Assembly: GCA_016178055.1 (NCBI GenBank) | Contig: JACOUC010000035.1 | Span: 77,325 to 141,324, forward strand | From: Chlamydiota bacterium | GTDB taxonomy: Bacteria > Auribacterota > JACPWU01 | Direction: 5' to 3' | Length of the DNA: 64,000 nt | Shown: positions 1 to 64,000 of the stretch, piece by piece | How the letters are laid out: each line of letters starts with the position of its first letter | How positions within the stretch are numbered: the stretch's first letter is position 1 | The notes under the pieces: generated by a model | Database searches by the model: none | What the model was told of the DNA's origin: nothing | What the model saw: only the letters and a program-made list of their open reading frames with translations | Made by a program: the position numbers and the translations under genes

Positions 1-117
1 AACAGTTATTGCCCGCTGTACACCCATTTCATGAAGACTTGCCTTTTCTTCTAAAATACCAGCGACATGACGCAATATTTGAGCCGTCTTAGAAACAACT
101 TTTTGGACTCTTTTCAT
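1..117 (-). CDS. Hypothetical protein, 5' part only (gene runs off the window start). The ATG at 117 overlaps the stop of the upstream gene as ATGA.
   Basis: Minus-strand frame is open from the ATG at 115-117 to position 1 and reads MKRVQKVVSKTAQILRHVAGILEEKASLHEMGVQRAITV. Start/stop overlap suggests translational coupling with 114..2024. Confidence 0.4.
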   Translation of the reverse strand, partial: MKRVQKVVSKTAQILRHVAGILEEKASLHEMGVQRAITV

Positions 118-2024
118 ACGAGCACTTCTTGATAAACCTTTCGAGAAGAGTCTTTAGATTCTAAAAACGCAGAAACCGTTTCTTCATTAAGAGGAGACAG
201 GCATTCTTCTCTCATTCTTTCTGACCATGCATTCAAGCGCTCTTGCTCCTCTTTTGAGAGAGATAATTTCTTGAGCACTTGCTCACGCAATTCCTCTACC
301 GAATATGCAGGTGGATCAAACTCTGAAAACCACTCCAGAGGATTCATATTAAAATCCGTTTCTCGCCCAACGGAAATGACAGGAGTTCCTGTAAGGGCAA
401 CCTCAAGGGCAGACGTCGATGCTGAAACGACCGCACATCTAACTTTATCTAACCATTCCTCCATGATGCCTTCTACAAAGACCATATGCCCGGGCAAAGC
501 AAATTCTCTGGACCAAGAAGTAAGACATTCTTTAGAAGTCATCGGATGTGGTTTAAGATAGAATATGATTCCTTCTTTTGCAGAGAAAGCCCTAACCAAT
601 TTATGAAGCAATTCATAAGACGCAATATCTTCCAAAGATAGGACAACCAACACCTTCCCATTCACATCAGTCCCATTAACCAAACCCCGAAAGAGATGTA
701 AATATCTCAAAGAAGGACCTACCCGAAGTTTATCTTGAGAGAAACCTTCTGACACCATCAGATTTCGTGTAAATAGAGAGTTGCAAACAATCACATCAGG
801 ATAGAACATGGCCCGATCTTCTCCAGATGAGCAAAACAGACAAAGCCAAAGGGGATAAGGTGCAAGATAATGCTGATAACCTACCTGTAACACATGGGGC
901 ATAAATTGGCGGAAAGCCAATGATGCAGGTTTTTCAGAAATCATATTTTCAAATGTATCAATAAATATATCGATCTTAATATCTTGAGCACGTAACTTTT
1001 TTATAAGGCGATAATGGAGAATAAACTGCGCAGAACTTCGATCAAGACATTGCTCCCGACAGGCCTCTCTAAAAAGGGCCCGCGTATCCATTCCATCAAA
1101 TATTTTATCTTTGAGAGGCAATGCCACCTGAGAAATAGCAATTCCCATAGCCCAGAGATAATCGCCAAGGGAATAAAAATCTTCAGGAATAATATATTCA
1201 TTTTTAAATTGCCTAAACCACTGAAACGCATCTTTACGAGATCGTTGAATGTTGGACAAGATCGGCAGATAAGCTACTTCATAACCTTTTTTACAAAGCT
1301 CTGTGGGGAGCATTCGAAAATAACGGTCTCGTTTAGAAAGATCAGACACAAAATGCGTTTCATCAACCCATGAACGAATCAAAACGCGGGGACGATCCGT
1401 GGACTCCTTCGTACGATCATTCACTTGGCGTGTCTTCCTTGCATCCCTTCTTGCCCTCATACCCTCCCATAAATAATCAAACCACGAAAGCCACATTTGA
1501 ATACTCCATTTGAGCCAGACCTTGAACCTACCTTCTCGCTTAATAACATAAACTTTATGAACAGCACTTAAAGACCTTTCGAGAGACTGTAAAACCGCTC
1601 GGCTCTCCACAACCATCAAGAGTGACTCAGTGGCATGATTTCCATAATCCTCTCCCATCTTCACATAACATATCTTATGATAAAGGGAATCTAACGCTGT
1701 ATTCTGCTCGGAAACACGCGAGCTTAAAAAGCGCAAGGTGGGATGAGATATTCTCAAACGACCTATCCAATCGAGAAATGGCCTTCTTAATTTCATTGCA
1801 ATATCTTGGAACACCTTTCCTGAATGAATTCTTTCCAATCCTCTTTGACTGAGCATTTCCTCCCAAAGACACATACGAAAATAATCACGCCCCAGATAAA
1901 GCCATTGAGAAGGTAGGTTCCGTTTTTGAATAGACAACGCCTTGAGCCTTTCCAGAGCACGTTCGAGTTTGAATCGAGCAGGGACGAGAAACACGACAGA
2001 AGATCTTAAAGGAGATGGCATCAA
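114..2024 (-). CDS. Large uncharacterised GT-B-like glycosyltransferase candidate with a K-x-HP motif (KpsC/KpsS/TagF-like?). Paralog of 6278..8416.
   Basis: 636-aa ORF. Its C-terminal 120 aa are about 70% identical to the 712-aa ORF, with shared GRETDFNM.PLEWFSEFDPP.YSVEEL. A conserved KPHPM motif is reminiscent of CMP-ulosonate or CDP-glycerol-dependent HP-motif transferases. Confidence 0.6.
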   Translation of the reverse strand: MMPSPLRSSVVFLVPARFKLERALERLKALSIQKRNLPSQWLYLGRDYFRMCLWEEMLSQRGLERIHSGKVFQDIAMKLRRPFLDWIGRLRISHPTLRFLSSRVSEQNTALDSLYHKICYVKMGEDYGNHATESLLMVVESRAVLQSLERSLSAVHKVYVIKREGRFKVWLKWSIQMWLSWFDYLWEGMRARRDARKTRQVNDRTKESTDRPRVLIRSWVDETHFVSDLSKRDRYFRMLPTELCKKGYEVAYLPILSNIQRSRKDAFQWFRQFKNEYIIPEDFYSLGDYLWAMGIAISQVALPLKDKIFDGMDTRALFREACREQCLDRSSAQFILHYRLIKKLRAQDIKIDIFIDTFENMISEKPASLAFRQFMPHVLQVGYQHYLAPYPLWLCLFCSSGEDRAMFYPDVIVCNSLFTRNLMVSEGFSQDKLRVGPSLRYLHLFRGLVNGTDVNGKVLVVLSLEDIASYELLHKLVRAFSAKEGIIFYLKPHPMTSKECLTSWSREFALPGHMVFVEGIMEEWLDKVRCAVVSASTSALEVALTGTPVISVGRETDFNMNPLEWFSEFDPPAYSVEELREQVLKKLSLSKEEQERLNAWSERMREECLSPLNEETVSAFLESKDSSRKVYQEVLV

Positions 2025-2025
2025 A

Positions 2026-2919
2026 TTATTTTTTCACCCGGCCAGAAACTCGCCATGCCTCAAAACGATGTTCTTGATTAGCAAAACGATCAGAGCCTAA
2101 ACTCCTTCTTGTCCCCATATCCGCATCATAATATTTAAAAAAGAGATCATCGCGATAGGAATGCCGATAGCTCGAGGCTAAGTTTTCAAGTTTCTTCCAA
2201 TGCTTTTCTAAATATTCCTCTGCAGCTCGATAAAAAGGGGTGCCGCGGTTGTCTTCAAATTTAACATCCGATAAACCCATCTTACGCCTCAGCACATTCA
2301 CAATAAACTCGTTCGTATGAATGAAATCGTATTGTGCATCATCAATCGCCACAACACTTCCATCCCCCAAGAGAAAGTCTACTGCGTTTAACTCCTTGAT
2401 AATGGTGTTCCAAACATGATCTCCATCGTGAAAGAAGCAATCGATATGGTCGACCATGCCCTTAAGAATGGGAAGTCCTAACTCGTTAGAAACACTATCG
2501 TAAGGGATCAAATGCCAGGAGGAACTCATCTCCTTATGGAACATCTGACCCAAAGTTTCTACACAAACTCCTCTGATTTGAGATGCCTTTTCAGGGTTCA
2601 AGTCCCATGTATAAACGTGTCCACCATGTTTAAGAGCACTATAGATAAAGACAATCGTACTGGCCCCTACTCCCGTTTCAGCAATCACAAGCTTTCGTCC
2701 CTTGAGTTTCGTTTCTTCCGCTAGCGTTTCTGTAATCTTAAACAAGGCTAAAAATTCGCAGTCAGGGATACCGTTTAACCATTTTGGAAGCAATCGCTTA
2801 ATTGAAATAAGGTATTCTGCCTCATTCTCAATGATTTTTTCCAAAGTCCCCATATAATAGTCATACATAAAACATCTCCTTATTTCTATCTTTGACCCTT
2901 CAACAGTTCTTCGTACCAA
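2026..2919 (-). CDS. Class I SAM-dependent methyltransferase (TylF/Methyltransf_24-like).
   Basis: ETGVGASTIVF glycine-rich SAM-binding motif. The probable start is at the MGTLEK Met. The 1-nt gap to the downstream gene indicates an operon. Confidence 0.7.
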   Translation of the reverse strand: MVRRTVEGSKIEIRRCFMYDYYMGTLEKIIENEAEYLISIKRLLPKWLNGIPDCEFLALFKITETLAEETKLKGRKLVIAETGVGASTIVFIYSALKHGGHVYTWDLNPEKASQIRGVCVETLGQMFHKEMSSSWHLIPYDSVSNELGLPILKGMVDHIDCFFHDGDHVWNTIIKELNAVDFLLGDGSVVAIDDAQYDFIHTNEFIVNVLRRKMGLSDVKFEDNRGTPFYRAAEEYLEKHWKKLENLASSYRHSYRDDLFFKYYDADMGTRRSLGSDRFANQEHRFEAWRVSGRVKK

Positions 2920-3725
2920 TGACGGGCCGTGTCAAATCCATCCCGTAATATGGCACAGTCGACACGATATGAAATGAATCGAAACCCCGACTCAAAAAGA
3001 AATTGCAAATAATTCTTATCCCAAGCAATTGAGCCGGCAACCCTTCTATGGGCCTCAATGAGCTTGACACATTCTTTCACAAGCTTCAGAACTTTAGGAT
3101 GAGTTAACTCTCCAGGGATACCTACCGCCTGAGAGATATCATAGAGCCCAAGATAAATGAGATCCAGACCCGGCACTTGTGCAATCTCCTCGAGATTCCT
3201 AATTCCCTCTTCTCCCTCGACAAGAATTCCTACAAACAACTGATCATTCGCATACCGAAGCTTTGGAGCTAACTCAATATCCGAATAGCCATGGTTACGC
3301 GTAAAGGGGGATAGCCCTCGATTACCCTCTGGAAAATATTTAGTTGCCTGAACAATCCTCAAAGCTTCTTGAGCAGTGGACACGTGGGAGACTAAAAGTG
3401 CCTTTACCCCAATCTCCAACGCATGAAGAATGGTCAATTCATTTCCTTCTCCAAGGCGGATAATCGGTGTACATCCCGAGGATTCAGTCGCATAGATTTG
3501 ACTCTCCGCAGTCTCAAAGGACATGGGACCATGCTCCATGTCGATAATCACAAAGTCTAGACCTGCATGGCCAATCGCATTCATGACAGATGGCGAGGCG
3601 AGCATAGACCAGGTTCCAAAGACCCGTCCCCCAGCTTTAAGCTTGGTCTTAATTTTGTTTTCTGTCACGATCGCCTGCCAACATTTCTTGTCTTCGACCG
3701 GCATAAGAAGGATAAAACTCATCAC
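2886..3725 (-). CDS. HpcH/HpaI-family class II pyruvate aldolase.
   Basis: GGRVFGTWSML...GLDFVIIDMEHGP...GNRGLSP motifs typical of HpcH/HpaI/GarL aldolases. The true start is probably internal, at MPVEDKK. Confidence 0.8.
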   Translation of the reverse strand: MMSFILLMPVEDKKCWQAIVTENKIKTKLKAGGRVFGTWSMLASPSVMNAIGHAGLDFVIIDMEHGPMSFETAESQIYATESSGCTPIIRLGEGNELTILHALEIGVKALLVSHVSTAQEALRIVQATKYFPEGNRGLSPFTRNHGYSDIELAPKLRYANDQLFVGILVEGEEGIRNLEEIAQVPGLDLIYLGLYDISQAVGIPGELTHPKVLKLVKECVKLIEAHRRVAGSIAWDKNYLQFLFESGFRFISYRVDCAILRDGFDTARHWYEELLKGQR

Positions 3726-4473
3726 GCCGCATTGCCCTTTCAGCTTCCTGTCTGTCTGGCTCTGTATCTACGGAAACACTCCGATAAGGGGACTTCGCTG
3801 TTCTGACCTTGATCCCATGCTCAACCGCCCGAAGCAATTCAATGGACTCGGCAATTTCGTAAGGGGTCGCAGACATTTCTTGAAAGTCTAGGAGAAACTT
3901 TTTCCTGAATGGCATGATGGCAACCTGTTTAAGGCGAGGCCCAATTCTATCCCGTATATTCGATGGAATCGAGCTGCGAGACATGAATAAAATATCTTCC
4001 CTCTCGTCCACGACAACCTTCACCTCGTTGGGGTCTAACCACTCCTTCTCATTGGCATCCGCTACCAATGTGAGAATCTGTACCTTGGGGTCGGCGAGGA
4101 GGGGAGCAATGGCTAGATCAATCATCCCTGGATGAATCAGAGGTTCATCCCCTTGAACCACAACCACGATGTCGTCATCAGCTAAATTTTGCTTTCTACA
4201 AGCCTCTGCCACACGCAGCGCAGGTCTAGAAATCTCCTGATGTGTCATGTATACCTTTCCCCCAAATCCTAGAACAGTCTGGCGAATTGCTTCATCACAG
4301 GCAGCGACAAACACATCGTCCACATGTTTCACAAGCAAGCACCGCTTGTAAACATGCTCGATCATGGATATTCCAAGAATTTTCGCCAACGGCTTTCCAG
4401 GAAATCGCGAGGAACCCATCCGAACAGGTATGCCAATCACTACTTTCACAGAGTTCCCATTCTTTTTAGACAT
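3649..4473 (-). CDS. CMP-3-deoxy-2-ulosonate cytidylyltransferase (KdsB/NeuA family).
   Basis: N-terminal IPVRMGSSRFPGKPL and VVVQGDEPL motifs characteristic of CMP-Kdo/CMP-NeuAc synthetases. Confidence 0.85.
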   Translation of the reverse strand: MSKKNGNSVKVVIGIPVRMGSSRFPGKPLAKILGISMIEHVYKRCLLVKHVDDVFVAACDEAIRQTVLGFGGKVYMTHQEISRPALRVAEACRKQNLADDDIVVVVQGDEPLIHPGMIDLAIAPLLADPKVQILTLVADANEKEWLDPNEVKVVVDEREDILFMSRSSIPSNIRDRIGPRLKQVAIMPFRKKFLLDFQEMSATPYEIAESIELLRAVEHGIKVRTAKSPYRSVSVDTEPDRQEAERAMRRDEFYPSYAGRRQEMLAGDRDRKQN

Positions 4474-5410
4474 TCTGCAATTTCCAGTCTTGCCTGACCC
4501 AACTGGCCATCTCTGCTAAACCCTCCTCTAATCTCACCGTGGGTTTCCAACCCAAATCCTCTTGAAGCAAAGATGAATCTCCATAGATTCCAAACTGGTC
4601 GCGACGTGTTGGATCACCTTGTATGATAGGGTAATTCTCTGAATGTCCAAAAACTTGAATGATCTCTTTCAATAAGTCCGATACATAGGTCTTGCGACCC
4701 GTCGAAACATTGTAAACCTTCCCATAAGCTCGCTCATTTCCCACACATCGAACAAAGGCATCCACAATATCTTTGATAAAGACAAAGTCTCGAAAACGCT
4801 CTTTCGAGCCGCGTACCAAGATGGGCTCCCCTCGAGCTACATAAGCCATATAAATGCTCACCATACCTTGCTTTAAATTATCCATATCCTGCATCGGTCC
4901 ATAGACATTAAAAAGACGCAAGCTTGTCGTGTTCACTCCAAAACCCTGATAGATCTGGCAAAGGTATTCGGAGGCAATTTTACCAACCGCATACGGTGAA
5001 GGAGGTCGAACGGGACTAGACTCTGTTACAGGAAGCATTGAAGGATCTCCATACACGTTCATCGAGCTGGCAAAGACAAACTGCTTGACCTGATGCTTCA
5101 AACACCATTGGAGAAGAAGCAATGTAGAAAAGGCATTGGCCTTAAGATCGAAGACAGGGCGCTCAAACGACAGCTCCTGTCCCACATGAGAAGCCAAATG
5201 AAAAACAACATCAACACCCTCTTTTGGAAGCTCTAGAGCTGTGTCCTCATCTGTAAGATCAAGCCACTTGAATACGACTCCGGTAGGAAGATTGCGAATA
5301 TAACCTGAAGATAGATTATCGACCGCTAGAACAGAGTGTCCGTCCTTTAACAAGCGACGACATAAATGAGAACCGATAAAACCTGCGCCCCCTGTGACAA
5401 TCACTCTCAT
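4466..5410 (-). CDS. NAD-dependent epimerase/dehydratase (extended SDR).
   Basis: MRVIVTGGAGFIGSHL Rossmann motif and a YxxxK region. Confidence 0.85.
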   Translation of the reverse strand: MRVIVTGGAGFIGSHLCRRLLKDGHSVLAVDNLSSGYIRNLPTGVVFKWLDLTDEDTALELPKEGVDVVFHLASHVGQELSFERPVFDLKANAFSTLLLLQWCLKHQVKQFVFASSMNVYGDPSMLPVTESSPVRPPSPYAVGKIASEYLCQIYQGFGVNTTSLRLFNVYGPMQDMDNLKQGMVSIYMAYVARGEPILVRGSKERFRDFVFIKDIVDAFVRCVGNERAYGKVYNVSTGRKTYVSDLLKEIIQVFGHSENYPIIQGDPTRRDQFGIYGDSSLLQEDLGWKPTVRLEEGLAEMASWVRQDWKLQNV

Positions 5411-6354
5411 CGTGAATCCTTTCGCCGAGATGGTCCAACCACATACTGGCCTTCAAGAGAATCCTCCATACCCGATCTACCCTTCACAAAAAACTGGTTC
5501 GTCAATTCTCCCAACCCCTCCACACGTGCCGTGTAGATATCCCCATGCTGGACAAAATGCATCCCCACCGTATCGGGCGGATTCCCTGTCAGAATAACAT
5601 CCCAAGGCTCAAGGGTGATCCAAGTCGAGAGCCAGGACACAATCTTAGGCCATTGCCAAACCTGTGCACTCGAACGAGCACGCCGAATGACCTCACCATT
5701 TTGAATCGCTTCAATCAGGCAGTCAGACGGGTCAAAATCTGTATCGATCCAAGGACCGATCGGACAGAATTGATCCGGACATTTTGATCGAGCGAGATGA
5801 TGGTCCCGATGATCCACGTTTTCTACGGTCACATCATTTCCAATGGTAAATCCTAAAATTCCTTCTCTCACCTGATTTTCTAAAATATTCTTGAGCGGTT
5901 TTTTAATCACGACTGCCAGTTCTGCTTCTCCCCACCAGGGAAGAGCTGGAAACGGGTTTATGACCGCTTCACCAGGACCGCACACACTTGTTGAGGATTT
6001 CAAAAAAACAAGAGGTTCGTTCATCATCGACGAATAGCCATCAATCCCTGGAAAATTGATCGCGATGGCTAAAATTTTATTGGGACGACACGGGGCAAGC
6101 AACGAAACCAAATCTAAAGTTCCAACTTTTTCCTTCCTTTCTACTTTGACAAGAGGATCTCCTGAAACCCGATAAACGTCAGAGCCTTCTACACATCCAT
6201 ACTCTGGATGACCCTCATTACTTTTGTATCGAACAAGTCTCAAATTTTTACTGTTAAAAAAACTCTTGGATTTTTTTTCATGCAAGTGCTTCTTGAAAAA
6301 TCTTTTGGGAGGAAGCCTCTTTAGGCTTGACAAATGCAGAGATTGTATCTTCAT
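5407..6354 (-). CDS. Fumarylacetoacetate hydrolase (FAH) family hydratase/isomerase (HpcG/HpaH-like).
   Basis: KILAIAINFPG, EAELAVVI, GFTIGNDVT and GDVILTGNP motifs. The first ~40 codons are probably not translated. A TTG at about 6235 would give MRLVRYKS.... Confidence 0.8.
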   Translation of the reverse strand: MKIQSLHLSSLKRLPPKRFFKKHLHEKKSKSFFNSKNLRLVRYKSNEGHPEYGCVEGSDVYRVSGDPLVKVERKEKVGTLDLVSLLAPCRPNKILAIAINFPGIDGYSSMMNEPLVFLKSSTSVCGPGEAVINPFPALPWWGEAELAVVIKKPLKNILENQVREGILGFTIGNDVTVENVDHRDHHLARSKCPDQFCPIGPWIDTDFDPSDCLIEAIQNGEVIRRARSSAQVWQWPKIVSWLSTWITLEPWDVILTGNPPDTVGMHFVQHGDIYTARVEGLGELTNQFFVKGRSGMEDSLEGQYVVGPSRRKDSR

Positions 6355-8416
6355 TGATGGTCGAAAGGCATTCTTTTTTCATCTCTTCGGCCCAAATCTT
6401 CAAACGTGTCCGTTCCTCTTCTGAGAAAGATAATTTCTTGAGCACTTGCTTACGCAATTCCTCCACTGAATAAACAGGCGGATCAAATTCCGAAAACCAT
6501 TCCAGAGGATCCATATTAAAATCTGTTTCACGCCCCACACGAACACACGGTACTGCAGCCAATGCAATTTCAAGAGAAGCGGTCGTAGAGGCAGCAATAA
6601 CAGCACACGCCGCTCGTGAGAGCCAATCAGAGATTGCCCCTCCTACACAAATCATGTGAGAAGGCAAAGTCTCCATTCCTAGCCCGCATTTCTCATCAGA
6701 TTTCGTCACGAGAGCGTCGAGTCCGCTTTGGATGCGAGGAAGACGACCGAGGCCATGCGAGGCATACTTTGCAGTATGTTGAGTGTGGCCGACCGAGTCT
6801 GCACGGAGAGACGAGGCGGAATCGGCGCTCGCAGTAGAAATGTGATGAGAAATGCGGGCTAACAGAGTGTGGAATCCCTTTTCCGACATCATCGGATGAC
6901 GTTTCACCCAAAATCGAATCCCCTCGTCTCGTGGGAAAGTGCTGACAAGCTTTAACAAAACTTCCAGGGTCGCCATTCTATCCAAAGATAGAACAACCAG
7001 CACGGTATTAGGCTCTGGAGCCTTTTTAGAATCCTTTGAGAAGAAGTGAAGATATCGAAAGGAGGGCCCTACCCGCAATTTACCTGAAGGAAAACCTGCC
7101 TTCTGCATCTGAGCAACCATGAATGGAGAATTACAAACAATCACATCTGGATGAGGAGAAATCGTGAGCTCTTTGGGCGTTGTGTATTTTGACATCATGA
7201 ACGGCTCCATTGCAATATAATGCTCAAACCCTACCGTCATTGTTTTGGGCATCCACTGTCGAAAGGCGATCACTTGAGGCTTTTCATTCAGCATGTTTTC
7301 AAACATATCGATAAAGATATCAATGGAGAAACCTTTCTTAGATAATTTCTTGATCAAACGATAATATAAAATGAACTTTACTCCTCCCTTATGGCAAGCC
7401 TGGTCACGACAAAATTCTCGAACAAGGGAAGAGATATTTAATCCCTCAAAGGAGTGTTTACCCAAGACCAACCAAGCCTGACGGATGACAACAGAGGCAG
7501 CCCAAACGTAATCGAAAATTGAATAAAAATCTTCAGGAATTAAATAGTGTCCTGGGTGGGCATGAAACCATTCGAAGGCACTTCGCAAAGATCTTTGAAT
7601 TTGCGAGAGCCATGGAATGACGAGCACCTCATAGCCGCGCTTCCTTAGGAGCTCCGCAAGCCCTGAAAAATAACGATCTTGAGGAATATTATTGCTAAAA
7701 TAGCTTTCGTCAATACACGTATGGATCACAACACGCTTCTGAAAACTTCCGCTTGATGAAGGGAAGCTCTCTCTCTCGCCTGCGTCACGTGCATCTTGTA
7801 GAACTTTCCGGGCATTTAAAAGAAACCGTATCCATATCCGGACCCAACGATAAAACCAACGGAATCTCGGAAGGTTTCCCTTTAAGGAACGATGAGGGCA
7901 AACACGTTTCCTCAATTCAGGAATATCGGCAAGGGCCCTCAACACAGAATCATGTTCGGCTACGATCAGAATAAGTGAAAAATCACTCTGGGTTTCGTCA
8001 AATGCAATGCGTAGATAGCACATCCGATGGAACAATGAATCAATCATGGTATCACGCTCTGCAATCTTGGAACTCCACCAGACAAAAGAATTATTTTTTT
8101 CTCCCAATTCGGCAATCCATTCCAAATAAGGTTGTTTCCAGCGTCTCGCAAGCCCTTGAAGTTTGGAGGCATAATTCACACGCTCAAAATTTTCACCTAG
8201 CAAGGACTCCCACGCTAGCATCCTCTCGTAATTTCTTCCTAAGTAAATCCACTTCTGTTTCAAGTCCGACGAAGAATGAATGATGCCCAACTTTTCTTTC
8301 AACTTTTTGCGTTGAAAATGGTCTAAATCCTCCGCCAAGAACAAATAAATTTTAGATTGCATAGGCCATGATCTCCCGCACAGGTTTTGCAAGTTCAAGT
8401 CCCGCAATCGCAGCAC
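6278..8416 (-). CDS. GT-B-like glycosyltransferase candidate with HP motif, paralog of 114..2024. It carries an in-frame 182-bp repeat-element insertion.
   Basis: 712-aa ORF. It shares GRETDFNMDPLEWFSEFDPP and the KRHPM motif with the 636-aa paralog. The extra ~61 aa (ARISHHISTASADSASSLRADSVGHTQHTAKYASHGLGRLPRIQSGLDALVTKSDEKCGL) are encoded by the element at 6680..6861. Confidence 0.7.
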   Translation of the reverse strand: MLRLRDLNLQNLCGRSWPMQSKIYLFLAEDLDHFQRKKLKEKLGIIHSSSDLKQKWIYLGRNYERMLAWESLLGENFERVNYASKLQGLARRWKQPYLEWIAELGEKNNSFVWWSSKIAERDTMIDSLFHRMCYLRIAFDETQSDFSLILIVAEHDSVLRALADIPELRKRVCPHRSLKGNLPRFRWFYRWVRIWIRFLLNARKVLQDARDAGERESFPSSSGSFQKRVVIHTCIDESYFSNNIPQDRYFSGLAELLRKRGYEVLVIPWLSQIQRSLRSAFEWFHAHPGHYLIPEDFYSIFDYVWAASVVIRQAWLVLGKHSFEGLNISSLVREFCRDQACHKGGVKFILYYRLIKKLSKKGFSIDIFIDMFENMLNEKPQVIAFRQWMPKTMTVGFEHYIAMEPFMMSKYTTPKELTISPHPDVIVCNSPFMVAQMQKAGFPSGKLRVGPSFRYLHFFSKDSKKAPEPNTVLVVLSLDRMATLEVLLKLVSTFPRDEGIRFWVKRHPMMSEKGFHTLLARISHHISTASADSASSLRADSVGHTQHTAKYASHGLGRLPRIQSGLDALVTKSDEKCGLGMETLPSHMICVGGAISDWLSRAACAVIAASTTASLEIALAAVPCVRVGRETDFNMDPLEWFSEFDPPVYSVEELRKQVLKKLSFSEEERTRLKIWAEEMKKECLSTINEDTISAFVKPKEASSQKIFQEALA
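6680..6861. mobile_element. MITE-like 182-bp element with 19-bp perfect terminal inverted repeats (TAGCCCGCATTTCTCATCA ... TGATGAGAAATGCGGGCTA), inserted in-frame in a coding gene.
   Basis: Terminal inverted repeats read directly at 6680-6698 and 6843-6861. The internal ~125 bp is about 90% identical to 45378..45520. The insert is read through in the host gene's frame. Confidence 0.6.
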
Positions 8417-9338
8417 GCCCCATTGCTAAAATCCCTTCTTCCGTGCTTCCTCCAATATGAGGAGTCGCAATAAAATTGGGTAGCCGTAACAACTCCGTAT
8501 CCGTAGGCGGTTCCATTCTAAAAACATCAAAAGCAGCTCCCGCCAAGCGTTCCTCTTTCAACATCATCTTCAGCGCCTCCTCATCTACAAGTCCTCCCCT
8601 AGAAGTATTGATAAGAATGGCCGTAGATTTCATAAGAGAAAGTCGCTTTTTATCTAGAATATTTTGCGTCGTTTCAGTCAAAGGAAGATGAAGTGAAACG
8701 ACATCGGATTGCGTCAAAAGTTTTTCGAGGGAAACATACTGCACTCCAAATTGATGAATAAGATGTGCATCCTCTCGTAAATCATGGCACAAAATCCGGC
8801 ACTGAAAGGGTTGAAGAAGCTCTATCAAATCCTTTCCCACATAACCACATCCCACAACACCGATGGTACGACCTGTGAGGTATTGTCCTTTCCTCTGCTG
8901 CCATTTTCCAGAACGTACCTCTTGATGAAGAAGAGCAAGATGCCTTAACAGAACTAACGTAAAGCCTAGAACGAGTTCCGAAACAGATCTCCGATTAACG
9001 CCCGGAGTCCATGAAAGTTCGATTTTGTGTCGCGAAAGCGCCTCAAGATCCAGCCTATCTAATCCCACCCCAAACTTCGAGATCACCTTGAGATCTGGCA
9101 AAAAGGAAAGAATCTCTTCTTTCAACACCTCCAGCGCTATAATGGCCTTTACCTGCCCTTTCAAAAAAGACACGAGGGCGTCACCGGAAAGGGAAATTCC
9201 CCCATCATTGAAACGCACATGAGAATACTTCTCAGACAGTTCAGCCCTTAAAATCGGATGTTTTGAAAAAGACCGCGAAGTGACCGCAATCGGTGATGGA
9301 TCTTTCATTGACGCACTCGATGAAAATACTCGGAACAA
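8352..9338 (-). CDS. D-isomer-specific 2-hydroxyacid dehydrogenase (NAD-binding).
   Basis: GVVGCGYVGKDL Rossmann motif, INTSRGGLVDEEAL, the catalytic FDVFRMEPP region and ATPHIGGST. Confidence 0.85.
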   Translation of the reverse strand: MFRVFSSSASMKDPSPIAVTSRSFSKHPILRAELSEKYSHVRFNDGGISLSGDALVSFLKGQVKAIIALEVLKEEILSFLPDLKVISKFGVGLDRLDLEALSRHKIELSWTPGVNRRSVSELVLGFTLVLLRHLALLHQEVRSGKWQQRKGQYLTGRTIGVVGCGYVGKDLIELLQPFQCRILCHDLREDAHLIHQFGVQYVSLEKLLTQSDVVSLHLPLTETTQNILDKKRLSLMKSTAILINTSRGGLVDEEALKMMLKEERLAGAAFDVFRMEPPTDTELLRLPNFIATPHIGGSTEEGILAMGRAAIAGLELAKPVREIMAYAI

Positions 9339-10387
9339 ATGTCGTGAAAACGCTCATCGTTAGATACACCCTTCTTAACGATGCATGCTACGGCATCTGG
9401 CAAGATGAGCGTCAAATGAGAATTTGTATTTTTCTTATCTTTCCCCAAGGCATCCAGAAAAGGATTGAATGGAATATCTATATTCTCATACCCTTGATAA
9501 TTCATTTTTAAAATAGGGTGCACACGATCAAAATGTTCCTGCTTCATATTCCCCAACTGGACAGAGACAAAGTTGGCCATATCCATTCCCATGCTAACAG
9601 CAATTCCGTGTGGAATCGCGAAGTCTGTAGCTGATTCAATGGCATGGCCAAAGCTATGTCCATAATTCATAATGTTGCGAATTCCCTGATCAAATTCATC
9701 TACTTCAATGATGCGTTGCTTAATCTTTAAAGATTGATAGATGTTTTTTTCCAAAAGGGCACGATCCTTTAAAAGAAAAGGATAATCCGCTGCAATTTGA
9801 TCAAAGGTGCGGGGACCCTCAATCAGAGAAACCTTAAGCATCTCGCCAATTCCAGATCGTAAATCGCGTTCATCCAGAGAATCAAGGAATCGAAGGCTCA
9901 CCACAATCTTACGCGGAGGGGTAAAAGTCCCAACAATGTTTTTAATCTTACCGACATTAATAGAGCTCTTAGATCCAATGCAGGAATCAGCCTGAGCCAA
10001 AAGTGTTGTAGGGAAAAAATACCAATCGAGGCCCCGCAAGAGAACGGCTGCGAGAAAGCATGTGATATCTTGGATAATACCCCCACCTATGGCAATCAAC
10101 AAATGTCCGCGCCGAATGTTTTGTCTCACAAGATGTTCAATATAATCACAAAATTGATCCAGTGATTTATTCATCTCCGTTGCGGGTATGAGCAGGATCG
10201 AAGGGGATTTTAAAATATGATTTAATTCTTGCGCATACAGACTCGCAACCTTTTCATCCACGATAAAGTGTGTGGAACTTGAAATGAGATCGTTTAAAAA
10301 TGAAAAGGGATCGTCTTTGAAATGAACCGTATAAGGCCCTCGATGAGACTGGATGGTGATGGGCTCAAACACGTGTAAATCCACCAT
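9305..10387 (-). CDS. 3-dehydroquinate synthase family sugar-phosphate cyclase (DHQS-like).
   Basis: IAIGGGIIQDITCFLAAVLLRGLDWYFFPTTLLAQADSCIGSKSSINVGKIKNIVGTFTPP matches the DHQS glycine/Lys-rich core. A metal-binding HxxxH-type region (NYGHSFGHAIES) is present. Confidence 0.8.
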   Translation of the reverse strand: MVDLHVFEPITIQSHRGPYTVHFKDDPFSFLNDLISSSTHFIVDEKVASLYAQELNHILKSPSILLIPATEMNKSLDQFCDYIEHLVRQNIRRGHLLIAIGGGIIQDITCFLAAVLLRGLDWYFFPTTLLAQADSCIGSKSSINVGKIKNIVGTFTPPRKIVVSLRFLDSLDERDLRSGIGEMLKVSLIEGPRTFDQIAADYPFLLKDRALLEKNIYQSLKIKQRIIEVDEFDQGIRNIMNYGHSFGHAIESATDFAIPHGIAVSMGMDMANFVSVQLGNMKQEHFDRVHPILKMNYQGYENIDIPFNPFLDALGKDKKNTNSHLTLILPDAVACIVKKGVSNDERFHDICSEYFHRVRQ

Positions 10388-11084
10388 CGATCACAATATT
10401 TTGACCACTGATGTAGGTATTTTCACGACTCACCAACCAGGCGACAAGTTTCGCAACCTCTTCTGGTTTTCCCAATCGTTTCATCGGAACTCGGGATACG
10501 ATGTCCCTCATCTCACCCTCATCTAAAACTGAGCGCGTAAGCTCTGTATCAATAAAGCCAGGCGAGACGCAATTGGCAAGGATTCCTTCCTGAGCTACCT
10601 CAGCCGCAAGGGCCGCCGTCATCCCATCCAGGGCAAACTTGCTGGCAGAATAAGACGCTCGAAACTCCTTGCTGACAATTCCAAAAATAGAGCTCATATT
10701 GACAATACGACCCCACTTTTTCTTTCGCATGTAAGGAATAACTGCACGGCATAAAAGAAACGGGGCATGTAAATTGACTGACTGAATCTGATTAAAGTCT
10801 GTCCTGTCAATCTTTTCAAAAGAGCTGATTCGATTCATTCCTGCATTGTTGACTAAAATATCGATCGTGAGTTTTGAAATTTCTTTTTCAAAATTTTGAA
10901 ATGAAATATCGTCAGAAAAATCAACGGCGCGATAGGTACATCCTGACGGAACATCCACATTTAATTTTCTCCCTGTGAAGAAAACGCTTACCCCGGCTGA
11001 ACATAATTCATCTACAATGGCTCGCCCAATACCACGTGTCCCCCCTGTAACAAGGGCCGTCAAACCTTGGAGAGAATTTTGCAC
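10365..11084 (-). CDS. SDR family oxidoreductase (FabG-like).
   Basis: TALVTGGTRGIGRAI, NNAGM and YSASK motifs. Confidence 0.85.
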   Translation of the reverse strand: MQNSLQGLTALVTGGTRGIGRAIVDELCSAGVSVFFTGRKLNVDVPSGCTYRAVDFSDDISFQNFEKEISKLTIDILVNNAGMNRISSFEKIDRTDFNQIQSVNLHAPFLLCRAVIPYMRKKKWGRIVNMSSIFGIVSKEFRASYSASKFALDGMTAALAAEVAQEGILANCVSPGFIDTELTRSVLDEGEMRDIVSRVPMKRLGKPEEVAKLVAWLVSRENTYISGQNIVIDGGFTRV

Positions 11085-12133
11085 ACGAACTCCTCTGAAA
11101 TGGTATCACTCAATTGATAACGCTCCTTCCATTTAGAATCTGCACAATAAATTCGATAGACCAAATGCATGGTTTTTAAAGCTTCGAGCGACGATCCGTG
11201 AATGATCGGTTTATCGTAAAGAATGGCATCTGCAAATTCGAAAATTTCATTTTTCCAGGAATGATCTTGATTGTAGCGCGTCGTCTGTTCACGAGGATCT
11301 CCACCATCGTTCTCAGTCGCATAGACCACCGTCATTGTCTCCGCACCGTAACTCTTAGAACCTGACAAAAGACCTGACAAAATAATCGCACCCTGCGAAA
11401 GCGTGATTTCCAGACTAAAGCGATGACGCCACTGGGTTGCTGATGAATGAAGAAAAGCAACAATACCATCTTCAGTCCGCATCAAGGCATAGGCATTATC
11501 CTCTACATCATGCTTCCAATGGTCATTCGATACAAAACTATAAACATCCTTAAACTCACCTGCAAAAAGGCGCATCATATCAACCATATGAATCCCCTGG
11601 TCTAGTAAAATTCCCCCTCCAGCCATGGAACGCTTGGTACGCCAATCTGAGTCGAAGCGGATAATCTTAGACTTCCCATAAACCCCCCTCATGTTCATCA
11701 CCTTACCCAATTCGCCAGACCGAACAATACCTAAGGCATCATGGACAGAATCGTGATAACGATGATTGAATCCATACTTTAATTTACATTGGGGATGCTG
11801 ACGTTCACACTGGATCACACGAACAACATCATTTAAATCTCGACCCGGTGGCTTCTCGCAAAAGACATGAAGCCCTCTTTCCAATCCTGCCATCGTGACC
11901 TCTGGTGCAACATCATTGGTCATACAAACAAAAAGGGCATCCAAATCCTCCCCCACTAATTGATGATAATTGTTAAAACAACGCACGCCATCTTGAGAAA
12001 CTCCATCCCCGCTGAAAGTCCGATCACAAACAGCTACCGTTTCTAAATGGGGGTGTTGATCAATAAATTCCCTACGGCGCTTCCCTACAACGCCATAGCC
12101 TGCAATTCCAACTTTGAGCTTTCCTTGCTTCAT
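11060..12133 (-). CDS. Gfo/Idh/MocA family sugar oxidoreductase.
   Basis: KVGIAGYGVVGKRR Rossmann motif and the EKPPG motif. Confidence 0.85.
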   Translation of the reverse strand: MKQGKLKVGIAGYGVVGKRRREFIDQHPHLETVAVCDRTFSGDGVSQDGVRCFNNYHQLVGEDLDALFVCMTNDVAPEVTMAGLERGLHVFCEKPPGRDLNDVVRVIQCERQHPQCKLKYGFNHRYHDSVHDALGIVRSGELGKVMNMRGVYGKSKIIRFDSDWRTKRSMAGGGILLDQGIHMVDMMRLFAGEFKDVYSFVSNDHWKHDVEDNAYALMRTEDGIVAFLHSSATQWRHRFSLEITLSQGAIILSGLLSGSKSYGAETMTVVYATENDGGDPREQTTRYNQDHSWKNEIFEFADAILYDKPIIHGSSLEALKTMHLVYRIYCADSKWKERYQLSDTISEEFVCKILSKV

Positions 12134-12912
12134 AAAACAGCGGATCCTAGATATCGAGGGAGAAGCAGGTCCTCGGATATGAGTTTTTCAACACGGGCAA
12201 GATCTTCAGGCGTATCGACTCCGATAGAAACACCCTCTACAAGAACCATCCTTACAGAATCTCCATATTCGAGGACACGCAACATATCCACCGACTCGAT
12301 CATTTCTAAAGGAGAAGGAGAAAGTGACACATATTTTGCAAGGTAGCTACGACGAAAGGCAATGAGTCCAAGCTGTTTAAACATCGGAATAGATCGATTC
12401 CATTTTTTTCTGGAAGGGATCCGTTCACGGGAAAAATAAAGAGCATTTTGATTTAAGCCCACAACCAACTTCACTACATTGGGGCTACTGAAATCCTCTT
12501 CATTGGTAATGGCCGCCATTAAATTGACAACATTCAGTGTTGACTCCTCCTTGAGAGGAGTCATAGCCCGTTCCAGCAACTCAGGCTGCAATAACGGCTC
12601 ATCCCCTTGAATCATCATGACCCTATCAATCGACTGTCCAGAAAGGGCTTCAATTTTTTCAACAGCTTCCGCCGTTCGTTCGCTTGCACGTTCGTGCTTG
12701 TAAGAGGTCATGACACAAGGAGCCCCAATCGATACTGCATAATCCTGAATCGCCTTATCACAGGTCGCAATAAAAACCCCTTCTAAAAGCGAGCAGAGCT
12801 TGCTTCGAAAATAAACATGACCAATCATAGGAAGGCCTAGAATTTTTGCTAGGGGTTTTCCAGGAAAGCGTGTGGAAGCCATGCGGGCAGGAATAACACC
12901 GATGATTTTCAT
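12130..12912 (-). CDS. CMP-3-deoxy-2-ulosonate cytidylyltransferase (KdsB/NeuA family), second copy.
   Basis: MKIIGVIPARMASTRFPGKPLAKILGLPMI and MMIQGDEPL motifs. Confidence 0.85.
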   Translation of the reverse strand: MKIIGVIPARMASTRFPGKPLAKILGLPMIGHVYFRSKLCSLLEGVFIATCDKAIQDYAVSIGAPCVMTSYKHERASERTAEAVEKIEALSGQSIDRVMMIQGDEPLLQPELLERAMTPLKEESTLNVVNLMAAITNEEDFSSPNVVKLVVGLNQNALYFSRERIPSRKKWNRSIPMFKQLGLIAFRRSYLAKYVSLSPSPLEMIESVDMLRVLEYGDSVRMVLVEGVSIGVDTPEDLARVEKLISEDLLLPRYLGSAVL

Positions 12913-12954
12913 GATCAGAAAATTCCTAAAGAATTGAAACCCATTCGCGCATTT

Positions 12955-13830
12955 TTACATGCGTGTAAAAATAATATTTGACATTGATTCTCGTATTAAA
13001 TGCCTTGATTTAATTCCAAAACCAGCCCCTTCAAGAAATTGCACAAGTCTCTGTCCCTTTGACAAACCCTCGTTTATCTCAACCAACAAGCTTTTAACTT
13101 CTGGGTTCGAAAGGGTCTCCTTACCGCCTTCTAAGATTTCTAATTCATGACCGTCCACATCCAATTTAATATAATTGGGAATTGGAAGCAAAAACTCTTG
13201 AATAAGATCGTCCAACCTAAATCCCATCAATTTCTGATGCCAAAAAGGGATAAATGGTTTTCCATTTTCATCAACACATTCCCCCAAGCTGTGCAAAGCC
13301 CCCCCTGGCTCAATCCCTTCTAGAGAACTATAATTAAATGCCTCTAATCTTGTCTTATTTGAGAGGGCAATTTGCAAGGGCGTAATGCTATCTGAACACT
13401 GATTAAGATAAATATTCTTGCAGAGCTGAGAGAAGGATGAAAACCCTGGCTCAAACGAAAAAATCTTTCCATCCCCCCCCATTGACTTCGCTGCAATCAG
13501 TGAATACACACCCACATTAGCTCCAATGTCGTAAAAGACCTCTCTTCCTCCTATAAATGTTTCTATCCAATGTACTGTCTCTGGCTCTTTTTTACATGAG
13601 TGTAATCGAGTAAAAAATTCATAACCAGATTCAATATCAAGATATATATCCCGTCGGGGGTAATCCATCTTCTGAACAATTTTAAATTTCCCCTTTATCG
13701 AAACAGCCGTCCTTGGACTCACCTGACACAGCATCCGAGTCATCCAAGCCCCGGTGTTTTCCACAACCTTTCTATAATGAAAGACGAACTTTTTAAAAAT
13801 GTTTTTTACGAATTTCCTAAGAAAAGTCAT
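12955..13830 (-). CDS. FkbM family methyltransferase.
   Basis: FYDIGANVGVYSL...FSFEP, the typical FkbM SAM-binding region. Confidence 0.8.
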   Translation of the reverse strand: MTFLRKFVKNIFKKFVFHYRKVVENTGAWMTRMLCQVSPRTAVSIKGKFKIVQKMDYPRRDIYLDIESGYEFFTRLHSCKKEPETVHWIETFIGGREVFYDIGANVGVYSLIAAKSMGGDGKIFSFEPGFSSFSQLCKNIYLNQCSDSITPLQIALSNKTRLEAFNYSSLEGIEPGGALHSLGECVDENGKPFIPFWHQKLMGFRLDDLIQEFLLPIPNYIKLDVDGHELEILEGGKETLSNPEVKSLLVEINEGLSKGQRLVQFLEGAGFGIKSRHLIRESMSNIIFTRM

Positions 13831-13837
13831 GCGATTT

Positions 13838-14632
13838 TTAGGTTATTTTCTTCTTCATAAACGCAAGTCCACTCCGACATGTCACATCCAACATTCGAAT
13901 ATCCAAACTATAGGCAAGAAAATGAAAGCCTTCTTTGACACGCCTCTTAAGCTCTTTGGGGTCGGGTTCAATGATATGAATACCTCCCGGTTTTTTCATC
14001 TTGGCAGCTACTTGTTTTATTCTTCTAAGAGCCCTTAATACCTTTGGATGAGTAAACTGTCCTGGAACCCCAAGCGAACCGGAAAGATCATAAGGTCCAA
14101 TCATGTAACCGTTAACCCCAGGAACAGAAAAAATCTCTTCAAGATTTTCAACTGCATCAATATGTTCAATTTGGACAATAACAATTGCCTCATTTTGCAA
14201 CCACTTTAAATAGTCCTGAAAGCGTGTACCATAGCCCTGTGCACGGGCAAGTCCTACCCCACGTCGCCCCCTAACTGGATAATGTACCGCGCAGACAGCA
14301 GCTTCAGCTTGTTCTCTAGAATTGACCATCGGTACAATGACGCCGTGCGCCCCAGCATCCATCACACGCTTAATTTGGTTCGGATCATTCGAAGTCAATC
14401 GAACCAAAGGCGTCACACCGCAAAGACCTATCACACGAATCAATTCCTCTGCCTCTCGAATGGTAATCACACTGTGCTCTAAATCCACGGCAAGCCAATC
14501 AAACCCTGCTTTTGCCATAATCTCAGCAATTCCAGTATGAGCAAGGGTGATCCAAGAGCCAATAGTAAGCTGGTTTGAAAACAATTTCTGTTTTAAGGAT
14601 TTTTTTTTGGAACCTATTTTTGTTTTACTCAT
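13838..14632 (-). CDS. HpcH/HpaI-family class II pyruvate aldolase, second copy.
   Basis: IGSWITLAHTGIAEIMAKAGFDWLAVDLEHS...VRL...GAHGVIVPMV motifs. Confidence 0.8.
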   Translation of the reverse strand: MSKTKIGSKKKSLKQKLFSNQLTIGSWITLAHTGIAEIMAKAGFDWLAVDLEHSVITIREAEELIRVIGLCGVTPLVRLTSNDPNQIKRVMDAGAHGVIVPMVNSREQAEAAVCAVHYPVRGRRGVGLARAQGYGTRFQDYLKWLQNEAIVIVQIEHIDAVENLEEIFSVPGVNGYMIGPYDLSGSLGVPGQFTHPKVLRALRRIKQVAAKMKKPGGIHIIEPDPKELKRRVKEGFHFLAYSLDIRMLDVTCRSGLAFMKKKIT

Positions 14633-14639
14633 TTTCTCC

Positions 14640-16529
14640 CTACATCAATTCAACAAGTTCATTTACGGCCCGCTCTGCGGAGCGCCTATCATCTTTATAA
14701 GAACCATATGCGTTAAAAAATTCTCTATCGAGAGGCCGCGGAAGCGCAACCTCAGATTTTCGCAATGCAACTTCTATATCTTTTAGAAATTGTTCCTTAG
14801 TTTCAGAAAAAACAACACGTTTTTTTAATTGTTTAACCGCCTTGGGATCAAATTGAATAAAAGGATTTCCCGAAAAGACAATCACTTTTTTATCCGTCAA
14901 AAGAGATTGCAAAAGGGTTGTGCTTGGACAGTCGATAATAAATAAGTCCCCTAATTTCAACATTTCTGAAAAGCTAATCGAACGAATGATCACACAATTT
15001 GATATCTTTTCTCTTCGAAGCCACTCGTCAACAGGATGATAGACGCGATCTCCTGAATGAAATTTAGCTAGAACGTAAACATCTTGGAATTTGCTACAAA
15101 CACGTATAACTTCTTGTTGCAAACGCCAGTACCAAATATCAGGGTAAGAATGATGTGTAAAATATCGCGTCTGCCCCATAAGATTTGTATTGACATAAAT
15201 GACAATTTTTTTGTTTTTTGGCAAGTTTGAAGCGATCTCGCTAAGAACTTTTGAATTTAAATCGGCTTCATTCTTACTTAAAACATCCAGAGAAATCGAA
15301 CCCACAGGGATAATCTTCGCTCTTCTTTTTTCGCTCGCTCGATATGCTGAGGGAGTAGCCTCTCTCAAAGAATCACGGACACCTTCTCCATAGCAGAAAA
15401 AGTAGTTCGCTGCATACAAATCATGATGTTCAATAATAGGGTAGTCCACATATCCATACATTCCTCCGTGCTGATAGCAAACCACAGGGATTTTCAAAAA
15501 ATGCCCGGCGATAGCGCATGCGATTTGTCCCACTTCAGCATATTGACTGCCCAAAATAACAGCTTTGCTTCCATGAGGAATCTTTTTAGAAATCGTATCG
15601 GTCATTGTAAGACATCGAGGTATAACAAAGGTAATAAAGTGTTTAAGACGTGTCTCAACAATCGAAAAGTAATTCTTGTTTCCCACTGTGAAAAAAGACT
15701 TGAAATTTTCATCCTTTGATAACCTCTCCCAAAGAAGATGGCAAAGTTGTAGCGTGTCCCTCTGAGGTAAATCTCCTCTAACTCCGCTCAAGAGATCTTT
15801 TAAATTTATCACCTTTCCTGTCCCCCGCTTTAACCATAATTCTCCAAGGGGCTTACTATCTGCATAGAGATCTGTCAGAATGAGAGATGGCATTCCATTG
15901 AATGAAAAATTCATATCTGATGAGATATTTTCCCATCGTCTTGACAAGCTGGCCAAACCTTTTAACCCCGTGCGAAAAGTCGAACGCAAGCGCCGAAACG
16001 GTGCAAGAGCTGTTGAAAACGCAGTATAAGTGCAGTTTAGGTCCTTTAAAAAAAGAGGTAACAAACGCGATGAAAGAGATTCGTCACGGAAAAATAAATT
16101 ATCTTCGATCCGGTCGGGACGTGTATCAAAAAAAAGAACTCGTGTAGGTTTTAATTCTAACAATGCCCGACAAATTCTAAGTTCGTAATTCAAAACAGCA
16201 TCGAAGAGAACCTTAAGATAAAAAAAGAAAAAATGTGAAGAAAATGCCTTTCCACATCGATAATCGGAAAGGATTGAACGCTTCAAGGAGCTATCCAAAT
16301 AATCACAAAACGCCTGCACACGTTCATAGTTACGTAAACCCATTTCAATAAGTTCTGTCTCATCATGAAAGTCATCAATGATGTGATATGCTAAACCAAG
16401 CTTTTCAGCAGCATAATCCGCCTCTGGGGTTAAAGCTACGTATGTTGGCTTTAAATAATTTTGAGCACTATACCGTAGGAGAAACTTCAACTGATCCTGC
16501 GTCTCAAAAAATGCAACGATAGCCGACAT
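14640..16529 (-). CDS. Large hypothetical protein, putative glycosyltransferase-like (GT-B-like, HP motif).
   Basis: 629-aa ORF in operon context. Its C-terminal half resembles a nucleotide-sugar transferase fold (VYHPVDEW). No firm family assignment. Confidence 0.55.
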   Translation of the reverse strand: MSAIVAFFETQDQLKFLLRYSAQNYLKPTYVALTPEADYAAEKLGLAYHIIDDFHDETELIEMGLRNYERVQAFCDYLDSSLKRSILSDYRCGKAFSSHFFFFYLKVLFDAVLNYELRICRALLELKPTRVLFFDTRPDRIEDNLFFRDESLSSRLLPLFLKDLNCTYTAFSTALAPFRRLRSTFRTGLKGLASLSRRWENISSDMNFSFNGMPSLILTDLYADSKPLGELWLKRGTGKVINLKDLLSGVRGDLPQRDTLQLCHLLWERLSKDENFKSFFTVGNKNYFSIVETRLKHFITFVIPRCLTMTDTISKKIPHGSKAVILGSQYAEVGQIACAIAGHFLKIPVVCYQHGGMYGYVDYPIIEHHDLYAANYFFCYGEGVRDSLREATPSAYRASEKRRAKIIPVGSISLDVLSKNEADLNSKVLSEIASNLPKNKKIVIYVNTNLMGQTRYFTHHSYPDIWYWRLQQEVIRVCSKFQDVYVLAKFHSGDRVYHPVDEWLRREKISNCVIIRSISFSEMLKLGDLFIIDCPSTTLLQSLLTDKKVIVFSGNPFIQFDPKAVKQLKKRVVFSETKEQFLKDIEVALRKSEVALPRPLDREFFNAYGSYKDDRRSAERAVNELVELM

Positions 16530-17390
16530 TTACCAACAGGTCCTTCCACCATCTATCGTAAGAAGAGATCCCGTCATATAGCTCGACGCATCTGAAACGA
16601 GAAAGACAATGGCTGCCTTATATTCATCTTGGCTCGCCATGTGACCTAACGGAATAAGCTCAGAAAGACGCTTCACGAATCCCTCATCTTGTTGATCATA
16701 AACCCCACCGGGGCATAAGGCATTCACGCACACACCTCGATCGGCCCAATAGGTCGCCAAATAACGGGTTAACCCGAGAAGTCCTGATTTGACCACAGAG
16801 TAACTCACAGGCTTCACGGGTTGTTCATTTTCAGGGGAGCCGGGCCGACGATAAATTCTTTGATCAGGACCAATCAAAGCAAGATCAGAAGCAATGTTAA
16901 GAATAACGCCCTTACCTCTTCTTGCCATTTCAGTTCCAATGATCCGGCTACATAGAAATGCACCTGTAAGCCCTACCGCTATGTCTTGATTCCAAATCTC
17001 TAGTGGAAAATTTTCTAACCTAGACCCCTGAAATTTAGAATGATCTTTGGACTCAACTTTTGGATTATTTGCGGCATTATTAACCAAAATATCAATTCGT
17101 TTAAATGTACTTATAATTTTTTTGAGCGCACTGGAAATCTGCATTTCTTGAGAAATATCGACGGCTAAACCCATTGCTGGGACATGGTATTTTTTTTCTA
17201 ATTCTTTTGCGCAAGCTTTTGTCTTCTCTAGATCCAAATCGAAAAGAACAGGCACCCCACCCATTTCTGCGATGGCCTCGGCATGTTTAAACCCAAGCAA
17301 ACCCGTGCCGCCCGTAATCACAGCAACACGACTTGTTAAATCAAAAGCCTGTTTCACAGATTTCATTTCAAATAACCCGCGTTTGTCCAC
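16530..17390 (-). CDS. SDR family oxidoreductase.
   Basis: VAVITGGTGLLG and the YSVVKSGL YxxxK motif. Confidence 0.8.
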   Translation of the reverse strand: MDKRGLFEMKSVKQAFDLTSRVAVITGGTGLLGFKHAEAIAEMGGVPVLFDLDLEKTKACAKELEKKYHVPAMGLAVDISQEMQISSALKKIISTFKRIDILVNNAANNPKVESKDHSKFQGSRLENFPLEIWNQDIAVGLTGAFLCSRIIGTEMARRGKGVILNIASDLALIGPDQRIYRRPGSPENEQPVKPVSYSVVKSGLLGLTRYLATYWADRGVCVNALCPGGVYDQQDEGFVKRLSELIPLGHMASQDEYKAAIVFLVSDASSYMTGSLLTIDGGRTCW

Positions 17391-18141
17391 CGTCTACAAC
17401 CAGACAAGCCCCTGTTATAAAGGAAGCTCTTTCAGATGCCAGAAATGTAACTGCATCGGCAATTTCTTCGGCTCTACCGAAACGTTGCAAGGGAACTTCT
17501 GTGTTGATATATTGCTCAAAAAAATCTTTTCGTTCGGCGAGCTTGGCCTCCCAAGTCCCACCCGGAAACAGGATATTTCCAGGAGAAACGGCATTCACAC
17601 GCACTCCCTGAGAGCCTACCATGCGAGATAAATTTTTCATTGCACTGTGAAGGGCCGCCTTTGCTGCACTGTAGGGAATAGGGGCAGGAATAGCTTCATT
17701 TCCAGCAATAGAGCTGATGAAAATTAAATTACCACGGCTTTGAATTAAATGGGGAAGGGCAGATTTTGCAAACGCCATTCCCCCTAACAAATTTACATTC
17801 AACATCTGTTGCCACTCGTCCCTAGATAAATCCCAACCACTTTTACCTACGCCGCTTCCTATATTTGCAATAGCAATATCAATTCTTCCAAATTTTTCAC
17901 ACGTATTTTGAAGAACACGATGAATCTCTGCCTCGAGGGTCATATCTGCACAAAAGGAAGCAACACGATGAGAACGTCCCTTTTTCACGAGGAACGACTC
18001 CGCATTTTTTACATTTTTTTCATCGCGGCCAGTCAGAATGACTTGAGCTTCTTCTTCTAAAAATGCCTCTGCAATAGCAAGCCCAATTCCGCGGCTGGAC
18101 CCTGCAATCAATACAACTTTATTTTTTAATCCAAGATCCAT
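17368..18141 (-). CDS. SDR family oxidoreductase.
   Basis: VLIAGSSRGIGLAIA, NIGSG and YSAAKAAL motifs. Confidence 0.85.
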   Translation of the reverse strand: MDLGLKNKVVLIAGSSRGIGLAIAEAFLEEEAQVILTGRDEKNVKNAESFLVKKGRSHRVASFCADMTLEAEIHRVLQNTCEKFGRIDIAIANIGSGVGKSGWDLSRDEWQQMLNVNLLGGMAFAKSALPHLIQSRGNLIFISSIAGNEAIPAPIPYSAAKAALHSAMKNLSRMVGSQGVRVNAVSPGNILFPGGTWEAKLAERKDFFEQYINTEVPLQRFGRAEEIADAVTFLASERASFITGACLVVDGGQTRVI

Positions 18142-18983
18142 TAGGTTCTAGACATCACAAAGCCAAGATGCCTTTCTACAAATTGGCGATTCTGTTTCGC
18201 TAACTCCATCTCGCCTACCTCGAGATTGCGCGCTGCTTGCAAGATAAACGGCCCTTGGAATCCGGCTCCCTGAATCAACCGAAAGCAGGTTGGAAAATCA
18301 GCATGGCCACTTCCTAAGAGTACCGTTCCTCCCCCCAAAAGGCGGTCTTTGACATGAACACTTCCCAGCCAAGAACCTAAGAGTGAAAGTTCTTCTGAGG
18401 GGTCATGTCCTAAAGAGGCCGCGTTTCCAATATCATAATTCATTTTGATCCATTGGAAAGAAACGCGCTCAAGAAGCTTCAACAAGGTTTGGGGAGATAA
18501 ATCTGTCTCCAGATGTAGCTCTACTTTTTTTTCTTTTAAAAGAGGAAGAAGCCCCTTTAAAATAATGACTAAACTCTCTAAGGCCTCAGGAGATTTAAGG
18601 GAAGAGGCATCCACAAAAGGTAAAACCATATAGCGGACTTGTAAGGCATTGGCTCGACTGATTAATCCTTTTAAATGTTCAACAACTTTAGGCTGACTCC
18701 TTCCATCGGATAAAATTAAATGCTGTGTCATGTAGTGATCAGCACAGATAGACCAAACTTGAACTCCAGACTTCTGAATTAACTTTTTAATTTCATGAAT
18801 ACCTTCTGGAGTCCTTAAAGGATTTTCACTTTCCGTCTCATATTCATAAATCCATTCGATACAAGCGAGACCCGCTTCTTGAGCCTTAAAAAATTCATTA
18901 CGCCAAGTATGGACGGGAAAAGACTGAATACGCCCATCACGAGGGGGAGAAAGTCGACCTTGCATAATTCCAATCGGATTCAT
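18141..18983 (-). CDS. Sugar phosphate isomerase/epimerase (xylose-isomerase-like TIM barrel).
   Basis: EWIYEYE...HLETD...NYDIGN pattern of the AP-endonuclease-2/xylose-isomerase TIM-barrel family. Confidence 0.7.
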   Translation of the reverse strand: MNPIGIMQGRLSPPRDGRIQSFPVHTWRNEFFKAQEAGLACIEWIYEYETESENPLRTPEGIHEIKKLIQKSGVQVWSICADHYMTQHLILSDGRSQPKVVEHLKGLISRANALQVRYMVLPFVDASSLKSPEALESLVIILKGLLPLLKEKKVELHLETDLSPQTLLKLLERVSFQWIKMNYDIGNAASLGHDPSEELSLLGSWLGSVHVKDRLLGGGTVLLGSGHADFPTCFRLIQGAGFQGPFILQAARNLEVGEMELAKQNRQFVERHLGFVMSRT

Positions 18984-19993
18984 TATTTCTGCTTAAATGC
19001 GTAAGGGGATGGAGCATTTGAAACTTTTTCTCCCCTTTGGGCATCCCATTTTTTGATTTGACCAACAATATCTACACCTACATTCTCACTCCACGCATTC
19101 AAAAGTTTCTTTGTCATATTCCCCATTTTCCCATCTCCAATTTTTGTACCATTTAAAGATGTCACGGGAAGAAGGCAAAAAGGAGTTCCTGTCATGAAAG
19201 CTTCGTCTGCCGTCATCACATCATAAGGCTCAATATTTTTTTCAACGGACTTTAACCCTAATTGACAAGCCAGTTCAGAGAGAACATAAGCTCGACTAAT
19301 CCCTCTTAAAATATTGCGTCCCTCCGGGGTTACAAGAACCCCATCCTTTACGATAAAAAAGTTATCCCCTGTCCCCTCTGCGATAAAACCATCTGGATCT
19401 AAAAGTAAAGCCCAATTGTTTTCACCTTCACATTGAGAAACTTCAATATTGGCCATCATATAATGAAGCCGACTTCTATTCTTAACCTTGGGTTCCAAGA
19501 GAGAAGCCGGAATGGCCCGCTGAGAAGGAATAACTGCATTGATTCCCTTATCAAAAAGAACCCCCATCCCAGCAACCGTCCAACGAAGTGGAAAATCTGC
19601 AATGATCACATTTGCACCCCGAGGAAGGCCTACGATACCTTCATAAATAGAAAGAGTACCTCGAGAAACATCAATCAACAAACGATGTTCATCGTCGTGG
19701 GAGAAAACAGATTCATTCGCTTCGATGGTCTTATAAATAGCCTTTTCCATATCATCCAAAGACATCTTCAAAGGAATTCGGACAAATTTGATGGAGGCGT
19801 ATAATCTTTCTAAATGTTCTCGAAGCTTGAATTGTTTCTTATTAAAGGACCGAGTCATTTCAAAAACCATGTCCCCGAACATTAAAGCCGAATCATAGAT
19901 AGAAAGTTTCGCCTCAGCTTCAGGAACAAACTCACCATTCAAATAAACCACCCTTCCTTTGCCATTGTTCATGGATTCATCCCCTCTCGACAC
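18983..19993 (-). CDS. Class IV (BCAT/D-amino-acid) PLP-dependent aminotransferase.
   Basis: Fold-type IV features: EGTGDNFFIVKDGVLVTP, RGISRAYVLSEL and TGTPFCLLPVTSLNG. Confidence 0.8.
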   Translation of the reverse strand: MSRGDESMNNGKGRVVYLNGEFVPEAEAKLSIYDSALMFGDMVFEMTRSFNKKQFKLREHLERLYASIKFVRIPLKMSLDDMEKAIYKTIEANESVFSHDDEHRLLIDVSRGTLSIYEGIVGLPRGANVIIADFPLRWTVAGMGVLFDKGINAVIPSQRAIPASLLEPKVKNRSRLHYMMANIEVSQCEGENNWALLLDPDGFIAEGTGDNFFIVKDGVLVTPEGRNILRGISRAYVLSELACQLGLKSVEKNIEPYDVMTADEAFMTGTPFCLLPVTSLNGTKIGDGKMGNMTKKLLNAWSENVGVDIVGQIKKWDAQRGEKVSNAPSPYAFKQK

Positions 19994-20280
19994 ATCCAGT
20001 CGCTTAAATTAAGAGCCTTATCATCAATATAAAGATCTGCTGTGGGCTTTCCCATATAAAGTTGGTGATAAGTTACTTTCCACTTTCGAAGCTGCTCCTC
20101 TGTCAGGGGACGCCAATTTATTCCCGTTGTTGCGCCTCGTGCCGTATAAAGAAGGACTGTGTGCCCTTCTTGATAAATCTGATTCACTCGCGTGATCACA
20201 GAATAGATCGGCTCTGCCTTTTCATATTCTCCATCCGTATTCGTGCACAAAGTTCCATCAATGTCGAAACAATAAATCAC
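19969..20280 (-). CDS. Small HAD-superfamily phosphatase (KdsC/NeuAc-9-P phosphatase-like).
   Basis: FDIDGTL motif I and a GKP...DD region. Lies in a NeuB/NeuA-type module. Confidence 0.6.
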   Translation of the reverse strand: MIYCFDIDGTLCTNTDGEYEKAEPIYSVITRVNQIYQEGHTVLLYTARGATTGINWRPLTEEQLRKWKVTYHQLYMGKPTADLYIDDKALNLSDWMCREGMNP

Positions 20281-21020
20281 ACGCGTTCCTTCTTAAAAAT
20301 TTCATCATACCACTGGACAATGTCCACAATGTTAAAATGGGGATGACGCGGGTACAAGTATTCATAAAGCTCTTTCATAAAGACGTACTCGTCCCATGTG
20401 TTTACATCTAAGACAAGATCCGGTCGCCGAAATGCAAGGGGGCATTGAACCGTTCCGACCCGATAACGTTTATCCATCGCTTTTTGTGTTTTATAATCAA
20501 AAAAATTCAAATGCGGATGTTCTCTTTTGTAAAAATCTTGAACCTCTTTCCAAACGGTTTCTAAGGCCTCAAAGTTAAACACCTCCGCCCCAATTCCATC
20601 AGGATAACCATTTCCAAATACAGGGGCAAGGTTTGAGGAAAAATCGCTTTGGCCAGTCAGATGATAATCGACGATGCGATCGATTTCTCCAGGCTCTGGA
20701 ACAGGATTATCTGCGGGAAGACGAACAATCACTTGGGCTTCGTATTCCTTTGCTGCCTGGTAATAGCGATCGACTAAATCATTTTCAGAACCTCGAAAGG
20801 ATTTCACTCGATAAGTTTCAGCAAGCGTTTGAAGAACATCATCCTCTGCCTTTTCAGTCGTAGCCAAGACAATCTCATCCATACTTTTACAACGCTTTAC
20901 ACGCTCTAAAACGCGTCCGACCAAAGGAGCACCCGCCAAATCCAACATAGATTTCCCCGGCAAACGCGTGGAACCCATCCGGGCTTGCAGAATCAAGACA
21001 ACTCTAGGTTTTTGGATCAT
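20277..21020 (-). CDS. Acylneuraminate-type cytidylyltransferase (NeuA/PseF-like), third cytidylyltransferase.
   Basis: ILQARMGSTRLPGKSML N-terminal motif. Confidence 0.8.
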   Translation of the reverse strand: MIQKPRVVLILQARMGSTRLPGKSMLDLAGAPLVGRVLERVKRCKSMDEIVLATTEKAEDDVLQTLAETYRVKSFRGSENDLVDRYYQAAKEYEAQVIVRLPADNPVPEPGEIDRIVDYHLTGQSDFSSNLAPVFGNGYPDGIGAEVFNFEALETVWKEVQDFYKREHPHLNFFDYKTQKAMDKRYRVGTVQCPLAFRRPDLVLDVNTWDEYVFMKELYEYLYPRHPHFNIVDIVQWYDEIFKKERV

Positions 21021-21026
21021 TATTCT

Positions 21027-21965
21027 TTAAACTTTTTGAGGCTTAGGAGCCGCGGAAGGTTTCTCTCCATTAGAAGGTGTCCAGTATCTCAATTTCTTTG
21101 CATTGGCAAGTTCCGAGGAGAGAACGCGCTTAATTCCATCTCCCATGACCGTTGGAATGGTGCGAACATAACCGACCATCATTTCTAATCCTCTCTTCTC
21201 CAATGAAGCGGCTTGATCACTCCCATACATCGCCCGATCCAGCGTGATATGACGTTCAATCGCCACAGCGCCCATCATGGCAGCAAGGACACCTGGAACC
21301 ATGGTCACTTCATGACCACTGTATCCAACAGGGCATTGATATTTTTTTCTTAATTCAACAATACATTTTAAATTCAGCGCCTCCTCAGGAACTGGATAGG
21401 CAGAAATACAATGCATAAGGACAAAAGGACAATCATAATTTCTAAAAATCTCAACCGCCCGATCAATGTCCTCGTAAGTGCTCATCCCTGTCGAAATAAA
21501 GGTGAGTTTTTTCTCCTGAGCAACCGCTTCTAAAAGATCCAGATGCGTCATCATAGGAGATGCAATTTTGTTATATTTAAGATTGTATTGCCGCATAAAA
21601 TGCTGGCTCTCAACATCCCAGGCAGAAGCAAACCACTCGATTCCAAATTTCTTACAATAAGCGTCAATCTCATCATATTCTCTTTTTCCAAACTCTAAGC
21701 CTTCCTTTTGCGCTCTTTGTGTTTTCCCCCACGGACTTTCTCGAGGTGAATCTAAAACCTCTTTGGAATAAACAATATCTATCGTGCGCTTCTGAAATTT
21801 TACCGCGTCACAACCTGCCTCTTTAGCCATATCGATTAATTGCTTGGTAATCCCTAAATCTCCATTGTGGTTAATACCAATTTCGCCAATAATAAATACA
21901 TGTTTAGCAATGGGCCAAGGGTTTTCTTGAATCAGGTCGCTTAAAAACTGAAAACCGTTATTCAT
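21027..21965 (-). CDS. NeuB family ulosonic/nonulosonic acid synthase (PEP-dependent).
   Basis: IIGEIGINHNGDLGITKQLIDMAKEAGCDAVKFQKR matches the NeuB/PseI core. Confidence 0.85.
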   Translation of the reverse strand: MNNGFQFLSDLIQENPWPIAKHVFIIGEIGINHNGDLGITKQLIDMAKEAGCDAVKFQKRTIDIVYSKEVLDSPRESPWGKTQRAQKEGLEFGKREYDEIDAYCKKFGIEWFASAWDVESQHFMRQYNLKYNKIASPMMTHLDLLEAVAQEKKLTFISTGMSTYEDIDRAVEIFRNYDCPFVLMHCISAYPVPEEALNLKCIVELRKKYQCPVGYSGHEVTMVPGVLAAMMGAVAIERHITLDRAMYGSDQAASLEKRGLEMMVGYVRTIPTVMGDGIKRVLSSELANAKKLRYWTPSNGEKPSAAPKPQKV

Positions 21966-21988
21966 TTGTCCCTCCCTGAATAAATATT

Positions 21989-23845
21989 CTACCGCCCCTC
22001 ACGTAGAGGCTGCATGGATTGTTCATTAACAGATGTCGCAACTTGACCAACCTCTTGCATAATCTTACGTAATGACTTATTGATCTCTTGCGATTTTTTC
22101 CTTTTGAACTTCATGATGTGGAGGCATCTGATCTGAAAAAATTCACTCAAACGGAGAATAAACACCTTTTTAGGAAGCCTTAGAAATTCTGATCTCAACA
22201 ACTGATACCAAATAATAAACGTTCTAAAACGGTATAAATAAACAAGGGCAGGATAGTACCAATAGCCTGTTGAAAAGTTAAAATAACCCCCTCTGGAATA
22301 GTCGTCCGATGACACCTTGTCTTGAACCTTCAGCTTTTTCCAATTCTGAAACTTGCTAGGCCAAAAAAACTTCAACATCAATGGATATAAGAAATCATTC
22401 ATAAATCCTTTTACACTCAAACGAACCATGTTGTTATATTTTAAATAATGAGCCATCACTTCAAAAACCAATCTGCGCCTCCAAGACTGGACAGTAAAAT
22501 AATCGGTGTCTGTAAAATTCAAGAATTTGGTATCATCACGGGCGTCGACATTAGAAATGAGCATCAAATATTTTTCTTCATCTTCAAGCGTTTTACCCAG
22601 GAATCCTTTCACCCTTGCGTTTTCATAAACAGGCGTTCCAGGCAAAGCTTGAATGTAATTACAACTGATCCTATTCTGAGGATACTCTGGTAAAAATTGT
22701 GTGACTGATTTCATAAAATCAGTGGTTTCAGAAATCGTCTGCGGAGTTTCACCCGGCATCGCCAAAACCAATTGATAAGTTGTATAAATTCCCGCCTCGA
22801 ATGTCCAGCGAGCCGCATGATAATTCATATCCACTGTTGCTCCCTTCTCCATCACTTTGAGAATGGTTGGGCTCCCCGTTTCCATCCCATAATATACCGC
22901 CACACACCCGCTTTTTTTCAACCTCTTAAGTAAATCCAAATCCACGGAACGAACTCTCACTCCTGAGACAATGTATAAAATATCTAGCGACTGAACCAAT
23001 TCTATCAATTCATCCAGCGCTCGTCTGTCTGATCCAAAATTCTCATCGGCAAAATTGATAAAACCCACATTGTATCGATCCATAAGATACTTAATTCTGG
23101 AGATAATTTTTCCAGGCGGAAAATGGCGATACCCCTTATCCCAACGGTGACAAAAGGTACATCGAGCAACACAACCTTTCGCAGAGAGGACATTGCCCAT
23201 TTTCTTCCCATGGCGATGACTCTCTCGGCTCCGAGGATCCCGCGCAAAATCCTCCCTCCTTGTAAGAGGGTCCTTCACAAAATTATCAATTTTTGAAAAC
23301 TTTTCTAGAATAGTATAGTCAGGATCAAATAACTGGTCGGCAGCAATCGCCGTCTCATAACCCGTAAAAATAAAATCTCCTTTCCTATCTAAAAAAGAGA
23401 TTCCTTTAATTTGCCGAAGTGTTAAATCATCAAATGATGTACCTCGATTCTCAATATATCGCATGAGATTCACAATGACTTTCTCGCCTTCCCCAATGAC
23501 ACAAAAATCTACTCCACATAATCGATGAAGGATTTCTGCACTTGCGGCAAGATTACCACCGACAACAATCGTTACGTTAGGAACAACTTTGCGCAAGGCC
23601 TTCGCAAGTCTTTTAGTATACTCATAGGCGGTTGAAACCACAGCGCTGATACCAACCACGTCGGGTTGCTGCTCTTCAAAAAATCTAACCACTTCATCAA
23701 ACGTTGGCCTTAACCCATCAATATCATAGAAATAGATATCATGATAACCATGGGATTGAAGAGATTGAATAATGGCCATCGAACCAAAAGGAGGATAATC
23801 CGTCGGAACAGGGCGAATGGGAGTTGTACAAATTGTGATTTTCAT
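21989..23845 (-). CDS. B12-binding radical SAM enzyme (class B).
   Basis: N-terminal B12-binding-like region followed by a CVARCTFC CxxxCxxC cluster. 618 aa. Confidence 0.8.
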   Translation of the reverse strand: MKITICTTPIRPVPTDYPPFGSMAIIQSLQSHGYHDIYFYDIDGLRPTFDEVVRFFEEQQPDVVGISAVVSTAYEYTKRLAKALRKVVPNVTIVVGGNLAASAEILHRLCGVDFCVIGEGEKVIVNLMRYIENRGTSFDDLTLRQIKGISFLDRKGDFIFTGYETAIAADQLFDPDYTILEKFSKIDNFVKDPLTRREDFARDPRSRESHRHGKKMGNVLSAKGCVARCTFCHRWDKGYRHFPPGKIISRIKYLMDRYNVGFINFADENFGSDRRALDELIELVQSLDILYIVSGVRVRSVDLDLLKRLKKSGCVAVYYGMETGSPTILKVMEKGATVDMNYHAARWTFEAGIYTTYQLVLAMPGETPQTISETTDFMKSVTQFLPEYPQNRISCNYIQALPGTPVYENARVKGFLGKTLEDEEKYLMLISNVDARDDTKFLNFTDTDYFTVQSWRRRLVFEVMAHYLKYNNMVRLSVKGFMNDFLYPLMLKFFWPSKFQNWKKLKVQDKVSSDDYSRGGYFNFSTGYWYYPALVYLYRFRTFIIWYQLLRSEFLRLPKKVFILRLSEFFQIRCLHIMKFKRKKSQEINKSLRKIMQEVGQVATSVNEQSMQPLREGR

Positions 23846-23846
23846 T

Positions 23847-25013
23847 TTAAACCTGAGAATGGGCCATCATCAGTGATGGATCAGTAGATCTGAAATAATT
23901 TGGAACGAGCTTTCCCCTACTTTCAAGCATATGAAACATCATGTCAAATTGCTGTTGAATAAAGGGCGCATCGCCCTTCGTCCCGAAAATTTTTTGATAT
24001 TGACTCGCCCATGGAAATTGTAAATCGGGTGTCATTCCGTACAGTTCGATATTCAATTGAGCACTAAAATATTCGTTGTCAAAGCCAAACATCAAATAAG
24101 GGGTATCCTCAAGGTATATAGGCACTGCCGATCCAATGCACTGTCCCATGATTAAAGACGCTCTTTGGGTGAGTGCAACCCGATATTTTGTTGACATCGT
24201 CGCCTCCACGGACACCTCGATCTTTTCCCTCAAATCTTCAGGGATGGATACAGGATTCCAAAAATCATTCACAAGAAAGAACTTTACATTGTACTGATTC
24301 AATACCTTTCGCATAAAACTAAACCAAGTTGGCAAATCCGTGTTTCGACCAGGATGAGTCTTTGAATTCCGAATAAAAATAACAACAGGAATGAGGGGAT
24401 AACTTCTCTCAAGAAAATATTTTTCTGCCCACTCTAAGAGAACTTGACTCGATTGAAACTTTGGCACATAGCCCGTGCTTCGATAATAATCAGAAACAGT
24501 CTTCAAATGGCTCGCTTTCCGAGGTCTATAGACAAATCCATTCTCTGGATAGATCTGATGGGAATGCCGCACCCTTTGATAAAACGACAAAAATTTCATG
24601 CGGTCATCAAATATCACAAGCGTACTGACGCTTCTAAGAAGGTCTGCACATTCCGCTAAATTCATAATCCAATTTCTAAAAGTCGCTTCATTAACTTCGG
24701 GTTGATCTCCTCGATGTTTTTTATCACGGTCAGCAACAAGAACAACATCCATGTAGAAAAGAGAACGTTTGACTCTGGCCATTTCACTACTCGCAAGAAA
24801 TTCGGCAACACTATGATCGTAAGGATTCCCCGCAAAATCATAAATTGCTAACAGGGAATTTTTGTAGGCCCGTCCTGACCTAAAAAAACAACTCGTATTT
24901 TTAAGACAATTCTTAAGAGAATCAAAGGAACCTTTTACACGTTGCTTAACCTTAGAGTAAGTTATCCTTTTCAAAGAGGGACTCCTCCTTCTATTGAACA
25001 ACAAGAACATCAT
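23847..25013 (-). CDS. Hypothetical protein (possible glycosyltransferase).
   Basis: 388-aa ORF coupled to neighbours. No recognisable motif. Confidence 0.5.
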   Translation of the reverse strand: MMFLLFNRRRSPSLKRITYSKVKQRVKGSFDSLKNCLKNTSCFFRSGRAYKNSLLAIYDFAGNPYDHSVAEFLASSEMARVKRSLFYMDVVLVADRDKKHRGDQPEVNEATFRNWIMNLAECADLLRSVSTLVIFDDRMKFLSFYQRVRHSHQIYPENGFVYRPRKASHLKTVSDYYRSTGYVPKFQSSQVLLEWAEKYFLERSYPLIPVVIFIRNSKTHPGRNTDLPTWFSFMRKVLNQYNVKFFLVNDFWNPVSIPEDLREKIEVSVEATMSTKYRVALTQRASLIMGQCIGSAVPIYLEDTPYLMFGFDNEYFSAQLNIELYGMTPDLQFPWASQYQKIFGTKGDAPFIQQQFDMMFHMLESRGKLVPNYFRSTDPSLMMAHSQV

Positions 25014-25071
25014 TATTTAATTTATTGTCATTGTACATCATCAAAGGCAATCGCTCCACACTCACCTTAAA

Positions 25072-26112
25072 TCAATCCTCCATCTTAATCATGATACGCC
25101 CTGCATTTCCTTGTTCCAACTCTTTCAATGCTTGATTAATATCCTGAAGTCCATATTCATGCGTAATCATGCTCTTTAAGGGCAAATCTCCTGATAAAAA
25201 AAGGTTTGCGTAAAAAGGAATATCCTCATCTGTCTGGGCAGAGCCACCCCAAGAACCCAATATTTTTTTACCCTTAATTAAATCCATGGGATCAATCAAA
25301 ATCAAATCACCTTGAGATAAGTTACCCGCAATGACACAGATTCCTCCCTGGTCTCTTACAGATCGGAAAGCAGCCTCCATCGCCTGTTTTTTCCCCGAAG
25401 CTTCTATCGCATAATCCACACCCAATCCATTCGTCATATTGAGGATTTCAATTGCCACATCGCAAGACATTCCATTAATCGTGTGAGTTGCACCCAATTG
25501 TTTCGCTTGTTTTAATTTATGATCAAAAATATCGACCGCAATAATTTTATGAGCCTTAACAAAAGAAGCCGCCATCAAAGCACTCAAGCCCACTCCTCCA
25601 ATACCAAAAATAGCAACGCTCTCTCCCTCAGAAATCTTGGCCACTTTCAAAACGATTCCTGCACCCGTGGGAATCGCACAACCCAGAAGAGCAGCCTCTC
25701 GCAACGGCATAGAATCCAAAATAGGCGTAAGACGATTCTCGCAAGTAATGGTCCGCCTCATAAAGGTGCTAATTGCCCCAGAATTAACAGGACCTTCATC
25801 ACTCTGGTAAACCATCGAGGGGACATCCTTCCCTTTACCTTTAATCCAAGAAAGAACCACTCGATCGCCAGGTTTCACCTTCACAACATCGGAGCCCACT
25901 TCCAAAACTGTTCCAGAGCCCTCATGACCTAGGGTGTGAGGAAGAAAACGATCCGGTCCTCGTTTACCTAAAACTTCTAGAAGTTGACTGTGGCAAATAC
26001 TGCTATATGCAACATCCACAAGAACCTGTCCGGATTTAAGACTGGGTATCGTGACAGGAATAAGCTGCAGAGGTTTGCAAACTTCGAAAAGAACAGCTGC
26101 TTGGGTTTTCAT
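25072..26112 (-). CDS. Zinc-binding MDR-family alcohol dehydrogenase.
   Basis: CHSQL...GHEGSGTV zinc-ligand motif and a GxGxxG NAD region. Confidence 0.85.
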   Translation of the reverse strand: MKTQAAVLFEVCKPLQLIPVTIPSLKSGQVLVDVAYSSICHSQLLEVLGKRGPDRFLPHTLGHEGSGTVLEVGSDVVKVKPGDRVVLSWIKGKGKDVPSMVYQSDEGPVNSGAISTFMRRTITCENRLTPILDSMPLREAALLGCAIPTGAGIVLKVAKISEGESVAIFGIGGVGLSALMAASFVKAHKIIAVDIFDHKLKQAKQLGATHTINGMSCDVAIEILNMTNGLGVDYAIEASGKKQAMEAAFRSVRDQGGICVIAGNLSQGDLILIDPMDLIKGKKILGSWGGSAQTDEDIPFYANLFLSGDLPLKSMITHEYGLQDINQALKELEQGNAGRIMIKMED

Positions 26113-26190
26113 AAGAATGGGTGAGTGGTTACTGATATCTCTACTTATTATTCATACCCCTCACTCATAACCTCTCACCCCTCACCAAAT
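26113..26190 (-). promoter_or_regulatory. Conserved ~75-bp leader element immediately upstream of the ADH start codon (copy a).
   Basis: Shares GTGAGTGGTTA and CCCCTCAC(C) blocks with 40747..40807 and contains an inverted repeat. Confidence 0.4.
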
Positions 26191-26194
26191 AATA

Positions 26195-26863
26195 TTATTC
26201 CGCAATAAACCAATAATAATCGCCTGTATATCCGACTTCCTGAAAGAGTTTCTTCCAATCATTCACATGCATCATGGTTTCAGCGGTCAAAACCCATTTG
26301 TAAAGTTGTTCTTGCTCTTTTTCATTTCTCCAAGCATCCATGGTGATATAGCTGTGGCCACGGCTGACCCTCTGAATTTCTCTAAGGGCCTTCTTCAAAG
26401 GCTCAAGAGAAAGGTTGTGGATAGAATTGATAGAGATTACGAGATCAAAGCTTTTATCTGGAAAGGGTAAGCTTTCTGCACTCGCTACTTTAAGAAATGG
26501 TTTCACTGTAGGTATGGCGTGTTCAATGGCATATTCGCTCACGTCCACCCCTGCAACTTGGCATTCAGGCATGAGCTCTCTAAAATCATGCAACAAAAAT
26601 CCCTTTGCACATCCAATGTCTAAAACAGCAGCATTCTCTGGCAAACGATAATGATCGCGAAATCGTTTTGCGATATCTTTCCAACGCCCATCATATTTAT
26701 AGCCTCCATATCCCATCACACGAGGACCATCAAAAAACTCCCGACCAAATTGTTTAGCAATTCGGATAATTTCGGAAGTTTTCTCTTTGGCCCTTTGATC
26801 GTAATCACGAAGAGCTTTAGGGTGAGAATTTAAAAGATTAATTTCTGCCATCACGAAGGGCAA
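26195..26863 (-). CDS. Class I SAM-dependent methyltransferase.
   Basis: VLDIGCAKGF motif I. Confidence 0.8.
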   Translation of the reverse strand: MPFVMAEINLLNSHPKALRDYDQRAKEKTSEIIRIAKQFGREFFDGPRVMGYGGYKYDGRWKDIAKRFRDHYRLPENAAVLDIGCAKGFLLHDFRELMPECQVAGVDVSEYAIEHAIPTVKPFLKVASAESLPFPDKSFDLVISINSIHNLSLEPLKKALREIQRVSRGHSYITMDAWRNEKEQEQLYKWVLTAETMMHVNDWKKLFQEVGYTGDYYWFIAE

Positions 26864-26923
26864 TCCCTAATCCAAATAAACAATGCGCCATGGGTTCATA
26901 CCCGGTATGAACGACTTCATCAT

Positions 26924-27979
26924 TCATGACTTCTTCGCCTTTTCTACACCTTTGCTGAGCTCTTTTTCAAGCTCCTTAATCGCTGGAAAGCTTGATTTCA
27001 ATTTCTTCGGCAACGCATGCGTTAATTTATACTCTGATACCCCAATGGGTTTATGGATATCACTCATGGCATATTCTGCAACCAACTTATCCCGCCTCTT
27101 ACAAAGTAGAAGGCCGATTGTTGGGAGGTCCCCAACTTTACGCAACTGACTGTCCATCGCCTTGATATAAAAATTAAGTTTGCCAGCAAACTCCGGTTCG
27201 AAGTCCCCTGTTTTCAGTTCAACCACAACATAGCAATGCAAGCGAGTATGATAAAAAAGAAGATCTATAAAAAACTCTCGGTCCCCCACTTGAACAGGAA
27301 TTTGCCTGCCGATAAAAGCAAAACCGGCACCCAACTCCAGAAGAAAGCTCGTAAGATGATCTATGAGCTTATGTTCAAGCTCTCGCTCGCTAGAATCTGT
27401 AGACATGTTCAAAAAGTCAAAGATATAGGGATCCTTCAATGTTTGTTGAGCAAGATCGCCTTGGGGTTTAGGCAGCGTTAAATGAAAATTGCTAACGGCT
27501 TTCCCTTCCCGTTCAAAAAGACCGCTCTCTATCTGATGAACAAGAACGTTACGACTCCAATTATGCCTGATCGTGCCCTGCACGTAAAACATAGCTTCAC
27601 AGACGTCTTTGCATTTAGAGATAATGGCAATGTTATGTCCCCAGGGGATAGAGGTAATTTGGCCAACAACTTGTTGGCTAATTTGCTCTTCTTGGCTGTA
27701 AAATAAGTGCCACTGTTTGATATACTTTAAATTACTAAGTGAAAATCCTTTCATATCAGAAAATTCTGCCATCAAGTCCTTGCTGAGCCGAGGCAATAGA
27801 CCCTCTCCCCATTTTACGCTTTTTTGCCTGACAACAATATCCACGCCCATATCCCAATAAAGCTTTAACAGTTCAGTGTTTACACTGATCGCAGCTTTAA
27901 TCTGAGCACTGCGGACTCTCTTCTTAATATCCGAAAGCCAGGACTTGTATTCCTCGTCGCTCGTCAAATAATCTTTCAT
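26924..27979 (-). CDS. YhcG/DUF1016 family protein (PD-(D/E)XK nuclease-like C-terminus).
   Basis: FIDLLFYHTRLHCYVVVELKTGDFEPEFAGKLNFY matches the DUF1016 core. Flanked by ~50-bp direct repeats at 26871-26921 and 28033-28083. Confidence 0.8.
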   Translation of the reverse strand: MKDYLTSDEEYKSWLSDIKKRVRSAQIKAAISVNTELLKLYWDMGVDIVVRQKSVKWGEGLLPRLSKDLMAEFSDMKGFSLSNLKYIKQWHLFYSQEEQISQQVVGQITSIPWGHNIAIISKCKDVCEAMFYVQGTIRHNWSRNVLVHQIESGLFEREGKAVSNFHLTLPKPQGDLAQQTLKDPYIFDFLNMSTDSSERELEHKLIDHLTSFLLELGAGFAFIGRQIPVQVGDREFFIDLLFYHTRLHCYVVVELKTGDFEPEFAGKLNFYIKAMDSQLRKVGDLPTIGLLLCKRRDKLVAEYAMSDIHKPIGVSEYKLTHALPKKLKSSFPAIKELEKELSKGVEKAKKS

Positions 27980-28078
27980 ATTCTTAATGTCACAACCATC
28001 ATCGCTTTTTACGCATACAATCCAACACCGATGCCAAATAAATAATGGGCCATGGGATAATATCCTGTATGAACGACT

Positions 28079-28249
28079 TCATCGCCCATCATACCTATAG
28101 CCTCCGTATCCCATGATCCGAGGACCATCGAAAAATTCTGGTCCAAACTGTTTCGCAATTCGAATAATTTCTGGGGTCTTTTCCTTAACCCTTTGATCGT
28201 AATCCCGAAGGGTTTTAGGTTGGGAGTTTAAAAAATCAATTTCTGACAT
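28079..28249 (-). pseudogene. Remnant 5' fragment (56 codons) of the SAM methyltransferase gene, a duplicate of 26683..26863.
   Basis: Translation MSEIDFLNSQPKTLRDYDQRVKEKTPEIIRIAKQFGPEFFDGPRIMGYGGYRYDGR stops, whereas the intact gene reads MAEINLLNSHPKALRDYDQRAKEKTSEIIRIAKQFGREFFDGPRVMGYGGYKYDGRW. Confidence 0.6.
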
Positions 28250-28258
28250 TTGAAATTT

Positions 28259-30133
28259 CTATTTGACACGAGACGATTCCACAGAAAAATCTTTTAAGGA
28301 TATTTCCATGGGTTGAATCGTCATATTTTCAAGAAATTCTTTTCTTTCCAATAACGGATCTGCATCCTCATTGGGTCTCCCAAACTTCACTTGAGGAACG
28401 ACTCTTTCTTTGGAAGCAATTTCAACATTACAAAATACAGGACCTTTCGTCCTCAAAACCTCTTTAATACCATCTTCTAGTTGTTGAGTGCTAGAAAGGC
28501 AAACTGTCTTGTATCCATAAGCTTGTGCCACCTTTAAAAAATCAGGAAAAGCCAATCCTCCTTCAATAGAGGAGGCAAAATAATTTCCTTCTAACCATTG
28601 ATCCTGAGTTTGCTGAATCATGCTATAACCATGATTATTGATTAAAAAGATTTTAATGGGCAGTTGATAACGTAAAACGGTTGATAGCTCTTGGATATTC
28701 ATTTGCAAACTTCCATCTCCTGTCACACAAATTACAGATTTTTTTCCAAGCGCTAGAGAACCTCCTATGCTTGCTGGCAAAGCCCAACCCATCGCTGTAT
28801 TATTGCAATCATGATATAACCTTTGATCTGCTTTAAAATCAAATGCCTGCATCATCCAAGCTACAGCACAACCTGTATCTACAAACAAGGCGCTTCCTTT
28901 CTCGCAAGCTTGAGAAAGAGCTTTTACGAAAACATATGGATTAATTTCTTTTTGCCGATAATACTCGTCAGGACAAATAGGATACTTTTCTTTCCAGAAA
29001 GCAATTTGCTCTCTCCATGACGAGATATCACTTTTAGAGAAATTGACCATGTGCTGATTCAATTGTAATAAAAAATCCTTAGCATTTGCATGGATGAGTT
29101 GTTCTATTTTCAACCCAAACCTTTCAAATTTTTTTAATTCACTCAGATCAATATCGACAACTATTTTTTTGGCTGCCCTCGCAAAACTATAAGGAGGGCT
29201 TCCTGTGGCTTTTGTATCTAAACGCGTTCCTATCGCTAAAATTAAATCTGCATTTTGGACAGCAAAATTAGCGTATCGAGTCCCATGGGTTCCAAAGGTA
29301 CCGATTAAAAAAGGATAATCTGATTCAAAGAGATCTGCCATCGCCCATGTAGGAGCAACTGGGAAACCGAATTGCTCTACTAAATTTTTTGCTTCTTCCT
29401 CAGCTTTGGCCAAACGAACCCCCCATCCTAAAATAACCACAGGACGCTTGGCTTCTTTTAAAAGCTGCAGGCATTGATCGATATTAAAATTAGATTTTCT
29501 AGGAGCTTTTCCCTGATCCAAAACAAAAGGCTCAAGTAACGCTGGATTAATTTCCTCCCTTTGAATATTGTCGGGAATATCAATCACCACAGGTCCGGGT
29601 CGATCTGATTTTGCAATATGGCAGGCTTTTCCCAATTCATATCTTATTTTCATTGCATCGAGAATCTGTACAGCATATTTTGTGACGGATTTATAAATAC
29701 CAATCGTATCTGTTTCTTGAAAACCCATTTGTCGAACACCCGTATCTTTTTTCATTCTAAATGTCGAAACCTGACCTGTAATATAAATGACAGGTACAGA
29801 GTCATAATAGGCACAGCAAACTCCGGTCAGCATATTGGTAGCGCCAGGGCCACTTGTTGAAATGGCCGCTCCTAAATTCCCCGTAAGGCGAGAATACCCA
29901 TCAGCCGCCATGGCTCCTGCCTGTTCATGCTGAGGACAAATAAATTCAATACCTTCGGTTTCTGCAAGAGCATGAATGAGATGAAGGGAGGCGCCACCAG
30001 AAACAGCAAAAACATGGCGAATGCCCTGTTGGGCTAAAAATCTTGCGACATAATCAGAGAGCTTCATGCCAAGGCATCTCCAATTTAGATGTGATAAAAA
30101 GTGTTCCCTCACGATAACTGGTTGGCATGTCAT
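28259..30133 (-). CDS. Thiamine-diphosphate enzyme of the acetolactate-synthase/YerE family.
   Basis: N-terminal MKLSDYVARFLAQQGIRHVFAVSGGASL...GPGATN and a C-terminal ThDP-binding GDGS region. The probable start is the internal MKLSDY Met, at about 30067. Confidence 0.85.
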   Translation of the reverse strand: MTCQPVIVREHFLSHLNWRCLGMKLSDYVARFLAQQGIRHVFAVSGGASLHLIHALAETEGIEFICPQHEQAGAMAADGYSRLTGNLGAAISTSGPGATNMLTGVCCAYYDSVPVIYITGQVSTFRMKKDTGVRQMGFQETDTIGIYKSVTKYAVQILDAMKIRYELGKACHIAKSDRPGPVVIDIPDNIQREEINPALLEPFVLDQGKAPRKSNFNIDQCLQLLKEAKRPVVILGWGVRLAKAEEEAKNLVEQFGFPVAPTWAMADLFESDYPFLIGTFGTHGTRYANFAVQNADLILAIGTRLDTKATGSPPYSFARAAKKIVVDIDLSELKKFERFGLKIEQLIHANAKDFLLQLNQHMVNFSKSDISSWREQIAFWKEKYPICPDEYYRQKEINPYVFVKALSQACEKGSALFVDTGCAVAWMMQAFDFKADQRLYHDCNNTAMGWALPASIGGSLALGKKSVICVTGDGSLQMNIQELSTVLRYQLPIKIFLINNHGYSMIQQTQDQWLEGNYFASSIEGGLAFPDFLKVAQAYGYKTVCLSSTQQLEDGIKEVLRTKGPVFCNVEIASKERVVPQVKFGRPNEDADPLLERKEFLENMTIQPMEISLKDFSVESSRVK

Positions 30134-30950
30134 CTACATGGCTCACCCGTTTCCAACCCGTTTTTTGAGAAAAAAGACGAACACCCGTTTTTTGGAAATG
30201 TTCATAAATAGCCGTTGCATTGTTTGGATTACCCACTTCAATGAGACCATCTGTATTTGCCCAATGATCCCGATGGGTCCCCAACAGAACTTCTTTCTCG
30301 TGTCCTTCAATGTCTAATTTAACTAAATCAGCCCAGGAAAGAAGGGCATTCATGGCTTCAACCTTCACAGGAAATCTTTCAAGCTCGCCATAAGGATGAG
30401 CTTTCGCACCCGCCAGATGACTCCCGGTTGTATTTCCTAACACCCTCACAAATTCCATCTCTCCCGCTTGAGTCGAAACAGCTGTATTAAAGGCGTGAAT
30501 ATTCGAACAATGATTAAAGTCTAAATTTCTTTTAAAAATTTCAAAATGCTTGGGATCCGGTTCATAGGCATGCACTTCAAATCCACATTTGCTTAAGATG
30601 ATGGAATGAAGTCCAATATTGGCCCCAATATCAAGAACCCGTCGATAAGAACGACGATGCATCCAATAAAAACTAAAAATAATCAACTCATCCAGATCAA
30701 ACAAATTGAGAGAATCAACCGCGCCCATGTTATGGTAAGGAAAGGTTAAACTTCCAAAAGGTTTAAAATCTACAGGAACTCCATCATTATTTAGAAAAAG
30801 ATTTTCTATTTCACGACGCGCAATCTTCTTGAAAAAAGAATACAACGATGAGCCGGGTGCATGAAGAGCGCTCAAAGAAGGCAATGTTAACAAGAGTTCT
30901 TCAAGAACGAAAGTCGAAGAGACATTGACCGCCTGTAGACTAGGAGCCAT
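30054..30950 (-). CDS. FkbM family methyltransferase.
   Basis: VLDIGANIGLHSI...YEPDP. Confidence 0.8.
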   Translation of the reverse strand: MAPSLQAVNVSSTFVLEELLLTLPSLSALHAPGSSLYSFFKKIARREIENLFLNNDGVPVDFKPFGSLTFPYHNMGAVDSLNLFDLDELIIFSFYWMHRRSYRRVLDIGANIGLHSIILSKCGFEVHAYEPDPKHFEIFKRNLDFNHCSNIHAFNTAVSTQAGEMEFVRVLGNTTGSHLAGAKAHPYGELERFPVKVEAMNALLSWADLVKLDIEGHEKEVLLGTHRDHWANTDGLIEVGNPNNATAIYEHFQKTGVRLFSQKTGWKRVSHVDDMPTSYREGTLFITSKLEMPWHEAL

Positions 30951-31890
30951 TTTTCAAAACCCAATCATTGCCAAACCTTCTTAATTTATACATATGCGGC
31001 TCTTCTGTTAGTTTCTTGGCCAAAATCTCATTCCCCCACGGATCATAAACCACACTAAAATTGCGGCCGCTGACTACTTCCCGAGGAGAATCCACCAACC
31101 AATCACAACAAGCGACGATCCTTTCGAAAGAAGTACACTCATCGCTCGCCAATTTATCAAGAGTCTTCTGGTAACTAGGACCTGCTCGTACACCCGCTTT
31201 CAAAGTTGATTCATGGATCTTGGTTTTAACCCAACCAGGTCCCACAATGACAAAACGGCAATCTGGAATCTCAGCATCCAAAAGTTCACACATCTTGATC
31301 AAAGCAATTTTAGAAACCGTGTACGCCGAATAATTGACAGTCGCATTGTTGGTCCCACCCCCTGCAAAAAAAAGAACGCAAGAACCTAATTTCGAATCGA
31401 CTCGACGGGTTGGAAGAAGTTCGCGAACGATTCTCATCGGACCTGTAAAATTGATCTTCAAAGATTCTTCCCATTCATCAAAATTGCACTCCTGAAAAGC
31501 ACTTACAGGATCTTGAGTCCCGGGACATAGGACCAACGCATCCCATTGGGGACAAAGGGCTCGAAGATTCACACAAGCATCCAATATCGATCTCTGATTT
31601 GAGAGATCGCAACGACCCATTTTCATGCCCCAACTGCTTAACTCCTCAACAGCCTGAGATTCTGTCCGATAGGTTCCAAACAAATTCCAGCCCCTCTCTA
31701 TCCATGATCTGCCGATAGCACTTCCAATATCACTGGACGCAGATATGATAATAGCTGAACTTCCAACACTCTCTCCTCTCACAAACATATTAAACTCCCT
31801 ATCAACCAAAGAGTTAAAAGGCTGATCGGTGTTTCCCCCCATTGACATGAAAACACGAGCCAGTAATCCATGCAGATTTATCAGAAGCAA
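30940..31890 (-). CDS. Atypical SDR-like NAD(P)-dependent oxidoreductase.
   Basis: AIIISASSDIGSAIG glycine-rich motif. The start is probably internal. Confidence 0.55.
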   Translation of the reverse strand: MLLINLHGLLARVFMSMGGNTDQPFNSLVDREFNMFVRGESVGSSAIIISASSDIGSAIGRSWIERGWNLFGTYRTESQAVEELSSWGMKMGRCDLSNQRSILDACVNLRALCPQWDALVLCPGTQDPVSAFQECNFDEWEESLKINFTGPMRIVRELLPTRRVDSKLGSCVLFFAGGGTNNATVNYSAYTVSKIALIKMCELLDAEIPDCRFVIVGPGWVKTKIHESTLKAGVRAGPSYQKTLDKLASDECTSFERIVACCDWLVDSPREVVSGRNFSVVYDPWGNEILAKKLTEEPHMYKLRRFGNDWVLKNGS

Positions 31891-32626
31891 GGAATGTAAC
31901 TAAACCCGCTACGTCGTCCCCTTGACCTATTCTACCCAAGGGAATTCTGGCCGCACCCTGAGCATCTATCTTGATTCTAGCATTGATGAGAGAAATTTCT
32001 TCCTCGTAAGCAACCTGTTTGGCTAATTGATCTCTTCCATCAGAATGCACCTGCCCCACACAAATAACATTGACCAAAACACCGTCACTTCCTAACAAAT
32101 TAGCCAAGTGCTTACTCAAATTAATCACCGCTGCCTTGCTTGCACAATAATGAGGGATTAAAAGACCAGGTTCTACCCCTGAAATGGACGCTATATTAAT
32201 AATACGTCCCACTTTTGATTTTTTGAGCCACGGCAAGGCCTGCTGTACAAAGTGAACCACTGTCATCACATTCAGATCAAATGCGGATATCCAATCATCA
32301 CGGTTTAAGTCATAAAATTTTGTTATTTTATTTACCCCACCAACGTTATTAACAAGAATATCTAGCCTGCCGAATCTCTGAATCGCATCCCCAACAACTC
32401 GCTGCACAGATTGAGGATCCGTAGCATCAGCAGCCACAGCAAAAGCTTTTCCTGGAAGTCTTTCAAATTCTTGCACAGTCGCCTCGAGCACGACAGGATC
32501 ACGAGCTGTCAAAACAACATCTGCACCTTCCTGAGCAAGGGACTGAGCAATAGCTTTACCAATGCCTTTGCTGCTTCCCGTGATAAGAGCCACTCGACCC
32601 GTCAAAGTTAAGTGAGTGTTTTCCAT
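31814..32626 (-). CDS. SDR family oxidoreductase.
   Basis: VALITGSSKGIGKAIA, NNVGG and YCASKAAV. Confidence 0.85.
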   Translation of the reverse strand: MENTHLTLTGRVALITGSSKGIGKAIAQSLAQEGADVVLTARDPVVLEATVQEFERLPGKAFAVAADATDPQSVQRVVGDAIQRFGRLDILVNNVGGVNKITKFYDLNRDDWISAFDLNVMTVVHFVQQALPWLKKSKVGRIINIASISGVEPGLLIPHYCASKAAVINLSKHLANLLGSDGVLVNVICVGQVHSDGRDQLAKQVAYEEEISLINARIKIDAQGAARIPLGRIGQGDDVAGLVTFLASDKSAWITGSCFHVNGGKHRSAF

Positions 32627-32684
32627 CCACCTTCCTTAAGTGTTGAACTGTCACAAATTGAAGCCCACGAAAGCTGAAAGGGCA

Positions 32685-34748
32685 TCAACCCAAGGGGAAA
32701 GACCCAAGGCTTGCCACAATATCTTCCGCAGCTGGAACAACTTCTCGAAACAATCGTTTGATAGGTGATACTCGCATCAAAATTCGACTCATTCCATCTA
32801 ACGATGTGCCGTACTGTTTAACATATCCTTCTATCAAAGTCTTTTGCTTATCCGTGTGCGCAAAGAGAAAGTTGCAAGGTTTATCCAGTAAATAAAGAGA
32901 GGGATCCACATTGTAGTTTTGTTCCCCAATGGCTGAAAAATCAAAATGAAGAAGACGATTAAACCGTCTTTCTGCATTAGTCAAATCTACTTTTCTAAGC
33001 AAGCCATATTCTTTCAATTCTTCCAAATACAGTTCTTTAATCTCATCCAGACGCTCAGACTCTTTGAGCATCGTTTTCATGATCGCAAACAATGCGTTAT
33101 GCAAATCAACCTGCAAATTTAAAAATGCTACGGCCTTACCATTGGACATTTCATTGGTACTACTTTCACTGCTGAAAAAGGCATCCATGTTTTCACGCAC
33201 ATAAGCTGCTAGATCTTCTCGCCTATCCCAGAGGCGGCTGATTGTCTCGGCACGAAACGAATCATACAAATGAATCAACCCCTCAGTGAAAGACCGCCGC
33301 GTGTTGTGAAAACGCATGATGAAATCAAACCAGGGAAAGCCTGCCCATTTACATAACCCCCATAACTCGGCAAAAGTCCTCCCATTGTGCACAATTTCTA
33401 CCGTGAGATCTAATTCTCGACATTCAATATACTCTTCAAAACTCAAACTATGAGTCTGAATACAAATTTCTTCAGATTCAACAGAGCTGAAAATTTCATC
33501 TTGAAAATCATATTTACCAAAAGACCGCGGCATGATGCGATATTTCGTCTTCATCGCATATTGGTTTCGAGTTTTGGGAGTGTTAAGTTCAGTTTGAGGA
33601 AGCATAATAAGCTGATACATTCTCAAAACTCCTAGATTGGCTTCTACCACATCGCGTAGAGAGTGCATGTGTTTTTCCATCGTATCCCCTGGCAAACCTA
33701 AAATAATTTCAGAATAAGTGTCCGCACTCGTTTTATTAGCCTGCTGAGCCATGGTACTTAGGGCATCCAGAGAAATATTAGATCGCTGAATATTGCTGAG
33801 CACCGTTTGATCCGTAGATTGTAACGATGCAGCAATATTCAGCGCACCATTGAGCATAGATGCAACTTCGATCACGTGTTCCTTCCGGTTCTTTCCAGTT
33901 GAGACAACCACTCGCTGTGGCCAACCATATTTATCCTGGATAGAGGCAATGATGCCTGCCTTTGCTTTGTCCTCTTTATACATTCCAAAATTAGCATCTG
34001 TAAGGTATAAATCAGGGACACTCCCAACACGCTGCGCAATGTACTCTAGCTCATCCTTTAAATCAATTCTTTGTGCAACTTTAGAATAATAGGATGACCC
34101 TTCAGAACAAAACGTACAAGTAAAGGGGCAACCCCGTGTTGTGTGAACCATGGGTGATAAAACTTGATCGAAAAACTTATCCATCAACCCCATCAAGTAT
34201 GGAGAGGACAATTCCCCCAAATCTTTGATTCTGGGAAGCATTTCTCCAATCATCATCTTGCCATTAGACCAATAATGACAGTTGGGAAGTAGCCTCTGAT
34301 CCCGTTTTAAGGCGAGTACATCATAATTTACCTCGTGCAATGCTTTAACCAGCTCAATCATTGCCAATTCACCTTCCTTGACAACATAAAAGTCAAGAAG
34401 CGGAAACCGATTCCAAAATGCCAGCATTTCTTCTTCTGTCAGACCATAATTAGGACCTCCAAACACAATCACGGTATCTGGAAAACTTTTCTTTATGCGG
34501 CTTGCATATTGATAAGACAAGTCACAGTTCCACGAGTAGTTTGTAAAACCAGCGATTCGAGGCATACGCCGCCGAAGAGAACGAGACAAATCTTGAGGAT
34601 ATTTAAAAACTTCCACCTCGACAATCTCAGGCAGGCTTCTTAGCAATTGCGCCCCAATCAAACCACCCGCCAAGGGATGTACATTGGATGAAATAACCGA
34701 TCCAGTATGCGTAAGATCTGATAAATAGATTAGAGTCTTTGCAATCAT
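32685..34748 (-). CDS. B12-binding radical SAM enzyme (class B), second copy.
   Basis: TTRGCPFTCTFC CxxxCxxC motif after an N-terminal B12-binding-like domain. 687 aa. Confidence 0.8.
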   Translation of the reverse strand: MIAKTLIYLSDLTHTGSVISSNVHPLAGGLIGAQLLRSLPEIVEVEVFKYPQDLSRSLRRRMPRIAGFTNYSWNCDLSYQYASRIKKSFPDTVIVFGGPNYGLTEEEMLAFWNRFPLLDFYVVKEGELAMIELVKALHEVNYDVLALKRDQRLLPNCHYWSNGKMMIGEMLPRIKDLGELSSPYLMGLMDKFFDQVLSPMVHTTRGCPFTCTFCSEGSSYYSKVAQRIDLKDELEYIAQRVGSVPDLYLTDANFGMYKEDKAKAGIIASIQDKYGWPQRVVVSTGKNRKEHVIEVASMLNGALNIAASLQSTDQTVLSNIQRSNISLDALSTMAQQANKTSADTYSEIILGLPGDTMEKHMHSLRDVVEANLGVLRMYQLIMLPQTELNTPKTRNQYAMKTKYRIMPRSFGKYDFQDEIFSSVESEEICIQTHSLSFEEYIECRELDLTVEIVHNGRTFAELWGLCKWAGFPWFDFIMRFHNTRRSFTEGLIHLYDSFRAETISRLWDRREDLAAYVRENMDAFFSSESSTNEMSNGKAVAFLNLQVDLHNALFAIMKTMLKESERLDEIKELYLEELKEYGLLRKVDLTNAERRFNRLLHFDFSAIGEQNYNVDPSLYLLDKPCNFLFAHTDKQKTLIEGYVKQYGTSLDGMSRILMRVSPIKRLFREVVPAAEDIVASLGSFPLG

Positions 34749-34760
34749 AAGAATTTCTCC

Positions 34761-35603
34761 TTAAATTGGGACCGAGCTCTCATCATGTCTCTTCTGAAAA
34801 TGAAGCATCAAACTAAATTGTTCCTGCACAGACATTCCACCATCCATCACAATACATTGACCAGAAATATAGGATGCGTTGGGTGAACAAAGAAACAGCG
34901 CCGCATGAGCAACATCATCAGAACGCCCTGGCTGTCCCATCGGATGGCAAAATTCAACCAGTTCTCGATAACCTTGATTGTCATCTTGCCTATAACGATC
35001 AAGATCTTCATCCCGAATAATAACGCCAGGCAATAATGCATTAACTCGAACACCTTCTGCACCTCCTCGAACAGCAAAATAGCGAGTCATCTGAGTCAAT
35101 CCCACTTTCGCAATTTGATAGACAGGAGAAACTTCACGTGCAGAAAGCAGTCCTGTGATTGAACTGATGTTAACAATGCTTCCCCCGCCATTTTTTGCCA
35201 TTGTAGAAATAGCTGCCTGAGACGCAAAGAACGCAGCCCGAAGATTAACAGCCATTTCGAGATCCCAACTTTCTTCATCATCCGATTTGTCCCGAGAACG
35301 GACAGCCCTTGCATTATTCACCAAAACATCAATCTTTCCATAACTCCTGACAATCTGACGAATCATCTCTTGTGGTGTCCCCTTCTCACTTAAATCAACT
35401 TTCAAAAACGTAGAAGAGAGCTTTCGATCACGTAAATCTGTTACGGTTGTATGTCCCTCTTTATCATTGAGATCGCAGACAATAACCATCGCGCCTTTTT
35501 GAGCAAATGCATTAACAATGTTTTTACCAATACCTCGTGCGCCTCCTGTAACAGCAACTATTTTCCCTTCAAAAAGAGATAGAGAATCAGGCGTGATGGA
35601 CAT
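34761..35603 (-). CDS. SDR family oxidoreductase.
   Basis: VAVTGGARGIGKNI, NNAR and YQIAKVGL. Confidence 0.85.
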   Translation of the reverse strand: MSITPDSLSLFEGKIVAVTGGARGIGKNIVNAFAQKGAMVIVCDLNDKEGHTTVTDLRDRKLSSTFLKVDLSEKGTPQEMIRQIVRSYGKIDVLVNNARAVRSRDKSDDEESWDLEMAVNLRAAFFASQAAISTMAKNGGGSIVNISSITGLLSAREVSPVYQIAKVGLTQMTRYFAVRGGAEGVRVNALLPGVIIRDEDLDRYRQDDNQGYRELVEFCHPMGQPGRSDDVAHAALFLCSPNASYISGQCIVMDGGMSVQEQFSLMLHFQKRHDESSVPI

Positions 35604-35811
35604 ATTCCAAGGGCTCCTTTACAATTTGATCCCAATATTTTTCTATCCAGGCAACAACACCTCCAACACCTTCATTCAAAGAGATTTTATTTGACCATCC
35701 TAATGTCTTTCTCGCCTTCGTCGAATCAATCACATAAGCTTGATCTTGTCCCAAGCGCTCCGGTGCAACAACCGTAACATCCTCAAAAGATTTTCCTAAA
35801 ACAAATGTCAC
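35587..35811 (-). pseudogene. Orphan C-terminal fragment of an NDP-sugar 4,6-dehydratase/epimerase.
   Basis: ...VAPERLGQDQAYVIDSTKARKTLGWSNKISLNEGV... is a dehydratase C-terminus. A second copy of the same 3' end is found at 38272..38424. Confidence 0.55.
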
Positions 35812-36620
35812 GCAACCATTCGTGGGGGCTTATTTCCAGGAACAAGAAGCCTATTATTTTTTTTTAAAACCTTCAATTCATCAATGATAGGCGCCCAATA
35901 GATACGATCCCTTCTTCGTGATTCTTCTATTTCCAATGCCATTTCTTGAGAAGCCTCTTTAAGATGTACCGCTTTTCTATGATCCTGTAGCAATGCTTGT
36001 AAACACAGAGATAAGCATTTTCTAGAAAGATGTGCACCTATTGTTTTAGCTGTTTCATCCGACTGAAGGTAATCAAGTATATCCTCAACCTCAAAACTAT
36101 TTTTTAATATCCATTTCCAGTCATTCATTTTCAATTTTCTTTCAGAAAGATTCCTGGATTCGATTCGAACAAGATTTGAAATGATCGGGTAGTCTTCCAA
36201 ACGTCTCGTTTTTTTTATTTCCACCAAATCTCTTATTGCAACTACAGGAATTTTGCCCCAATCTGTCATTGGGTATTTTACACGCTTGAAAGAATCATCA
36301 TAATCCCCAACCCGAGGGGCTACTCCCATAACATCCAAAAACCAAAAAGGAATATTTTTGTCTTCATCTGGAATCTGAAAATGAAAACCATGCCCTTGAG
36401 AGATCCATTTCATTGAAATGGGCGGCGTTAATTTGTATATCACTGCACCCACACTTCCAAGCACCTTTAGAAATCTGTTCCAGTTCTCTTTCACTGGTTG
36501 AACCCACAGATCAATATCTTCTGAAAAGGTGGCGGCTCCATAAATCACAGAAGCCTGCCCGCTAATCAACATATAAGAAACGCCTGAAATATTAAGGTCT
36601 TGGAAAAATCTTTTTATCAT
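35808..36620 (-). CDS. Nucleotidyltransferase-like hypothetical protein (paralog family A/B/C, with 47300..48082 and 53349..53939).
   Basis: ISGQASVIYGAATFSEDIDLWV resembles a minimal NTase G[GS]...D.D motif. IPVVAIRDLVEIKKTRRLEDYPI is shared with 47300..48082. Confidence 0.5.
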   Translation of the reverse strand: MIKRFFQDLNISGVSYMLISGQASVIYGAATFSEDIDLWVQPVKENWNRFLKVLGSVGAVIYKLTPPISMKWISQGHGFHFQIPDEDKNIPFWFLDVMGVAPRVGDYDDSFKRVKYPMTDWGKIPVVAIRDLVEIKKTRRLEDYPIISNLVRIESRNLSERKLKMNDWKWILKNSFEVEDILDYLQSDETAKTIGAHLSRKCLSLCLQALLQDHRKAVHLKEASQEMALEIEESRRRDRIYWAPIIDELKVLKKNNRLLVPGNKPPRMVA

Positions 36621-36894
36621 GGATTTCCTCTATGTTTTTGAGTCTTAGGCGAAGCGCACAAGAACGGCGAAGCCTTCCTCGAGCCGTCATTTTCTGCCAA
36701 GCAGTTCTCTGAAATGTCCCAATAAGCGATTCATTAAGGTATATCATTTTTCTCATGTTTTGAATTACTCGTCCCTGCTTTAATTTACGAGACAGTGTTT
36801 CGTGAATTGAAGCAATTCTGGATAACACCCAAAGGTTTAAGACGACTCTTATCCACCGCCACTCCTTTTCGGCTTCTTATCCCGTCAAGACCGA

Positions 36895-37077
36895 TCAAAG
36901 TGCTTCATGAATGATGGGGTCCATTGACTTACTAAGTTTCGCCAGCATCCAAAGGTCTTTAGAAGTGGCGACCGAATTAACGCGAATGTTTCCAAATTCC
37001 AATGTTTCGGACAGCAGTTGGGTTCTTAAGAAGAAAATATATTTGGCACGGTCATAGGGCTGTTTAAAATCCATCAA
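36895..37077 (-). CDS. Small hypothetical ORF with an ATGA overlap to the YhcG stop.
   Basis: 60-aa ORF only. Weak. Confidence 0.25.
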   Translation of the reverse strand: MMDFKQPYDRAKYIFFLRTQLLSETLEFGNIRVNSVATSKDLWMLAKLSKSMDPIIHEAL

Positions 37078-38108
37078 TTTTTCATCTCCTCTAGAAGCTG
37101 GCTTTTCAGTTCTTTTTCAGGAGGTAAAATTTTCTTAAGATCTGATGGAATTTTATTTGTTAAATGATATTGAGACACACCCATAGGGTTCTTAACACTT
37201 CGAAGGGCATATTCTACAACGATATTTTTCTTCTCGGCGCAAAGGATAATACCAATGGAAGGATTTTCATCTTTGAAACGCACTTTATCATTCAATAAAT
37301 GAAGATAAAAATCCATTTTCCCTGCATATTCAGGCTGAAATTTTCCTGTTTTCAGCTCAATGGCAACAAGGCATTTGAGCTTTCGGTTAAAGAAAAGCAA
37401 ATCTATGAAATATTCTTCCCCGTCTATCTCAAGCCGGTATTGATTACCGATAAATGAAAACCCGGCACCAAGCTCAAGAATAAAATGTTTCATTTTTTCA
37501 ATAAGCCGTTTTTCAAGCTCCCGCTCCACAAAAGGTCTGGTTATCCCAAGAAAATCAAGGTTGTAGACGCTTTTAAGTGATTCATCGGCCTGTTCTGCCA
37601 AATATGCTGGTAAAACTTTCTCGTAATTGTGTTGTTTTTTCTTCAAGTGGAGTCGATAGGCATCAGCTTTGATTTGATTCAAAAGAACATTTCTTGACCA
37701 TCCTAATTTGGATGATTCGTTAATATAATATTCCCGTTCTTTGAGATCCTTAATTTTCTGCATAATAAGAATATTATGACCCCATGGAATTTCTGGCACA
37801 AGCTGTGCCAGTTTTACATCATCCTTGTATTCAAGATAAAACATTCGCATCCGCCATAGATTATCCGGTGAAAAGCCTTCCAAACTTGGATACTCACGGT
37901 TAAGGTCATGGGATAATTGTTCAACAACCCTTTGCCCCCATTTATATTTTTCCTGGCGCTCAACAATGCTCTTGCCAATATCCCAGTATAGTTTAATAAG
38001 ATCTTTATTAATCGAGCGTGCGGAACCAATGCGGGCAGAAACAATGCGTGATTTGATTTCATGCAGGAATTGACCATAGGCTTTTGAAGTGATCTCGCCA
38101 GATTTCAT
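37074..38108 (-). CDS. YhcG/DUF1016 family protein, second copy.
   Basis: FIDLLFFNRKLKCLVAIELKTGKFQPEYAGKMDFY. About 45% identical to 26924..27979. Confidence 0.8.
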   Translation of the reverse strand: MKSGEITSKAYGQFLHEIKSRIVSARIGSARSINKDLIKLYWDIGKSIVERQEKYKWGQRVVEQLSHDLNREYPSLEGFSPDNLWRMRMFYLEYKDDVKLAQLVPEIPWGHNILIMQKIKDLKEREYYINESSKLGWSRNVLLNQIKADAYRLHLKKKQHNYEKVLPAYLAEQADESLKSVYNLDFLGITRPFVERELEKRLIEKMKHFILELGAGFSFIGNQYRLEIDGEEYFIDLLFFNRKLKCLVAIELKTGKFQPEYAGKMDFYLHLLNDKVRFKDENPSIGIILCAEKKNIVVEYALRSVKNPMGVSQYHLTNKIPSDLKKILPPEKELKSQLLEEMKN

Positions 38109-38271
38109 TCAAATACTCCTTGATTTCCCATAAATGCGAAGGTACATTCGTCCTTCACCCCCAGATGTTTCGTCCAGCTAATTTCTTCAACCAGTGGTTG
38201 GAGATTTGCGTTTTTTTGACATGCATCATCTCCTGCTTCAGACACATCACTCATAATCAGATTTTTGAAAT

Positions 38272-38940
38272 TAGGGCTTGTGAACATAATCCAAAGGCTC
38301 CTTCGTAACTTGATCCCAAAATTGATCAATCCAATTCACAACCCCTTTAAGACCTTCTTCGAGAGAAATTCTTGAAGACCACCCTAAAGTTTTCCTCACT
38401 TTTGTCGAATCAATCACATAAGCTTTATCTTGTCCCAAAGGCAGCGTAGGGAGTCGAGGGATTCATGGGAGAAGTCTCTGTCACATTCCCCTCACAGGTT
38501 CCATAAACCTCGGGAGAAGAAATATGTACATATCGCTTCAAATATTTCTTATCTTTGAGATGATGAATTAATTGCGCCAAGGCCACGGTATTGGTCTGAA
38601 ACCAATGATGAGGATTTTCCCAACTTGGAGCCACTTCGCTTTGCGCTGCAAAATTAACGATGTATTCTGGCTGAAACTGATCCAAAGTTTCTAAAATACG
38701 CGACATGTCTTTATTAAAATCCAATTGATGAAATTTAAAATTCCCATTTACAGAGTGGCGTTTATAGGGCAAAAAAAGCTCCGTCTTTTCTGGAGAACGG
38801 CTCGCCCCCATCACTTCGAAACGCCCTTCCTCTAAAAGCAAATCTATAAAATCACTTCCAGAGAAAGAATTGCTTCCAAGGACTGCAACCTTTTGTCTTC
38901 TGTGTTCTGTCTTCTGTATTCTGTCTTCTGTATTCTGCAT
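38272..38940 (-). pseudogene. NDP-sugar 4,6-dehydratase gene with a large internal deletion and frameshift.
   Basis: The N-terminal 171 codons (VLGSNSFSGSDFIDLL...PYAA) stop at 38425. The C-terminal ~45 codons (LGQDKAYVIDSTKVRKTLGW...) continue in another frame, and about 130 central residues are absent. Confidence 0.6.
38893..38940. repeat. Imperfect 7-bp (CTGTNTT) / 14-bp tandem repeat, ~3 x 14 bp, at the 5' end of the dehydratase pseudogene.
   Basis: ttgtcttctgtgtt ctgtcttctgtatt ctgtcttctgtatt ctgcat read directly from the sequence. Confidence 0.6.
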
Positions 38941-38942
38941 TT

Positions 38943-39839
38943 TTAAAAAGGCCCTCGAAACGCAGGATCTGGAACATCCAAATGAATCGCCGAGAACGGA
39001 ATCTCCTCTTCAAGATGATCTCTTTGAAACATTTCACGTGTTGCTGCAACCATCTCAGTGGCTCGGGGATAAAATCGTTTTGCGAGAGTGGGCGTCGTAG
39101 GAGTGGGGACATCTGGAAGGGCAACGCGTTTTGGAGCACATTTGAGTTCGTTCATGGCTTTTTCAGCAACCAAGGCAATAATCTCTGCAGAAGCTCCAAA
39201 AGATTTCCAGCTCGTATCTGCAACAATTAATCGTCCTGTTTTCCGCACTATATTGTGCAGCCATCGATGCTCAATAAAAATGACAGGATTATTGTCCTCA
39301 ATGCTTGAAATCAAAAGGCCCTTTGCATCATAAGGAGTGACCGGCATGACCACTTTCAAACCTGGCACATGTGCAAACCAAGACTGAAGGCTTTGTGAAT
39401 GCTGAGGCCCTTGCCCCCAACCTCGACCTATAATTAAGCGAACTACCAAGGGAACATGGGCTTCGCCTCCAAACATGTAATGCCATTTAGCGGCCTGATT
39501 CACCATTGGCTCCATGGCAAGCATGGCAAAATCAATTCGCTGATGCGTTAGAATCGGTCTCATCCCCACAAGGGCTGAACCGATCGCAACGCCCGTCATC
39601 CCATTTTCTGAAACGGGCATATCCATCACACGCCCATTTCCAAACTTTTCTTGTAGGCCTGAAGTCGTCCCAAAAATACCTTTCGGATCCGGCACTCCCA
39701 ATCCCATGATATAAACGCTCGGATTGCTCTCCATGCAAAGCGTGGTCGCTTCGCGAATGGCTTCAAAAAATTTAAGTTCTCTAGGCATAGACATTCTCAT
39801 AAAGCGCTGATTCTTCTGGAAAAGGACTTTGTTTAGCAA
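38943..39839 (-). CDS. Pyruvate/2-oxoacid dehydrogenase E1 component, beta subunit (transketolase-like).
   Basis: Pyrimidine-binding domain (PVSENGMTGVAIGSALVGMRPI). The probable start is at MSMPREL. Confidence 0.85.
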   Translation of the reverse strand: MLNKVLFQKNQRFMRMSMPRELKFFEAIREATTLCMESNPSVYIMGLGVPDPKGIFGTTSGLQEKFGNGRVMDMPVSENGMTGVAIGSALVGMRPILTHQRIDFAMLAMEPMVNQAAKWHYMFGGEAHVPLVVRLIIGRGWGQGPQHSQSLQSWFAHVPGLKVVMPVTPYDAKGLLISSIEDNNPVIFIEHRWLHNIVRKTGRLIVADTSWKSFGASAEIIALVAEKAMNELKCAPKRVALPDVPTPTTPTLAKRFYPRATEMVAATREMFQRDHLEEEIPFSAIHLDVPDPAFRGPF

Positions 39840-40746
39840 ATTGAACCGATCCTTCTACCTCATCATCAATCAATTTTGCCATTTGATTTAATTCTTCTTC
39901 CGTAATACTGTTTTCGTTTAGTAATTTTTTTCGGAAATTTTCAAGAGGACATTTCTTTTTCCAAATTTCAAATTCTTCAGGCGTTCGATAACCCAAGTCA
40001 TTGTCAAAATTTGGACCGCAATGCTCGCGCCAGCGGTAGGTCGTAAACTCAAGAAAAGAGGGGCCTTTGCCTTCACGTGCCTTCTGAATGGCTTTTTGGG
40101 CAAGCGTAAAAACCGCCACGACATCATTGCCATCCGCTTTATGGCTTTCAATGCCGTACCCGCACACCAGTTCAAAAACTTCACGATTTTCGGGCTGGCG
40201 AACTTCCAGAGGCGAATAGACAGAATATAAATTATTTTCACAAATAAAAATCACCGGCAGTTTTTTCAAAACAGCAAAATTAATACTCTCATGAAACACA
40301 CCTTCTTCAGTCGCCGCCTCTCCAAAGAAAACCGTGGTCACACGAGATTCTTTTTTCATTTGAGTCCCCAAGGCGGCTCCAACCCCAATAGGAATCGTAC
40401 TTCCCACAATGGGCGTAGACCCCAGAAAACCAACTGAAAGATCAATCAAATGCATGGACCCGCCCTTACCTTTTGAGCAGCCCGTCCCCTTTCCATAAAG
40501 CTCCGCCATCATTTTTCTAAGATCCCCACCCTTAGCTAAATAATGGCCGTGAGCACGATGACCGCTCATCGCATAATCTCCCTGGGTCAACGCCTGACAA
40601 ACACCGACAGCAACGGCTTCCTGACCAATACAAAGATGTATCGGACAACGCATTTCCTGTTCTGGATAAAGCTCCGCAATCTTTTCCTCGATTTTGCGAA
40701 TGCGGAGCATTTGGTAGTATAGTTTTTTTAGAATTTGGACTTCCAT
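39781..40746 (-). CDS. Pyruvate/2-oxoacid dehydrogenase E1 component, alpha subunit (ThDP-binding).
   Basis: IHLCIGQEAVAVGV and GKGGSMHL motifs. Confidence 0.85.
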   Translation of the reverse strand: MEVQILKKLYYQMLRIRKIEEKIAELYPEQEMRCPIHLCIGQEAVAVGVCQALTQGDYAMSGHRAHGHYLAKGGDLRKMMAELYGKGTGCSKGKGGSMHLIDLSVGFLGSTPIVGSTIPIGVGAALGTQMKKESRVTTVFFGEAATEEGVFHESINFAVLKKLPVIFICENNLYSVYSPLEVRQPENREVFELVCGYGIESHKADGNDVVAVFTLAQKAIQKAREGKGPSFLEFTTYRWREHCGPNFDNDLGYRTPEEFEIWKKKCPLENFRKKLLNENSITEEELNQMAKLIDDEVEGSVQFAKQSPFPEESALYENVYA

Positions 40747-40807
40747 AGGGTAATAAGAGTGAGTGGTTATTGGTGAGAGGTACTTTTACCACTCACCACT
40801 CTACCCC
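40747..40807 (-). promoter_or_regulatory. Conserved leader element immediately upstream of the E1-alpha start (copy b).
   Basis: GAGTGAGTGGTTA...ACCACTCACC inverted repeat plus a CCCCTCACC block, shared with 26113..26190. Confidence 0.4.
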
Positions 40808-41797
40808 TCACCTCAACTGCATTTTTTGCATGGTCTTAATATTGTAGTAGCGTGGGTCCGTCATAGAATCAGGAATTTTGTTTGCTTGAAATGCTTCAAC
40901 CAAATCTCTCACCGCATCCTCAATCGTATGCTTTGGAATAAATCCCAATTCTCTTTTAATTTTTTCTGAAGAAACATGGTAAGACCGATTGTCGTCCGTA
41001 GGTGTTGTCACCACCTTTACATCTTGGCCCACAATTTTCTTCACCATTTGAGCAATGTCCATCACCTTGCGGTTGTCATAACCTGCGTTAAAAATTTTTC
41101 CATCTATTTTTTCATCCGGCCATTCTAAAGACTTCACATAGAGGTCTGTCATGTCTTCAATATGAATATTAGGACGAAGTTGATCCCCTCCAAAAACCTT
41201 AATCACCCGATTCGTAAAGGCATGATTGGTTAAAATATTTACGGTTAAATCTAAACGTAAACGCGGAGAATAGCCACAAACCGTTGCGGGTCTTAAAATC
41301 AAGGTGACAAAATCTTTTGTTCTCTCTTTGAGCAAAACCTCTTCGCACAACGCCTTATATTTTGAATAATCCGTGAGGGGCATGAGAGGTAAATCCTCTG
41401 TTACATCTCCTTCTTTAATTCCATAAACGCTGGAAGAAGAAGCATAAACAAATCGCTTCACGCCACTTTCTTTAGCAATTTTGACAAGATGAACAAAGGC
41501 ATCATAATTGATGGATTTTCCTAAAGCGGGATCCAATTCAAAACTGGGGTCGTTGGAGATACAAGCCAAATGAATCAGGGCATCTGCGCCTGGCACTGTC
41601 TTCTTCAAAAGAGCCTGATCTCTGATATCTCCCTTGATGATTTCTAGATTAGAATGATTTTTGACAGAATCAAAAACATGATCTCCATAGATGAAAAGAT
41701 CAATCACTTTAACACGATACCCCCTGCCTAAAAGCTTAGGAACAAGAACCGACCCCACGTATCCGGCACCGCCTGTGATATAAACTGTTTGGATCAT
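40808..41797 (-). CDS. NAD-dependent epimerase/dehydratase (extended SDR).
   Basis: VYITGGAGYVGSVLV and a YxxxK region. Confidence 0.85.
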   Translation of the reverse strand: MIQTVYITGGAGYVGSVLVPKLLGRGYRVKVIDLFIYGDHVFDSVKNHSNLEIIKGDIRDQALLKKTVPGADALIHLACISNDPSFELDPALGKSINYDAFVHLVKIAKESGVKRFVYASSSSVYGIKEGDVTEDLPLMPLTDYSKYKALCEEVLLKERTKDFVTLILRPATVCGYSPRLRLDLTVNILTNHAFTNRVIKVFGGDQLRPNIHIEDMTDLYVKSLEWPDEKIDGKIFNAGYDNRKVMDIAQMVKKIVGQDVKVVTTPTDDNRSYHVSSEKIKRELGFIPKHTIEDAVRDLVEAFQANKIPDSMTDPRYYNIKTMQKMQLR

Positions 41798-41798
41798 A

Positions 41799-42179
41799 CT
41801 ATTTCACTAACGCGTGAGGAAAATTTGGACTTTCCGGGTTAACCACAAGCTTGCGATGAGCGGGGGATACGATTAAATCCATATCCTCCATGGGCACAGC
41901 TCCCAACAGAACTTCATCACCTATCACAAGGGCCCCAACAAAACAATTACGATTCTCAAATATTACCTCTACAGGTCCAACATACGAAACCAGATGCCGT
42001 TTTCCGTCAGCAGTCGTCACTTCCCTTTTGTTATTTTCCTCGAGCTTCAACTGCAACGCAACATGTTCCGGAATACAAAGCGTTAAGGCGCCTGTATCCA
42101 CCATGGCCTTTGTTAATACCACCTTTAACTTTGGCAACCGTGGATTTTTAAGTTGAATTTCTGCATGGATATAACCCAT
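41799..42179 (-). CDS. Retropepsin-like (clan AA) aspartic protease domain protein.
   Basis: VDTGALTL D-T-G-A catalytic motif in a 126-aa protein. Paralog of 48917..49279. Confidence 0.55.
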   Translation of the reverse strand: MGYIHAEIQLKNPRLPKLKVVLTKAMVDTGALTLCIPEHVALQLKLEENNKREVTTADGKRHLVSYVGPVEVIFENRNCFVGALVIGDEVLLGAVPMEDMDLIVSPAHRKLVVNPESPNFPHALVK

Positions 42180-42257
42180 AGTATCCCCTTCTCAGACAGA
42201 CCAATTCTACCATTTATCCAAAAAACTTCGAATCTTTTCGGATAAAAGAGATGAACG

Positions 42258-43841
42258 TTATTTCAAAAGGGTTTCCATACTTTTCAGGAGTCCAATCTTC
42301 GAAATGGCCAGCCCTGTCCCCATGACACCCACCTTTTCAGCCGCCGCAAGATTACCGAGCAGCAAGGAAAGATCGGTAGGAAGGCCTCCTCCAAAGCAGG
42401 CAGACGTAATCCCGAGCAACGTGTCTCCAGCCCCAATACGGTCCACCACTTTATTTGCAAAGGGTGGACAACTTAAGAAACCCTCTTCTTCCCGATAAGC
42501 CAAAGCCCCTTTCACACCTCTGGTCATGACAACGGTTTCACATCCCATCCGGCGATAAAGTTGTTCAACCAGAACTTTTTCATCCTTGGTTCGTGTTCTA
42601 TATTCATGACGCAATTCCCCCTCGTGAATACAAACATAATCTGCTCGGGGATATTTTGAAATGGTGTGATAACCAATGTTAGAAGCATTTACCTGAGTAT
42701 TAACAGCTAAAAATTTTTTCTCCTTCATTAAAAACTCTACAATCTTCTCTGAAATTAAGCCATGCCCATAGTCTGCCACAATGATAAGGTCATGATCTGG
42801 TAAATGCTGCTTCAATTTTGAGAGAAGAACATCTTCTTCATCACTTGTGATCAGTTCATCATTGATTTCATAAACTCCGAAAAGCTTAGACTTCGTATAA
42901 GCATCCACATAACGCGTTTTCACAAGAGTCGGGGAATTGGATTTTGTGATGCAATCTAGATGAACATTGGGTTTCAGATGATTTAAAACAAAATCGTTTC
43001 GATCTCGAGTATTGCCCTCATAACTCGCAATGGTGATTTTCTGGCAAAAATCTGACAGGTGATTCGCGATCGCTAACACGCCCCCTGCATAAGCCTCTGT
43101 TTGAAGTTTTTGCATGACCAGCATCGGTTCTTTTGCAGACTTCCCAATGGCATTACAAAAAACATATTCATCTATAATGGCTTCACCGATTAAAAGAACT
43201 CTAAGACTGGATAATTGGCTCAAATATTCTCTAATGGCCTGGGAAGAATATTTCCCTTTGATCCGATCGAGATACTCCATTTGCTCTCTCGTATAAAGGG
43301 GAAAATGCTGATTTAAAAGAGCTGACGAGCTAAACGTAACATCATTCGTATACCGAATTTCTCCATTCACAAAGCGTACCGACTCCTCTTCGAGGCCAAT
43401 CATCCCCGTCACATCCTTTTGATGATCGCGATAGTCAGGCCCCTTTACATAAATATGAGGCTTCAAACACCGAATCGTTTCCACTGCGGTAGGCCATTCG
43501 TTGATGGCCACGTGATCAACAACATCTAAACTGGCGATCATTTCTGCGCGATGGTCCTGCGTAAAAACCGGGCGCATCGGACCCCTATTCACAAATCGGT
43601 CAGGCGTTAACGTGACCACCAAAATATCTCCCATGGCCTTGGCCTCTTTAAAATATCGCAGATGTCCCACATGTAATAAATCAAAGACTCCATGGCAGTG
43701 AACGATTTTTTTATCTTGCAAACGAAGGGCTTCAAGCTCTTGCGCTAAAACATCAAGGGTTTTAATTTTTCCATCTTTCAGTTGTAACATAAACTTATCC
43801 ACGGAGATGATCTTGAATACAATCTGCAATTTTCGAAACAA
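42258..43841 (-). CDS. Bifunctional sugar nucleotidyltransferase / PfkB-family kinase (HldE/RfaE-like, but with domain order reversed).
   Basis: N-terminal cytidylyltransferase-like HxGH (CHGVFDLLHVGHLRYF) and C-terminal ribokinase-family DRIGAGDTLLG. Confidence 0.8.
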   Translation of the reverse strand: MFRKLQIVFKIISVDKFMLQLKDGKIKTLDVLAQELEALRLQDKKIVHCHGVFDLLHVGHLRYFKEAKAMGDILVVTLTPDRFVNRGPMRPVFTQDHRAEMIASLDVVDHVAINEWPTAVETIRCLKPHIYVKGPDYRDHQKDVTGMIGLEEESVRFVNGEIRYTNDVTFSSSALLNQHFPLYTREQMEYLDRIKGKYSSQAIREYLSQLSSLRVLLIGEAIIDEYVFCNAIGKSAKEPMLVMQKLQTEAYAGGVLAIANHLSDFCQKITIASYEGNTRDRNDFVLNHLKPNVHLDCITKSNSPTLVKTRYVDAYTKSKLFGVYEINDELITSDEEDVLLSKLKQHLPDHDLIIVADYGHGLISEKIVEFLMKEKKFLAVNTQVNASNIGYHTISKYPRADYVCIHEGELRHEYRTRTKDEKVLVEQLYRRMGCETVVMTRGVKGALAYREEEGFLSCPPFANKVVDRIGAGDTLLGITSACFGGGLPTDLSLLLGNLAAAEKVGVMGTGLAISKIGLLKSMETLLK

Positions 43842-44179
43842 TCTTCATGCATTGGATACAAACCCTCTCGTCTGGCTCGAAGTTTGGAAGGACACTGCTG
43901 AGAGGATATTTTGATGGAAGATAAATCGAAATCTAGTAAATCACATTCATCTTCGGAAACAACTATTTCTTTTCCTGCTTTTCTAAGCAACATTATTAAT
44001 TCATGTATGTTATGAGTCTTCTTTAAACCCATCGACAATTCTATACACAACGCCTTGAGATATTTTTCTGAAGATTGTTGTAAGTTTTGAAGACAGGGGT
44101 TGTAAAGATGGCTTTTAAGCAATATCTTTGCTGCCTCAAGATTCTCTTCAGCATATTTGGAGCCAATCATGAGTTTCAT
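43778..44179 (-). CDS. HEPN-domain protein (toxin-like partner of the upstream nucleotidyltransferase).
   Basis: 133-aa helical protein with a KKTHNIHEL R/K-x4-6-H-like motif, overlapping the MNT gene by 4 nt. Confidence 0.55.
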   Translation of the reverse strand: MKLMIGSKYAEENLEAAKILLKSHLYNPCLQNLQQSSEKYLKALCIELSMGLKKTHNIHELIMLLRKAGKEIVVSEDECDLLDFDLSSIKISSQQCPSKLRARREGLYPMHEDCFENCRLYSRSSPWISLCYN

Positions 44180-44481
44180 CGTTCATAGACAATCTCCCCC
44201 CTATTTATTTCCGATAAAAAGAAATCATTTTGTACATGGGGTCTTACCGGGATGATGTCTACAGCGATTTTAAGAAGCACAGGACGTATTTGCTTTCTAT
44301 ATTTTAAAGCTAGTTGTAGATATGATTTGTTGCTGCTTTGAAATATTGCTACATCCATGTCATGCGGATTTTCTGATTTTAAAAATGAACCAAATATAAC
44401 AATACGCTGAATCTCTTTGTCGGATGAAAGACAGGAAACAAGTTCTTTCGTCAATTCTTTTTTTAAAGGGGCCGTAAACAT
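44176..44481 (-). CDS. Minimal nucleotidyltransferase (MNT) domain protein.
   Basis: IVIFGSFLKSENPHDMDVAIF (GS...D.D). Confidence 0.7.
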   Translation of the reverse strand: MFTAPLKKELTKELVSCLSSDKEIQRIVIFGSFLKSENPHDMDVAIFQSSNKSYLQLALKYRKQIRPVLLKIAVDIIPVRPHVQNDFFLSEINRGEIVYER

Positions 44482-44543
44482 ATTTTTCTAATCCACGTTT
44501 GCCAAAAATTACTCCATTCTCCTAAAACAAACTTCCTAATCTG

Positions 44544-45580
44544 TTAACCCAGATGCTTAAACCAATCTTTCGTCGCAACTTCAATAGAATCTTTATCCCA
44601 GAGCGGGGCATCCCGCCACGCGTCAATGTGATCCAGCATGATGCGAACACCCTTTTGAAAGGAAACTTTGGGTTGCCAGTGTAAAATCCGCTTTATTTTA
44701 TTGATATCCGCAAAGGTACAATTGGGTTCTCCAGGTCGTTTGGGAATATGAATCACATCCCCGCCCAATAATTCTACCAACTCGTTCACACGATAAGTAT
44801 TCCCAGACCCCACATTAAAAATCTCGCCTGACACATTTGATTCGGCTGCCCGAAGAAGTGCATCCGCTACATCCGTGACAAAAGTAAAATCTCTGGTTTG
44901 ATTACCATCTCCCACAACGGTGAAGGGTTTCCCCGCTAATTTCTGGGCCAGAAAAACACCAAAAACCGCCCCATAAGTTCCTGTTGTCCTAGACCGAGGA
45001 CCATACACATTAAAAAATCGAAGAGAAACGGCAGGCATCTTGTAAGTCTTCTCCCAGTGAAGCACATATTGTTCACCCAAATATTTGGTTAAAGCATAAG
45101 GGTACATCGGTCGAATCGGCGCCGTTTCTGGCGTAGGATATTGATCGGGAATTCCATAACAAGAAGAAGAAGCTACGTAGATAAAGCGTTTGACACCTGA
45201 CAAGCGTGCTGCCTCTAAAACGGAGACTGTTCCATCGACATTTGATCGATGATATTTGAGAGGTTCTTGAATTGAAGGGACAATATCAGCCAAGGCAGCT
45301 AAATGAAAAACCCAGTCTATGTTTTGAAATAAAGGCCTTATGTCAATCACATTTTCGACACCCATTTTATAAATCTTTAGCCCGCATTTCTCATCAGATT
45401 TCGTCGCGAGAGCGCCGAGTCCGCTTTGGATGCGAGGAAGACGACCGAGGCCATGCGAGGCATACTTTACAGTATGTTGAGCGTGGCCGACCGAGTCTGA
45501 CGAAGCAGACGAGGCGGAAGCAGACGTTCGACCAGATGACTTCCGATAAAACCAGCTCCTCCTGTAACCAAGCAACGCAT
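44544..45580 (-). pseudogene. NAD-dependent epimerase/dehydratase gene disrupted by a truncated copy of the MITE-like element.
   Basis: ATG at 45580 gives MRCLVTGGAGFIGSHLVERLL, then runs into the element and hits TAA. The rest of the protein (KIYKMGVENVIDIRPLF...HLAA...YxxxK...) is in a different frame, and about 35 residues of the Rossmann region are replaced. Confidence 0.6.
45378..45520. mobile_element. Truncated second copy of the MITE-like element (left terminal inverted repeat present, right one absent).
   Basis: tagcccgcatttctcatcagatttcgtcgcgagagcgccgagtccgctttggatgcgaggaagacgaccgaggccatgcgaggcatacttt... is about 90% identical to 6680..6820. Confidence 0.55.
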
Positions 45581-45581
45581 C

Positions 45582-46940
45582 TTAATAAACTCCCTCAACA
45601 GCTGTTCTCTCACCGAGAAAATCTGTACTCCAAGCTAGACGAGGTCGAACAGTACCACACCATCTCCCATAATATTCTTTCCTCATTTCACCTGTATCGT
45701 GAACATTAAATGACAGAACATAATCTTGAAGAATTTGTGTATCCGAAATCCCTTTACCAATAATGGCCGCAATACTATAGAGTCCTTCATTTAAAAAATT
45801 ACCGGGTATGATACATACAGTCTGAAACAGACCCACCGGATAAGGTTGTCCGCTCCATGGGTCTTCGGTCAATGAAATGGATCTATGATTACTAGAAGAA
45901 AGAACGTAAGTTCCGACCGGATCTCGTAGCCAAATTGCTGCATACAATTTTGTTTGCGATTTCAAATTCCAATAGGTAATCTCAATTCGAATTTCCTTCG
46001 ATATATCTACATCTGCCGTAGGTCCTTCCACCCCATCCTGAAAAATTCGTACTGAATGAAGACGAACAAGGTCATTCCCGGGAGCATTCGCAACATCTGG
46101 CCAAACCATCTCTCCTCCTAAAGAGCGAGCCACGGCCAGATACTCCTGAACAACTTCAGCGGCAGATCCATTTTTAACCACTTCTCCTTCTTTTAAGAGA
46201 AGAGCTCTCGGGCACAAATTCATAATGCTCGGCATATTGTGAGATACAATCACAACCGTGCGCCCCTCTTTCGCAACATCCCCCATTTTTCCCAAACACT
46301 TCTTCTGAAATTCGGCGTCGCCAACAGCAAGAACCTCATCCACCAAAAGCACCTCAGGCTCCAGATGTGCCGCAACAGCAAACGCTAACCGCACATACAT
46401 TCCGCTTGAATAGCGTTTGACAGGCGTATCGATAAACTTCTCCACTTCAGCAAAAGCAACAATTTCATCAAATTTTCTTCGAATTTCGATTCGTTTCATC
46501 CCCATGATCGCGCCATTGAGAAAAATATTTTCTCGCCCCGTAAGCTCTGGATGGAAGCCCGTCCCCACTTCCAAGAGGCTTCGAACACGACCGTGAATTT
46601 CCGCCCTGCCCTCTGTGGGCTCTGTAATGCGGGAAAGAATTTTGAGGAGCGTACTTTTCCCGGCGCCATTGCGACCAATGACACCAACGACCTCGCCTTG
46701 CTTGATTTCAAAAGAGACATCTTTCAACGCCCAAATTTCATTATCGTTCAAAGGTTCAAAGGTTGAAGAGTTCAAAGATTTTCCAAAGTTCTGTAATCTT
46801 CTGATCTTCGAGTTGGCGAAACGAAAAGGGGCTGTAGCAAGCTGCGTTAAACGATCGCGAAAACTATAGTAACACTCCCGCTCCCCAATTTTGTAGAGCT
46901 TCCCTACATTTTCAACCCGAATGGCGATGTTGTCAGACAT
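45582..46940 (-). CDS. wzt: O-antigen/polysaccharide ABC exporter ATP-binding protein (Wzt-like, with a C-terminal glycan-binding extension).
   Basis: Walker A GRNGAGKST, signature SGM, Walker B LLVDEVLAVGD, and a ~200-aa C-terminal beta-rich domain. Confidence 0.85.
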   Translation of the reverse strand: MSDNIAIRVENVGKLYKIGERECYYSFRDRLTQLATAPFRFANSKIRRLQNFGKSLNSSTFEPLNDNEIWALKDVSFEIKQGEVVGVIGRNGAGKSTLLKILSRITEPTEGRAEIHGRVRSLLEVGTGFHPELTGRENIFLNGAIMGMKRIEIRRKFDEIVAFAEVEKFIDTPVKRYSSGMYVRLAFAVAAHLEPEVLLVDEVLAVGDAEFQKKCLGKMGDVAKEGRTVVIVSHNMPSIMNLCPRALLLKEGEVVKNGSAAEVVQEYLAVARSLGGEMVWPDVANAPGNDLVRLHSVRIFQDGVEGPTADVDISKEIRIEITYWNLKSQTKLYAAIWLRDPVGTYVLSSSNHRSISLTEDPWSGQPYPVGLFQTVCIIPGNFLNEGLYSIAAIIGKGISDTQILQDYVLSFNVHDTGEMRKEYYGRWCGTVRPRLAWSTDFLGERTAVEGVY

Positions 46941-46970
46941 AAGTTATTGTTAAAAGTCTAGGAATACTTT

Positions 46971-47171
46971 TCACTTCGAAACTAACTCTCGAATCGTTTT
47001 AGCCTTGATTCTGCCCAATCTGGGTATTTGCATTAACTCTTCCTCTGTTGTAAGAGCAATGTCATATTTCTTCGTCAGAATATCCCCTATGCCAGCATCG
47101 TTCTCTCGAAAATCCATTCTGATATTCAACGGCAAATACCCCATGAGAGTATGAATTCTTATCGTATTCAT
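46971..47171 (-). CDS. Small helix-hairpin-helix-like protein (hypothetical).
   Basis: ELMQIPRLGRIKAKTIRE HhH-like motif. Overlaps another small ORF (47062..47340), so the boundaries are uncertain. Confidence 0.3.
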   Translation of the reverse strand: MNTIRIHTLMGYLPLNIRMDFRENDAGIGDILTKKYDIALTTEEELMQIPRLGRIKAKTIRELVSK

Positions 47172-47299
47172 TTGTTAATTGTGCTTGCTCTAGCCACATA
47201 TCCCAATAGGCAAAGAGCTCTTCCTCCGATAAATTGCGCAAATCAAGATCTTCTTCACTTAAGAATTCGTCTTTTATTTTTTCCATCATCAAATCCTCC

Positions 47300-48082
47300 T
47301 CAAACTGAAAACGGCAGCACCCCAGATGCCCGAGTTGCAATTAGATGATGCGCTTCAAGAAGAGGATATCCTCGCACCTCTTTCTCCACTTGAATCCACA
47401 TCTTTGACCATTCCTCAGCCGCTTTCATGTAGGCCTCTAGTCGCGCTTCATTTGCATGAATAAGATGTCGTTTCTCCTCATCAAGTGCTTGTTCAAGAGC
47501 TAACCTGCCTTGCGAAATTTTACCCAGGAGAGGGCGTTCGATTACAAGCTCTAACAAAATTTCAGGATGTTTTGCTGCAAGCATCATAATATCTCTTGCA
47601 CTCCTTGAGTAAAGCATTTGATCCTTTGCACTGGAGAGCATCCGAGCCAGTTCCCCAATCACAGCATAATCCTTCTCCCGATTCGTCTCTTTTATTTCTA
47701 TCAAGGTCTTAATATCCACAAAAGGAATATCCTTTCCTTCTTGTTCTACCCATAGTCTATCCAAAGCAACTTGGGGTATTCTCGGGGGACGCGTAACAAA
47801 ATCCGTCCTTACTCGTAAATTGTTATAGCCAAATTCCAGATGAGAACTCCAACCACCCGATAGCCATCGAACATCCAAGGGTGCTCCAAATCGGTATTGT
47901 GCCCCATACTGGGACAAAACTTGCAAAACATGCCCCAGGGTCTCAAGTTCTTCTTTGAGTATCCAATCACCATCCTTACTCATCACAGCAAGATGGTGTA
48001 ACACGACGGCCTGACCCGAGGAAAGAACTGCCCGCAGTTTTCCTTCATTAAATCGTTCCGTCAATTCAACATAGATATTCAT
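47300..48082 (-). CDS. Nucleotidyltransferase-like hypothetical protein (paralog B, probably a degenerate active site).
   Basis: LSSGQAVVLHHLAVMSKDGDWIL and IPFVDIKTLIEIKETNREKDYAV align with 35808..36620. Confidence 0.5.
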   Translation of the reverse strand: MNIYVELTERFNEGKLRAVLSSGQAVVLHHLAVMSKDGDWILKEELETLGHVLQVLSQYGAQYRFGAPLDVRWLSGGWSSHLEFGYNNLRVRTDFVTRPPRIPQVALDRLWVEQEGKDIPFVDIKTLIEIKETNREKDYAVIGELARMLSSAKDQMLYSRSARDIMMLAAKHPEILLELVIERPLLGKISQGRLALEQALDEEKRHLIHANEARLEAYMKAAEEWSKMWIQVEKEVRGYPLLEAHHLIATRASGVLPFSV

Positions 48083-48110
48083 TTACACCCCATCCACAAA
48101 AAATCGGTCC
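48083..48110. repeat. Degenerate copy 4 of the wzm 3'-end motif (TTACACCCCATCCACAAAAAATCGGTCC).
   Basis: Aligns with 50005..50036. Confidence 0.5.
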
Positions 48111-48116
48111 ATCTTT

Positions 48117-48539
48117 TCAAACTTCCAAGAACACCGTCTTAATCCCCAATGCATTTGCGGATTTTGAAAAGGCCCGGTCTGCGGTCAAGGGGGTTAAATC
48201 TTCTGACACGGCAACGGCCAAATGCAGCGCATCGAAACTTCTCAGAGGCGTGCTAAACTCTCCAAGCCAATCCCTGGCCAGCCGATAATGGTGAGTCTCA
48301 ATGGCAACCTTCAAATAAAAACTTCCCTCAGCATGAGAAAGATATCTTGCAAGAACTCGCCTGCCATCTGTGGACTGCATTTGTCCTTCACGAATCTTTC
48401 TGGACACCGCTGAAAATAATTCTACCTCCGTCAAAGGGCTGATGACAGATTGTCCCCTCATGAGATAATGTTCCACTTTATCGCTCAAAGCTTCAGGGCA
48501 ATAGTAGGCGACCAAAACGCTCGTATCGATATAAAACAT
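48117..48539 (-). CDS. vapC: PIN-domain ribonuclease toxin (VapC-like).
   Basis: MFYIDTSVLVAY and the DALHLAVA acidic residues. Confidence 0.8.
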   Translation of the reverse strand: MFYIDTSVLVAYYCPEALSDKVEHYLMRGQSVISPLTEVELFSAVSRKIREGQMQSTDGRRVLARYLSHAEGSFYLKVAIETHHYRLARDWLGEFSTPLRSFDALHLAVAVSEDLTPLTADRAFSKSANALGIKTVFLEV

Positions 48540-48790
48540 TAACAGCGTTCCTCACCTCTGGCTCGAATCACAAGAGAACTTAAGGATTCACCCTTCATGC
48601 GAATCGTCGAGCGAAACGCCTTTAGACTTGGCAGATGCCGAACTCCTCTTTGAGGAGGAATGAGACGAGCCACCTCCTTACCATGACGAAGAATACTCAC
48701 CTCATCCCCTTCCTGAACCCGGTTTAGCAAGGAAGCAAACTGATTCCTCGCCTCTTTAACATTGATATTCACGATTGTCCTCCTCTCCAA
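48539..48790 (-). CDS. Type II antitoxin (Phd/YefM- or VapB-like).
   Basis: 83-aa protein with a 1-nt overlap to the PIN gene. N-terminal KEARNQFASLL...ARLIP. Confidence 0.65.
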   Translation of the reverse strand: MERRTIVNINVKEARNQFASLLNRVQEGDEVSILRHGKEVARLIPPQRGVRHLPSLKAFRSTIRMKGESLSSLVIRARGEERC

Positions 48791-48854
48791 CTATGTACAC
48801 AATAAGAGTACACTATTCTGAAGAGGATGTAAAGCAAATTAAACCCATGTTCTC

Positions 48855-48886
48855 TTACACTACATCCGCAAAAAAACGCTCCGTTC
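48855..48886. repeat. Copy 3 of the wzm 3'-end motif (TTACACTACATCCGCAAAAAAACGCTCCGTTCC).
   Basis: Aligns with 50005..50036. Confidence 0.55.
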
Positions 48887-48916
48887 CTTTCTGATATTCA
48901 AAATGTGGTACCTCCC

Positions 48917-49279
48917 CTACACCGCGAGTGTCGTCGTTGCAACAAATCGATGCGCAATATTATCTACCATGACCCCAAAACCTTCTAACGTACGCACTCC
49001 AAGAAGATGCATATCCCCCTTTTCAGCAAAGACAACTTCGTCAATGGTTTCAAAGCCCTCAACACGCAAAACCGCATAGCCCACTTCTCTTTCGACAAGT
49101 TGCTTGGTTGCCGTTTGAAAACTTCGTTTTCGAAGAGGTAAAACCCCTATTCCCATCAGGACCTCTGCCGGTAACCAGGTCAGCTCTGAGCCTGTATCTA
49201 CGAGCACCTCAAGAGGCAAGGTGCTCTTTTTCAAATCAGATGGATGAAGCGCAATCACATTGACTTTAAATATACTCAT
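48917..49279 (-). CDS. Retropepsin-like (clan AA) aspartic protease domain protein, second copy.
   Basis: VDTGSELTWLP D-T-G-S motif in a 120-aa protein. Confidence 0.55.
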   Translation of the reverse strand: MSIFKVNVIALHPSDLKKSTLPLEVLVDTGSELTWLPAEVLMGIGVLPLRKRSFQTATKQLVEREVGYAVLRVEGFETIDEVVFAEKGDMHLLGVRTLEGFGVMVDNIAHRFVATTTLAV

Positions 49280-49361
49280 ACACAGACCTCCCTCACCAGC
49301 ATTTTAGCATGTATCAGATTCCTGGACTCGATTTAGCAAAGAAGCAAATTGACCCCATTTT

Positions 49362-49388
49362 TTACACCACATCCGCAAAAAATAGTTC
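49362..49388. repeat. Copy 2 of the wzm 3'-end motif (TTACACCACATCCGCAAAAAATAGTTC).
   Basis: Aligns with 50005..50036. Confidence 0.55.
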
Positions 49389-49411
49389 TTTTCTTCTAAA
49401 GTAAGACATAT

Positions 49412-49651
49412 TTATCTTTGCACCTTGTCATGAAGAAACTCAGGAGCCAGATCCAAACCATTTTCCCAAACGATGGTATCCATTTCTACTTTAAACTTCT
49501 TAAACCTCTTTTCATCTTTTAACTCCTTGACGATCGACCTATGATCATGATGAACCATCTCATGCAAATCCACAATCCCCTCGATTTTATCATTAAAAAA
49601 AACCCTTATTTTAAAATTCTCTACATATTCTGCCTTGACAACCCAATACAT
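49412..49651 (-). CDS. DUF2442-like small protein.
   Basis: 79-aa protein ending in ...WENGLDLAPEFL, typical of DUF2442. Confidence 0.55.
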   Translation of the reverse strand: MYWVVKAEYVENFKIRVFFNDKIEGIVDLHEMVHHDHRSIVKELKDEKRFKKFKVEMDTIVWENGLDLAPEFLHDKVQR

Positions 49652-49786
49652 TTTTATGCCCTCCTAAACCAATTGTATTGAACATGAAAATGGGGAGGAG
49701 AATGATCATTGAAGTACATACAAATAACCATCCCAAGAAACCTGCTTATTTCTGGCATCTCATACCCTCTTCTATAATTTTATTTT

Positions 49787-49919
49787 AGGCATATGCACTT
49801 GACTTAAAGATGTCGTCCATTTGTAGTCACCCCATTTATGGGGCCATGCATGGATTGCCCGATAAATCGGGCGACTACGCTTGACGGATCAAGAATACTT
49901 GAGTCAAGTGTATATGCCT
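49787..49919. repeat. 133-bp nested palindromic element. Outer inverted repeat AGGCATATGCACTTGACTT/AAGTCAAGTGTATATGCCT, with a 56-bp core GTAGTC-[hairpin]-CATGCATGG-[hairpin]-GACTAC.
   Basis: Read directly. Inner hairpins are GCCCCATTTATGGGGC and GCCCGATAAATCGGGC. Related to the element at 62492..62774. Confidence 0.55.
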
Positions 49920-50004
49920 TTTTTATTTTAATAAAACAATCCCTGTTTTCACCAAGTTTCGCCTTTGTCCATTCATGCTATTGATCCTGAGCACTCGCCT
50001 ATCC

Positions 50005-50036
50005 TTACACCACATCCGCAAAAAAGCGCTCCGTCC
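50005..50036. repeat. Master copy of the motif TTACACCACATCCGCAAAAAAGCGCTCCGTCC, which is the last 9 codons plus stop of wzm.
   Basis: Encodes RTERFFADVV* of the Wzm permease. Confidence 0.6.
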
Positions 50037-50859
50037 TACGAAAATAAAAAAGTCCGCCCACAAAAATAATAACGGCCACAGCAACAGAAATTCCTAAAGA
50101 GCCCCAATGAATGGGTTGATGTGCGAGGAAACAGGCCCGATGGGCCTCGATTAAACCACTCATGGGATTGAGCATCAAAAGCCAGCGATATTTTTCTGGC
50201 ACCATTGAAGCGGGATAAATGACCGGCGTTGCGAAGAGCATCAACTGAATAAAAAAGGGAAGCGCATATTGAATGTCCCGATATTTCACATTAAGCGCGG
50301 AAAGCCAAAGCCCCCACCCTGTCGCAGCGATCATCGAGAAGAAAACAATCGCGGGGAGCATGAGAAAAGACACACTGGGAGGAAAGCCGTAGTAAAACAT
50401 CATGCCCAGGAGAATAACCACCGCAATGGCATAGTCCATCAATCCCGAAAGAGTGGCTGAAAGAGGGATCACAAGTCGTGGGAAATACACCTTGGTCAAG
50501 AGATTTGAACTCCCCACGAGACTCGCCCCTGAGTGAGAGAGGGCTCCTGAAAAATAAGTCCAAAGAAGAAGCCCTGAATAAGAAAAAATAGGATAAGGAA
50601 CGCCATCCGAGGGAAGGCGGGCAATTTTTCCAAAGAAAATGGTGAATACGACCATGCTAAAGAAAGGTTGGATAATCGCCCAAAGAGCCCCCAAAACCGT
50701 TTGCTTATACCTGACCTTGATATCCCGCCAGGTCAGAAAATAGAGAAGCTCCCTAAAATCCCACAAGGCCTTCCAATCAATGGGAACCCATCCCTTGGAA
50801 GAACGAATGATGATTTTGGGAATAGAAGAAACCGATGAAGCTGATATTTCCTGAGCCAT
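50005..50859 (-). CDS. wzm: ABC-2 type polysaccharide exporter permease (Wzm-like).
   Basis: About 6 predicted TM helices and ABC-2 family features in a 284-aa protein. Confidence 0.85.
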   Translation of the reverse strand: MAQEISASSVSSIPKIIIRSSKGWVPIDWKALWDFRELLYFLTWRDIKVRYKQTVLGALWAIIQPFFSMVVFTIFFGKIARLPSDGVPYPIFSYSGLLLWTYFSGALSHSGASLVGSSNLLTKVYFPRLVIPLSATLSGLMDYAIAVVILLGMMFYYGFPPSVSFLMLPAIVFFSMIAATGWGLWLSALNVKYRDIQYALPFFIQLMLFATPVIYPASMVPEKYRWLLMLNPMSGLIEAHRACFLAHQPIHWGSLGISVAVAVIIFVGGLFYFRRTERFFADVV

Positions 50860-50890
50860 TATTCTCTTTTCATCTTTTTGAATTCATGAT

Positions 50891-53296
50891 CTATTTCTTG
50901 AGCGCCTCTGCCAGAACATTCCAAACGTGGTTCAATTTGTTCAAAACTTCCTCATTAGGAAGCGGAATTTTTAAAATAGGCCGCCCGGTGTTCTGATCCT
51001 TTTCAACAAAAGATGAAAAAGAAGTTGATCCCGAAGAAGATTTTGAAATGACGTCTCTCAATTTTTCGAGCAGTGTAACACCCGCCGTCATCAGTTCATG
51101 CATGGGTTGAAGGGGCGCCTCAGCTCCCTCGGATTCTTGTTCCTCTCTTTCAAACTCTGAACCGGTGTCTTGCGTGACCTCTTTAGGCTCAAGCTTGGGG
51201 GCGACCCCAGAAGAAGACTTTGCCACAAGCTCCACCGTCTTCATAAAGCGCTTAAACCTGTCTTCTCCCATAAAGACCTCGCTTTGACCCCCATCCAAAA
51301 CCCCTTCGAAAAGGGATCTCTTAAATTTGAGAAGTTTCAGCAACTCCTCTTCAATGGTCCCTGAAGAGATAAAGTGAACCACATGAACAGGTTTCTTTTG
51401 CCCCAGCCGATGAACCCTCGCGATACGCTGCTCCAAAACAGCCGGGTTCCAGGGACAATCCAAATTGATGACCATGGAGGCACATTGTAGATTGAGCCCC
51501 ACACCCCCTGCGTCTGTGGAGAGAAACACTCTTGCCTTAGGATCGTGATGAAACCGGTGCAAGAGATCCTTGCGCTGCCGACTCGGCACCCCGCCATGCA
51601 AAGATTCAAATCCAACTCCAATCTCTTCGAGTCGTTCCGCTACCAAACGCGTCATCCTTTCCCACTGACTGAAGATCACGACCTTTTCTTCCTCTCGCTC
51701 AAATACCTCTTTTAGAAATGTCATCATCTCATCAATTTTAGGCCCTTTGCGAGTCTTCTCATCCAAAATAAACGTGTTATTACTCACCATGCGCATGGAA
51801 TTGAGGCAAATCATCAAGATCTGCCGATCCTTTTCAGACAAAAATTTAAACCGCCGCCATTTGTTGACCAAACGACAAACGGTCTCGTAATTTTCCTGAT
51901 GAATTTTCCATTGTTCTTCTGTGACCGGAACAAAAAAATGCTTCTCGATTCGGGGCGGCAACTGCTCAAGCACCTCTTTTTTGTGACGACGGATGAGAAT
52001 AGAAGAGAGGCTCGAGCCAATTTCATGCAAGGACCGGTAGCCCACCACCTTTCCATTTTCATCCAAAACTTGATGCTTCTCCAAAAATCGAAAGAGCGGC
52101 CCCAATTTAAAACGATCCACAAATTCCACAATCGAGTGAAGTTCTTCAAGACGGTTCTCCAGAGGCGTTCCCGTAAGAACAAGCGCATAAGGAGATGCGA
52201 TTCTCTTAATATTTCGAGCCGTTCTGGTTTTCCAATTTTTAATGCGCTGGGCCTCATCCAAAATCACCAAATCCGGGGAAAATTTTTGAATAACCTCTAA
52301 ATCATTTTGAACCGCATGATAGGTCGCGATCTTAAAAAATTCAGGCCCCAAATATTGCTCTCTTCTCTTAAGAAAAGATCCCTCAATGGCGCATGCGGAC
52401 CGCGTTGTAAACTTTTCTATCTCCGAGAGCCATTGATACTTTAAAGACGTTGGGCAAATGACAAGAACCTTCTCAATCCCAAATTCTTTCGCCATCAACT
52501 CGGCTGCCCCCATCGCTTGAATCGTCTTCCCTAACCCCATGTCATCCGCGATCAGGGCACGGCCTGCCTTTGCCGCAAAGAGAATGCCTTCCTTCTGATA
52601 GGGATAAAGCGAGGTCTTAAGAAGCGCATCCAAACGAGGGTCATGAACCCCTTGTGAATACCGCTCCTCTATCAAACGCCGTCTGCGACGATCCTCCCTC
52701 ATCTCAACAATAAATTGAAACGCATCAGAGTAACAGCGGAATTGCGGATCGAGTCTTAGTACCGCCTCCAGGAATTTTTCGAAGTGATCGTAGGCCTGGG
52801 GGAGAAGGACATGATTCTCATCAAAATATCCTGAGGCGAGCTTCTTCAAAGAATCGATCTGGCGAAGTCCTATCCTCAAGACAACTTTCCTTTCCATCCC
52901 ATACCTCAAAGAGATAGAAGAATAAGACGGCGTAAAACCCTGCTTAAAAATGGCAGAGGCCCCGCGCTTTCTTTTGAGCTGATGAAGCGTGTACTCAATA
53001 TGCTTACAGGTGCCCAACGTATTGATTTTAAAATCGGGGCAGGAACAATAATTAAGACCGATCTTTTCGCTTCGAATCGCGACCTTGTAAACTTTTTGAT
53101 TTTGAGGATTCGTCACCTCAAAATCAGAAAAGACAGGATGCCCATTGAGATTCTTAACCTTGAAATTCTGATCCAACGCATACTGCCGCCGCAAGGCCTT
53201 CTGCCAATCCTCATAAGAGAGATTGGCCGGCTTAAAATAATAGGGGACTCTTTCTGATGACGTGATACGAGATTTCTTAGATTTTTTAGCGATCAT
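50891..53296 (-). CDS. SNF2-family helicase with an N-terminal SWIM zinc finger.
   Basis: CSCPDF...CKH SWIM, DDMGLGKTIQ, DEAQRIKN and a helicase-C region with HRLGQKKPV. Confidence 0.85.
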   Translation of the reverse strand: MIAKKSKKSRITSSERVPYYFKPANLSYEDWQKALRRQYALDQNFKVKNLNGHPVFSDFEVTNPQNQKVYKVAIRSEKIGLNYCSCPDFKINTLGTCKHIEYTLHQLKRKRGASAIFKQGFTPSYSSISLRYGMERKVVLRIGLRQIDSLKKLASGYFDENHVLLPQAYDHFEKFLEAVLRLDPQFRCYSDAFQFIVEMREDRRRRRLIEERYSQGVHDPRLDALLKTSLYPYQKEGILFAAKAGRALIADDMGLGKTIQAMGAAELMAKEFGIEKVLVICPTSLKYQWLSEIEKFTTRSACAIEGSFLKRREQYLGPEFFKIATYHAVQNDLEVIQKFSPDLVILDEAQRIKNWKTRTARNIKRIASPYALVLTGTPLENRLEELHSIVEFVDRFKLGPLFRFLEKHQVLDENGKVVGYRSLHEIGSSLSSILIRRHKKEVLEQLPPRIEKHFFVPVTEEQWKIHQENYETVCRLVNKWRRFKFLSEKDRQILMICLNSMRMVSNNTFILDEKTRKGPKIDEMMTFLKEVFEREEEKVVIFSQWERMTRLVAERLEEIGVGFESLHGGVPSRQRKDLLHRFHHDPKARVFLSTDAGGVGLNLQCASMVINLDCPWNPAVLEQRIARVHRLGQKKPVHVVHFISSGTIEEELLKLLKFKRSLFEGVLDGGQSEVFMGEDRFKRFMKTVELVAKSSSGVAPKLEPKEVTQDTGSEFEREEQESEGAEAPLQPMHELMTAGVTLLEKLRDVISKSSSGSTSFSSFVEKDQNTGRPILKIPLPNEEVLNKLNHVWNVLAEALKK

Positions 53297-53348
53297 AAAA
53301 CACCCCTGCTATCAATAGTCAACACACCCTGAGAATATAAATTCTTAT

Positions 53349-53939
53349 TTAAACACCCAACCCCGCTTCGCAAAATGCCTTTTCAAGCAAATCATCTACC
53401 TTAAGTTTTTTTGCCCAATCTCTAAGATAAGGGACCTGAAGTTCTTTACCTTGCACCTTCATCACACCGAGAACATCCGACCACTGACGATCTGAAATTC
53501 TACCCGACATGTTATACCATTCTAGCTTATTAAGAATAACATCCTCAGCGGAGGCAAAATAGCACTCTAACCCGCCAGATTCCTGTCCCAAAACATCTTT
53601 TTCTTTTCTTCGAAAAGCCTCATAATCGTATTCACGGTCCTTTAAAATAAAAATATCTATCTTCATCATTGTTTGCAAATGTATCAGGTTAAATGAAGAC
53701 CTGTTTTGAATAGCCTCGACCATGGATTCTTCCGAAATATAGTATTGATCTGATAAGCGCTTAATTAAAGGTTGAATCTGTGCCTTGCAAATGTTAGCTA
53801 CTAGATCAATATCTAGGGTCGTACGTGGCACACCACAAACAGAACTAGCCACTGAACCCCCTATTTGATAAGAAACATCCAACGCCTCAAAAGCAGTGAT
53901 CACGTTTCGAAGCGCCAAAAGAATATCCGAATTATCCAT
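53349..53939 (-). CDS. Nucleotidyltransferase-fold protein (paralog C).
   Basis: QIGGSVASSVCGVPRTTLDIDLV matches the minimal NTase motif. Confidence 0.6.
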   Translation of the reverse strand: MDNSDILLALRNVITAFEALDVSYQIGGSVASSVCGVPRTTLDIDLVANICKAQIQPLIKRLSDQYYISEESMVEAIQNRSSFNLIHLQTMMKIDIFILKDREYDYEAFRRKEKDVLGQESGGLECYFASAEDVILNKLEWYNMSGRISDRQWSDVLGVMKVQGKELQVPYLRDWAKKLKVDDLLEKAFCEAGLGV

Positions 53940-54186
53940 GTTTGGCTATTTGCTGATATCGCTTCACACGTTCGGATAATTCGGGGCCATAATTCAACGA
54001 CAGAAAAAGAAGATTCCTTTCCTCCGATGCCATCTCGGGATTCCGTCTGGCGATCGCTCTTCTGGAAAGTTGATTTATGAAATGAGTCAAAGAACACATG
54101 ATTTCAAAACGACGAGGCCTTCCAGCCTCCCGCAAAAGCTTGATCTGCACCCTCTCTGCGTCAGGACTCGTATCGGTAAATTTCAA
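53932..54186 (-). CDS. Small hypothetical protein overlapping the NTase start by 8 nt (possible cognate partner).
   Basis: 84-aa ORF with no motif. Confidence 0.35.
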   Translation of the reverse strand: MKFTDTSPDAERVQIKLLREAGRPRRFEIMCSLTHFINQLSRRAIARRNPEMASEERNLLFLSLNYGPELSERVKRYQQIAKHG

Positions 54187-54211
54187 ATTTGTAGCCTATT
54201 TTTTAATCCTT

Positions 54212-54865
54212 TCAAAATTCTCTCCCCCCTTTCTCACTCAAAAGCACCGTTTCCCGATCGGATGAATATTCAGCTTTTCCAATGATAAGATCGACAACAG
54301 CCAAAAGCCAAAGCTGATGAATTGTTTCGACAATATTATAGGCCTTACTCCCAACCCATAAATTGATATCCCCCAACTGCCTTAAGGGATTATCAGGCTC
54401 AAATCCTGAAAGCGTTATAATTTTTCCACATTGCTTTTGACGAGCCGCTTGACAACCATTTAAAATATTCTTAGATCGTCCGCTGGAAGAAATCACAATT
54501 AAAGTATCGCCAGGTTCGCCATAAAAATAGACCGCCTTTTCCACCCAGCGTTCATAGCCGTAATCATTTGAGAAGCAAGTAATGAGTCCCGCCTCATTAA
54601 AATTGATACACCGTACACCTGCACTTTTCGTGAGATCAACGCTCAAATGCCCTGCAATTCCGGCGCTTCCGCCATTTCCCGCGACCATCACCTTCTTCCC
54701 AGCCCGCTGAGTCTCTTCCAAAACTTCTTTTATCGAAACAAGAGTATCTAAAACCTCAAACCCTGGGACCAAGGAGGCAGCGGCCATCTCAAAATATTTT
54801 TCTAAGAAGATGCGAGGTTCACCTGGAGTGAACACCCTTTCTTTTTTTTCGGACACTGGACTCAC
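54212..54865 (-). CDS. gmhA: SIS-domain sedoheptulose-7-phosphate isomerase (GmhA-like).
   Basis: VMVAGNGGSAGIAGHLSVDL and IVISSSGRSKNIL. Confidence 0.8.
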   Translation of the reverse strand: MSPVSEKKERVFTPGEPRIFLEKYFEMAAASLVPGFEVLDTLVSIKEVLEETQRAGKKVMVAGNGGSAGIAGHLSVDLTKSAGVRCINFNEAGLITCFSNDYGYERWVEKAVYFYGEPGDTLIVISSSGRSKNILNGCQAARQKQCGKIITLSGFEPDNPLRQLGDINLWVGSKAYNIVETIHQLWLLAVVDLIIGKAEYSSDRETVLLSEKGGREF

Positions 54866-55317
54866 TTCCTTCTTTTAACCTTCTTAGCAAGAACTTTTTC
54901 TGAAACGCAATAATGCTTCAAGAGAGTCTTAGTAAAATCTTCCAAATCCTTCAAATGGTTCTGAAGAATTTTTTTTAATATGTCAACATTCAACTCCTGA
55001 TATTGATGAACAGCAATATTGCGAAATCCAACCATCGCTTGAAGATGCTTCGATAAAGAAGCATCGATTATTTTACCCTCGGCAAGAAATTTAAACTGAT
55101 CTTTAAGGCTGGTTGGCATCCCGAGTTTTTCTTCCGAGACAACATGGGCCGCCAAATCCATGGCGGCTTGAATGGCCCTTTGCAAATTCAAAACGAAAGC
55201 GTCCTGAATCATCATGTCATCCAATTTAGAAGCCTTTAATCCTGTCATCTCGACAATACGCTTCAAACAACGATGAACAATGGCCGATTTTTCTAAAATG
55301 ATGTCTGCGTCAATCAT
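54862..55317 (-). CDS. HepT-like HEPN toxin (DUF86).
   Basis: RNIAVHQY R-x4-HxY motif. Confidence 0.75.
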   Translation of the reverse strand: MIDADIILEKSAIVHRCLKRIVEMTGLKASKLDDMMIQDAFVLNLQRAIQAAMDLAAHVVSEEKLGMPTSLKDQFKFLAEGKIIDASLSKHLQAMVGFRNIAVHQYQELNVDILKKILQNHLKDLEDFTKTLLKHYCVSEKVLAKKVKRRK

Positions 55318-55789
55318 AAATGCTCCATTTCACCAACGCCTTTTCAACAGGGAGGCGAACTTGTTTTAAATCAAAATACTCATTCAAAGCCCTGATGAAA
55401 AATTCCTGAGCGATCCGCGGCTTCTTGACCATTAAACACTTTCCGTATTTAATGACCTGATGCTTCAAAATGGGTGAAACCTCATCCAAATTAACCAAGT
55501 CCACATCTCGATTAAACTTTTCTGAAAGCTCCATCTTCATTTGAACGAGCTCTCTATACGATGGATCCTTTCCCCTCTCGTACAAAAGGCCCATATCAAT
55601 ATCACTCCAACGATTCTGCTGACTTTTAGCAAAAGAACCATAGAGATAGACGGCCACAAGATGCGTACGCGGACGCCTTTTGAAATAAACTGAAACCTCC
55701 TTTTCAATCTTTTCGGAATTCATCACGCCGCCGCCTCTTGCCGGGGATATCTCCAATAAAGCCCATCGGCAATTCCTTTCGAAAGCCAT
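55310..55789 (-). CDS. MntA-like nucleotidyltransferase antitoxin.
   Basis: VYLYGSFAKSQQNRWSDIDMGLL. Confidence 0.75.
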   Translation of the reverse strand: MAFERNCRWALLEISPARGGGVMNSEKIEKEVSVYFKRRPRTHLVAVYLYGSFAKSQQNRWSDIDMGLLYERGKDPSYRELVQMKMELSEKFNRDVDLVNLDEVSPILKHQVIKYGKCLMVKKPRIAQEFFIRALNEYFDLKQVRLPVEKALVKWSIYD

Positions 55790-56964
55790 TGGGCAAAAGG
55801 AAGCGCCGAGGTCATTCCGGGAGAGACCACATTCAAGAGATGAATGGAACGGCGAGTCGTTTCAACTACCAAATCATCTTGAAATTGGCCGTCCGATCGA
55901 ATGAGCTGGGCCCGAATTCCAACTCTTTTGGCTAAAGTTAAATCTTCTAATCGAAGTCCATCCACTAGTCGGCTTGCCTCTTTTAAAAAATGTTTTTTGC
56001 TGCACGAATTTTTTAATTCACTCCAAGCGACCTCCCTTAAGAGGCGATTTGTTCGAAGGGCCTTCCAAAGTCCGCGATGAAAAATCATTTGAGAAAAATC
56101 TTTCAAATTAAAACTCCATTTACTGTAGGCCTCTCTTCCAAAGGCTGGAACGGCATTGGGCCCAATGAGAATCGAACCTGCAATAGTTTTAGTGAGATGA
56201 ACTCCCAAAAAAGGAAATTCAGGATTGGGAACGGGATAAATCATGGAATTGATAATGGAGACGCTTTTTCCTCCCACTACAAAGTACTCCCCTCGAAAAG
56301 GATTAATCATATATTCCCGACCCACCTTCATTAAGTGGGCCAAGCGATCGGCATGAAGGCCCGCACAATTAATCAACAATTGAGCCTGATACGTCCATCG
56401 ATTTGTTGAAACCTTAACCTCGTCTTTTCTTTCCTTAATGTGCATCACTTCTTCCCCAAATCCAAAACCAACCCCCAACCGCTCGGCATCGTCACGCAAG
56501 GCTTGGGCAAATTTTACTGAATCGACAATGGCGCCCGTAGGGGAAAAAAGGGCCGCAAGACCCTTGACATTGGGCTCACGACGACGTACTTCTTCGATGG
56601 AGAGGATTTCAATTCCAGGAACCCCATTTTTATCTCCCTTCGCCTTTAATTGATGAAGACTAGGGAGCTCCTCCTCGCGGGTTGCAACCACATAAGTTCC
56701 CACCTCTTCACAAGGAATCTGTCTTTCCTTGCAATAAGCCCGAGTCTGACGATTTCCATCCACACAAAGCTGGGCCTTTAATGTACCGGGCTTTTGATTA
56801 AATCCAGAATGAATGACACCGCTATTGCGCCCGCTGGTATGAAAGGCAACGCCATTTTCTTTTTCCAAGACGAGCACGCGATCAAAACGCCGCCCTAATT
56901 CTTTTGCGAGAGAACACCCCACAATCCCTCCCCCCACAATAAGAATGTCATAGAGACGGTTCAC
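55723..56964 (-). CDS. FAD-dependent L-2-hydroxyglutarate oxidase/dehydrogenase-like (LhgO family).
   Basis: YDILIVGGGIVGCSLA dinucleotide motif and overall LhgO-like length and architecture. Confidence 0.75.
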   Translation of the reverse strand: MNRLYDILIVGGGIVGCSLAKELGRRFDRVLVLEKENGVAFHTSGRNSGVIHSGFNQKPGTLKAQLCVDGNRQTRAYCKERQIPCEEVGTYVVATREEELPSLHQLKAKGDKNGVPGIEILSIEEVRRREPNVKGLAALFSPTGAIVDSVKFAQALRDDAERLGVGFGFGEEVMHIKERKDEVKVSTNRWTYQAQLLINCAGLHADRLAHLMKVGREYMINPFRGEYFVVGGKSVSIINSMIYPVPNPEFPFLGVHLTKTIAGSILIGPNAVPAFGREAYSKWSFNLKDFSQMIFHRGLWKALRTNRLLREVAWSELKNSCSKKHFLKEASRLVDGLRLEDLTLAKRVGIRAQLIRSDGQFQDDLVVETTRRSIHLLNVVSPGMTSALPFAQWLSKGIADGLYWRYPRQEAAA

Positions 56965-57350
56965 AAACGACTCTCTAAAAGATTCAGTAATCTTTTCATC
57001 AAAGGGGCATAAATTTTAACATCTTTATAAATCTCTTCTGCTATATTTTCATCGTAAGTATGTGAAGTTTTATTTCTACTATCTGTCATCTTCAATAAGA
57101 GTTCTGTGTCTTCAGCCGTGGTAAGCCCCGCTGAAAAAACTTCTCTGAAACATGATTTAGGCGAGTTAGTCTCACTCCCTTCTTTCTCTCTGAGATAAGA
57201 CCGCATCAATTTCCAAAACACTTCGAAGGTATACTCAAATCTCTGAATGGTTGCGTCTCTCACAATGACGGAGTAGCGCTCTTTGAGAATCGCTTCTAAA
57301 GTCTTGAACGCTTTTTTAGCACTCTGATACTTTAAATCTAATTCTTCCAT
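56961..57350 (-). CDS. HEPN nucleotidyltransferase substrate-binding protein (HI0074-like).
   Basis: RNKTSHTYDE R-x4-H motif. Confidence 0.7.
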   Translation of the reverse strand: MEELDLKYQSAKKAFKTLEAILKERYSVIVRDATIQRFEYTFEVFWKLMRSYLREKEGSETNSPKSCFREVFSAGLTTAEDTELLLKMTDSRNKTSHTYDENIAEEIYKDVKIYAPLMKRLLNLLESRL

Positions 57351-57658
57351 ATCACGGCATCCTTCATGACTGCTCTCTTAAACCGCGGAGAGGCCTCTTT
57401 CAAATTCACAACATCCACTTTGTAAGGAATCGTTGACTCTTCAATTTTCTCCCTCAGAAGAAAAATCTTTATCTCCTGCTTCCCCTTTGGAATAATCCCA
57501 ATATCCACATCCGAAGTTGCGTGATGTGTTCCTCTTGCTCGTGAGCCATATAGAACAACCTTGGCATCCTCCCCTTTGAAAAAATCAGTGACCATCTCTC
57601 TGAGACGAACCAGATATTTGTCTTCCTTTAAACTCATAGTCTCTCCCTCTGAAGACAC
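57338..57658 (-). CDS. Minimal nucleotidyltransferase (HI0073-like).
   Basis: VVLYGSRARGTHHATSDVDIGII. Confidence 0.75.
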   Translation of the reverse strand: MSSEGETMSLKEDKYLVRLREMVTDFFKGEDAKVVLYGSRARGTHHATSDVDIGIIPKGKQEIKIFLLREKIEESTIPYKVDVVNLKEASPRFKRAVMKDAVIWKN

Positions 57659-57828
57659 AGAGCTCCGCCCTTTCAGTCACATCTTTTTTCCTGAATGTGA
57701 CCTAGCATTTTTTTCAACGTTTTATCTTGTGCTTCCAAAAATTCCTAATGCTATTGCGAAGGAGACATTTTAAGTTTTACATTGTCCGACAAGATTTTTG
57801 ATGTTTGATTTTTGGATTTTCATTATTT

Positions 57829-58461
57829 TCATATCATCTCAATATTTGCTTCATCAATCTCGATCGATATGGACTTCATAATGAGATCAAATGAAACCAC
57901 CAAACGACAATTTTTATCCTTTCTCACCACAAAACCTTCTACCCCTTTAAAGGGACCCGACTTCACTCGAACAGGCTCTCCAACTTTTAAATAGGGAAAG
58001 GGGTCGATTCGAATCTCCTCTTCAACAAATTTTTGAATCGCCAAAATCTCTGCCTCAGGAACTTGAACAGCAATCTCATCTCTATCTCCAACAAAACGAA
58101 CAGCTCCTTTGGTATTTAAAATTTTATCGCGATTGATAAAAGGAAAGTGAACAAAAATGTAACTTCTAAATAGAGGTTCTTCAATGATGATTCTCCGATC
58201 CGACCATTGCTTTTTGATTTTGCGCAGAGGAAGAAAACATTCAATCCCCTTTTTTTGCAATTCTTGACTCAGAAATTTCTCATGACGGGACCGTGTATAA
58301 AGCGCATACCAAAAAGGGGTAAACCACATCGGGTCAAGATCCAAATCAGAAAAATTATAATCGAAAATCTCCTCGCGGGAAGATAAAACTCGAGATGAAG
58401 GGACTTCTAATACCGACCCATTAGGCAACTCTTGAAAACGTTCTTGAATCAGAGAATCCAT
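57829..58461 (-). CDS. NusG-family specialised transcription antiterminator (UpxY/RfaH-like).
   Basis: NGN domain (WYALYTRSRHE) plus a C-terminal KOW (VGEPVRVKSGPFKGVEGFVV). It is the first gene of the unidirectional locus. Confidence 0.8.
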   Translation of the reverse strand: MDSLIQERFQELPNGSVLEVPSSRVLSSREEIFDYNFSDLDLDPMWFTPFWYALYTRSRHEKFLSQELQKKGIECFLPLRKIKKQWSDRRIIIEEPLFRSYIFVHFPFINRDKILNTKGAVRFVGDRDEIAVQVPEAEILAIQKFVEEEIRIDPFPYLKVGEPVRVKSGPFKGVEGFVVRKDKNCRLVVSFDLIMKSISIEIDEANIEMI

Positions 58462-58828
58462 CTGACTCCAAACTAATTTGATTTAACCCAGAATTTGCAA
58501 TAGGCCGCGGAATTCGACGCAAGATCTTGGCCACCTTGGCCTTCAGAAAGCCTCGACAGACATCTGTCAATGTATGCCTACGTTTCCCCCTTCGGGGACC
58601 TTGTCTTCAGGCCAATCTGGCTCAAGCTCTTGCTCTTGAGTTCTCGCGTCTATTGCAAAATCTGGGTTTAGTTAAAAGCGCACCATCCAAATCAAAATCG
58701 GGACCATTTCCAAAGAGTATCAGAGTATTCTTGGTAGAATGATATGTCCAGCTTATTACTAAAAATAATCCAACGGAGTGTAACAAAAAATGAATCTCCC
58801 TTTCAAATGATTTCGAATTTTTTTATAA

Positions 58829-60040
58829 CTAAAGATACGAAAGGGCCTCGCAAGGATCTAAACGGGACGCCTTGGAGGCTGGATAAAGGCCAAAGATCAG
58901 TCCCATCCAAAGGGTAAAATGAAGGGCTGCCCCCACGGTATTCCAAGAAAATACGGCCTCCCACCTCTCAGTCCCTGGAAGCCACACATTCAAAGACCAT
59001 GCCACAGAATCTCCCACCCAAATCCCTAACAAAATTCCAATTCCGGCCCCCATAAAAGTCAAAAAGAGTGACTCAAATATAAATTGAAACAAAATATCCC
59101 ACGATGTTGCGCCCACAGCCTTGCGAAGACCAATTTCTTTCACCCGCTCTGCAACTGAAACTAAAAGAACATTCATCATCCCAATTCCCCCAATCAAAAG
59201 ACTCACAAAAGCAATGGCCCCGAGCGCCCATTGAAAAGCTCGCGTCATTCGACTTTTCTGTGAAAGAAGGGCCTCCTGATTCCAAATCTCGATATCTTGA
59301 CGATTTAAAAGACGTCGCGTTTGATCCATCACTTGTTGCGTTAAATCGGACTCCTGGGCCCGAATCCATATCCCTTGAATTTCCCGAAAATGCCCTTGAA
59401 TCTCCTGTAAAGAAGAAAGAGGCATTAAAATCTGATGATCAAAATCGACCCCGACCGTTCTGCCCTTTTTCTCCAAGACCCCAACAATTTGAAAACTTCC
59501 TTCCCAGATATGAAGAATTTGCCTTAACGGGTTCTGAGAGTGAAAAAGTTCTCTTGCCAAATCTGAACCGATAACGACTACTCTCTTCTGATTTTCCAAA
59601 TCTTGATCCGCCAAAAATCGGCCCGATGCCATTTTTAATTCCCGCACTATTTGATAAGAGGATGTCACCCCTTCCACGGTCATGGCCCGATCCACATTCT
59701 CGATTCTCATCAATAAAGCCGAACTTAAAGTTGGGGCATAAGCTGAAATCCCTTTCAATTGAGACAGGCGTTCACCCTCGGCTTCAGTCAAGGGCAAATA
59801 GTCTAAATGTCCTCCCTCTTGCAAAGTGGGACGAGCCGATACATAAATCAAATTGGCCCCCATGGACTCAACCGTTTTCATGATTTTACGCCGTGTTCCC
59901 TCCCCAATCGCCAAGGTCACCAAAAGAGCCAATATTCCAAAAACAATTCCAATAATGCTTAAAATCGACCTCAATTTATGAGACAAAAGCATTTGGCAAG
60001 AAACTTTGAAATTGTCCCTAAACATCATAAAAAATGTCAT
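58829..60040 (-). CDS. ABC transporter permease with an FtsX-like domain (MacB-type).
   Basis: N-terminal TM, a periplasmic domain, and C-terminal FtsX-like helices. Confidence 0.8.
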   Translation of the reverse strand: MTFFMMFRDNFKVSCQMLLSHKLRSILSIIGIVFGILALLVTLAIGEGTRRKIMKTVESMGANLIYVSARPTLQEGGHLDYLPLTEAEGERLSQLKGISAYAPTLSSALLMRIENVDRAMTVEGVTSSYQIVRELKMASGRFLADQDLENQKRVVVIGSDLARELFHSQNPLRQILHIWEGSFQIVGVLEKKGRTVGVDFDHQILMPLSSLQEIQGHFREIQGIWIRAQESDLTQQVMDQTRRLLNRQDIEIWNQEALLSQKSRMTRAFQWALGAIAFVSLLIGGIGMMNVLLVSVAERVKEIGLRKAVGATSWDILFQFIFESLFLTFMGAGIGILLGIWVGDSVAWSLNVWLPGTERWEAVFSWNTVGAALHFTLWMGLIFGLYPASKASRLDPCEALSYL

Positions 60041-60071
60041 GATACGGATTCCCCTGAATCATTTTATCCAC

Positions 60072-60806
60072 CTATTTTTCCATTCTTCCATCTCTTAAAT
60101 AGATCTTCCGCTCGGCCTCATGGGCAATGGAAGCATCGTGTGTCACCAGGACAAGCGTTACGCCCTTTTGATGAAAGGTCTTTAACACTTCCAAAATCTC
60201 TTTTCCCGTCTGGCTGTCCAAATTTCCAGTGGGTTCATCCGCTAAGATCAGGGAAGGAGAACTGACCAAGGCCCGCGCAATCGCAACTCTCTGGCACTCT
60301 CCTCCTGATAATTGTCTTGGAAAATGATCCTGTCGATCAAGAAGGTTCACTTTCTCCAGAGCCTCCAACGCTCTTGCCCTTCTTGTTTTGAACCCTACAT
60401 GCTGATAAATCAAGGGGAGCTCAACATTTTCTAAAGCTGAAAGAGTCGGCAACAAATGAAAGGATTGAAAAACAAAACCTATTTTCTGACTCCGAAGAGA
60501 GGCCAACTTTTTCTCTCCTAATGAAGAAATATTTTCACCTCTAAAAACAACCGCTCCTTCACTCGGACGGGCCAGAAATCCTAAAATATGAAGAAGCGTA
60601 CTTTTTCCAGATCCACTCGGCCCTAAAACAGAAATAAATTCTCCATCATAAACCTCAAGGGTAATACTTTTAAGCGCTTCCACCTTTTTCTGAGCTAGAA
60701 AAAAGGTTTTGGAAACCGCTTTTAAAGAAACCAGAACTGAACGAGGAGGTTTTTTTGAAATAGGCTTCGACAGGGTAGAAAATTCTTTTAGAATGGCTGT
60801 TTGCAT
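60072..60806 (-). CDS. ABC transporter ATP-binding protein (MacB/LolD-like).
   Basis: GPSGSGKSTLL, LSGGECQRVAIARAL and LILADEPTGNLD. Confidence 0.9.
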   Translation of the reverse strand: MQTAILKEFSTLSKPISKKPPRSVLVSLKAVSKTFFLAQKKVEALKSITLEVYDGEFISVLGPSGSGKSTLLHILGFLARPSEGAVVFRGENISSLGEKKLASLRSQKIGFVFQSFHLLPTLSALENVELPLIYQHVGFKTRRARALEALEKVNLLDRQDHFPRQLSGGECQRVAIARALVSSPSLILADEPTGNLDSQTGKEILEVLKTFHQKGVTLVLVTHDASIAHEAERKIYLRDGRMEK

Positions 60807-60887
60807 ACAATTATAATACCCCTTTTAATTCCCCTTTGAACTAAAAGGGAAGATTCTTTTCTTATAATACTTAATCTAATGAACTCC

Positions 60888-62132
60888 TTAATTTTGATTT
60901 TTGACTTTTGATATTTGATTTTCTTCACTAGGGAGCACCACTTCTTCCCCCTCTTTCAGCCCCTCAACAATCTCAATCTGTACATCATCGCTCATTCCAG
61001 TTTTAATGGGTCTAAACTCTTTTTTGCTATTCTTCAGGGTCCAAACGCCTGTCTCCTCGGCCTTACGAACCACAAACTGAATAGGTAAGGTCAGAACGTG
61101 AATTCGCTCATCCCTTAAAATTTCATAATCAGCTCCAACCCCTAGACGAACCGGGCCTTCTATTTGTTTCTCCAGAGAAAGTTGAACTGAGAATTTACGT
61201 GTATTGGCAAAGCTTTTTGCAACCAGAGAAACCTCCGTCACTTTGGCCTCCCGTCTTTCGCTCTCTCCTAAAAGCTTGACCCAGGCCGTGTCTCCCTTTT
61301 TAATTTTATGAACATCCCCCTCATAAACCTCGCTCTGAACAACCCAAGGGTCCTCAGTATTGACCAAATTGACAATTCCATCCCCCAGAGAAAGCGTATC
61401 CCCTTCCTTTTTCAAAATATCCACCACCCAAGCATCAAAAGAGGCCTTCACTTCATGTCCCTTCCATTGCTCCTTAAGATGCTTCCATTCCGATCTCATT
61501 TTATAAAGCTCGGCCTTTTTTAAGGCAATCTCTTGAGGTGAGGGCCCCTTGGAAAACGTCTCATACCTTTTAACCGCTAAAGTAGCCTCTCGCTCGGCCG
61601 TCTCAAATTTATTTTCAAACTCATCTAAACTTTTTTTAGAAATAAACCCTTTTTCATAAAGCTCTTTCTCATCGTGAAATTCCTTTTTTGTTTCCTCGGA
61701 TGACCGCTCGGCTTTTTCTAAAGCCTCTTTGGCTTCGAATAAAGAAGTATTTTCTGAAGGGGATTGAACACGTTTTAACTCCGCTTTAGCTTGTTCAATC
61801 TTTGCCTTCAGAAGCCTCATATCCTGGCTAAAACCCTCATTTTTAATTTTAAAAAGGAGTACATCTTTATGAAGCGTTTGTCCTTTTTCACAATAGACCT
61901 TTTCTAAAATGCCGGGGAAACTGGCCTTTAACGAAATCACATCCTTTGCATCCAAAATACCGACCCCACGAACCACTTGACGAATATCTCCATAGATGAC
62001 TTGTCCCTTGATTAAATCTGAGACCGGTTCATGAAAAGATTGAGAAATCCAAAATCCCGAAATGCCAAGAACACCAATGGGAAGAATCCACCACATGACT
62101 TTAACGGGTCTCATTGTCATTAGGAAAACCAC
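60888..62132 (-). CDS. Periplasmic adaptor (membrane fusion protein, HlyD/MacA-like).
   Basis: N-terminal TM, a coiled-coil region and a beta-barrel C-terminus. Confidence 0.8.
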   Translation of the reverse strand: MVFLMTMRPVKVMWWILPIGVLGISGFWISQSFHEPVSDLIKGQVIYGDIRQVVRGVGILDAKDVISLKASFPGILEKVYCEKGQTLHKDVLLFKIKNEGFSQDMRLLKAKIEQAKAELKRVQSPSENTSLFEAKEALEKAERSSEETKKEFHDEKELYEKGFISKKSLDEFENKFETAEREATLAVKRYETFSKGPSPQEIALKKAELYKMRSEWKHLKEQWKGHEVKASFDAWVVDILKKEGDTLSLGDGIVNLVNTEDPWVVQSEVYEGDVHKIKKGDTAWVKLLGESERREAKVTEVSLVAKSFANTRKFSVQLSLEKQIEGPVRLGVGADYEILRDERIHVLTLPIQFVVRKAEETGVWTLKNSKKEFRPIKTGMSDDVQIEIVEGLKEGEEVVLPSEENQISKVKNQN

Positions 62133-62213
62133 ATCACTTATTTTTAATCCAATTAGAAATGGAAGACTTTAGCTCGTTAGATTTGAGAGGAAATCATACA
62201 AATCAACCAGTCA

Positions 62214-62492
62214 TCATAAACGCCTGGAAGTTTTCTCTGAATAAAGAAAGGGTTCTTCCTCCATCCCCCTCAGTGCTTGAGAGAGGGCGAGGTTACTCCA
62301 CAAATTATTATTTTCCATTTCTGTCTTACTCTCCAAATACTCGACAAAGTCAAGTATTTCAGCTTGAAGAGGTTCGGGTAAGTGTCGAACATGTTCTGTA
62401 ATCTTCTCGCTAACAGTCATAAGCGTCCCCTTCCACAGCAATTCCAACGATCTTTCGAGATCATCGTGTGCGATGAAAGTTCTCTCCATCAT
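62214..62492 (-). CDS. DUF2281-like small protein (antitoxin-type fold?).
   Basis: HLPEPLQAEILDFVEYL motif. The upstream Mets in the ORF track run into the palindromic element, so the start is placed at MMERTF. Confidence 0.45.
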   Translation of the reverse strand: MMERTFIAHDDLERSLELLWKGTLMTVSEKITEHVRHLPEPLQAEILDFVEYLESKTEMENNNLWSNLALSQALRGMEEEPFLYSEKTSRRL

Positions 62493-62774
62493 GCTTTTTC
62501 TGTAGTCGCCCGATTTATCCCCCCACCCCATATGGATGACTGGCCTTTCCTGATGAGATTTGGTTTACTCATTATGAAGGGTTCAACCAAAAAACAGCAG
62601 CTAAAAAAAGAAAGGAACAGTCACCCATCCATTCTAATCCAGTTGTTATCTTTAGCACGTTCGTAAGCTTATGACTCGTGCATTGATCGCTAAACAATCC
62701 CGCCACCTTCGATAGATTGGGTGGGGGGATAAATCGGACAATTCATGCAACAGCCCCATAAATGGGGCGACTAC
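62492..62774. repeat. 283-bp element bounded by inverted repeats: GTAGTCGCCCGATTTATCCCCCCACCC ... GGGTGGGGGGATAAATCGG...GCCCCATAAATGGGGCGACTAC.
   Basis: Shares its terminal structure with the 56-bp core at 49823..49878. Confidence 0.5.
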
Positions 62775-62874
62775 AAAATGAGCCTCACTCCCATATCAAA
62801 GGCTATCATAAAAACAGATTCATTTCAATTCCCTGAATGATATTGCTACTCAGGTATTGGGAGTCGCTCAAAGA

Positions 62875-62908
62875 AATGAGTTTCCCAGATTTTTCTGGGA
62901 AACTCATT
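62875..62908 (-). terminator. Rho-independent terminator downstream of the FG-GAP gene.
   Basis: 15-bp perfect stem AATGAGTTTCCCAGA/TCTGGGAAACTCATT with a TTTT loop, followed on the minus strand by TTCTTTG. Confidence 0.55.
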
Positions 62909-62946
62909 GGAGCTTTTCAAAAACACTCAACTAAAGTGAGCAAGGT

Positions 62947-63966
62947 CTATTCCTCTAACTCAACAATATAGGCCGCCCCATTTGGGATATCATTTGGGTA
63001 GGTAGAAGCACCAATGATTGCCCTTGTGCCCCTTATCTCGACTGCTTCTCCAAAATATCCCTCATCAGAACCTCCGTCATAAGTATTTTCCTCTACCCAC
63101 TGACCCTCTACCAAACGATAGAGGTAAACCAATTGGGAATTAGAATTAGGGACTCCCACAAGCATCCTATTTCCACTCATCGAAATGCTTTGTCCAAAGG
63201 ATCCATCTTCTGACAACTCCTGAACAAGGCTCCATGCAGTCTCATCCCAATTATAAATATAGACTTTACCCTCAGAAAACTCTCCTATAGCAATGACGTT
63301 ACCAGAAATTCCAGTGGCATATCCACAGTTTGTGAAAGTCTTTTGAGTCTCTGGATAAACCGAAGCTGTTTGCAACCATCGCGTCGCGGTCCTCGTAAAA
63401 ATGTATGCACCTCCATAGTAGTTATTTATAAAAGGATTTCCTACAACCATCTTTTTCCCACTAAAGCAAACGTTATACCTTCCCAAACGATCACTATTGT
63501 CTGAATCATCATCTTTTGCCTTGATTTTTTGATAAGAAACCCAACTTCCATTTTTAGAGCGTTTGTACGCATAAATGGAGCCTTCATTGGTATCATAGTT
63601 GGCACTGACCATGGCCTGATCTCCATCCAAGAAAAGAGGCGCTCCATACTCTTGGTAATTGGATTGCCCCGTAACCAGTTTTTGAACATTTTTCCACTCC
63701 CCTTCCGAAATTCGTTCATAGACATAAACGGCACCTTCGTTGTAAGCCGTTGGATCCCCTTCATAGGAAATATCCTCAGCATAAGCTCCTACAAATAGGG
63801 TCGATCCGCTGACTGAGACGGAAGACCCAAAATACTGATATTGTTGCTTAACTTCAGGAGGAACCAGCTTTGTGACAAGCATCCAAGACCCATCAGCCTG
63901 TTTTTCGTAAACGTAAGCAGCTCCAACACTTAAAAGTCCATCTTGAATATCATAAGGTGCCCCCAC
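62947..63966 (-). CDS. FG-GAP repeat (integrin-alpha-like beta-propeller) protein. 3' portion only; the gene continues beyond the window end.
   Basis: Repeated FG.SVS.SG..L.VGA...GAVYVY units. Confidence 0.7.
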   Translation of the reverse strand: MGAPYDIQDGLLSVGAAYVYEKQADGSWMLVTKLVPPEVKQQYQYFGSSVSVSGSTLFVGAYAEDISYEGDPTAYNEGAVYVYERISEGEWKNVQKLVTGQSNYQEYGAPLFLDGDQAMVSANYDTNEGSIYAYKRSKNGSWVSYQKIKAKDDDSDNSDRLGRYNVCFSGKKMVVGNPFINNYYGGAYIFTRTATRWLQTASVYPETQKTFTNCGYATGISGNVIAIGEFSEGKVYIYNWDETAWSLVQELSEDGSFGQSISMSGNRMLVGVPNSNSQLVYLYRLVEGQWVEENTYDGGSDEGYFGEAVEIRGTRAIIGASTYPNDIPNGAAYIVELEE

Positions 63967-64000
63967 AACTGCATAATTCTTATCAATAGAGACTGTTGCT

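Follow-up and report, generated by a model that had tools for sequence, protein, structure and literature searches.

A YhcG gene between two diverged dehydratase 3' ends, and an apparent gene split that is probably an assembly artefact

We report the analysis of an NDP-sugar 4,6-dehydratase locus from a Chlamydiota bacterium, in which a gene of the YhcG family is bracketed by two copies of the dehydratase 3' end. The locus lies in a stretch of 64,000 nucleotides (contig JACOUC010000035.1 of a metagenome-assembled genome), referred to here as the window. We consider it likely that two separate things have been superimposed: an assembly artefact within the dehydratase gene and a real, bracketed YhcG insert that arose by recombination between alleles. 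The apparent split of the gene at 38438/38439 is very probably not present in the organism and reflects a scaffold join, with no deletion.

All of the open reading frames described in the first-pass annotation were found where it had placed them. The N-terminal frame of the dehydratase runs for 171 codons (38425..38940, minus strand), the first 167 of which (38439..38940, minus strand) form the 5' part of the gene and end at the scaffold join. This part matches the Pfam families GDP_Man_Dehyd (1.7e-25) and Epimerase (1.6e-21), spanning profile positions 3-155 of 332, is approximately 80% identical to intact homologues of 331 amino acids and begins with a low-complexity extension of 15 codons that is coded by a 14-nt tandem repeat. 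The 171-aa product is identical to an NCBI protein (P0001) from a Chlamydiae metagenome-assembled genome (MAG). A C-terminal ORF in another frame (38271..38438, minus strand) contains the last 55 codons and stop codon of this upstream copy, its genuine 3' end; its product matches GDP_Man_Dehyd profile positions 302-330 of 332 and aligns to residues 277-331 of the homologues. The centre of the protein is indeed absent from the window, as had been noted, but the missing piece amounts to about 120 residues (S157-R276 of the 331-aa homologues) and not to about 130.

The two parts had been read as a biological, out-of-frame fusion. That reading does not survive inspection of the junction at 38438..38439, which bears the signature of a join between two MEGAHIT contigs assembled at k=141. 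From 38438 to 38298 the window is identical over exactly 141 nt to the equivalent locus of another Chlamydiae species (L089), whose background identity to the window is about 81%, and the first mismatch falls at 38297. A second k=141 contig join, recognised from L089 and from a sister MAG, lies at 39249..39250 in an E1-beta/transketolase-like gene (38943..39839), where window and L089 again agree over exactly 141 nt (39249..39109). Past each of these matches the identity falls abruptly to background, and elsewhere in the syntenic region, where identity is 79-85%, no exact match exceeds 92 nt. The source study used MEGAHIT with default settings (top k-mer 141) followed by IDBA-UD scaffolding, with a cut-off of >1 kb.

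The sister MAG, which is 100% identical to the window over more than 35 kb, breaks at related positions. Its contig 2 (JACPWT010000002.1) terminates exactly at 38438, its contig 1 (JACPWT010000001.1) contains 210 nt (70 codons) that are missing from the window at 39249/39250, and its contigs 1 and 58 share an overlap of 141 nt. An independent Logan contig, built at k=31, begins at 38327, which is 38297+30. L089 also has a gap at the 39249 join, shorter than that of the window and with an identical right-hand end; over the two joins, the right breakpoints of window and L089 coincide, the left ones being 12 nt apart at one join and about 81 nt apart at the other. We suggest that at both junctions two graph contigs were abutted and a short intervening unitig, common to a co-occurring relative, was omitted.

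Should the gene instead be a true pseudogene, its present form would be due to an island-linked rearrangement in which some 120 codons were lost from the centre and the N-terminal part came to be fused, out of frame, to a short copy of the C-terminus. The 38438/38439 junction is indeed free of Ns in the deposited record, the 171-aa product is annotated by NCBI, L089 has a near-identical layout in which a 154-aa ORF is followed by one of 55 aa, and neither the protein database nor JGI metagenomes yielded an intact copy of the window's dehydratase. We nevertheless hold this explanation to be highly improbable, since a real deletion leaves the k-dependent offsets unexplained: inter-species identity extends for exactly k nucleotides to the right of two junctions lying 0.8 kb apart, a sister contig ends at the identical base and the start of the k=31 contig is offset by 30 nt from the mismatch at 38297. 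In addition, the sister MAG retains the 210 nt of the companion junction, and no microhomology was found at either 38438/38439 or 39249/39250. As the N/C fusion is a scaffold join, the dehydratase is probably intact, at about 346 codons, and what the assembly lacks would simply be about 360 nt from its centre (codons 157-276, numbered as in the 331-aa homologues).

The long 3' copy and its junctions, on the other hand, are real: three assemblies, from two different assemblers, agree exactly on this copy and on all of the island junctions and have them within single contigs. Nor does the island split the dehydratase gene, as had been supposed, for the accessory insert of 2.46 kb sits 3' of the upstream copy's stop codon; in L089 that stop codon overlaps the next glycan gene and there is no insert. 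The insert opens with a spacer (38109..38270, minus strand; nominally 'orf74') that has no protein-family match in Pfam, NCBIfam or PADLOC. Some 30-40 nt of it, around 38180..38208, appear to be a relic of another, older YhcG allele, matching the same internal position in six cyanobacterial YhcG genes (blastn E down to 8e-6). The suggestion that this spacer resembles the repeats of the first island found no backing beyond short matches to 26100..28300 at chance level.

YhcG2 itself (37074..38108, minus strand) consists of a DUF1016_N domain and a YhcG_C nuclease domain of the PD-(D/E)XK type (Pfam YhcG_C 2.2e-61, DUF1016_N 2e-45; PADLOC PDC-S02 7.9e-137) and is a candidate single-gene phage-defence protein. 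Identity to its nearest relatives, which occur in Smithella, Elusimicrobia and Omnitrophota, reaches only 76%, and to YhcG1 (26924..27979) it is 41%. Overlapping the YhcG2 stop codon is an ORF of 59 codons (orf60; 36895..37074, minus strand), which we assign to the N-terminal relic of an Eco57I/MmeI-type restriction-modification gene, an assignment that is weak but position-specific: residues 2-34 align with residues 1-33 of proteins of 1118 and 1122 aa (E 0.012-0.03 in a set of 145 proteins), which carry Eco57I, TaqI_C and N6_Mtase domains and are encoded directly 3' of YhcG in close relatives (L012 and L013). YhcG2 would then have brought part of its former neighbour along, which points to transfer of a fragment and not to precise transposition.

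The remaining cargo comprises two overlapping frames. An ORF of 78 codons (36592..36828, minus strand), with no match in Pfam, NCBIfam or PADLOC, overlaps the start of the nucleotidyltransferase (NTase) gene and could, to judge by its position, encode an antitoxin partner. The NTase gene, NT_A (35808..36620, minus strand), encodes a full-length nucleotidyltransferase-fold protein of 270 aa that can be aligned from end to end (1-269) to a homologue of 270 aa and is 27% identical to a paralogue at 47300..48082. Its family profile finds PDB 8an4 (MenT1/AbiEii family) with an E of 2.3e-5 and its AlphaFold model (pLDDT 97.4) has TM1012, MenT1, LnuA and ANT(2'') as top Foldseek matches, so that the protein is predicted to be similar to MenT1/AbiEii-type toxins. 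Beyond it lies the remnant of a second dehydratase allele (35587..35825, minus strand), the last 72-74 codons and the stop, recognised by Pfam and by alignment to homologues. The 74-codon ORF at 35587..35811 (minus strand; NCBI annotation HYS07_05025) matches GDP_Man_Dehyd profile positions 296-329 of 332, and the whole of 35587..35825 can be read as an open frame whose match to homologues begins near residue 258. The remnant's stop codon is overlapped by the ATG of a short-chain dehydrogenase (SDR) gene (34761..35603, minus strand; Pfam adh_short_C2 6.5e-54), which as read from the sequence starts within the remnant's last codons (ATGTCCATCACGCCTGA).

Two copies of the dehydratase 3' end do therefore flank the YhcG insert, as the first-pass annotation had it, but they cannot be a fresh duplication, since the upstream copy and 35597..35754 are only 76.6% identical in nucleotides and 74% in amino acids over 158 nt (53 codons). 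These 53 codons contain neither indels nor stops, with dN 0.205 and dS 0.854 (dN/dS of about 0.24). Pooling seven other repeat pairs gave differences by codon position of 32/15/75 and a dN/dS of 0.13, which rejects (p = 2.5e-9) the omega of 0.55 expected if one copy decays after duplication; for island 2 alone, the raw counts do not reject this value (p = 0.13). Because the differences are mostly synonymous, the flanking copies look like two alleles and not like in-place duplicates. They do not adjoin YhcG2, being separated from it by 163 nt upstream and by 1.26 kb with other cargo downstream, and the duplication may therefore have to do with a different cargo gene or with a swap of the glycan cassette.

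An arrangement of this kind is common around related genes. In about one third of YhcG2 relatives, YhcG lies between two diverged ends of a neighbouring gene that differ mainly at synonymous sites. Direct repeats flank the gene within 400 bp at 25 of 73 such loci, as against 13 of 240 control ORFs (Fisher p = 2e-9), the 25 being in part non-independent (three Smithella loci, for instance, represent a single shared insertion). The flanking-copy pattern around YhcG genes extends over many bacterial phyla, and the first YhcG insertion in the window (island 1) carries the same kind of signature, as had been claimed. Typically the insert in these relatives is the YhcG ORF alone with roughly 10-90 nt, mostly tens, on each side, and the repeats cover either the 3' end of the gene preceding the insert or the 5' end of the one that follows; their identities range from 75 to 98%, some pairs lying at 93-98%. 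The commonest neighbours are type I or Eco57I restriction-modification genes, the others being diverse, and neither the small ORFs nor the NTase gene occurs at any of 80 loci of YhcG2 relatives. Since flanking repeats are general in this YhcG clade, some recombination-based mobility of YhcG, with a piece of a neighbouring gene carried along, is well supported. This much can be kept of the proposal that YhcG genes travel on a recombining module aimed at glycan loci; the module is not conserved, and a dehydratase-like gene lies within 10 kb at only three of the 80 loci.

For island 2 we infer the following recombination route. Foreign defence-type DNA from another lineage, made up of a dehydratase 3' part and then accessory genes, would have recombined into the resident 'dehydratase-SDR' junction, with one crossover through homology inside the dehydratase and, at the other end, an illegitimate join some 220 nt short of the resident stop codon. 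This would amount to homology-facilitated illegitimate recombination or, equivalently, to 'ends-in' (Campbell-type) integration of a circularised fragment, and the YhcG nuclease may itself promote the event. The expected product is a whole upstream gene with an imported 3' end, followed by the cargo and then by the displaced resident 3' end, a 23%-diverged allele still joined by its stop/start overlap to the SDR gene that it originally preceded. The remnant was probably retained for the sake of the SDR gene, whose ribosome-binding region and start codon it carries.

The brackets might also have arisen by true long target duplication, with some 220 nt at the end of the resident gene duplicated in place at insertion, for example at widely staggered, filled-in breaks, and diverging later. 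This is how restriction-modification and solitary mcrA genes have been described in print (PMC2853133), and it would suit the many genomes in which direct repeats tightly flank YhcG, as well as the pairs of highest identity. It is, however, difficult to reconcile with the third-position bias of the pooled pairs, which is incompatible with one copy drifting neutrally, with island 2 copies that differ by 23% and yet have no indel or stop, and with orf60, which as a piece of YhcG2's previous neighbour points to fragment transfer; we regard this origin as improbable. Some weight, though still that of an unlikely explanation, goes to the idea that the long 3' remnant is the scar of a glycan-cassette swap unrelated to YhcG. 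The dehydratase 3' end would on that account mark the boundary between the conserved and the variable half of the locus. An imprecise join would have brought in a foreign 'dehydratase-SDR-radical SAM...' block at this point, leaving dead space in which YhcG, the NTase and other selfish genes collected later. Synteny between window and L089 runs to 25 nt before the dehydratase stop, with unrelated DNA downstream, and the climb in identity from about 81% to 88-100% across 39356..38298 would signify a recent exchange at this boundary; the distance of YhcG2 from the repeat copies, the relics of several unrelated acquisitions inside the insert and the toxin-antitoxin-like pairs scattered over the whole locus fit equally. 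Yet exchange through homology within the dehydratase leaves no remnant, so that an illegitimate join is still required, and the bracket signature recurs at YhcG1 and at a third of YhcG relatives, far above controls.

Our preferred reading, of an assembly artefact beside an allelic insert, may be set against known systems. The junctions behave as mis-joins at de Bruijn-graph contig ends do: contigs start exactly k nt (141, MEGAHIT) or k-1 nt (30, k=31) from the first base at which a co-occurring relative differs, a short shared unitig is dropped and the sister assembly breaks at the identical base; the difference is that the window contigs are abutted without Ns. The insert resembles 'insertion with long target duplication' as described for restriction-modification and solitary nuclease genes (Nobusato et al. 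2000, as cited in PMC2853133; Furuta, Abe & Kobayashi 2010, PMC2853133), of which solitary mcrA is a described case (PMC2853133). Both involve one or a few nuclease-type genes inserted without a transposase or integrase, and direct repeats of tens to hundreds of bp that are unique to the site and often run across the neighbour's stop or start; in both, such repeats are significantly commoner than for average genes. The window gene, in contrast, is a YhcG/DUF1016 PD-(D/E)XK gene and no recognised restriction-modification system, the copies are much more diverged (75-98%; 77% here) and mainly synonymously, which suggests two alleles, in island 2 one repeat copy is separated from YhcG by other cargo, and no genome with an empty site ('long-type dehydratase - SDR - radical SAM') was found for this locus.

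Free-standing homing endonuclease genes are likewise compact nuclease ORFs between host genes, patchy across phyla and moving with flanking host sequence, but homing is a clean allele replacement without partial duplications. Prophage e14 and phage 21 integrate into icd with a site-specific integrase and a defined att core, bringing a substitute 3' end. There, as we propose here, the incomer supplies a diverged 3' end and the gene stays whole, with the displaced original end at the far side; the window insert, however, has no integrase (Pfam) and the sites of YhcG relatives are all different. Homology-facilitated illegitimate recombination requires one homologous anchor and one illegitimate join, and 'ends-in' integration works by a single crossover with a circle. 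Both routes are general ones, tied to no gene family, and they share with the window foreign DNA beside a conserved gene and a partial direct duplication of donor and recipient alleles.

All of the open reading frames that the first-pass annotation had assigned to an NDP-sugar 4,6-dehydratase are present, on the minus strand: an N-terminal half of 171 codons (38425..38940; Pfam GDP_Man_Dehyd, 1.7e-25, profile positions 3-155 of 332), a short C-terminal ORF of 55 codons (38271..38438), which lies in another frame, overlaps the 171-codon ORF and covers the last 30 profile positions, and a longer C-terminal ORF of 74 codons (35587..35811), which also matches the dehydratase C-terminus. The stop codon of the dehydratase occupies 38271..38273. 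Alignment to intact homologues, which are 331 amino acids long, takes the N-terminal piece to A156, the short copy from L277 and the long copy from near residue 258, and sets the missing central part at about 120 residues instead of the 130 or so first claimed. In NCBI the 171-aa product has the identifier P0001 and comes from a 205,580-bp contig of a Chlamydiae MAG. Its first 15 residues (38895..38940) form a low-complexity extension (QNTEDRIQKTEHRRQ) that derives from a 14-nt tandem repeat; L089, the corresponding locus of a related Chlamydiae species (GCA_016178005.1), is without this extension, and in the Chlamydiota homologue P0092 the N-terminal repeat is another one, (KDAQHQ)n.

The out-of-frame fusion of the N- and C-terminal pieces had been read as an island splitting the gene, and it proves to be an assembly artefact, as seen from the ends of a sister contig and from offsets that depend on k. 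Over more than 35 kb a sister MAG (GCA_016196915.1) has 100% identity with the window, but it is fragmented; its contig 2 ends exactly at window position 38438 and it has no sequence across the dehydratase junction. Its contig 1 spans window 49052..39152, overlaps contig 58 (from 48912) by 141 nt, and has, at the place of window 39249/39250, 210 nt that the window lacks and that make up 70 codons of the E1-beta/transketolase-C domain. L089 is syntenic with the window, at 79-85% nucleotide identity, and its dehydratase looks broken likewise, with a 154-aa ORF followed by a 55-aa ORF. At both junctions the window and L089 have the right breakpoint in common, and their left breakpoints lie apart by 12 nt in the dehydratase and by about 81 nt in E1-beta; in the dehydratase this is the pattern expected from contig joins. 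Directly to the right of both junctions the two match perfectly over exactly 141 nt (38438..38298 and 39249..39109), after which identity drops abruptly, and their other exact matches reach at most 92 nt.

The source study assembled its reads with MEGAHIT at default settings, passed the result to the IDBA-UD scaffolder and kept only scaffolds of more than 1 kb. The largest default k of MEGAHIT is 141, and where two populations have a segment in common, a de Bruijn graph contig that leads out of it starts with the last k bases of that segment. 'k141' occurs in contig names of the same accession batch, and the 141-nt match after both junctions is thus exactly the pattern predicted for contig starts in a k=141 graph. 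In an independent Logan assembly with k=31 (SRR12113417) a contig has its start at 38327, 30 nt (k-1) above the first mismatch at 38297. A real deletion leaves such k-dependent offsets unexplained, and they therefore indicate that two graph contigs were abutted and that the short shared unitig between them was dropped. From the same comparison we conclude that contigs were abutted in this manner also 0.8 kb upstream, at 39249/39250, inside the E1-beta/transketolase-like ORF (38943..39839, minus strand); the E1-beta gene of L089 is short by about 129 nt, its gap ending on the right where that of the window does. As this is a second k=141 join, the annotated 298-aa E1-beta protein is artefactually short.

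A recent real deletion, polymorphic in the population, was at first inferred from the sister contig end and the 210-nt difference, and is ruled out by the exact offsets of 141 and 30 nt. The junction of a pseudogene formed by internal deletion should likewise be independent of assembly parameters, and here it coincides with the start of a k=141 contig. Since the joins are artefacts, the dehydratase is probably intact in the organism, and we infer the missing 360 nt. An intact, near-identical dehydratase was absent from the matches in a set of 5.8 billion proteins, queried with the concatenated N- and C-terminal parts, with both C-termini and with the N-terminus alone, in a search whose word prefilter seemed to prefer matches of query-like length; the only proteins returned were P0001 and the P0148 of a relative, both truncated, and P0121. 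Exact look-ups of the 171-aa ORF, of P0001 and of the E1-beta ORF gave no record, and exact-pattern scans of JGI metagenomes with the end of the N-terminal part and with the shared 141-nt segment gave 0 matches. The Logan contig that starts at 38327 ends at window position 27257, inside the gene YhcG1 (26924..27979), which hints that this sample contains another variant of the population, or that a k-mer within YhcG1 is shared there.

The deposited MAG contains two internal deletions that are not real, and so does its annotation at NCBI: the 171-aa 'dehydratase' and the shortened E1-beta. Any inferences of pseudogenes, gene decay or glycan pathways drawn from this record would be wrong. The k-offset test, which takes the exact-match length to a co-occurring relative together with the contig ends of a sister assembly, provides a cheap, read-free flag for joins of this kind.

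The dehydratase end has the marks of a recombination hotspot, given a rise in identity between the window and L089, from about 81% to 88-100% across 39356..38298 (about 1.1 kb), the perfect sharing of at least 141 nt between species, and the end of all similarity 25 nt before the dehydratase stop. It appears that the two species recently recombined over 39356..38298, where the conserved half of the glycan locus borders on the variable one. The glycan/heptose locus of the window (42000..58000) holds an hldE-like gene (42258..43841), a SIS/GmhA-like gene (near 54212..54865) and epimerases, interspersed with many small gene pairs of selfish type, among them Polbeta/HEPN (43778..44481), PhdYeFM/PIN (near 48117..48800), DUF4160/DUF2442 (near 49400..49760) and two NTP_transf_2/HepT pairs (54862..55789 and 56961..57658); L089 has HicAB instead, between E1-beta and the dehydratase. 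The window also has two copies (45378..45519 and 6680..6821, 95% identity) of a sequence about 140 nt long with inverted termini, which may be a small MITE-like element. One copy breaks an epimerase ORF (44544..45575) at its 5' end, right after the GxGxxG motif, and at the edge of the element the window has 15 extra nt (GTCGAACGTCTGCTT) relative to the sister MAG.

In all three of window, sister MAG and Logan assembly, one contig contains the sequence from 38438 down through the next gene, an SDR gene (34761..35603, minus strand), and the two dehydratase 3' ends that bracket a YhcG-containing insert are real. The first-pass annotation was right to place a copy on either side of this insert, but the copies are diverged (76.6% nucleotide and 74% amino acid identity), and a recent duplication of the dehydratase 3' end is ruled out by this identity of 77%. 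As direct repeats they measure 158 nt (35597..35754 versus 38281..38438), in comparison to the more than 30 bp asked for by Furuta et al. 2010, and the downstream copy extends to about 220 nt. That copy is a dehydratase remnant of 72-74 codons (35587..35825), the stop codon of which overlaps the ATG of the SDR gene, as in a natively coupled pair. L089 also shows an overlap between its dehydratase stop and the following glycan gene, which differs from that of the window, and there is no insert. No genome was found with an empty site of the order long-type dehydratase, SDR, radical SAM.

The accessory patch of 2.46 kb (island 2) that follows the dehydratase stop comprises a spacer, the gene YhcG2, ORFs of 59 and 78 codons and the nucleotidyltransferase-like gene NT_A. 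YhcG2 (37074..38108, minus strand) belongs to the YhcG/DUF1016 family, both of its domains exceeding the curated thresholds (PF17761, DUF1016_N, 154.7 bits with a cut-off of 32.8; PF06250, YhcG_C, 206.8 bits with a cut-off of 32.5), and it matches PDC-S02 of PADLOC, a candidate defence system in PADLOC only, with 454 bits (7.9e-137). Mobility genes are absent from the insert, which is far shorter than 20 kb; Pfam, NCBIfam and PADLOC reveal YhcG domains only, NT_A having been recognised by its structure, and there is no integrase or recombinase domain in 35808..38270. The 59-codon ORF, on the minus strand directly after YhcG2 and overlapping its stop, aligns at its N-terminus with the N-terminus of Eco57I/TaqI_C-type proteins, the genes of which directly follow YhcG in the closest relatives, at two loci (L012 and L013). 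The restriction-modification content of the insert amounts to a solitary PD-(D/E)XK gene and a 59-codon Eco57I-type relic, with no system of R and M. Neither the spacer ORF (38109..38270) nor the 78-codon ORF matched a family in Pfam, NCBIfam or PADLOC. A suspected resemblance of the spacer (38109..38272) to the repeats of the first YhcG island dissolved into chance 8-12-mers, and the downstream part of island 2 gave the same result. Within the spacer, at about 38180..38208, a stretch of 30-40 nt that encodes 'QPLVEEISWTKHL' has matches in six cyanobacterial YhcG genes, all at one internal position (E down to 8e-6); it seems to be what is left of another YhcG allele that once occupied the site, and would suggest repeated replacement.

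NT_A (35808..36620, minus strand) encodes a full-length protein of 270 aa with a nucleotidyltransferase fold, similar in structure to the MenT1/AbiEii toxins. Its family profile matches PDB 8an4 (E 2.3e-5), its AlphaFold model (pLDDT 97.4) finds MenT1 (TM(target) 0.61), TM1012 (0.56) and also LnuA in Foldseek, and G21, D35 and D37, in the G-x-x...D-x-D region of the active site, are nearly invariant in the family alignment; Pfam AbiEii does not match. On this predicted fold and similarity NT_A would be classed as a putative nucleotidyltransferase toxin of the MenT/AbiEii type. The 78-codon ORF, which overlaps the NT_A start, takes the position of a candidate antitoxin and has no family match.

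YhcG genes had further been proposed to travel on a recombining module that targets glycan-locus genes, and we examined this among 80 loci from many phyla with relatives of YhcG2 (49-76% amino acid identity), obtained from GTDB representatives, which do not include the window's own genome and gave a best match of 76%. Homologues of the spacer ORF, of the 59- and 78-codon ORFs and of NT_A occur in none of the 80 (E 1e-4), and a dehydratase-like gene lies within 10 kb in only three. The commonest neighbours are HsdM, HsdS and Eco57I-type genes, and the others are diverse, for example LigT-YhcG-RecA in Smithella. This census reveals no conserved module and no preference for glycan genes.

What does recur is the bracket itself. 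Imperfect direct repeats (20-194 nt, 75-100% identity) lie on both sides of YhcG within 400 bp at 25 of the 73 testable loci, compared with 13 of 240 control ORFs of 250-450 aa from the same loci (odds ratio 9.1, p = 2e-9). What is repeated is either the upstream gene's 3' end or the downstream gene's 5' end with its leader, and the usual inserted unit is the YhcG ORF with roughly 10-90 nt on each side, mostly tens of nucleotides. The same signature is borne out at the first YhcG island (26682..28249), where the first 56 codons of a methyltransferase gene (26195..26863) are repeated upstream of YhcG1. Read in gene orientation, with b for a leader of 50 nt and a for those 56 methyltransferase codons, the repeats there stand in the order a'-b'-YhcG1-b-a and not in the a'b'...ab of a simple tandem type; a and a' differ at 6/3/23 sites by codon position, and the order points to two nested events. 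L089 contains a third YhcG gene (310..1329), inserted ORF-precisely between an ERCC4-like gene and an ABC-transporter gene. Window 46968..46973 is the empty site for it, and as only about 6-7 nt (ATGAAA) are duplicated, long repeats do not accompany every YhcG insertion.

The differences between repeat copies at first, second and third codon positions number 12/7/22 in island 2 (dN/dS 0.24) and 32/15/75 pooled over seven other YhcG loci (dN/dS 0.13). Duplication at insertion, with one lineage selected and one neutral thereafter, would be expected to give an omega of roughly 0.55, which the pooled loci reject (p = 2.5e-9); island 2 alone, by raw counts, rejects only omega = 1. This synonymous-biased divergence argues that the copies were not made at insertion, as in the duplication of Furuta et al. 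2010, with one then decaying neutrally. Remnants at two of the relatives' loci (L039 and L026) contain a stop or a frameshift and are thus non-functional today. The simplest reading of these comparisons is that the two copies are alleles that diverged in different genomes, YhcG arriving with a piece of its previous neighbour, and of such an arrival the Eco57I relic after YhcG2 is direct evidence. A foreign fragment with a dehydratase 3' part and the accessory genes would then have recombined with the resident dehydratase-SDR junction, through a homologous crossover within the dehydratase at one end and, at the other, an illegitimate join some 220 nt short of the resident stop; a circularised fragment integrating by a single crossover would be an alternative route to the same product. 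The remnant was likely retained because the translation-initiation region of the SDR gene lies within it. The remnant could instead be the scar of a glycan-cassette swap, where YhcG and other selfish genes settled later, an account we consider unlikely.

YhcG/DUF1016 nuclease genes may even be autonomous, homing-like selfish genes, a role that we hold to be improbable. On this proposal the nuclease would cut a naive genome at the end of a conserved gene, and repair templated by a donor with YhcG would copy the ORF together with the donor's gene end and displace the resident end as a remnant. Were this true, it would explain how nuclease genes come to show 'insertion with long target duplication', which has long lacked a mechanism, and YhcG genes would drive recombination at the borders of variable loci such as the glycan cluster.

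YhcG/DUF1016 genes are common, uncharacterised, predicted nucleases of defence islands, and in genomes from many phyla two alleles of a neighbour's gene end flank them. In earlier papers DUF1016 is mentioned only as a restriction-endonuclease-like passenger on mobile elements (PMC4316617), and PDC-S02 is, judging by the titles and abstracts of the papers searched, apparently named only among lists of detected defence systems. Site-specific integration of the icd/e14 type, which brings a substitute 3' end, requires an integrase, and island 2 has none. The closest described phenomenon is the insertion with long target duplication of restriction-modification genes (Furuta et al. 2010, PMC2853133), of which a solitary mcrA nuclease gene has been accepted as a related case. 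Unlike those insertions, the family here is YhcG/DUF1016, the repeats are more diverged and synonymous-biased, and no empty site was found for the window locus. In both, the insert is without mobility genes, the direct repeats are long and site-specific and often span start or stop codons, and flanking repeats are in excess over average genes. The recurrent bracket places YhcG with the restriction-type, mobile nuclease genes that show long target duplication, and suggests that such repeats are recombination scars with donor sequence rather than duplications made at insertion.

What the first reader, a model, noticed from the sequence alone, without database searches (positions are those of the whole stretch)
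35808..54186. Three paralogous NTase-like proteins, each with small partner ORFs. Candidate uncharacterised two-gene module.
Proteins at 35808..36620, 47300..48082 and 53349..53939 share a GG/SGQ-x-V...D-I-D-L-type minimal nucleotidyltransferase N-terminus. A and B also share a distinctive IP.V.I..L.EIK.T.R.KDY.I block. Each sits in an insertion context next to very small ORFs. They are a YhcG island with 60/78-aa ORFs, a cassette array with 92/66-aa ORFs, and an overlapping 84-aa ORF next to the SNF2 helicase. Paralog B appears to have lost the catalytic aspartates. This looks like an AbiE-like or novel toxin-antitoxin or defence family that is not among the classic HEPN/MNT pairs also present.
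Basis: inference. Interest (0 to 1): 0.6.

Follow-up and report, generated by a model that had tools for sequence, protein, structure and literature searches.

The report
Three MenT-like nucleotidyltransferase two-gene modules
Three small, self-contained gene pairs, each an enzyme resembling the tuberculosis tRNA-poisoning toxin MenT1 plus its own tiny partner protein, are inserted in a sugar-biosynthesis cluster of an environmental Chlamydiae genome. One pair is a relative of a known toxin-antitoxin system, and the other two belong to a large family that has not been described.

Summary
All three ORFs are real and intact. A (35808-36620) and B (47300-48082) are true paralogs: BLASTP E=3e-14 and profile-profile E=2.6e-42. 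They belong to a large unannotated family of about 265 aa with 3,219 50%-identity clusters. C (53349-53939) belongs to a different family of about 195 aa.

All three connect to the M. tuberculosis toxin MenT1 (AbiEii superfamily). MenT1 is the best structural match for both models. Family profiles hit MenT1 at E=0.002 and E=0.0046. The (S/T)-x-D-x-D, third Asp and Lys motifs are invariant or nearly so in all three families. B has not lost its aspartates.

Each enzyme has one conserved partner:
- A has an upstream Arg-rich protein of about 54 aa, overlapping A's start by 29 nt. It is present in 78 of 78 testable relatives.
- B has a downstream acidic protein, DEFLSEEDLDL…YSHGVF. It is present in 62 of 68 testable relatives.
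- C has the upstream 84-aa ORF. This is homologous to the antitoxin MenA1 (PF18993) and is fused to the enzyme in some genomes.

The 60-aa and 66-aa ORFs do not belong to the A and B modules. The nearest neighbours outside the modules are effectively random, and homology to close relatives stops at the module ends.

Best reading: these are three toxin-antitoxin cassettes. C is MenAT1-like. A and B are new variants with novel partners. Toxicity has not been tested.

The parts
35808..36620 (-). Protein A: a 270-aa MenT-like nucleotidyltransferase of the A branch. It has an N-terminal NTase domain and a C-terminal helical domain.
   Evidence: ORF and translation. Identical to HYS07_05030 of a Chlamydiae MAG, with 641 homologs, all named 'hypothetical' where a source gives a name and none with a precomputed Pfam domain among the 120 listed. 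AF2 model pLDDT 96.4. Best PDB fold match is MenT1, 8an4/8an5. Invariant residues are S20 G21 Q22 A23 S33 D35 D37 G76 D96 P102 R103 L132 K136 T138 R140 D143 W242.
36592..36756 (-). A partner: a small Arg-rich protein of 54 aa counted from ATG 36756. The listed 78-aa ORF runs to GTG 36828. It ends ...WQKMTARGRLRRSCALRLRLKNIEEIHDKKIFPRP*.
   Evidence: The same ORF family lies directly upstream in 78 of 78 A-family genome loci that have enough upstream sequence. The consensus is W..LTP.ERLRRSW.LR.RL.D...VHDRKLFP.P. Nucleotide homology with the 84%-identical relative L174 starts exactly at 36756, and L174's partner starts MMRKK.
36592..36620 (-). A 29-nt out-of-frame overlap between the end of the A partner and the start of A. 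It is read in both frames: HDKKIFPRP* in one and MIKRFFQDL in the other.
   Evidence: Among the ORFs picked upstream in 73 related loci, 50 overlap by 29 nt and 12 by 26 nt. Sequence.
47300..48082 (-). Protein B: a 260-aa MenT-like nucleotidyltransferase of the B branch. It is catalytically intact (S35-K-D37-G-D39, D94, K131, T133, R135, D138).
   Evidence: 2,661 homologs; invariant residues; hhalign against the A family, E=2.6e-42.
47062..47289 (-). B partner: a small acidic protein beginning MMEKIKDEFLSEEDLDLRNLSEEELFAYWDMWLEQAQLTNEYDKNSYSHGVF.... The probable start is ATG 47289, with the Shine-Dalgarno sequence GGAGGA at 47294-47299 directly after B's stop. The listed 92-aa ORF starts at TTG 47340. 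Its C-terminal tail beyond about 47128 lies outside the segment conserved with L175.
   Evidence: A same-strand ORF with the motif F[LM]SEED...YSHG lies downstream in 62 of 68 B-family loci with enough sequence. It is called as a gene overlapping the NTase stop in L171-L173, L175 and L176. Sequence. Homology with L175 ends at 47128.
53349..53939 (-). Protein C: a 196-aa MenT1-like nucleotidyltransferase. Its residues T41-L-D43-I-D45, K138 and D155 correspond to MenT1 T39, D41, D43, K137 and D152.
   Evidence: 696 homologs; invariant residues; AF2 pLDDT 91. Foldseek top four hits are MenT1/MenAT1, E=7.6e-7, TM 0.61-0.67, full length. The family profile hits 8an4 at E=0.0046. Of 56 relatives, 36 weakly hit DUF6036 and 14 weakly hit AbiEii.
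53932..54186 (-). C partner: an 84-aa MenA1 (Rv0078B)-like small helical protein with a TTG start. It overlaps the start of C by 8 nt (ATGGATAA).
   Evidence: It is homologous to the N-terminal 85-95 aa of the fused 282-293-aa proteins P0153, P0221, P0222 and P0236. An upstream gene of 81-96 aa is present in 4 of 4 loci examined. Four of 8 family members hit PF18993 Rv0078B, best E=1.6e-4. Sequence.
48083..48125 (-). Cassette junction: a degenerate copy of the last codons of the wzm-like gene (...MDRFFVDGV*). It lies exactly between the PIN stop codon and B's ATG. It is one of four such copies; the others are at 50005-50047, 49362-49404 and 48855-48897.
35585..35754 (-). A 3'-end fragment of a broken epimerase/dehydratase gene. 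It is a direct repeat (75% identity) of 38269-38438. The two copies flank the block that holds YhcG, the 60-aa ORF, the A partner and A.

Best explanation
The region holds three independent, autonomous toxin-antitoxin-type cassettes. Each consists of a nucleotidyltransferase of the MenT/AbiEii fold and its own small protein partner.

C module. C and the 84-aa ORF are a divergent MenAT1 (Rv0078B-Rv0078A) system. [quoted passage not shown] The upstream helical protein would bind it and induce inactivating auto-phosphorylation of T41.

A and B modules. A and B are two branches of one large uncharacterised family of about 265 aa. They share the same catalytic signature: S-x-D-x-D, a third Asp, and a K-x-T-x-R-x-x-D motif. 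They also carry an extra C-terminal helical domain. Each branch has recruited a different obligate partner.
- The A branch has an upstream, translationally overlapped Arg-rich protein of about 54 aa.
- The B branch has a downstream, strongly acidic protein of about 50-75 aa with an invariant YSHGVF motif.
I infer that the enzymes are the toxins, probably modifying the 3' ends of tRNA or other RNA, and that the small proteins are the antitoxins.

Shown here: homology, fold, motif conservation, obligate pairing, and cassette-like mobility.
Inferred: toxicity, substrate, and which partner neutralises which.
For: Fold.
- The AF2 models of A (pLDDT 96.4) and C (pLDDT 91) both have MenT1/MenAT1 (8an4/8an5) as the top Foldseek PDB hit.

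Sequence.
- A broad A/B profile hits MenT1 as its only significant PDB match, E=0.002. In that alignment S33, D35, D37 and K136 align to MenT1 T39, D41, D43 and K137.
- The C-family profile hits MenT1 at E=0.0046.
- The A/B profile against the C profile gives hhalign E=2.1e-5.
- The MenT1 residues are the mutationally defined active-site and phospho-acceptor residues (PMC10435456, PMC11375011).

Partners.
- The A partner is present in 78 of 78 testable loci, with a fixed 29- or 26-nt overlap in most of the loci measured.
- The B partner is present in 62 of 68 testable loci and is called by gene finders.
- The C partner is present in 4 of 4 loci, fused to the enzyme in four proteins, and matches PF18993 Rv0078B in 4 of 8 family members.

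Autonomy and mobility.
- Nucleotide homology with close relatives covers exactly the two genes: 36756-35799 for A and 48082-47128 for B.
- The 150 nearest outside neighbours fall into 125 Pfam families, and none recurs in more than 3 loci.
- The modules sit inside operons. In this window the B module is one of several cassettes between wzm and wzt. In L170 the C-type pair lies between oxidoreductase subunit genes.
- They lie beside other toxin-antitoxin pairs: Phd-PIN, HEPN-MNT and DUF2442 in the window, MNT-HEPN in L175, and a DUF6036 pair in L176.
Against: - No experiment has been done, and no A/B family member has been characterised.
- A, B and C themselves match no Pfam, NCBIfam or PADLOC model. 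Relatives match AbiEii, DUF6036 or DUF2204 only below threshold.
- For A the structural matches to MenT1 are modest (E about 2e-4, TM 0.46-0.63). They are only slightly better than the matches to TM1012, LnuA and ANT(2'')-Ia.
- The A and B partners resemble nothing known, so their antitoxin role rests on analogy alone.
- In the A branch both the enzyme and the partner are basic, with median charges of +11 and +7.6. That is unlike the usual pairing of opposite charges.
- The window's own A partner departs from its family at three strongly conserved positions (P to A, E to G, W to C), whereas its close relative L174 keeps E and W.
Confidence: 0.6

Rival explanations
1. Roles are reversed, as in type VII HEPN-MNT systems. 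The nucleotidyltransferase would be the antitoxin or regulator that nucleotidylates or phosphorylates the small protein, and the small protein would be the toxin or effector.
For: - In the HEPN/MNT pair of this same window the NTase is the antitoxin (established knowledge of HepT/MntA).
- The B partner has an invariant Y47-S48-H49-G50 motif and an invariant S11. These could be modification sites.
- The A partner is a very basic Arg-rich peptide, and such peptides can be toxic.
Against: - The closest structural and sequence relative is MenT1, which is a toxin.
- The enzymes keep the MenT phospho-acceptor Ser/Thr.
- The partners have no HEPN motif or HEPN Pfam hit.
- The A partner has no invariant Tyr, Ser or Thr.
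- The C partner is homologous to a proven antitoxin.
Confidence: 0.1
2. The modules act mainly as abortive-infection or anti-phage defence systems, like AbiE, rather than as addiction or stress modules. The enzyme would be released on infection.
For: - The AbiEii superfamily includes the AbiE abortive-infection system.
- The modules are located in variable cassette arrays together with other toxin-antitoxin and defence-type genes.
Against: - No PADLOC model matches.
- No relatives of C were found on viral contigs.
- The nearest neighbours across 150 positions are mostly housekeeping genes, not defence genes.
- This reading concerns biological role, not mechanism, so it is compatible with the best explanation.
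Confidence: 0.15
3. A and B are small-molecule nucleotidyltransferases, either antibiotic-modifying enzymes like LnuA and ANT(2'')-Ia or glycan-modifying enzymes like LicD and FKRP. The small protein would be an accessory subunit, and the enzymes would have a functional link to the surrounding polysaccharide cluster.
For: - LnuA, ANT(2'')-Ia and FKRP appear among the fold matches.
- All three genes sit in a sugar-biosynthesis cluster.
- Some relatives are also next to glycosyltransferase or Wzz-type genes (L005/L006, L167, L176).
Against: - Across 150 neighbours no polysaccharide or resistance family recurs.
- In the window the A and B modules interrupt genes or operons rather than completing them. 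An epimerase gene is broken, and wzm and wzt are separated.
- Obligate small partners and the MenT-type S/T-x-D-x-D plus Lys signature are not features of Lnu or ANT enzymes.
- FKRP matches are weak (TM about 0.3).
Confidence: 0.05

Closest known systems
MenAT1 (Rv0078B antitoxin / Rv0078A MenT1 toxin) of Mycobacterium tuberculosis; PDB 8an4, 8an5, 8rr5
   Same: For C:
- Same size: 196 aa against 197 aa.
- Same fold over the full length (TM 0.61-0.67).
- Profile-level sequence similarity (E=0.0046).
- Equivalents of T39, D41, D43, K137 and D152.
- A small upstream helical partner that belongs, at family level, to PF18993 Rv0078B.

For A and B:
- The NTase domain is the best structural hit and the only significant PDB sequence hit (E=0.002).
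- The same S/T-x-D-x-D and Lys residues are present.
   Different: - C is only about 17% identical to MenT1. C itself reaches no Pfam threshold, and its own partner copy does not hit PF18993.
- A and B are about 70 aa longer, with an added C-terminal helical domain.
- A and B have SGQA in place of GG.
- A and B use partners unrelated to MenA1. The B partner is downstream and acidic. The A partner is Arg-rich with a fixed 29-nt gene overlap.
AbiEii / DUF1814 (PF08843) toxins with COG5340 AbiEi antitoxins (AbiE, MenAT3, MenAT4)
   Same: [quoted passage not shown] The mechanism established for MenT3 and MenT4 is nucleotide addition to tRNA 3' ends. Both are two-gene operons.
   Different: No member here passes the PF08843 threshold. 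There is no AbiEi or COG5340 winged-helix antitoxin. Partners are 50-90 aa instead of about 200-300 aa.
DUF6036 (PF19502) and DUF2204 (PF09970) uncharacterised nucleotidyltransferases
   Same: Of 56 C-family members, 36 give weak DUF6036 hits and 21 give weak DUF2204 hits. A few A/B members do too.
   Different: The hits are below the curated cut-offs and absent for the window's own proteins. These Pfam families have no assigned function or partner.
HEPN-MNT (HepT-MntA, type VII toxin-antitoxin system)
   Same: A minimal NTase paired with a small protein. A genuine example lies in the same window at 43778-44481.
   Different: There the NTase is about 100 aa and is the antitoxin, and the partner is a HEPN RNase with an Rx4-6H motif. 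None of the three partners here is HEPN-like.

Membership tests
MenAT1 (Rv0078B/Rv0078A) - applied to C and the 84-aa ORF | Toxin has the MenT1 fold | tested here: met
   The top four Foldseek PDB hits are 8an5/8an4, E 7.6e-7 to 3.2e-6, TM 0.61-0.67, about 195 aligned columns.
MenAT1 (Rv0078B/Rv0078A) - applied to C and the 84-aa ORF | Active-site and phospho-acceptor residues T39, D41, D43, K137, D152 | tested here: met
   The HMM alignment puts C-family R-a-T-l-D-v-D on MenT1 R-F-T-R-D-V-D. T41, D45, K138 and D155 are invariant and D43 is at least 90% conserved in 56 sequences. The K138 and D155 equivalences rest on position, not on superposition.
MenAT1 (Rv0078B/Rv0078A) - applied to C and the 84-aa ORF | Small upstream antitoxin of the Rv0078B family (PF18993) | tested here: met
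   Four of 8 partner-family members hit PF18993 (best E=1.6e-4), and the L170 partner has a precomputed hit. The window's own copy gives no hit alone but aligns at 35-45% identity with those that do. A profile of 8 sequences did not reach the MenA1 chain in the PDB.
MenAT1 (Rv0078B/Rv0078A) - applied to C and the 84-aa ORF | Toxicity of the NTase and its neutralisation by the small protein; tRNA 3' extension | not testable with these tools
   Needs expression assays and tRNA labelling or sequencing.
AbiEii / DUF1814 (PF08843) - applied to A, B and C | Match to the Pfam model above its gathering score | tested here: not met
   No hit for A, B or C at E<=0.1. Only sub-threshold hits appear in relatives: 11 of 72 A family (best E=0.033), 14 of 56 C family (best E=0.0055), none in the B family.
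AbiEii / DUF1814 (PF08843) - applied to A, B and C | Pol-beta-type motifs I and II (hG[GS]...DxD plus a third acidic residue) and the C-terminal Lys motif | tested here: met
   Across a diverse A/B set, A23, D37, G76, D96, L132, K136, T138, R140 and D143 are invariant. G21, Q22, S33 and D35 are at least 90% conserved. They align to the MenT1 motifs. Motif IV was not examined.
AbiEii / DUF1814 (PF08843) - applied to A, B and C | Cognate COG5340 (AbiEi-type) antitoxin gene next to the toxin | tested here: not met
   The adjacent conserved genes are 50-90-aa proteins with no Pfam match. No recurrent larger neighbour was found.
HEPN-MNT (type VII toxin-antitoxin system) | Partner is a HEPN-domain protein with an Rx4-6H motif | tested here: not met
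   No HEPN hit for any partner or partner family. The invariant residues of the partners include no Rx4-6H pair.
CBASS CD-NTase or other known defence NTases | Match to a PADLOC defence model, or a cGAS/DncV-like fold as best hit | tested here: not met
   No PADLOC hits for A, B or C. CdnC appears only at rank 41 for C, E=0.035.
Integron gene cassettes (considered for the wzm-wzt cassette array) | attC recombination sites at cassette boundaries and an intI integrase | not tested
   The boundaries are copies of the 3' end of the wzm coding sequence, not recognisable attC palindromes by eye. No attC model or integrase search was run.

The most novel reading that the evidence does not exclude
The A- and B-branch partners may not be passive MenA1-style blockers. 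They could represent two new ways of controlling a MenT-like enzyme. One possibility is an acidic protein that mimics tRNA, or is itself modified at its invariant Tyr-Ser-His-Gly motif. Another is an Arg-rich RNA-binding adaptor that is translationally locked to the enzyme through a 29-nt stretch read in both frames. Separately, the cassettes may be captured one after another at the 3' end of host genes (wzm, and an epimerase gene) by an undescribed mechanism that lacks an integrase in cis and leaves a decaying copy of the gene's last codons at every junction.
Probability: 0.15. Interest if true: 0.75.

Novelty: new variant of a known kind. Interest (0 to 1): 0.5.

Why it matters
- MenT/AbiEii toxins are a current focus in toxin-antitoxin biology, covering tRNA 3'-end modification and antitoxin-induced auto-phosphorylation.
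- The published survey found only 21 MenA1 homologues (PMC10435456). Here the C-type family has about 700 clusters at 90% identity.
- The A/B superfamily has 3,219 clusters at 50% identity and no annotation in Pfam, NCBIfam or PADLOC.
- A and B provide two new candidate antitoxin classes for the same catalytic core, with opposite gene order and opposite charge. This is a ready-made comparison for asking how unrelated small proteins silence one enzyme fold.
- The families would also be worth adding to toxin-antitoxin and defence annotation resources.
- The cassette array, bounded by copies of the end of wzm, bears on how small toxin-antitoxin cassettes accumulate inside operons.

Tried and rejected
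- Single-sequence scans of A, B, C and all small ORFs against Pfam, NCBIfam and PADLOC found nothing meaningful.
- Single-sequence PDB searches with A and C found nothing meaningful.
- Narrow family profiles of A and of B against the PDB found nothing. Only the broadened profile A9 reached MenT1.
- Partner profiles A5 and A6 against Pfam and the PDB found nothing.
- BFVD, the viral structure library, gave no significant match.
- A viral-contig scan for the C family found none.
- The promoter and terminator scan gave counts no higher than shuffled sequence, so it is uninformative.
- Fusions of A/B enzymes with their partners were looked for among longer homologues. None were found; the extra N-terminal residues look like mis-called starts.
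- A programmed frameshift joining the A partner to A was considered and rejected. A's frame is +1 relative to the partner. The AAAAAG stretch would favour a -1 shift into the wrong frame (inference).
- The idea that the SNF2 helicase is linked to C was rejected because no SNF2 gene lies next to C homologues.
- Further copies of any module in the window were sought by hmmsearch of all six profiles against every ORF. None were found.
Full report
**Source and setting**

Protein A is 100% identical to HYS07_05030 and B to HYS07_05110 of a 'Chlamydiae bacterium' MAG. Nearly all long ORFs between 32.6 and 57 kb lie on the minus strand. They form a sugar and polysaccharide biosynthesis cluster: a radical-SAM enzyme, an SDR, epimerases/dehydratases, E1/transketolase-like subunits, an HldE-like kinase/cytidylyltransferase, a Wzm-like ABC-2 permease, a Wzt-like ATPase and a SIS isomerase. 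Small selfish-looking genes are interspersed in this cluster:
- a YhcG nuclease
- HEPN-MNT (43778-44481)
- Phd-PIN (48117-48790)
- DUF2442
- two retropepsin-like ORFs
- the three genes of the finding

**Checking the observation**

The three ORFs are as described.
- A and B are genuine paralogs: 27% identity over 227 aa, E=3e-14. Their family profiles align end to end with hhalign probability 100, E=2.6e-42.
- C shows no significant pairwise similarity to A or B (E=0.042 over 41 aa and E=0.35).
- The shared block IP.V.I..L.EIK.T.R.KDY.I is real. It holds the most conserved residues of the A/B superfamily, with L132, K136, T138, R140 and D143 invariant in 60 diverse members.
- The claim that B lost its catalytic aspartates is wrong. 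SKDGDW in B aligns with SEDIDLW in A. D37 and D94 are invariant and D39 is at least 90% conserved in 49 B-family sequences.

**What the enzymes are**

None of the three matches Pfam, NCBIfam, PADLOC or the PDB as a single sequence.

Family sizes:
- The A family has 641 clusters at 90% identity. All are 'hypothetical', about 265 aa, and come mostly from the PVC group (Planctomycetes, Verrucomicrobia, Chlamydiae and relatives), Elusimicrobia and Myxococcota MAGs.
- The B family has 2,661.
- The C family has 696, about 195 aa.
- A profile search of 1.84 billion cluster representatives with the A-family alignment (which also contains B) found 3,219 representatives at E<=1e-3 and 551 at E<=1e-10.

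Structure:
- The AlphaFold models are confident: A has pLDDT 96.4 and pTM 0.91, and C has pLDDT 91.
- For both models the best PDB match is the M. tuberculosis toxin MenT1 (Rv0078A; 8an4, 8an5).
- C matches over its whole length (E=7.6e-7, TM 0.61-0.67).
- A matches over its N-terminal 180 or so residues (E=2.2e-4, TM up to 0.63 on the target). Behind MenT1 come TM1012, LnuA and ANT(2'')-Ia.
- A has an additional helical C-terminal domain (helices at 143-254).

Sequence profiles agree:
- The C-family profile hits MenT1 at E=0.0046.
- A deliberately diverse A/B profile (A9) hits MenT1 as its only significant PDB match, E=0.002 over 153 profile positions.
- A9 against the C family gives hhalign E=2.1e-5, probability 77%, with all motifs in register.

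Residue correspondence:

| MenT1 (paper numbering) | A | B | C |
|---|---|---|---|
| T39 (phospho-acceptor) | S33 | S35 | T41 |
| D41 | D35 | D37 | D43 |
| D43 | D37 | D39 | D45 |
| K137 | K136 | K131 | K138 |

The MenT1 residues are the mutationally defined active-site residues and the phospho-acceptor of the auto-phosphorylation mechanism (PMC10435456 and PMC11375011, read). Relatives give recurrent but sub-threshold Pfam hits. In the C family 36 of 56 hit DUF6036, 21 hit DUF2204 and 14 hit AbiEii. In the A family 11 of 72 hit AbiEii. In the B family 3 of 49 hit DUF6036. All three proteins are therefore remote members of the MenT/AbiEii nucleotidyltransferase superfamily. A and B form one new family within it, and C is a MenT1-like family.

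**The partners**

*A partner.* In 80 genome loci, 50 of the 73 upstream ORFs measured end 29 nt inside the enzyme gene and 12 end 26 nt inside it. A motif search finds this ORF in 77 of 78 loci with at least 200 nt of upstream sequence. The last locus, L019, has a divergent copy. Its C-terminal 40 or so residues are strongly conserved, with consensus W..LTP.ERLRRSW.LR.RL.D...VHDRKLFP.P, across genomes of widely differing phyla and composition. This conservation extends well beyond the dual-coded overlap. The window's 78-aa ORF is a member. Comparison with an 84%-identical relative (L174) places its start at ATG 36756, giving 54 aa.

*B partner.* There is no conserved upstream ORF. A same-strand downstream ORF with the sequence M..IRDEFLSEEDLDLRNLSEEEL.AYWNLWLEQAQATNDLD...YSHGVF is present in 62 of 68 loci with enough sequence. 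Gene callers call it in L171-L173, L175 and L176. It overlaps the enzyme's stop codon by 4-7 nt in L171-L173 and L175 and starts directly after the enzyme gene in L176. The window's 92-aa ORF contains it. The real start is probably ATG 47289, preceded by GGAGGA immediately after B's stop codon.

*C partner.* The 84-aa ORF aligns at 35-45% identity with upstream genes in 4 of 4 loci examined. It also aligns with the N-terminal extension of four fused 282-293-aa proteins. Four of 8 members hit PF18993 'Rv0078B-related antitoxin', which is the MenA1 family.

*Other points on the partners:*
- The A and B partners match nothing in Pfam or the PDB.
- Median charges are as follows. The A enzyme is +11 and its partner +7.6. 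The B enzyme is about +1 and its partner -11. The C enzyme is -7 and its partner +4.

**Autonomy and mobility**

- Nucleotide homology between the window and the closest relatives covers exactly the two genes and nothing else. For A it spans 36756-35799 against L174 (88% identity, 958 nt). For B it spans 48082-47128 against L175 (83% identity, 957 nt).
- I scanned 150 nearest non-module neighbours from A- and B-family loci against Pfam. They fall into 125 families, and none recurs in more than three loci. There is no third conserved gene and no functional tie to polysaccharide synthesis.
- The modules are found inside operons. Here the B module is one of the cassettes between wzm and wzt. In L170 the C-type pair lies between pyruvate:ferredoxin oxidoreductase subunit genes.
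- They also lie next to other toxin-antitoxin pairs.

**Insertion context in the window**

- The A block (YhcG, the 60-aa ORF, the A partner and A) lies within a broken epimerase/dehydratase gene. An N-terminal fragment covers roughly positions 1-165 of a full-length epimerase/dehydratase and stops inside the YxxxK motif. A fragment covering roughly positions 278-322 is present twice as a 170-nt direct repeat (75% identity) flanking the block.
- Between wzm and wzt there are four direct copies of the last codons of wzm (...YFRRTERFFADVV*). They encode YFRRKELFFADVV, YQKGTERFFADVV and MDRFFVDGV. They separate four cassettes: DUF2442, a retropepsin-like ORF, Phd-PIN, and B with its partner.
- The last copy ends one base before B's ATG. 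Divergence from the wzm 3' end increases with distance from wzm, at 0, 1 and 3 mismatches in the 21-nt core.
- In the relative L175 the B module is preceded by MNT-HEPN. It is followed by a Wzt N-terminal fragment and a Wzm C-terminal fragment. The same hot spot therefore holds different cassettes in a related genome.

**Mechanism**

The best-supported reading is three toxin-antitoxin cassettes.
- For C and the 84-aa ORF the analogy to MenAT1 is close in fold, residues and partner family. The likely mechanism is therefore addition of nucleotides to tRNA 3' ends by the enzyme, with inhibition by partner binding and partner-induced auto-phosphorylation of T41.
- For A and B the catalytic core and the phospho-acceptor Ser are conserved. 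Obligate pairing and cassette behaviour fit a toxin-antitoxin system. The substrate, the direction of toxicity and the partners' mode of action are inferred.
- The acidic B partner with its invariant YSHGVF motif, and the basic A partner, suggest two different solutions.

Rivals considered:
- reversed roles, as in HEPN-MNT
- a primary anti-phage role
- small-molecule or glycan nucleotidyltransferases

The last is contradicted by the random neighbourhoods and by the disruptive insertion sites.

**Novelty and verdict**

- C with its partner is a new, divergent member of a known system.
- A and B with their partners are new variants of the MenT/AbiEii kind. They form an unannotated but very widespread family with two previously undescribed partner proteins.
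- The claims of 'three paralogs of one module', 'B is catalytically dead', and the assignment of two of the five small ORFs are wrong.
- Interest is moderate. This is not surprising in kind, but it is concrete, testable and useful for annotation.

Noticed in passing
window 48083-48125, 48855-48897, 49362-49404, 50005-50047 (a weaker fifth copy at 44488-44530): Four direct copies of the last 10-13 codons of the wzm-like permease gene (...ERFFADVV*) bound a tandem array of small cassettes between wzm and wzt: DUF2442, a retropepsin-like ORF, Phd-PIN, and B with its partner. Divergence increases with distance from wzm, as if cassettes were added one after another at the gene's 3' end. A 65%-identical copy lies at the junction between an epimerase gene and the MNT-HEPN pair. 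I identified no integrase gene among the ORFs scanned (32.7-54.9 kb).
   Followed up: partly
window 35585-35754 and 38269-38438; N-terminal fragment 38425-38940: An epimerase/dehydratase gene is broken. The N-terminal 171 aa stop inside the YxxxK motif, and about 110 central codons are missing. The 3' end is present twice as a 170-nt direct repeat (75% identity) flanking the inserted block that holds a 74-aa ORF, YhcG, a 60-aa ORF, the A partner and A.
   Followed up: partly
window 36592-36756: The window's A partner differs from its family at three strongly conserved core positions: P to A, E to G and W to C (MTARGRLRRSC against the consensus LTPxERLRRSW). The 84%-identical relative L174 keeps E and W (MTSRERLRRSW). 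This could be early decay of the partner or a lineage-specific change. A itself keeps all invariant residues.
   Followed up: partly
window 46971-47171 and 47062-47128: The B partner in the window carries a C-terminal extension of about 23 aa that is absent from L175, where the protein ends ...YSHGVFAV*. The extension overlaps a 66-aa ORF with weak helix-hairpin-helix hits (E=0.03). The 190 nt or so between the end of the module and wzt looks like junction debris.
   Followed up: no
L175:1790-2041: In a relative with an 80%-identical B homolog, the module is followed by the first 18 codons of a wzt-like gene (MTDIAIRVEGLGKLYKIG). After that comes a Wzm C-terminus-like fragment in another frame (...LFGGLLYFNRTEKMF). 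The module is preceded by an MNT-HEPN pair instead of Phd-PIN. The same wzm/wzt hot spot therefore holds a different set of cassettes.
   Followed up: partly
L176:4070-4851: Directly downstream of a B-type module lies a second NTase pair: a 73-aa ORF and a 187-aa DUF6036/AbiEii protein. Its small partner looks different from the window's C partner and was not compared with any partner profile. Different MenT-like modules cluster together in other genomes too.
   Followed up: no
window 41799-42179 and 48917-49279: Two small retropepsin-like (gag-asp_proteas / Asp_protease_2) ORFs of 126 and 120 aa are inserted at two places in the sugar cluster. One of them is a cassette in the wzm-wzt array. 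Their function in a bacterial cassette context is unclear.
   Followed up: no
window 43778-44481: A canonical HEPN (133 aa) / MNT (101 aa) pair with a 4-nt overlap lies between an epimerase gene and the HldE-like gene. The HEPN ORF overlaps the start of the HldE-like ORF by about 64 nt.
   Followed up: no
protein P0439 (369 aa): This member of the A/B superfamily carries an extra C-terminal domain of about 110 aa (...VLKFSYQGYVRIVEPQTYG...). It is a fused variant that might hint at what these enzymes associate with.
   Followed up: no
window 50891-53296: An 801-aa SNF2-family helicase sits between C and wzm inside the sugar cluster. It is not found next to C homologues in the four other loci examined, so it is probably another independent insertion.
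   Followed up: partly

Follow-up and report, generated by a model that had tools for sequence, protein, structure and literature searches.

The promoter-proximal ~22 kb of a UpxY-led glycan operon appears to have accreted selfish toxin-antitoxin (TA) and defence cassettes, inserted co-directionally with the operon and now partly decayed; we give this reading a probability of about 0.6. The window, a 64,000-nt stretch of a contig from an uncultured groundwater bacterium labelled as Chlamydiae, carries three MNT-HEPN pairs, a Phd-PIN pair, a MenT1-like nucleotidyltransferase (NTase) with its partner, a module of 260- and 75-aa proteins, a dead DUF4160/DUF2442 pair and solitary nuclease, protease and helicase genes (Table 1). 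Comparison with related genomes showed that the cassettes are lineage-specific and have been gained, reshuffled and deleted.

The operon spans at least 58 kb and encodes a sugar coat exported by a Wzm/Wzt ABC-transporter pathway; heptose and nonulosonic acid genes are also present. The minus strand holds 68 of the 77 ORFs of the window, including all TA pairs. As initially annotated, the modules lie inside the glycan locus, within a tightly packed, co-directional string of genes beginning at the UpxY-family gene. All intergenic gaps from this gene to E1b are 246 nt or shorter, four junctions having gaps of 121-246 nt. The block shared with relatives begins with the UpxY gene; in L006, L009, L098 and L099 synteny is lost upstream of this gene. 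Three ABC-efflux genes, identified from the annotation of the metagenome-assembled genome (MAG), are found at 58829-62132.

Table 1 Backbone genes, cassettes and repeats, in operon order
Feature	Position	Strand	Assignment and evidence
UpxY	57829..58461	-	NusG paralog; NCBIfam NF033644 144.1 bits (cut-off 100); Pfam NusG
MNT1	57338..57658	-	Minimal nucleotidyltransferase; Polbeta 56 bits, NTP_transf_2 50.5 bits; motif GSRARGTHHATSDVD
HEPN1	56961..57350	-	HI0074-type NTase substrate-binding/HEPN; PF08780 (NTase_sub_bind) 110.8 bits; TIGR01987 92.2 (cut-off 55.8)
DAO	55723..56964	-	Backbone FAD oxidoreductase, L-2-hydroxyglutarate-oxidase-like; NF008726 419.6 bits (cut-off 299)
MNT2	55310..55723	-	Type VII MntA-type antitoxin; NF047752 94.8 bits (cut-off 60); motif GSFAKSQQNRWSDID
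HepT2	54862..55317	-	Predicted type VII HepT-type RNase toxin; NF047751 136.8 bits (cut-off 60); PF01934 105.6 bits
SIS	54212..54865	-	Backbone GmhA-like sugar isomerase; PF13580; L006 orthologue 62% identical
u84	53932..54186	-	Small partner of DUF6036-like NTase; overlaps u196 by 8 nt
u196	53349..53939	-	DUF6036-like/MenT1-like nucleotidyltransferase, candidate toxin; fold and profile matches
SNF2/SWIM helicase	50891..53296	-	Accessory; SNF2-rel_dom, Helicase_C, weak SWIM
Wzm	50005..50859	-	Backbone ABC-2 permease; PF01061
Palindromic element	49787..49919	-	133 nt, MITE-like; in wzm-DUF4160 spacer
DUF4160 fragment	49654..49758	-	34 aa; PF13711 in MAG annotation; L009 fragment 100% identical
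DUF2442 protein	49412..49651	-	Weakly DhiA-antitoxin-like; PF10387 33.1 bits; NF048016 27.4 bits, far below cut-off
wzm 3'-end repeat copy 2	49362..49404	-	Exact 21-mer, then Phd gene fragment
AspP_a	48917..49279	-	Retropepsin-like clan AA aspartic protease; sub-threshold profile matches
wzm 3'-end repeat copy 3	48855..48897	-	1 mismatch in 21-mer; directly upstream of Phd-PIN
Phd	48539..48790	-	Phd/YefM-type antitoxin; PF02604 39.6 bits; TIGR01552 33 bits (cut-off 20.8)
PIN	48117..48539	-	PIN-domain (VapC-like) toxin; PF01850 52.9 bits
wzm 3'-end repeat copy 4	48083..48125	-	2 mismatches in 21-mer; overlaps PIN stop, ends at u260 ATG
u260	47300..48082	-	Large unannotated family; NTase-like signature SSG-x13-DGD
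u75	47062..47289	-	Conserved small partner of u260; DEFLSEEDLDL...YSHGVF conserved
ERCC4/HhH remnants	46971..47171	-	Nuclease gene; blastn mosaic vs L009 15116-15215 and 15684-15761
Wzt	45582..46940	-	Backbone ABC ATPase; PF00005; L009 copy 78% identical
Epim1	44544..45580	-	Backbone epimerase/dehydratase; Pfam match begins at profile position 43
MNT3	44176..44481	-	Minimal nucleotidyltransferase; Polbeta 40.4 bits; motif GSFLKSENPHDMD
HEPN3	43778..44179	-	PF05168/COG2250 type; PF05168; corrected frame ends 43795
HldE-like	42258..43790	-	Backbone bifunctional sugar kinase/nucleotidyltransferase; CTP_transf_like and PfkB; rfaE domain models match below cut-off
AspP_b	41799..42179	-	Second retropepsin-like clan AA protease; TIGR03698 71.7 bits (cut-off 57.35)
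DUF1016 nuclease a	37074..38108	-	DUF1016/YhcG PD-(D/E)xK; Pfam; PADLOC candidate PDC-S02
DUF1016 nuclease b	26924..27979	-	DUF1016/YhcG; Pfam

Accessory coding sequence makes up ~57% of the flagged 13.9 kb. The TA density noted there proved unusual: four canonical modules were counted against ~0.07 expected (post hoc Poisson P ~8e-7), the background coming from 80 other UpxY loci, which total 1.23 Mb and hold 6 modules of these families. The accessory genes correspond to ~11 separate insertions, each at a gene boundary and all on the operon strand, an arrangement with a probability of ~2^-11 by chance if orientation were free. Cassettes and backbone did not differ in GC or GC3 (P 0.09 and 0.70), so a foreign origin receives no compositional support, and no integrase or transposase domain was found in any sizeable ORF of the window that was scanned; for the three ABC-efflux genes this rests on the MAG annotation.

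Pfam searches found the MNT/HEPN pairs described at 43778..44481, 54862..55789 and 56961..57658, all on the operon strand. The initial annotation had counted four such pairs; there are three, the fourth NTase pair (u84-u196) being without a HEPN partner. The reported stop/start overlaps within pairs were present and amounted to 13 nt (MNT1/HEPN1), 8 nt (MNT2/HepT2), 4 nt (MNT3/HEPN3) and 1 nt (Phd/PIN). The DAO gene has a TA pair on either side, overlapping HEPN1 by 4 nt and sharing 1 nt of its stop with the ATG of MNT2. HEPN3 overlaps the HldE-like gene by 13 nt as the ORF stands, and a 4-nt gap separates them once a frameshift is corrected. MNT2/HepT2 is the only pair that passed NCBI's type VII MntA/HepT models, and the HepT2 translation contains an RNIAVH motif; the MNT2 start is most likely at 55723 rather than 55789. 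MNT1/HEPN1 resembles HI0073/74: MNT1, which probably starts with the ATG at 57637, scored 56.9 bits against the MntA model, slightly under the cut-off of 60, and HEPN1 has an RNKTSH motif. The HEPN3 frameshift lies near 43930, and its repair raised the PF05168 match from 55.4 to 66.8 bits and extended it from profile positions 7-81 to 7-114.

The module previously called VapBC does encode a PIN (VapC-like) toxin, in which the acidic residues D5, E40, D103 and D121 are all present, but its antitoxin is of the Phd/YefM type and most likely starts at the GTG at 48772 rather than at 48790. The pair is under purifying selection (dN/dS against L009 of 0.073 for PIN and 0.128 for Phd), with a dS similar to that of wzm. 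P0153, a fused homologue of 282 aa, has 83 N-terminal residues that are 44% identical to the u84 protein. In the u196 family GGS...DID is invariant; the AF2 model of u196 (pLDDT 90.6) had MenT1 Rv0078A as its best PDB fold match (E 1.2e-6, TM 0.62), and a profile search of the PDB also returned MenT1 (E 0.006). Together, u260 and u75 form a widespread unannotated two-gene module. We found 2661 homologues of u260 (~60% identity) across phyla, none containing a Pfam domain; its AF2 model (pLDDT 92.9) gave a weak fold match to JHP933 (TM ~0.4). Elsewhere these modules sit co-directionally inside unrelated operons, and the u260 homologues of L092 and L093 each overlap a gene for a u75-like protein of 65-73 aa.

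Each cassette between wzm and wzt terminates in a copy of the last ~43 nt of wzm (repeat family D1). The 21-mer from the wzm 3' end, TTTTTTGCGGATGTGGTGTAA, was found at four places on the gene strand (0.01 expected), each of them a cassette end, and repeat copy 3 aligns with the genuine wzm end followed by Phd-PIN in L009. The palindromic element is strongly structured (MFE -62.2; shuffled sequences -30.3 +/- 3.1; z -10.35) and has a partial copy at 62733-62777. In the DUF4160/DUF2442 pair, the toxin-side gene, DUF4160, is truncated. AspP_a scored below threshold with gag-asp_proteas (26.4 bits; cut-off 28.2), Asp_protease_2 (22.8; 24.3) and TIGR03698 (37 bits). Repeats also flank both nucleases: nuclease a lies between two dehydratase C-terminal fragments (35597-35754 and 38281-38438, 77% identical) and nuclease b between diverged duplicates of a methyltransferase 5' end (26682-26921 and 28034-28249, 81-88% identical). 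In Epim1, a 143-nt repeat element, 95% identical to 6680-6821, breaks the N-terminal Rossmann region; the N-terminus lies in another frame.

The comparison covered the four closest relatives found, two of them on contigs of ~2 kb. As predicted, the sugar backbone was conserved and the TA content varied. All four share the UpxY-led backbone; two are insert-free over the stretch seen and a third at its one visible junction, and in the fourth the cassette set differs and is partly deleted. L006 (UpxY 65% identical) reads UpxY-DAO-Epim-HldE-SIS-Epim...E1a-E1b, insert-free. DAO directly follows UpxY in L006, L009 and L099, and Wzm does so in L098. L009 has another arrangement, in which DUF2442, AspP and u260 show reciprocal internal deletions; its ERCC4 (annotated as ERCC4/HhH) and DUF1016 genes are intact, and that ERCC4 and that DUF1016 copy have been lost in the window. 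The SNF2/SWIM helicase was absent from L006 and L009.

It is extremely improbable that the interleaving arose in metagenome assembly, for example from glycan contigs chimerically fused to TA-rich ones. Such an artefact would be in keeping with the MAG origin of the sequence, with a break in the NCBI assembly beside a repeat copy (48912-49052) and with the small indels that distinguish the assemblies (15 nt in Epim1, 210 nt in E1b); in a MAG, the frameshifts and indels may also stem from assembly or from variation in the population. Against this, the MAG contigs at NCBI agreed with two Logan assemblies, built from different runs, at 100% over 64000-48912 and 57790-50558 and at 99.8% over 49052-39250, every junction being covered overall; all junctions were identical in the independent assemblies L001-L004, and a second species, L009, carries homologues of the cassettes, also between wzm and wzt. 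The gene geometry suggests a single transcript, as does the lack of enrichment of promoter-like sites (17, with 28.8 expected from shuffled sequence) and of terminator-like sites (18, with 18.0 expected). Autoregulated promoters are typical of classical type II TA pairs, and several glycan operons, with each TA pair controlled from its own promoter and co-orientation merely avoiding head-on conflict, are a rather unlikely alternative. This view is consistent with the four longer gaps and with weak gene-strand promoter-like matches preceding MNT3 (44505-44477) and DUF4160 (49952-49925), and TA pairs may have internal promoters inside upstream coding sequence. However, promoter-like sites are rarer than in shuffled sequence, and several TA starts overlap the preceding sugar-gene stops, several TA stops the next sugar-gene starts; these overlaps leave zero intergenic space at the TA/sugar junctions concerned.

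A selected phage-defence island, co-expressing abortive-infection toxins and nucleases with a surface glycan that serves as phage receptor, seems unlikely. Among PADLOC candidates, PDC-S09 matches the MNTs and PDC-S02 the DUF1016 proteins, and the SNF2 core is similar to ZorD, DpdE and DrmD helicases; these PADLOC families are candidates only, and the SNF2 similarity is limited to core matches far under the equivalog cut-offs. In other phyla (Omnitrophota L033, Calditrichota L056, Bacteroidales L091), MNT-HEPN, DUF6036 NTase and other small modules are again present behind UpxY homologues, as the sole TA-like Pfam families in 68 small downstream ORFs; ~4 of 66 UpxY loci carry a module, close to expectation for TA-rich genomes. 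Modules are also dispensable in close relatives, and toxin-side genes are dead (HEPN3 frameshifted, DUF4160 cut to 34 aa, ERCC4 in remnants). Decay of several toxins argues against a general selected role, and purifying selection on Phd-PIN argues the other way. It is quite improbable that the pairs are addiction modules stabilising a costly, fast-evolving operon against deletion or replacement. With TA modules spaced over the first 22 kb, no large deletion could spare every antitoxin gene, and Phd-PIN co-diverged with wzm; yet adjoining sugar genes decay too (Epim1 is disrupted, a dehydratase is truncated and E1b lacks 210 nt that the MAG contig has), no TA pair occurs in the 35 kb further down the operon, and cassettes were deleted in both the window and L009.

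Accretion of selfish cassettes, the hitch-hiking put forward initially, fits best the ~11 co-oriented insertions, the decay of several modules and the different sets between lineages. The repeat footprints suggest that cassettes were probably brought in by recombination between this locus and other glycan loci that had diverged from it; conserved ends of sugar genes would have provided homology anchors and left duplicated end fragments at cassette borders. Alternatively, a site-specific system whose genes lie outside the window may have acted. Transcription from the operon promoter would read through into the cassettes, and the UpxY antiterminator would render insertions non-polar and therefore tolerated. 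Intact cassettes may be kept by addiction, perhaps with an abortive-infection benefit, while others decay. Since related genomes carry no cassettes or different ones, the locus is an unusually crowded case of a known phenomenon rather than a new kind of system.

The UpxY gene opens a polysaccharide operon, and at least 58 kb of glycan genes in the same direction follow it; 68 of the 77 ORFs of the window are on the minus strand and the GC skew is negative throughout. These genes encode Wzm/Wzt, a GmhA-like SIS protein, an HldE-like protein, NeuB, CMP-sugar synthetases, epimerases, SDRs, TPP enzymes, radical-SAM and methyltransferase proteins and a GT4-like protein. From UpxY to the E1-beta gene (E1b), no gap exceeds 246 nt. 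The initial annotation had named a UpxY-type antiterminator at the head of the operon, and this prediction held: the protein scored 144.1 bits with model NF033644 (cut-off 100), and the RfaH, LoaP and NusG models all scored below their cut-offs. Loci led by UpxY are familiar from Bacteroides, and in B. fragilis the adjacent UpxZ is a trans-inhibitor. The window shares with the UpxY/UpxZ-led capsular polysaccharide loci of Bacteroides a long co-directional polysaccharide operon headed by a UpxY-family NusG paralog, but the gene that follows UpxY is an MNT and the source is a groundwater MAG of the PVC group. A hairpin in the UpxY leader may have a regulatory role or may be a palindromic element that inserted there; Rfam returned no family match in the window, this leader included. 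The cluster is Wzm/Wzt-dependent and contains heptose and nonulosonic-acid genes, in a genome labelled Chlamydiae by NCBI; to our knowledge, cultured Chlamydiae make truncated LPS only.

The proteins of the window are identical to those of the groundwater MAG 'Chlamydiae bacterium' GCA_016196915.1 and of two Logan assemblies. Independent contigs matched the window with 100% identity over 64000-48912 and 57790-50558 and with 99.8% identity over 49052-39250, indicating that the gene order is not an assembly chimera. The transketolase-like E1b is 210 nt (70 codons, in frame) shorter than in the NCBI MAG contig (L004, 9789-9998), a difference that reflects either population heterogeneity or assembly collapse.

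Positions of the features discussed, in nucleotides of the window
Feature	Position	Observation
Orphan DUF2281 (antitoxin-like) ORF	62214-62531	Precedes the ABC-efflux genes on the upstream side and is not part of the UpxY block; no toxin partner evident
UpxY leader	58462-58780	Between promoter-like site (58806-58777) and UpxY start; extended hairpin of ~200 nt, z -6.25
Arms of leader hairpin	58477-58503; 58650-58676	27 nt each
UpxY gene	57829-58461	
MNT1/HEPN1	57338-57658/56961-57350	Overlap 13 nt; RNKTSH in HEPN1
DAO	55723-56964	L-2-hydroxyglutarate-oxidase-like FAD enzyme; passes NF008726 cut-off
MNT2/HepT2	55310-55789/54862-55317	Overlap 8 nt; RNIAVH in HepT2
u84/u196	53932-54186/53349-53939	84 and 196 aa
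Hairpin in wzm-DUF4160 spacer	49787-49919	133 nt, near-perfect, 18-nt terminal inverted repeats; MFE -62.2 vs -30.3 for shuffles, z -10.35; partial copy at 62733-62777
Phd/PIN	48539-48790/48117-48539	Overlap 1 nt
u260/u75	47300-48082/47062-47289	u260 of 260 aa; module 47062-48082
143-nt element	45378-45519; 6680-6821	Copies 95% identical; fold z -2.15 and -0.62 (modest)
Epim1 (epimerase)	44544-45580	15-nt indel in NCBI MAG contig at the 143-nt element
MNT3/HEPN3	44176-44481/43778-44179	Overlap 4 nt
E1b	38943-39839	
DUF1016a	37074-38108	
DUF1016b	26924-27979	
636-aa and 712-aa proteins near operon end	93-1196; 6257-7546	Diverged paralogues, DNA 69-81% identical in patches; Pfam match in the 712-aa protein alone (weak GT4, below family cut-off)

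Of the flagged 13.9 kb (43778-57658), 7.9 kb is taken up by accessory genes and 5.0 kb by sugar (backbone) genes. Four HEPN/NTase pairs had been claimed in this region; Pfam identified three, each with the MNT gene first and with the stop/start overlap that had been described. The modules are similarly joined to sugar genes, overlapping by 4 nt at HEPN1/DAO and by 1 nt at DAO/MNT2 and leaving 5 nt at HepT2/SIS. The HEPN3/HldE junction overlaps by 13 nt as the ORF stands and becomes a 4-nt gap once a frameshift in a T-run near 43930 is repaired; joining the frames extended the PF05168 match of HEPN3 from profile positions 7-81 (55.4 bits) to 7-114 (66.8 bits). The search for G[GS]-x9-13-DxD found GS-x10-DxD in all three MNTs, and the HEPN RNase motif (R-x4-6-H) is found in HEPN1 and HepT2.

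MNT2 scored 94.8 bits with the MntA model NF047752 and HepT2 136.8 bits with the HepT model NF047751 (both cut-offs 60), and NCBIfam thus assigns them as type VII MntA/HepT equivalogs. Examples of type VII systems, in which MntA neutralises the toxic HepT by AMPylation, are Shewanella oneidensis SO_3166/SO_3165 and the Aphanizomenon HEPN/MNT pair. With the same models, MNT1 reached 56.9 bits, just below the cut-off, MNT3 20.9 bits and HEPN1 24.6 bits; HEPN3 had no match to the HepT model. The likeness to type VII systems lies in the upstream MNT gene overlapping the HEPN gene, in the GS-x10-DxD and R-x4-H motifs and in the equivalog scores of the second pair. Unlike those systems, the modules of the window sit between sugar-biosynthesis genes and are translationally coupled to them, MNT1 has an HI0074-type partner and the third HEPN is a frameshifted PF05168 type. 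HEPN1 passed TIGR01987 (HI0074; 92.2 bits, cut-off 55.8) and, as in HI0073/HI0074 of Haemophilus influenzae, follows a minimal NTase with an overlap, but the genomic context differs and the TA function of that family is itself inferred.

Two further modules appear to be candidates for new families. The u84+u196 pair had no Pfam, NCBIfam or PADLOC family match, DUF6036 being sub-threshold for u196. The latter belongs to a family of ~195-aa proteins with an invariant GGS...DxD, some homologues of which carry DUF6036 (PF19502). The best fold match of its AlphaFold model (pLDDT 90.6) was the MenT1 toxin (E 1.2e-6, TM 0.62), whose sequence is also weakly matched by the family profile (E 0.006). The likeness to MenAT1 (Rv0078A/Rv0078B) and other MenT/AbiEii NTase toxins of Mycobacterium tuberculosis includes the fold of the model, the small overlapping upstream partner and GGS...DxD; however, identity is 16-18%. 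On this predicted structure u196 resembles MenT1 and is a candidate for membership in such a toxin family. In some homologues (P0153, P0221, P0222 and P0236; 282-293 aa) the 84-aa partner is fused to the NTase, which would be unexpected if u84 were a classical antitoxin and is unusual for a TA pair. This DUF6036-like pair is a broadly distributed, unannotated two-gene module and may represent a new TA or defence family. The u260+u75 pair had no match in Pfam, NCBIfam, PADLOC, the PDB (at sequence level), plasmids or phages, and no profile link connected u260 to the u196 family. Homologues of u260 (2661 at ~60% identity) occur in Planctomycetota, Kiritimatiellae, Verrucomicrobiae, Aminicenantes and other phyla; its AlphaFold model (pLDDT 92.9) showed weak NTase-likeness. 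In two other genomes examined (L092, 4001-5016; L093, 4001-4995), the u260 homologue is followed by an overlapping gene of 65-75 aa that shares with u75 a conserved core, DEFLSEEDLDL...YSHGVF. The module (~265 aa plus ~65-75 aa) lies co-directionally inside unrelated operons and may likewise be an uncharacterised TA or defence family.

The VapBC proposed in the initial annotation was recovered by Pfam as a Phd-family antitoxin gene overlapping a downstream PIN gene (PF01850, 52.9 bits; acidic residues D5, E40, D103 and D121 present), no NCBIfam VapC model matching the PIN protein. The dN/dS values (0.128 and 0.073) indicated purifying selection, and a dS of 0.18-0.39, similar to that of wzm (0.32), suggests that Phd-PIN was kept functional and travelled with wzm. 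In its four acidic residues, overlapping upstream antitoxin and purifying selection it is like VapBC systems with a Phd/YefM-class antitoxin; it differs in having copies of the wzm 3' end on both sides. Other modules are dead or decaying. An intact DhiT/DhiA (DUF4160/DUF2442) system was ruled out by a DUF4160 stub of 34 aa and a DhiA score of 27.4 bits for DUF2442 (cut-off 200). The remaining accessory genes comprise two retropepsin-like genes (AspP), an SNF2/SWIM helicase, ERCC4 remnants and two DUF1016/YhcG nucleases; an ORF survey of the window found no TA-sized pairs in the operon's final 35 kb. Damage also extends to the backbone, where one dehydratase is truncated, E1b is shortened by 210 nt relative to the NCBI contig, and a 143-nt element replaces part of the Rossmann-fold N-terminus of Epim1 and breaks its frame. 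The second copy of this element lies in frame within the 712-aa GT4-like gene, and the element is reminiscent of palindromes that insert within coding regions. The hairpin in the wzm-DUF4160 spacer is MITE-like, or a processing/pause structure within the operon.

A comparison with the loci of the four closest relatives found, which had been proposed as a check, showed a conserved sugar backbone and a variable TA content. L006 (UpxY 65% identical) reads UpxY-DAO-Epim-HldE-SIS-Epim-...-E1a-E1b with overlapping junctions and no insert; UpxY is directly followed by Wzm in L098 (69%) and by DAO in L099 (61%). L009, from a second Chlamydiae MAG of the same study, reads UpxY-DAO-[MNT-truncated HEPN]-Wzm-[Phd-PIN]-[DUF4160 stub-DUF2442 fragment]-[AspP fragment]-[u260 fragments-u75-ERCC4-DUF1016]-Wzt-Epim-HldE. 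In L006, L009 and L099, three of these four loci, DAO comes first after UpxY, a conserved position that is odd for such an enzyme in a glycan operon; synteny upstream of UpxY differs in all relatives. At base level, the window and L009 form a mosaic of 78%-99% identity with a different cassette order and reciprocal deletions: L009 is without the middles of DUF2442, AspP and u260, and the window without most of ERCC4 and that DUF1016 copy. The spacer hairpin is absent from L009. These gene orders indicate that the insertions are lineage-specific and turning over.

The crowding was compared with that of the best 80 of at least 584 UpxY-homologue loci from species-representative genomes (1.23 Mb), using iterated profiles seeded on the window proteins. 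Only six modules of the same families were found, one upstream of UpxY and five downstream on its strand; of the latter, two were in the sister Chlamydiae MAG and one each in an Omnitrophota, a Calditrichota and a Bacteroidales MAG. Four modules in 13.9 kb, against 0.07 expected (Poisson P ~8e-7, post hoc), bear out the unusual density noted at the outset, and none of the surveyed loci is as crowded. Among 68 small ORFs that lie downstream of the surveyed UpxY genes, a Pfam scan not biased towards particular families gave only HepT (3), MNT (3), NTase_sub_bind (1) and DUF6036 (1) as TA-like matches. In the Calditrichota locus (L056, 10004-16632), UpxY is directly followed by a 23S-IVP four-helix protein, a DUF6036 NTase with a small partner, DUF5674, MNT-HepT and DUF6922, and the contig stops before any sugar genes. 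Given the six modules and this mixture, TA modules recur sparsely in UpxY loci; five downstream against one upstream are too few to call a general enrichment downstream of UpxY. We found no account in the searchable literature of UpxY, O-antigen or capsule operons with TA modules inside them, the nearest being a remark that TA systems occur among rfaH neighbourhoods (PMC7593976).

How the modules may have entered the operon is suggested by their boundaries. Three further copies of the final ~43 nt of wzm (...RTERFFADVV*) lie on the gene strand: after DUF2442, after the retropepsin-like gene AspP_a and across the PIN stop, where the copy terminates exactly at the u260 ATG. For a 21-mer core, the four occurrences compare with an expectation of 0.01. 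In L009, Phd-PIN directly follows the genuine wzm end, the counterpart of the third copy plus Phd-PIN in the window, where a Phd fragment also follows the second copy. Other inserts are flanked by pieces of backbone genes: DUF1016b by 81-88% identical duplicates of a methyltransferase 5' end with its upstream spacer, and the DUF1016a block by two dehydratase C-terminal fragments that are 77% identical. A scan of a metagenome collection for the repeat TTTTTTGYGGATGKRGTGTAA returned three matches, none related to the locus, and an exact Wzm look-up for other cassette arrangements returned the same MAG contig alone. As an ops-like recruitment signal the repeat GCGGATGTGG was rejected: the UpxY leader holds no copy of it and no ops-like motif, and elsewhere there were two poor ops-like matches.

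Chromosomal integron arrays, such as the Vibrio superintegron, carry TA cassettes. The window resembles them in its tandem, co-oriented, short and promoter-less-looking cassettes, each ending in a repeated boundary downstream of one fixed site, in a cassette order that differs between relatives and, as far as can be inferred, in expression from an upstream promoter. However, a Pfam scan of the sizeable ORFs of the 64-kb window (genes at 58829-62132 by MAG annotation) found no integrase, recombinase or transposase domain, and the boundary directly repeats the 3' coding end of the host gene itself, with no attC hairpin or inverted repeat, which led us to reject an integron. A site-specific system encoded elsewhere could have moved the cassettes. 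Some cassettes hold fragments of neighbouring genes, which point to homologous or illegitimate recombination. By homology-anchored illegitimate recombination, cassettes would arrive with pieces of the donor's homologous locus, and diverged duplicates of flanking genes are then expected, as seen. Composition gave no evidence of foreign origin, cassettes and backbone showing no significant difference in GC or GC3. In form the array is like a TA-bearing integron array, but without the defining features of an integron.

The ~11 separate insertions are all co-oriented with the operon. Promoter-like sites were not enriched (17 vs 28.8 +/- 6.1), nor were terminator-like sites (18 vs 18.0). Given this co-orientation and the shared start and stop codons, read-through is the simplest model for the expression of the cassettes. 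Taken singly, the modules are either new members of known families (type VII MntA/HepT, HI0073/74, Phd-PIN) or look-alikes (MenT1-like), and we rate the locus as an unusually dense and well-documented accretion of selfish genes within an antiterminated operon. We tentatively hypothesize, with a probability of roughly one in four, that UpxY-antiterminated operons are safe harbours in which promoter-less TA and defence cassettes insert co-directionally without polarity and spread by recombination at sugar-gene ends, forming an integrase-free, integron-like array. This spread would take place between glycan loci of different lineages, at anchors such as the last wzm codons. Practical value is limited, since the organism is uncultured and the functions are predictions. 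If the safe-harbour reading holds, it would show how TA and defence genes can build up inside, rather than beside, a long biosynthetic operon. The modules would borrow the promoter and antiterminator of the operon, which would explain their promoter-less look, and would move with highly exchangeable surface-glycan genes, so that one transcript would join receptor variation with abortive infection, both of them fast-evolving layers of anti-phage defence.
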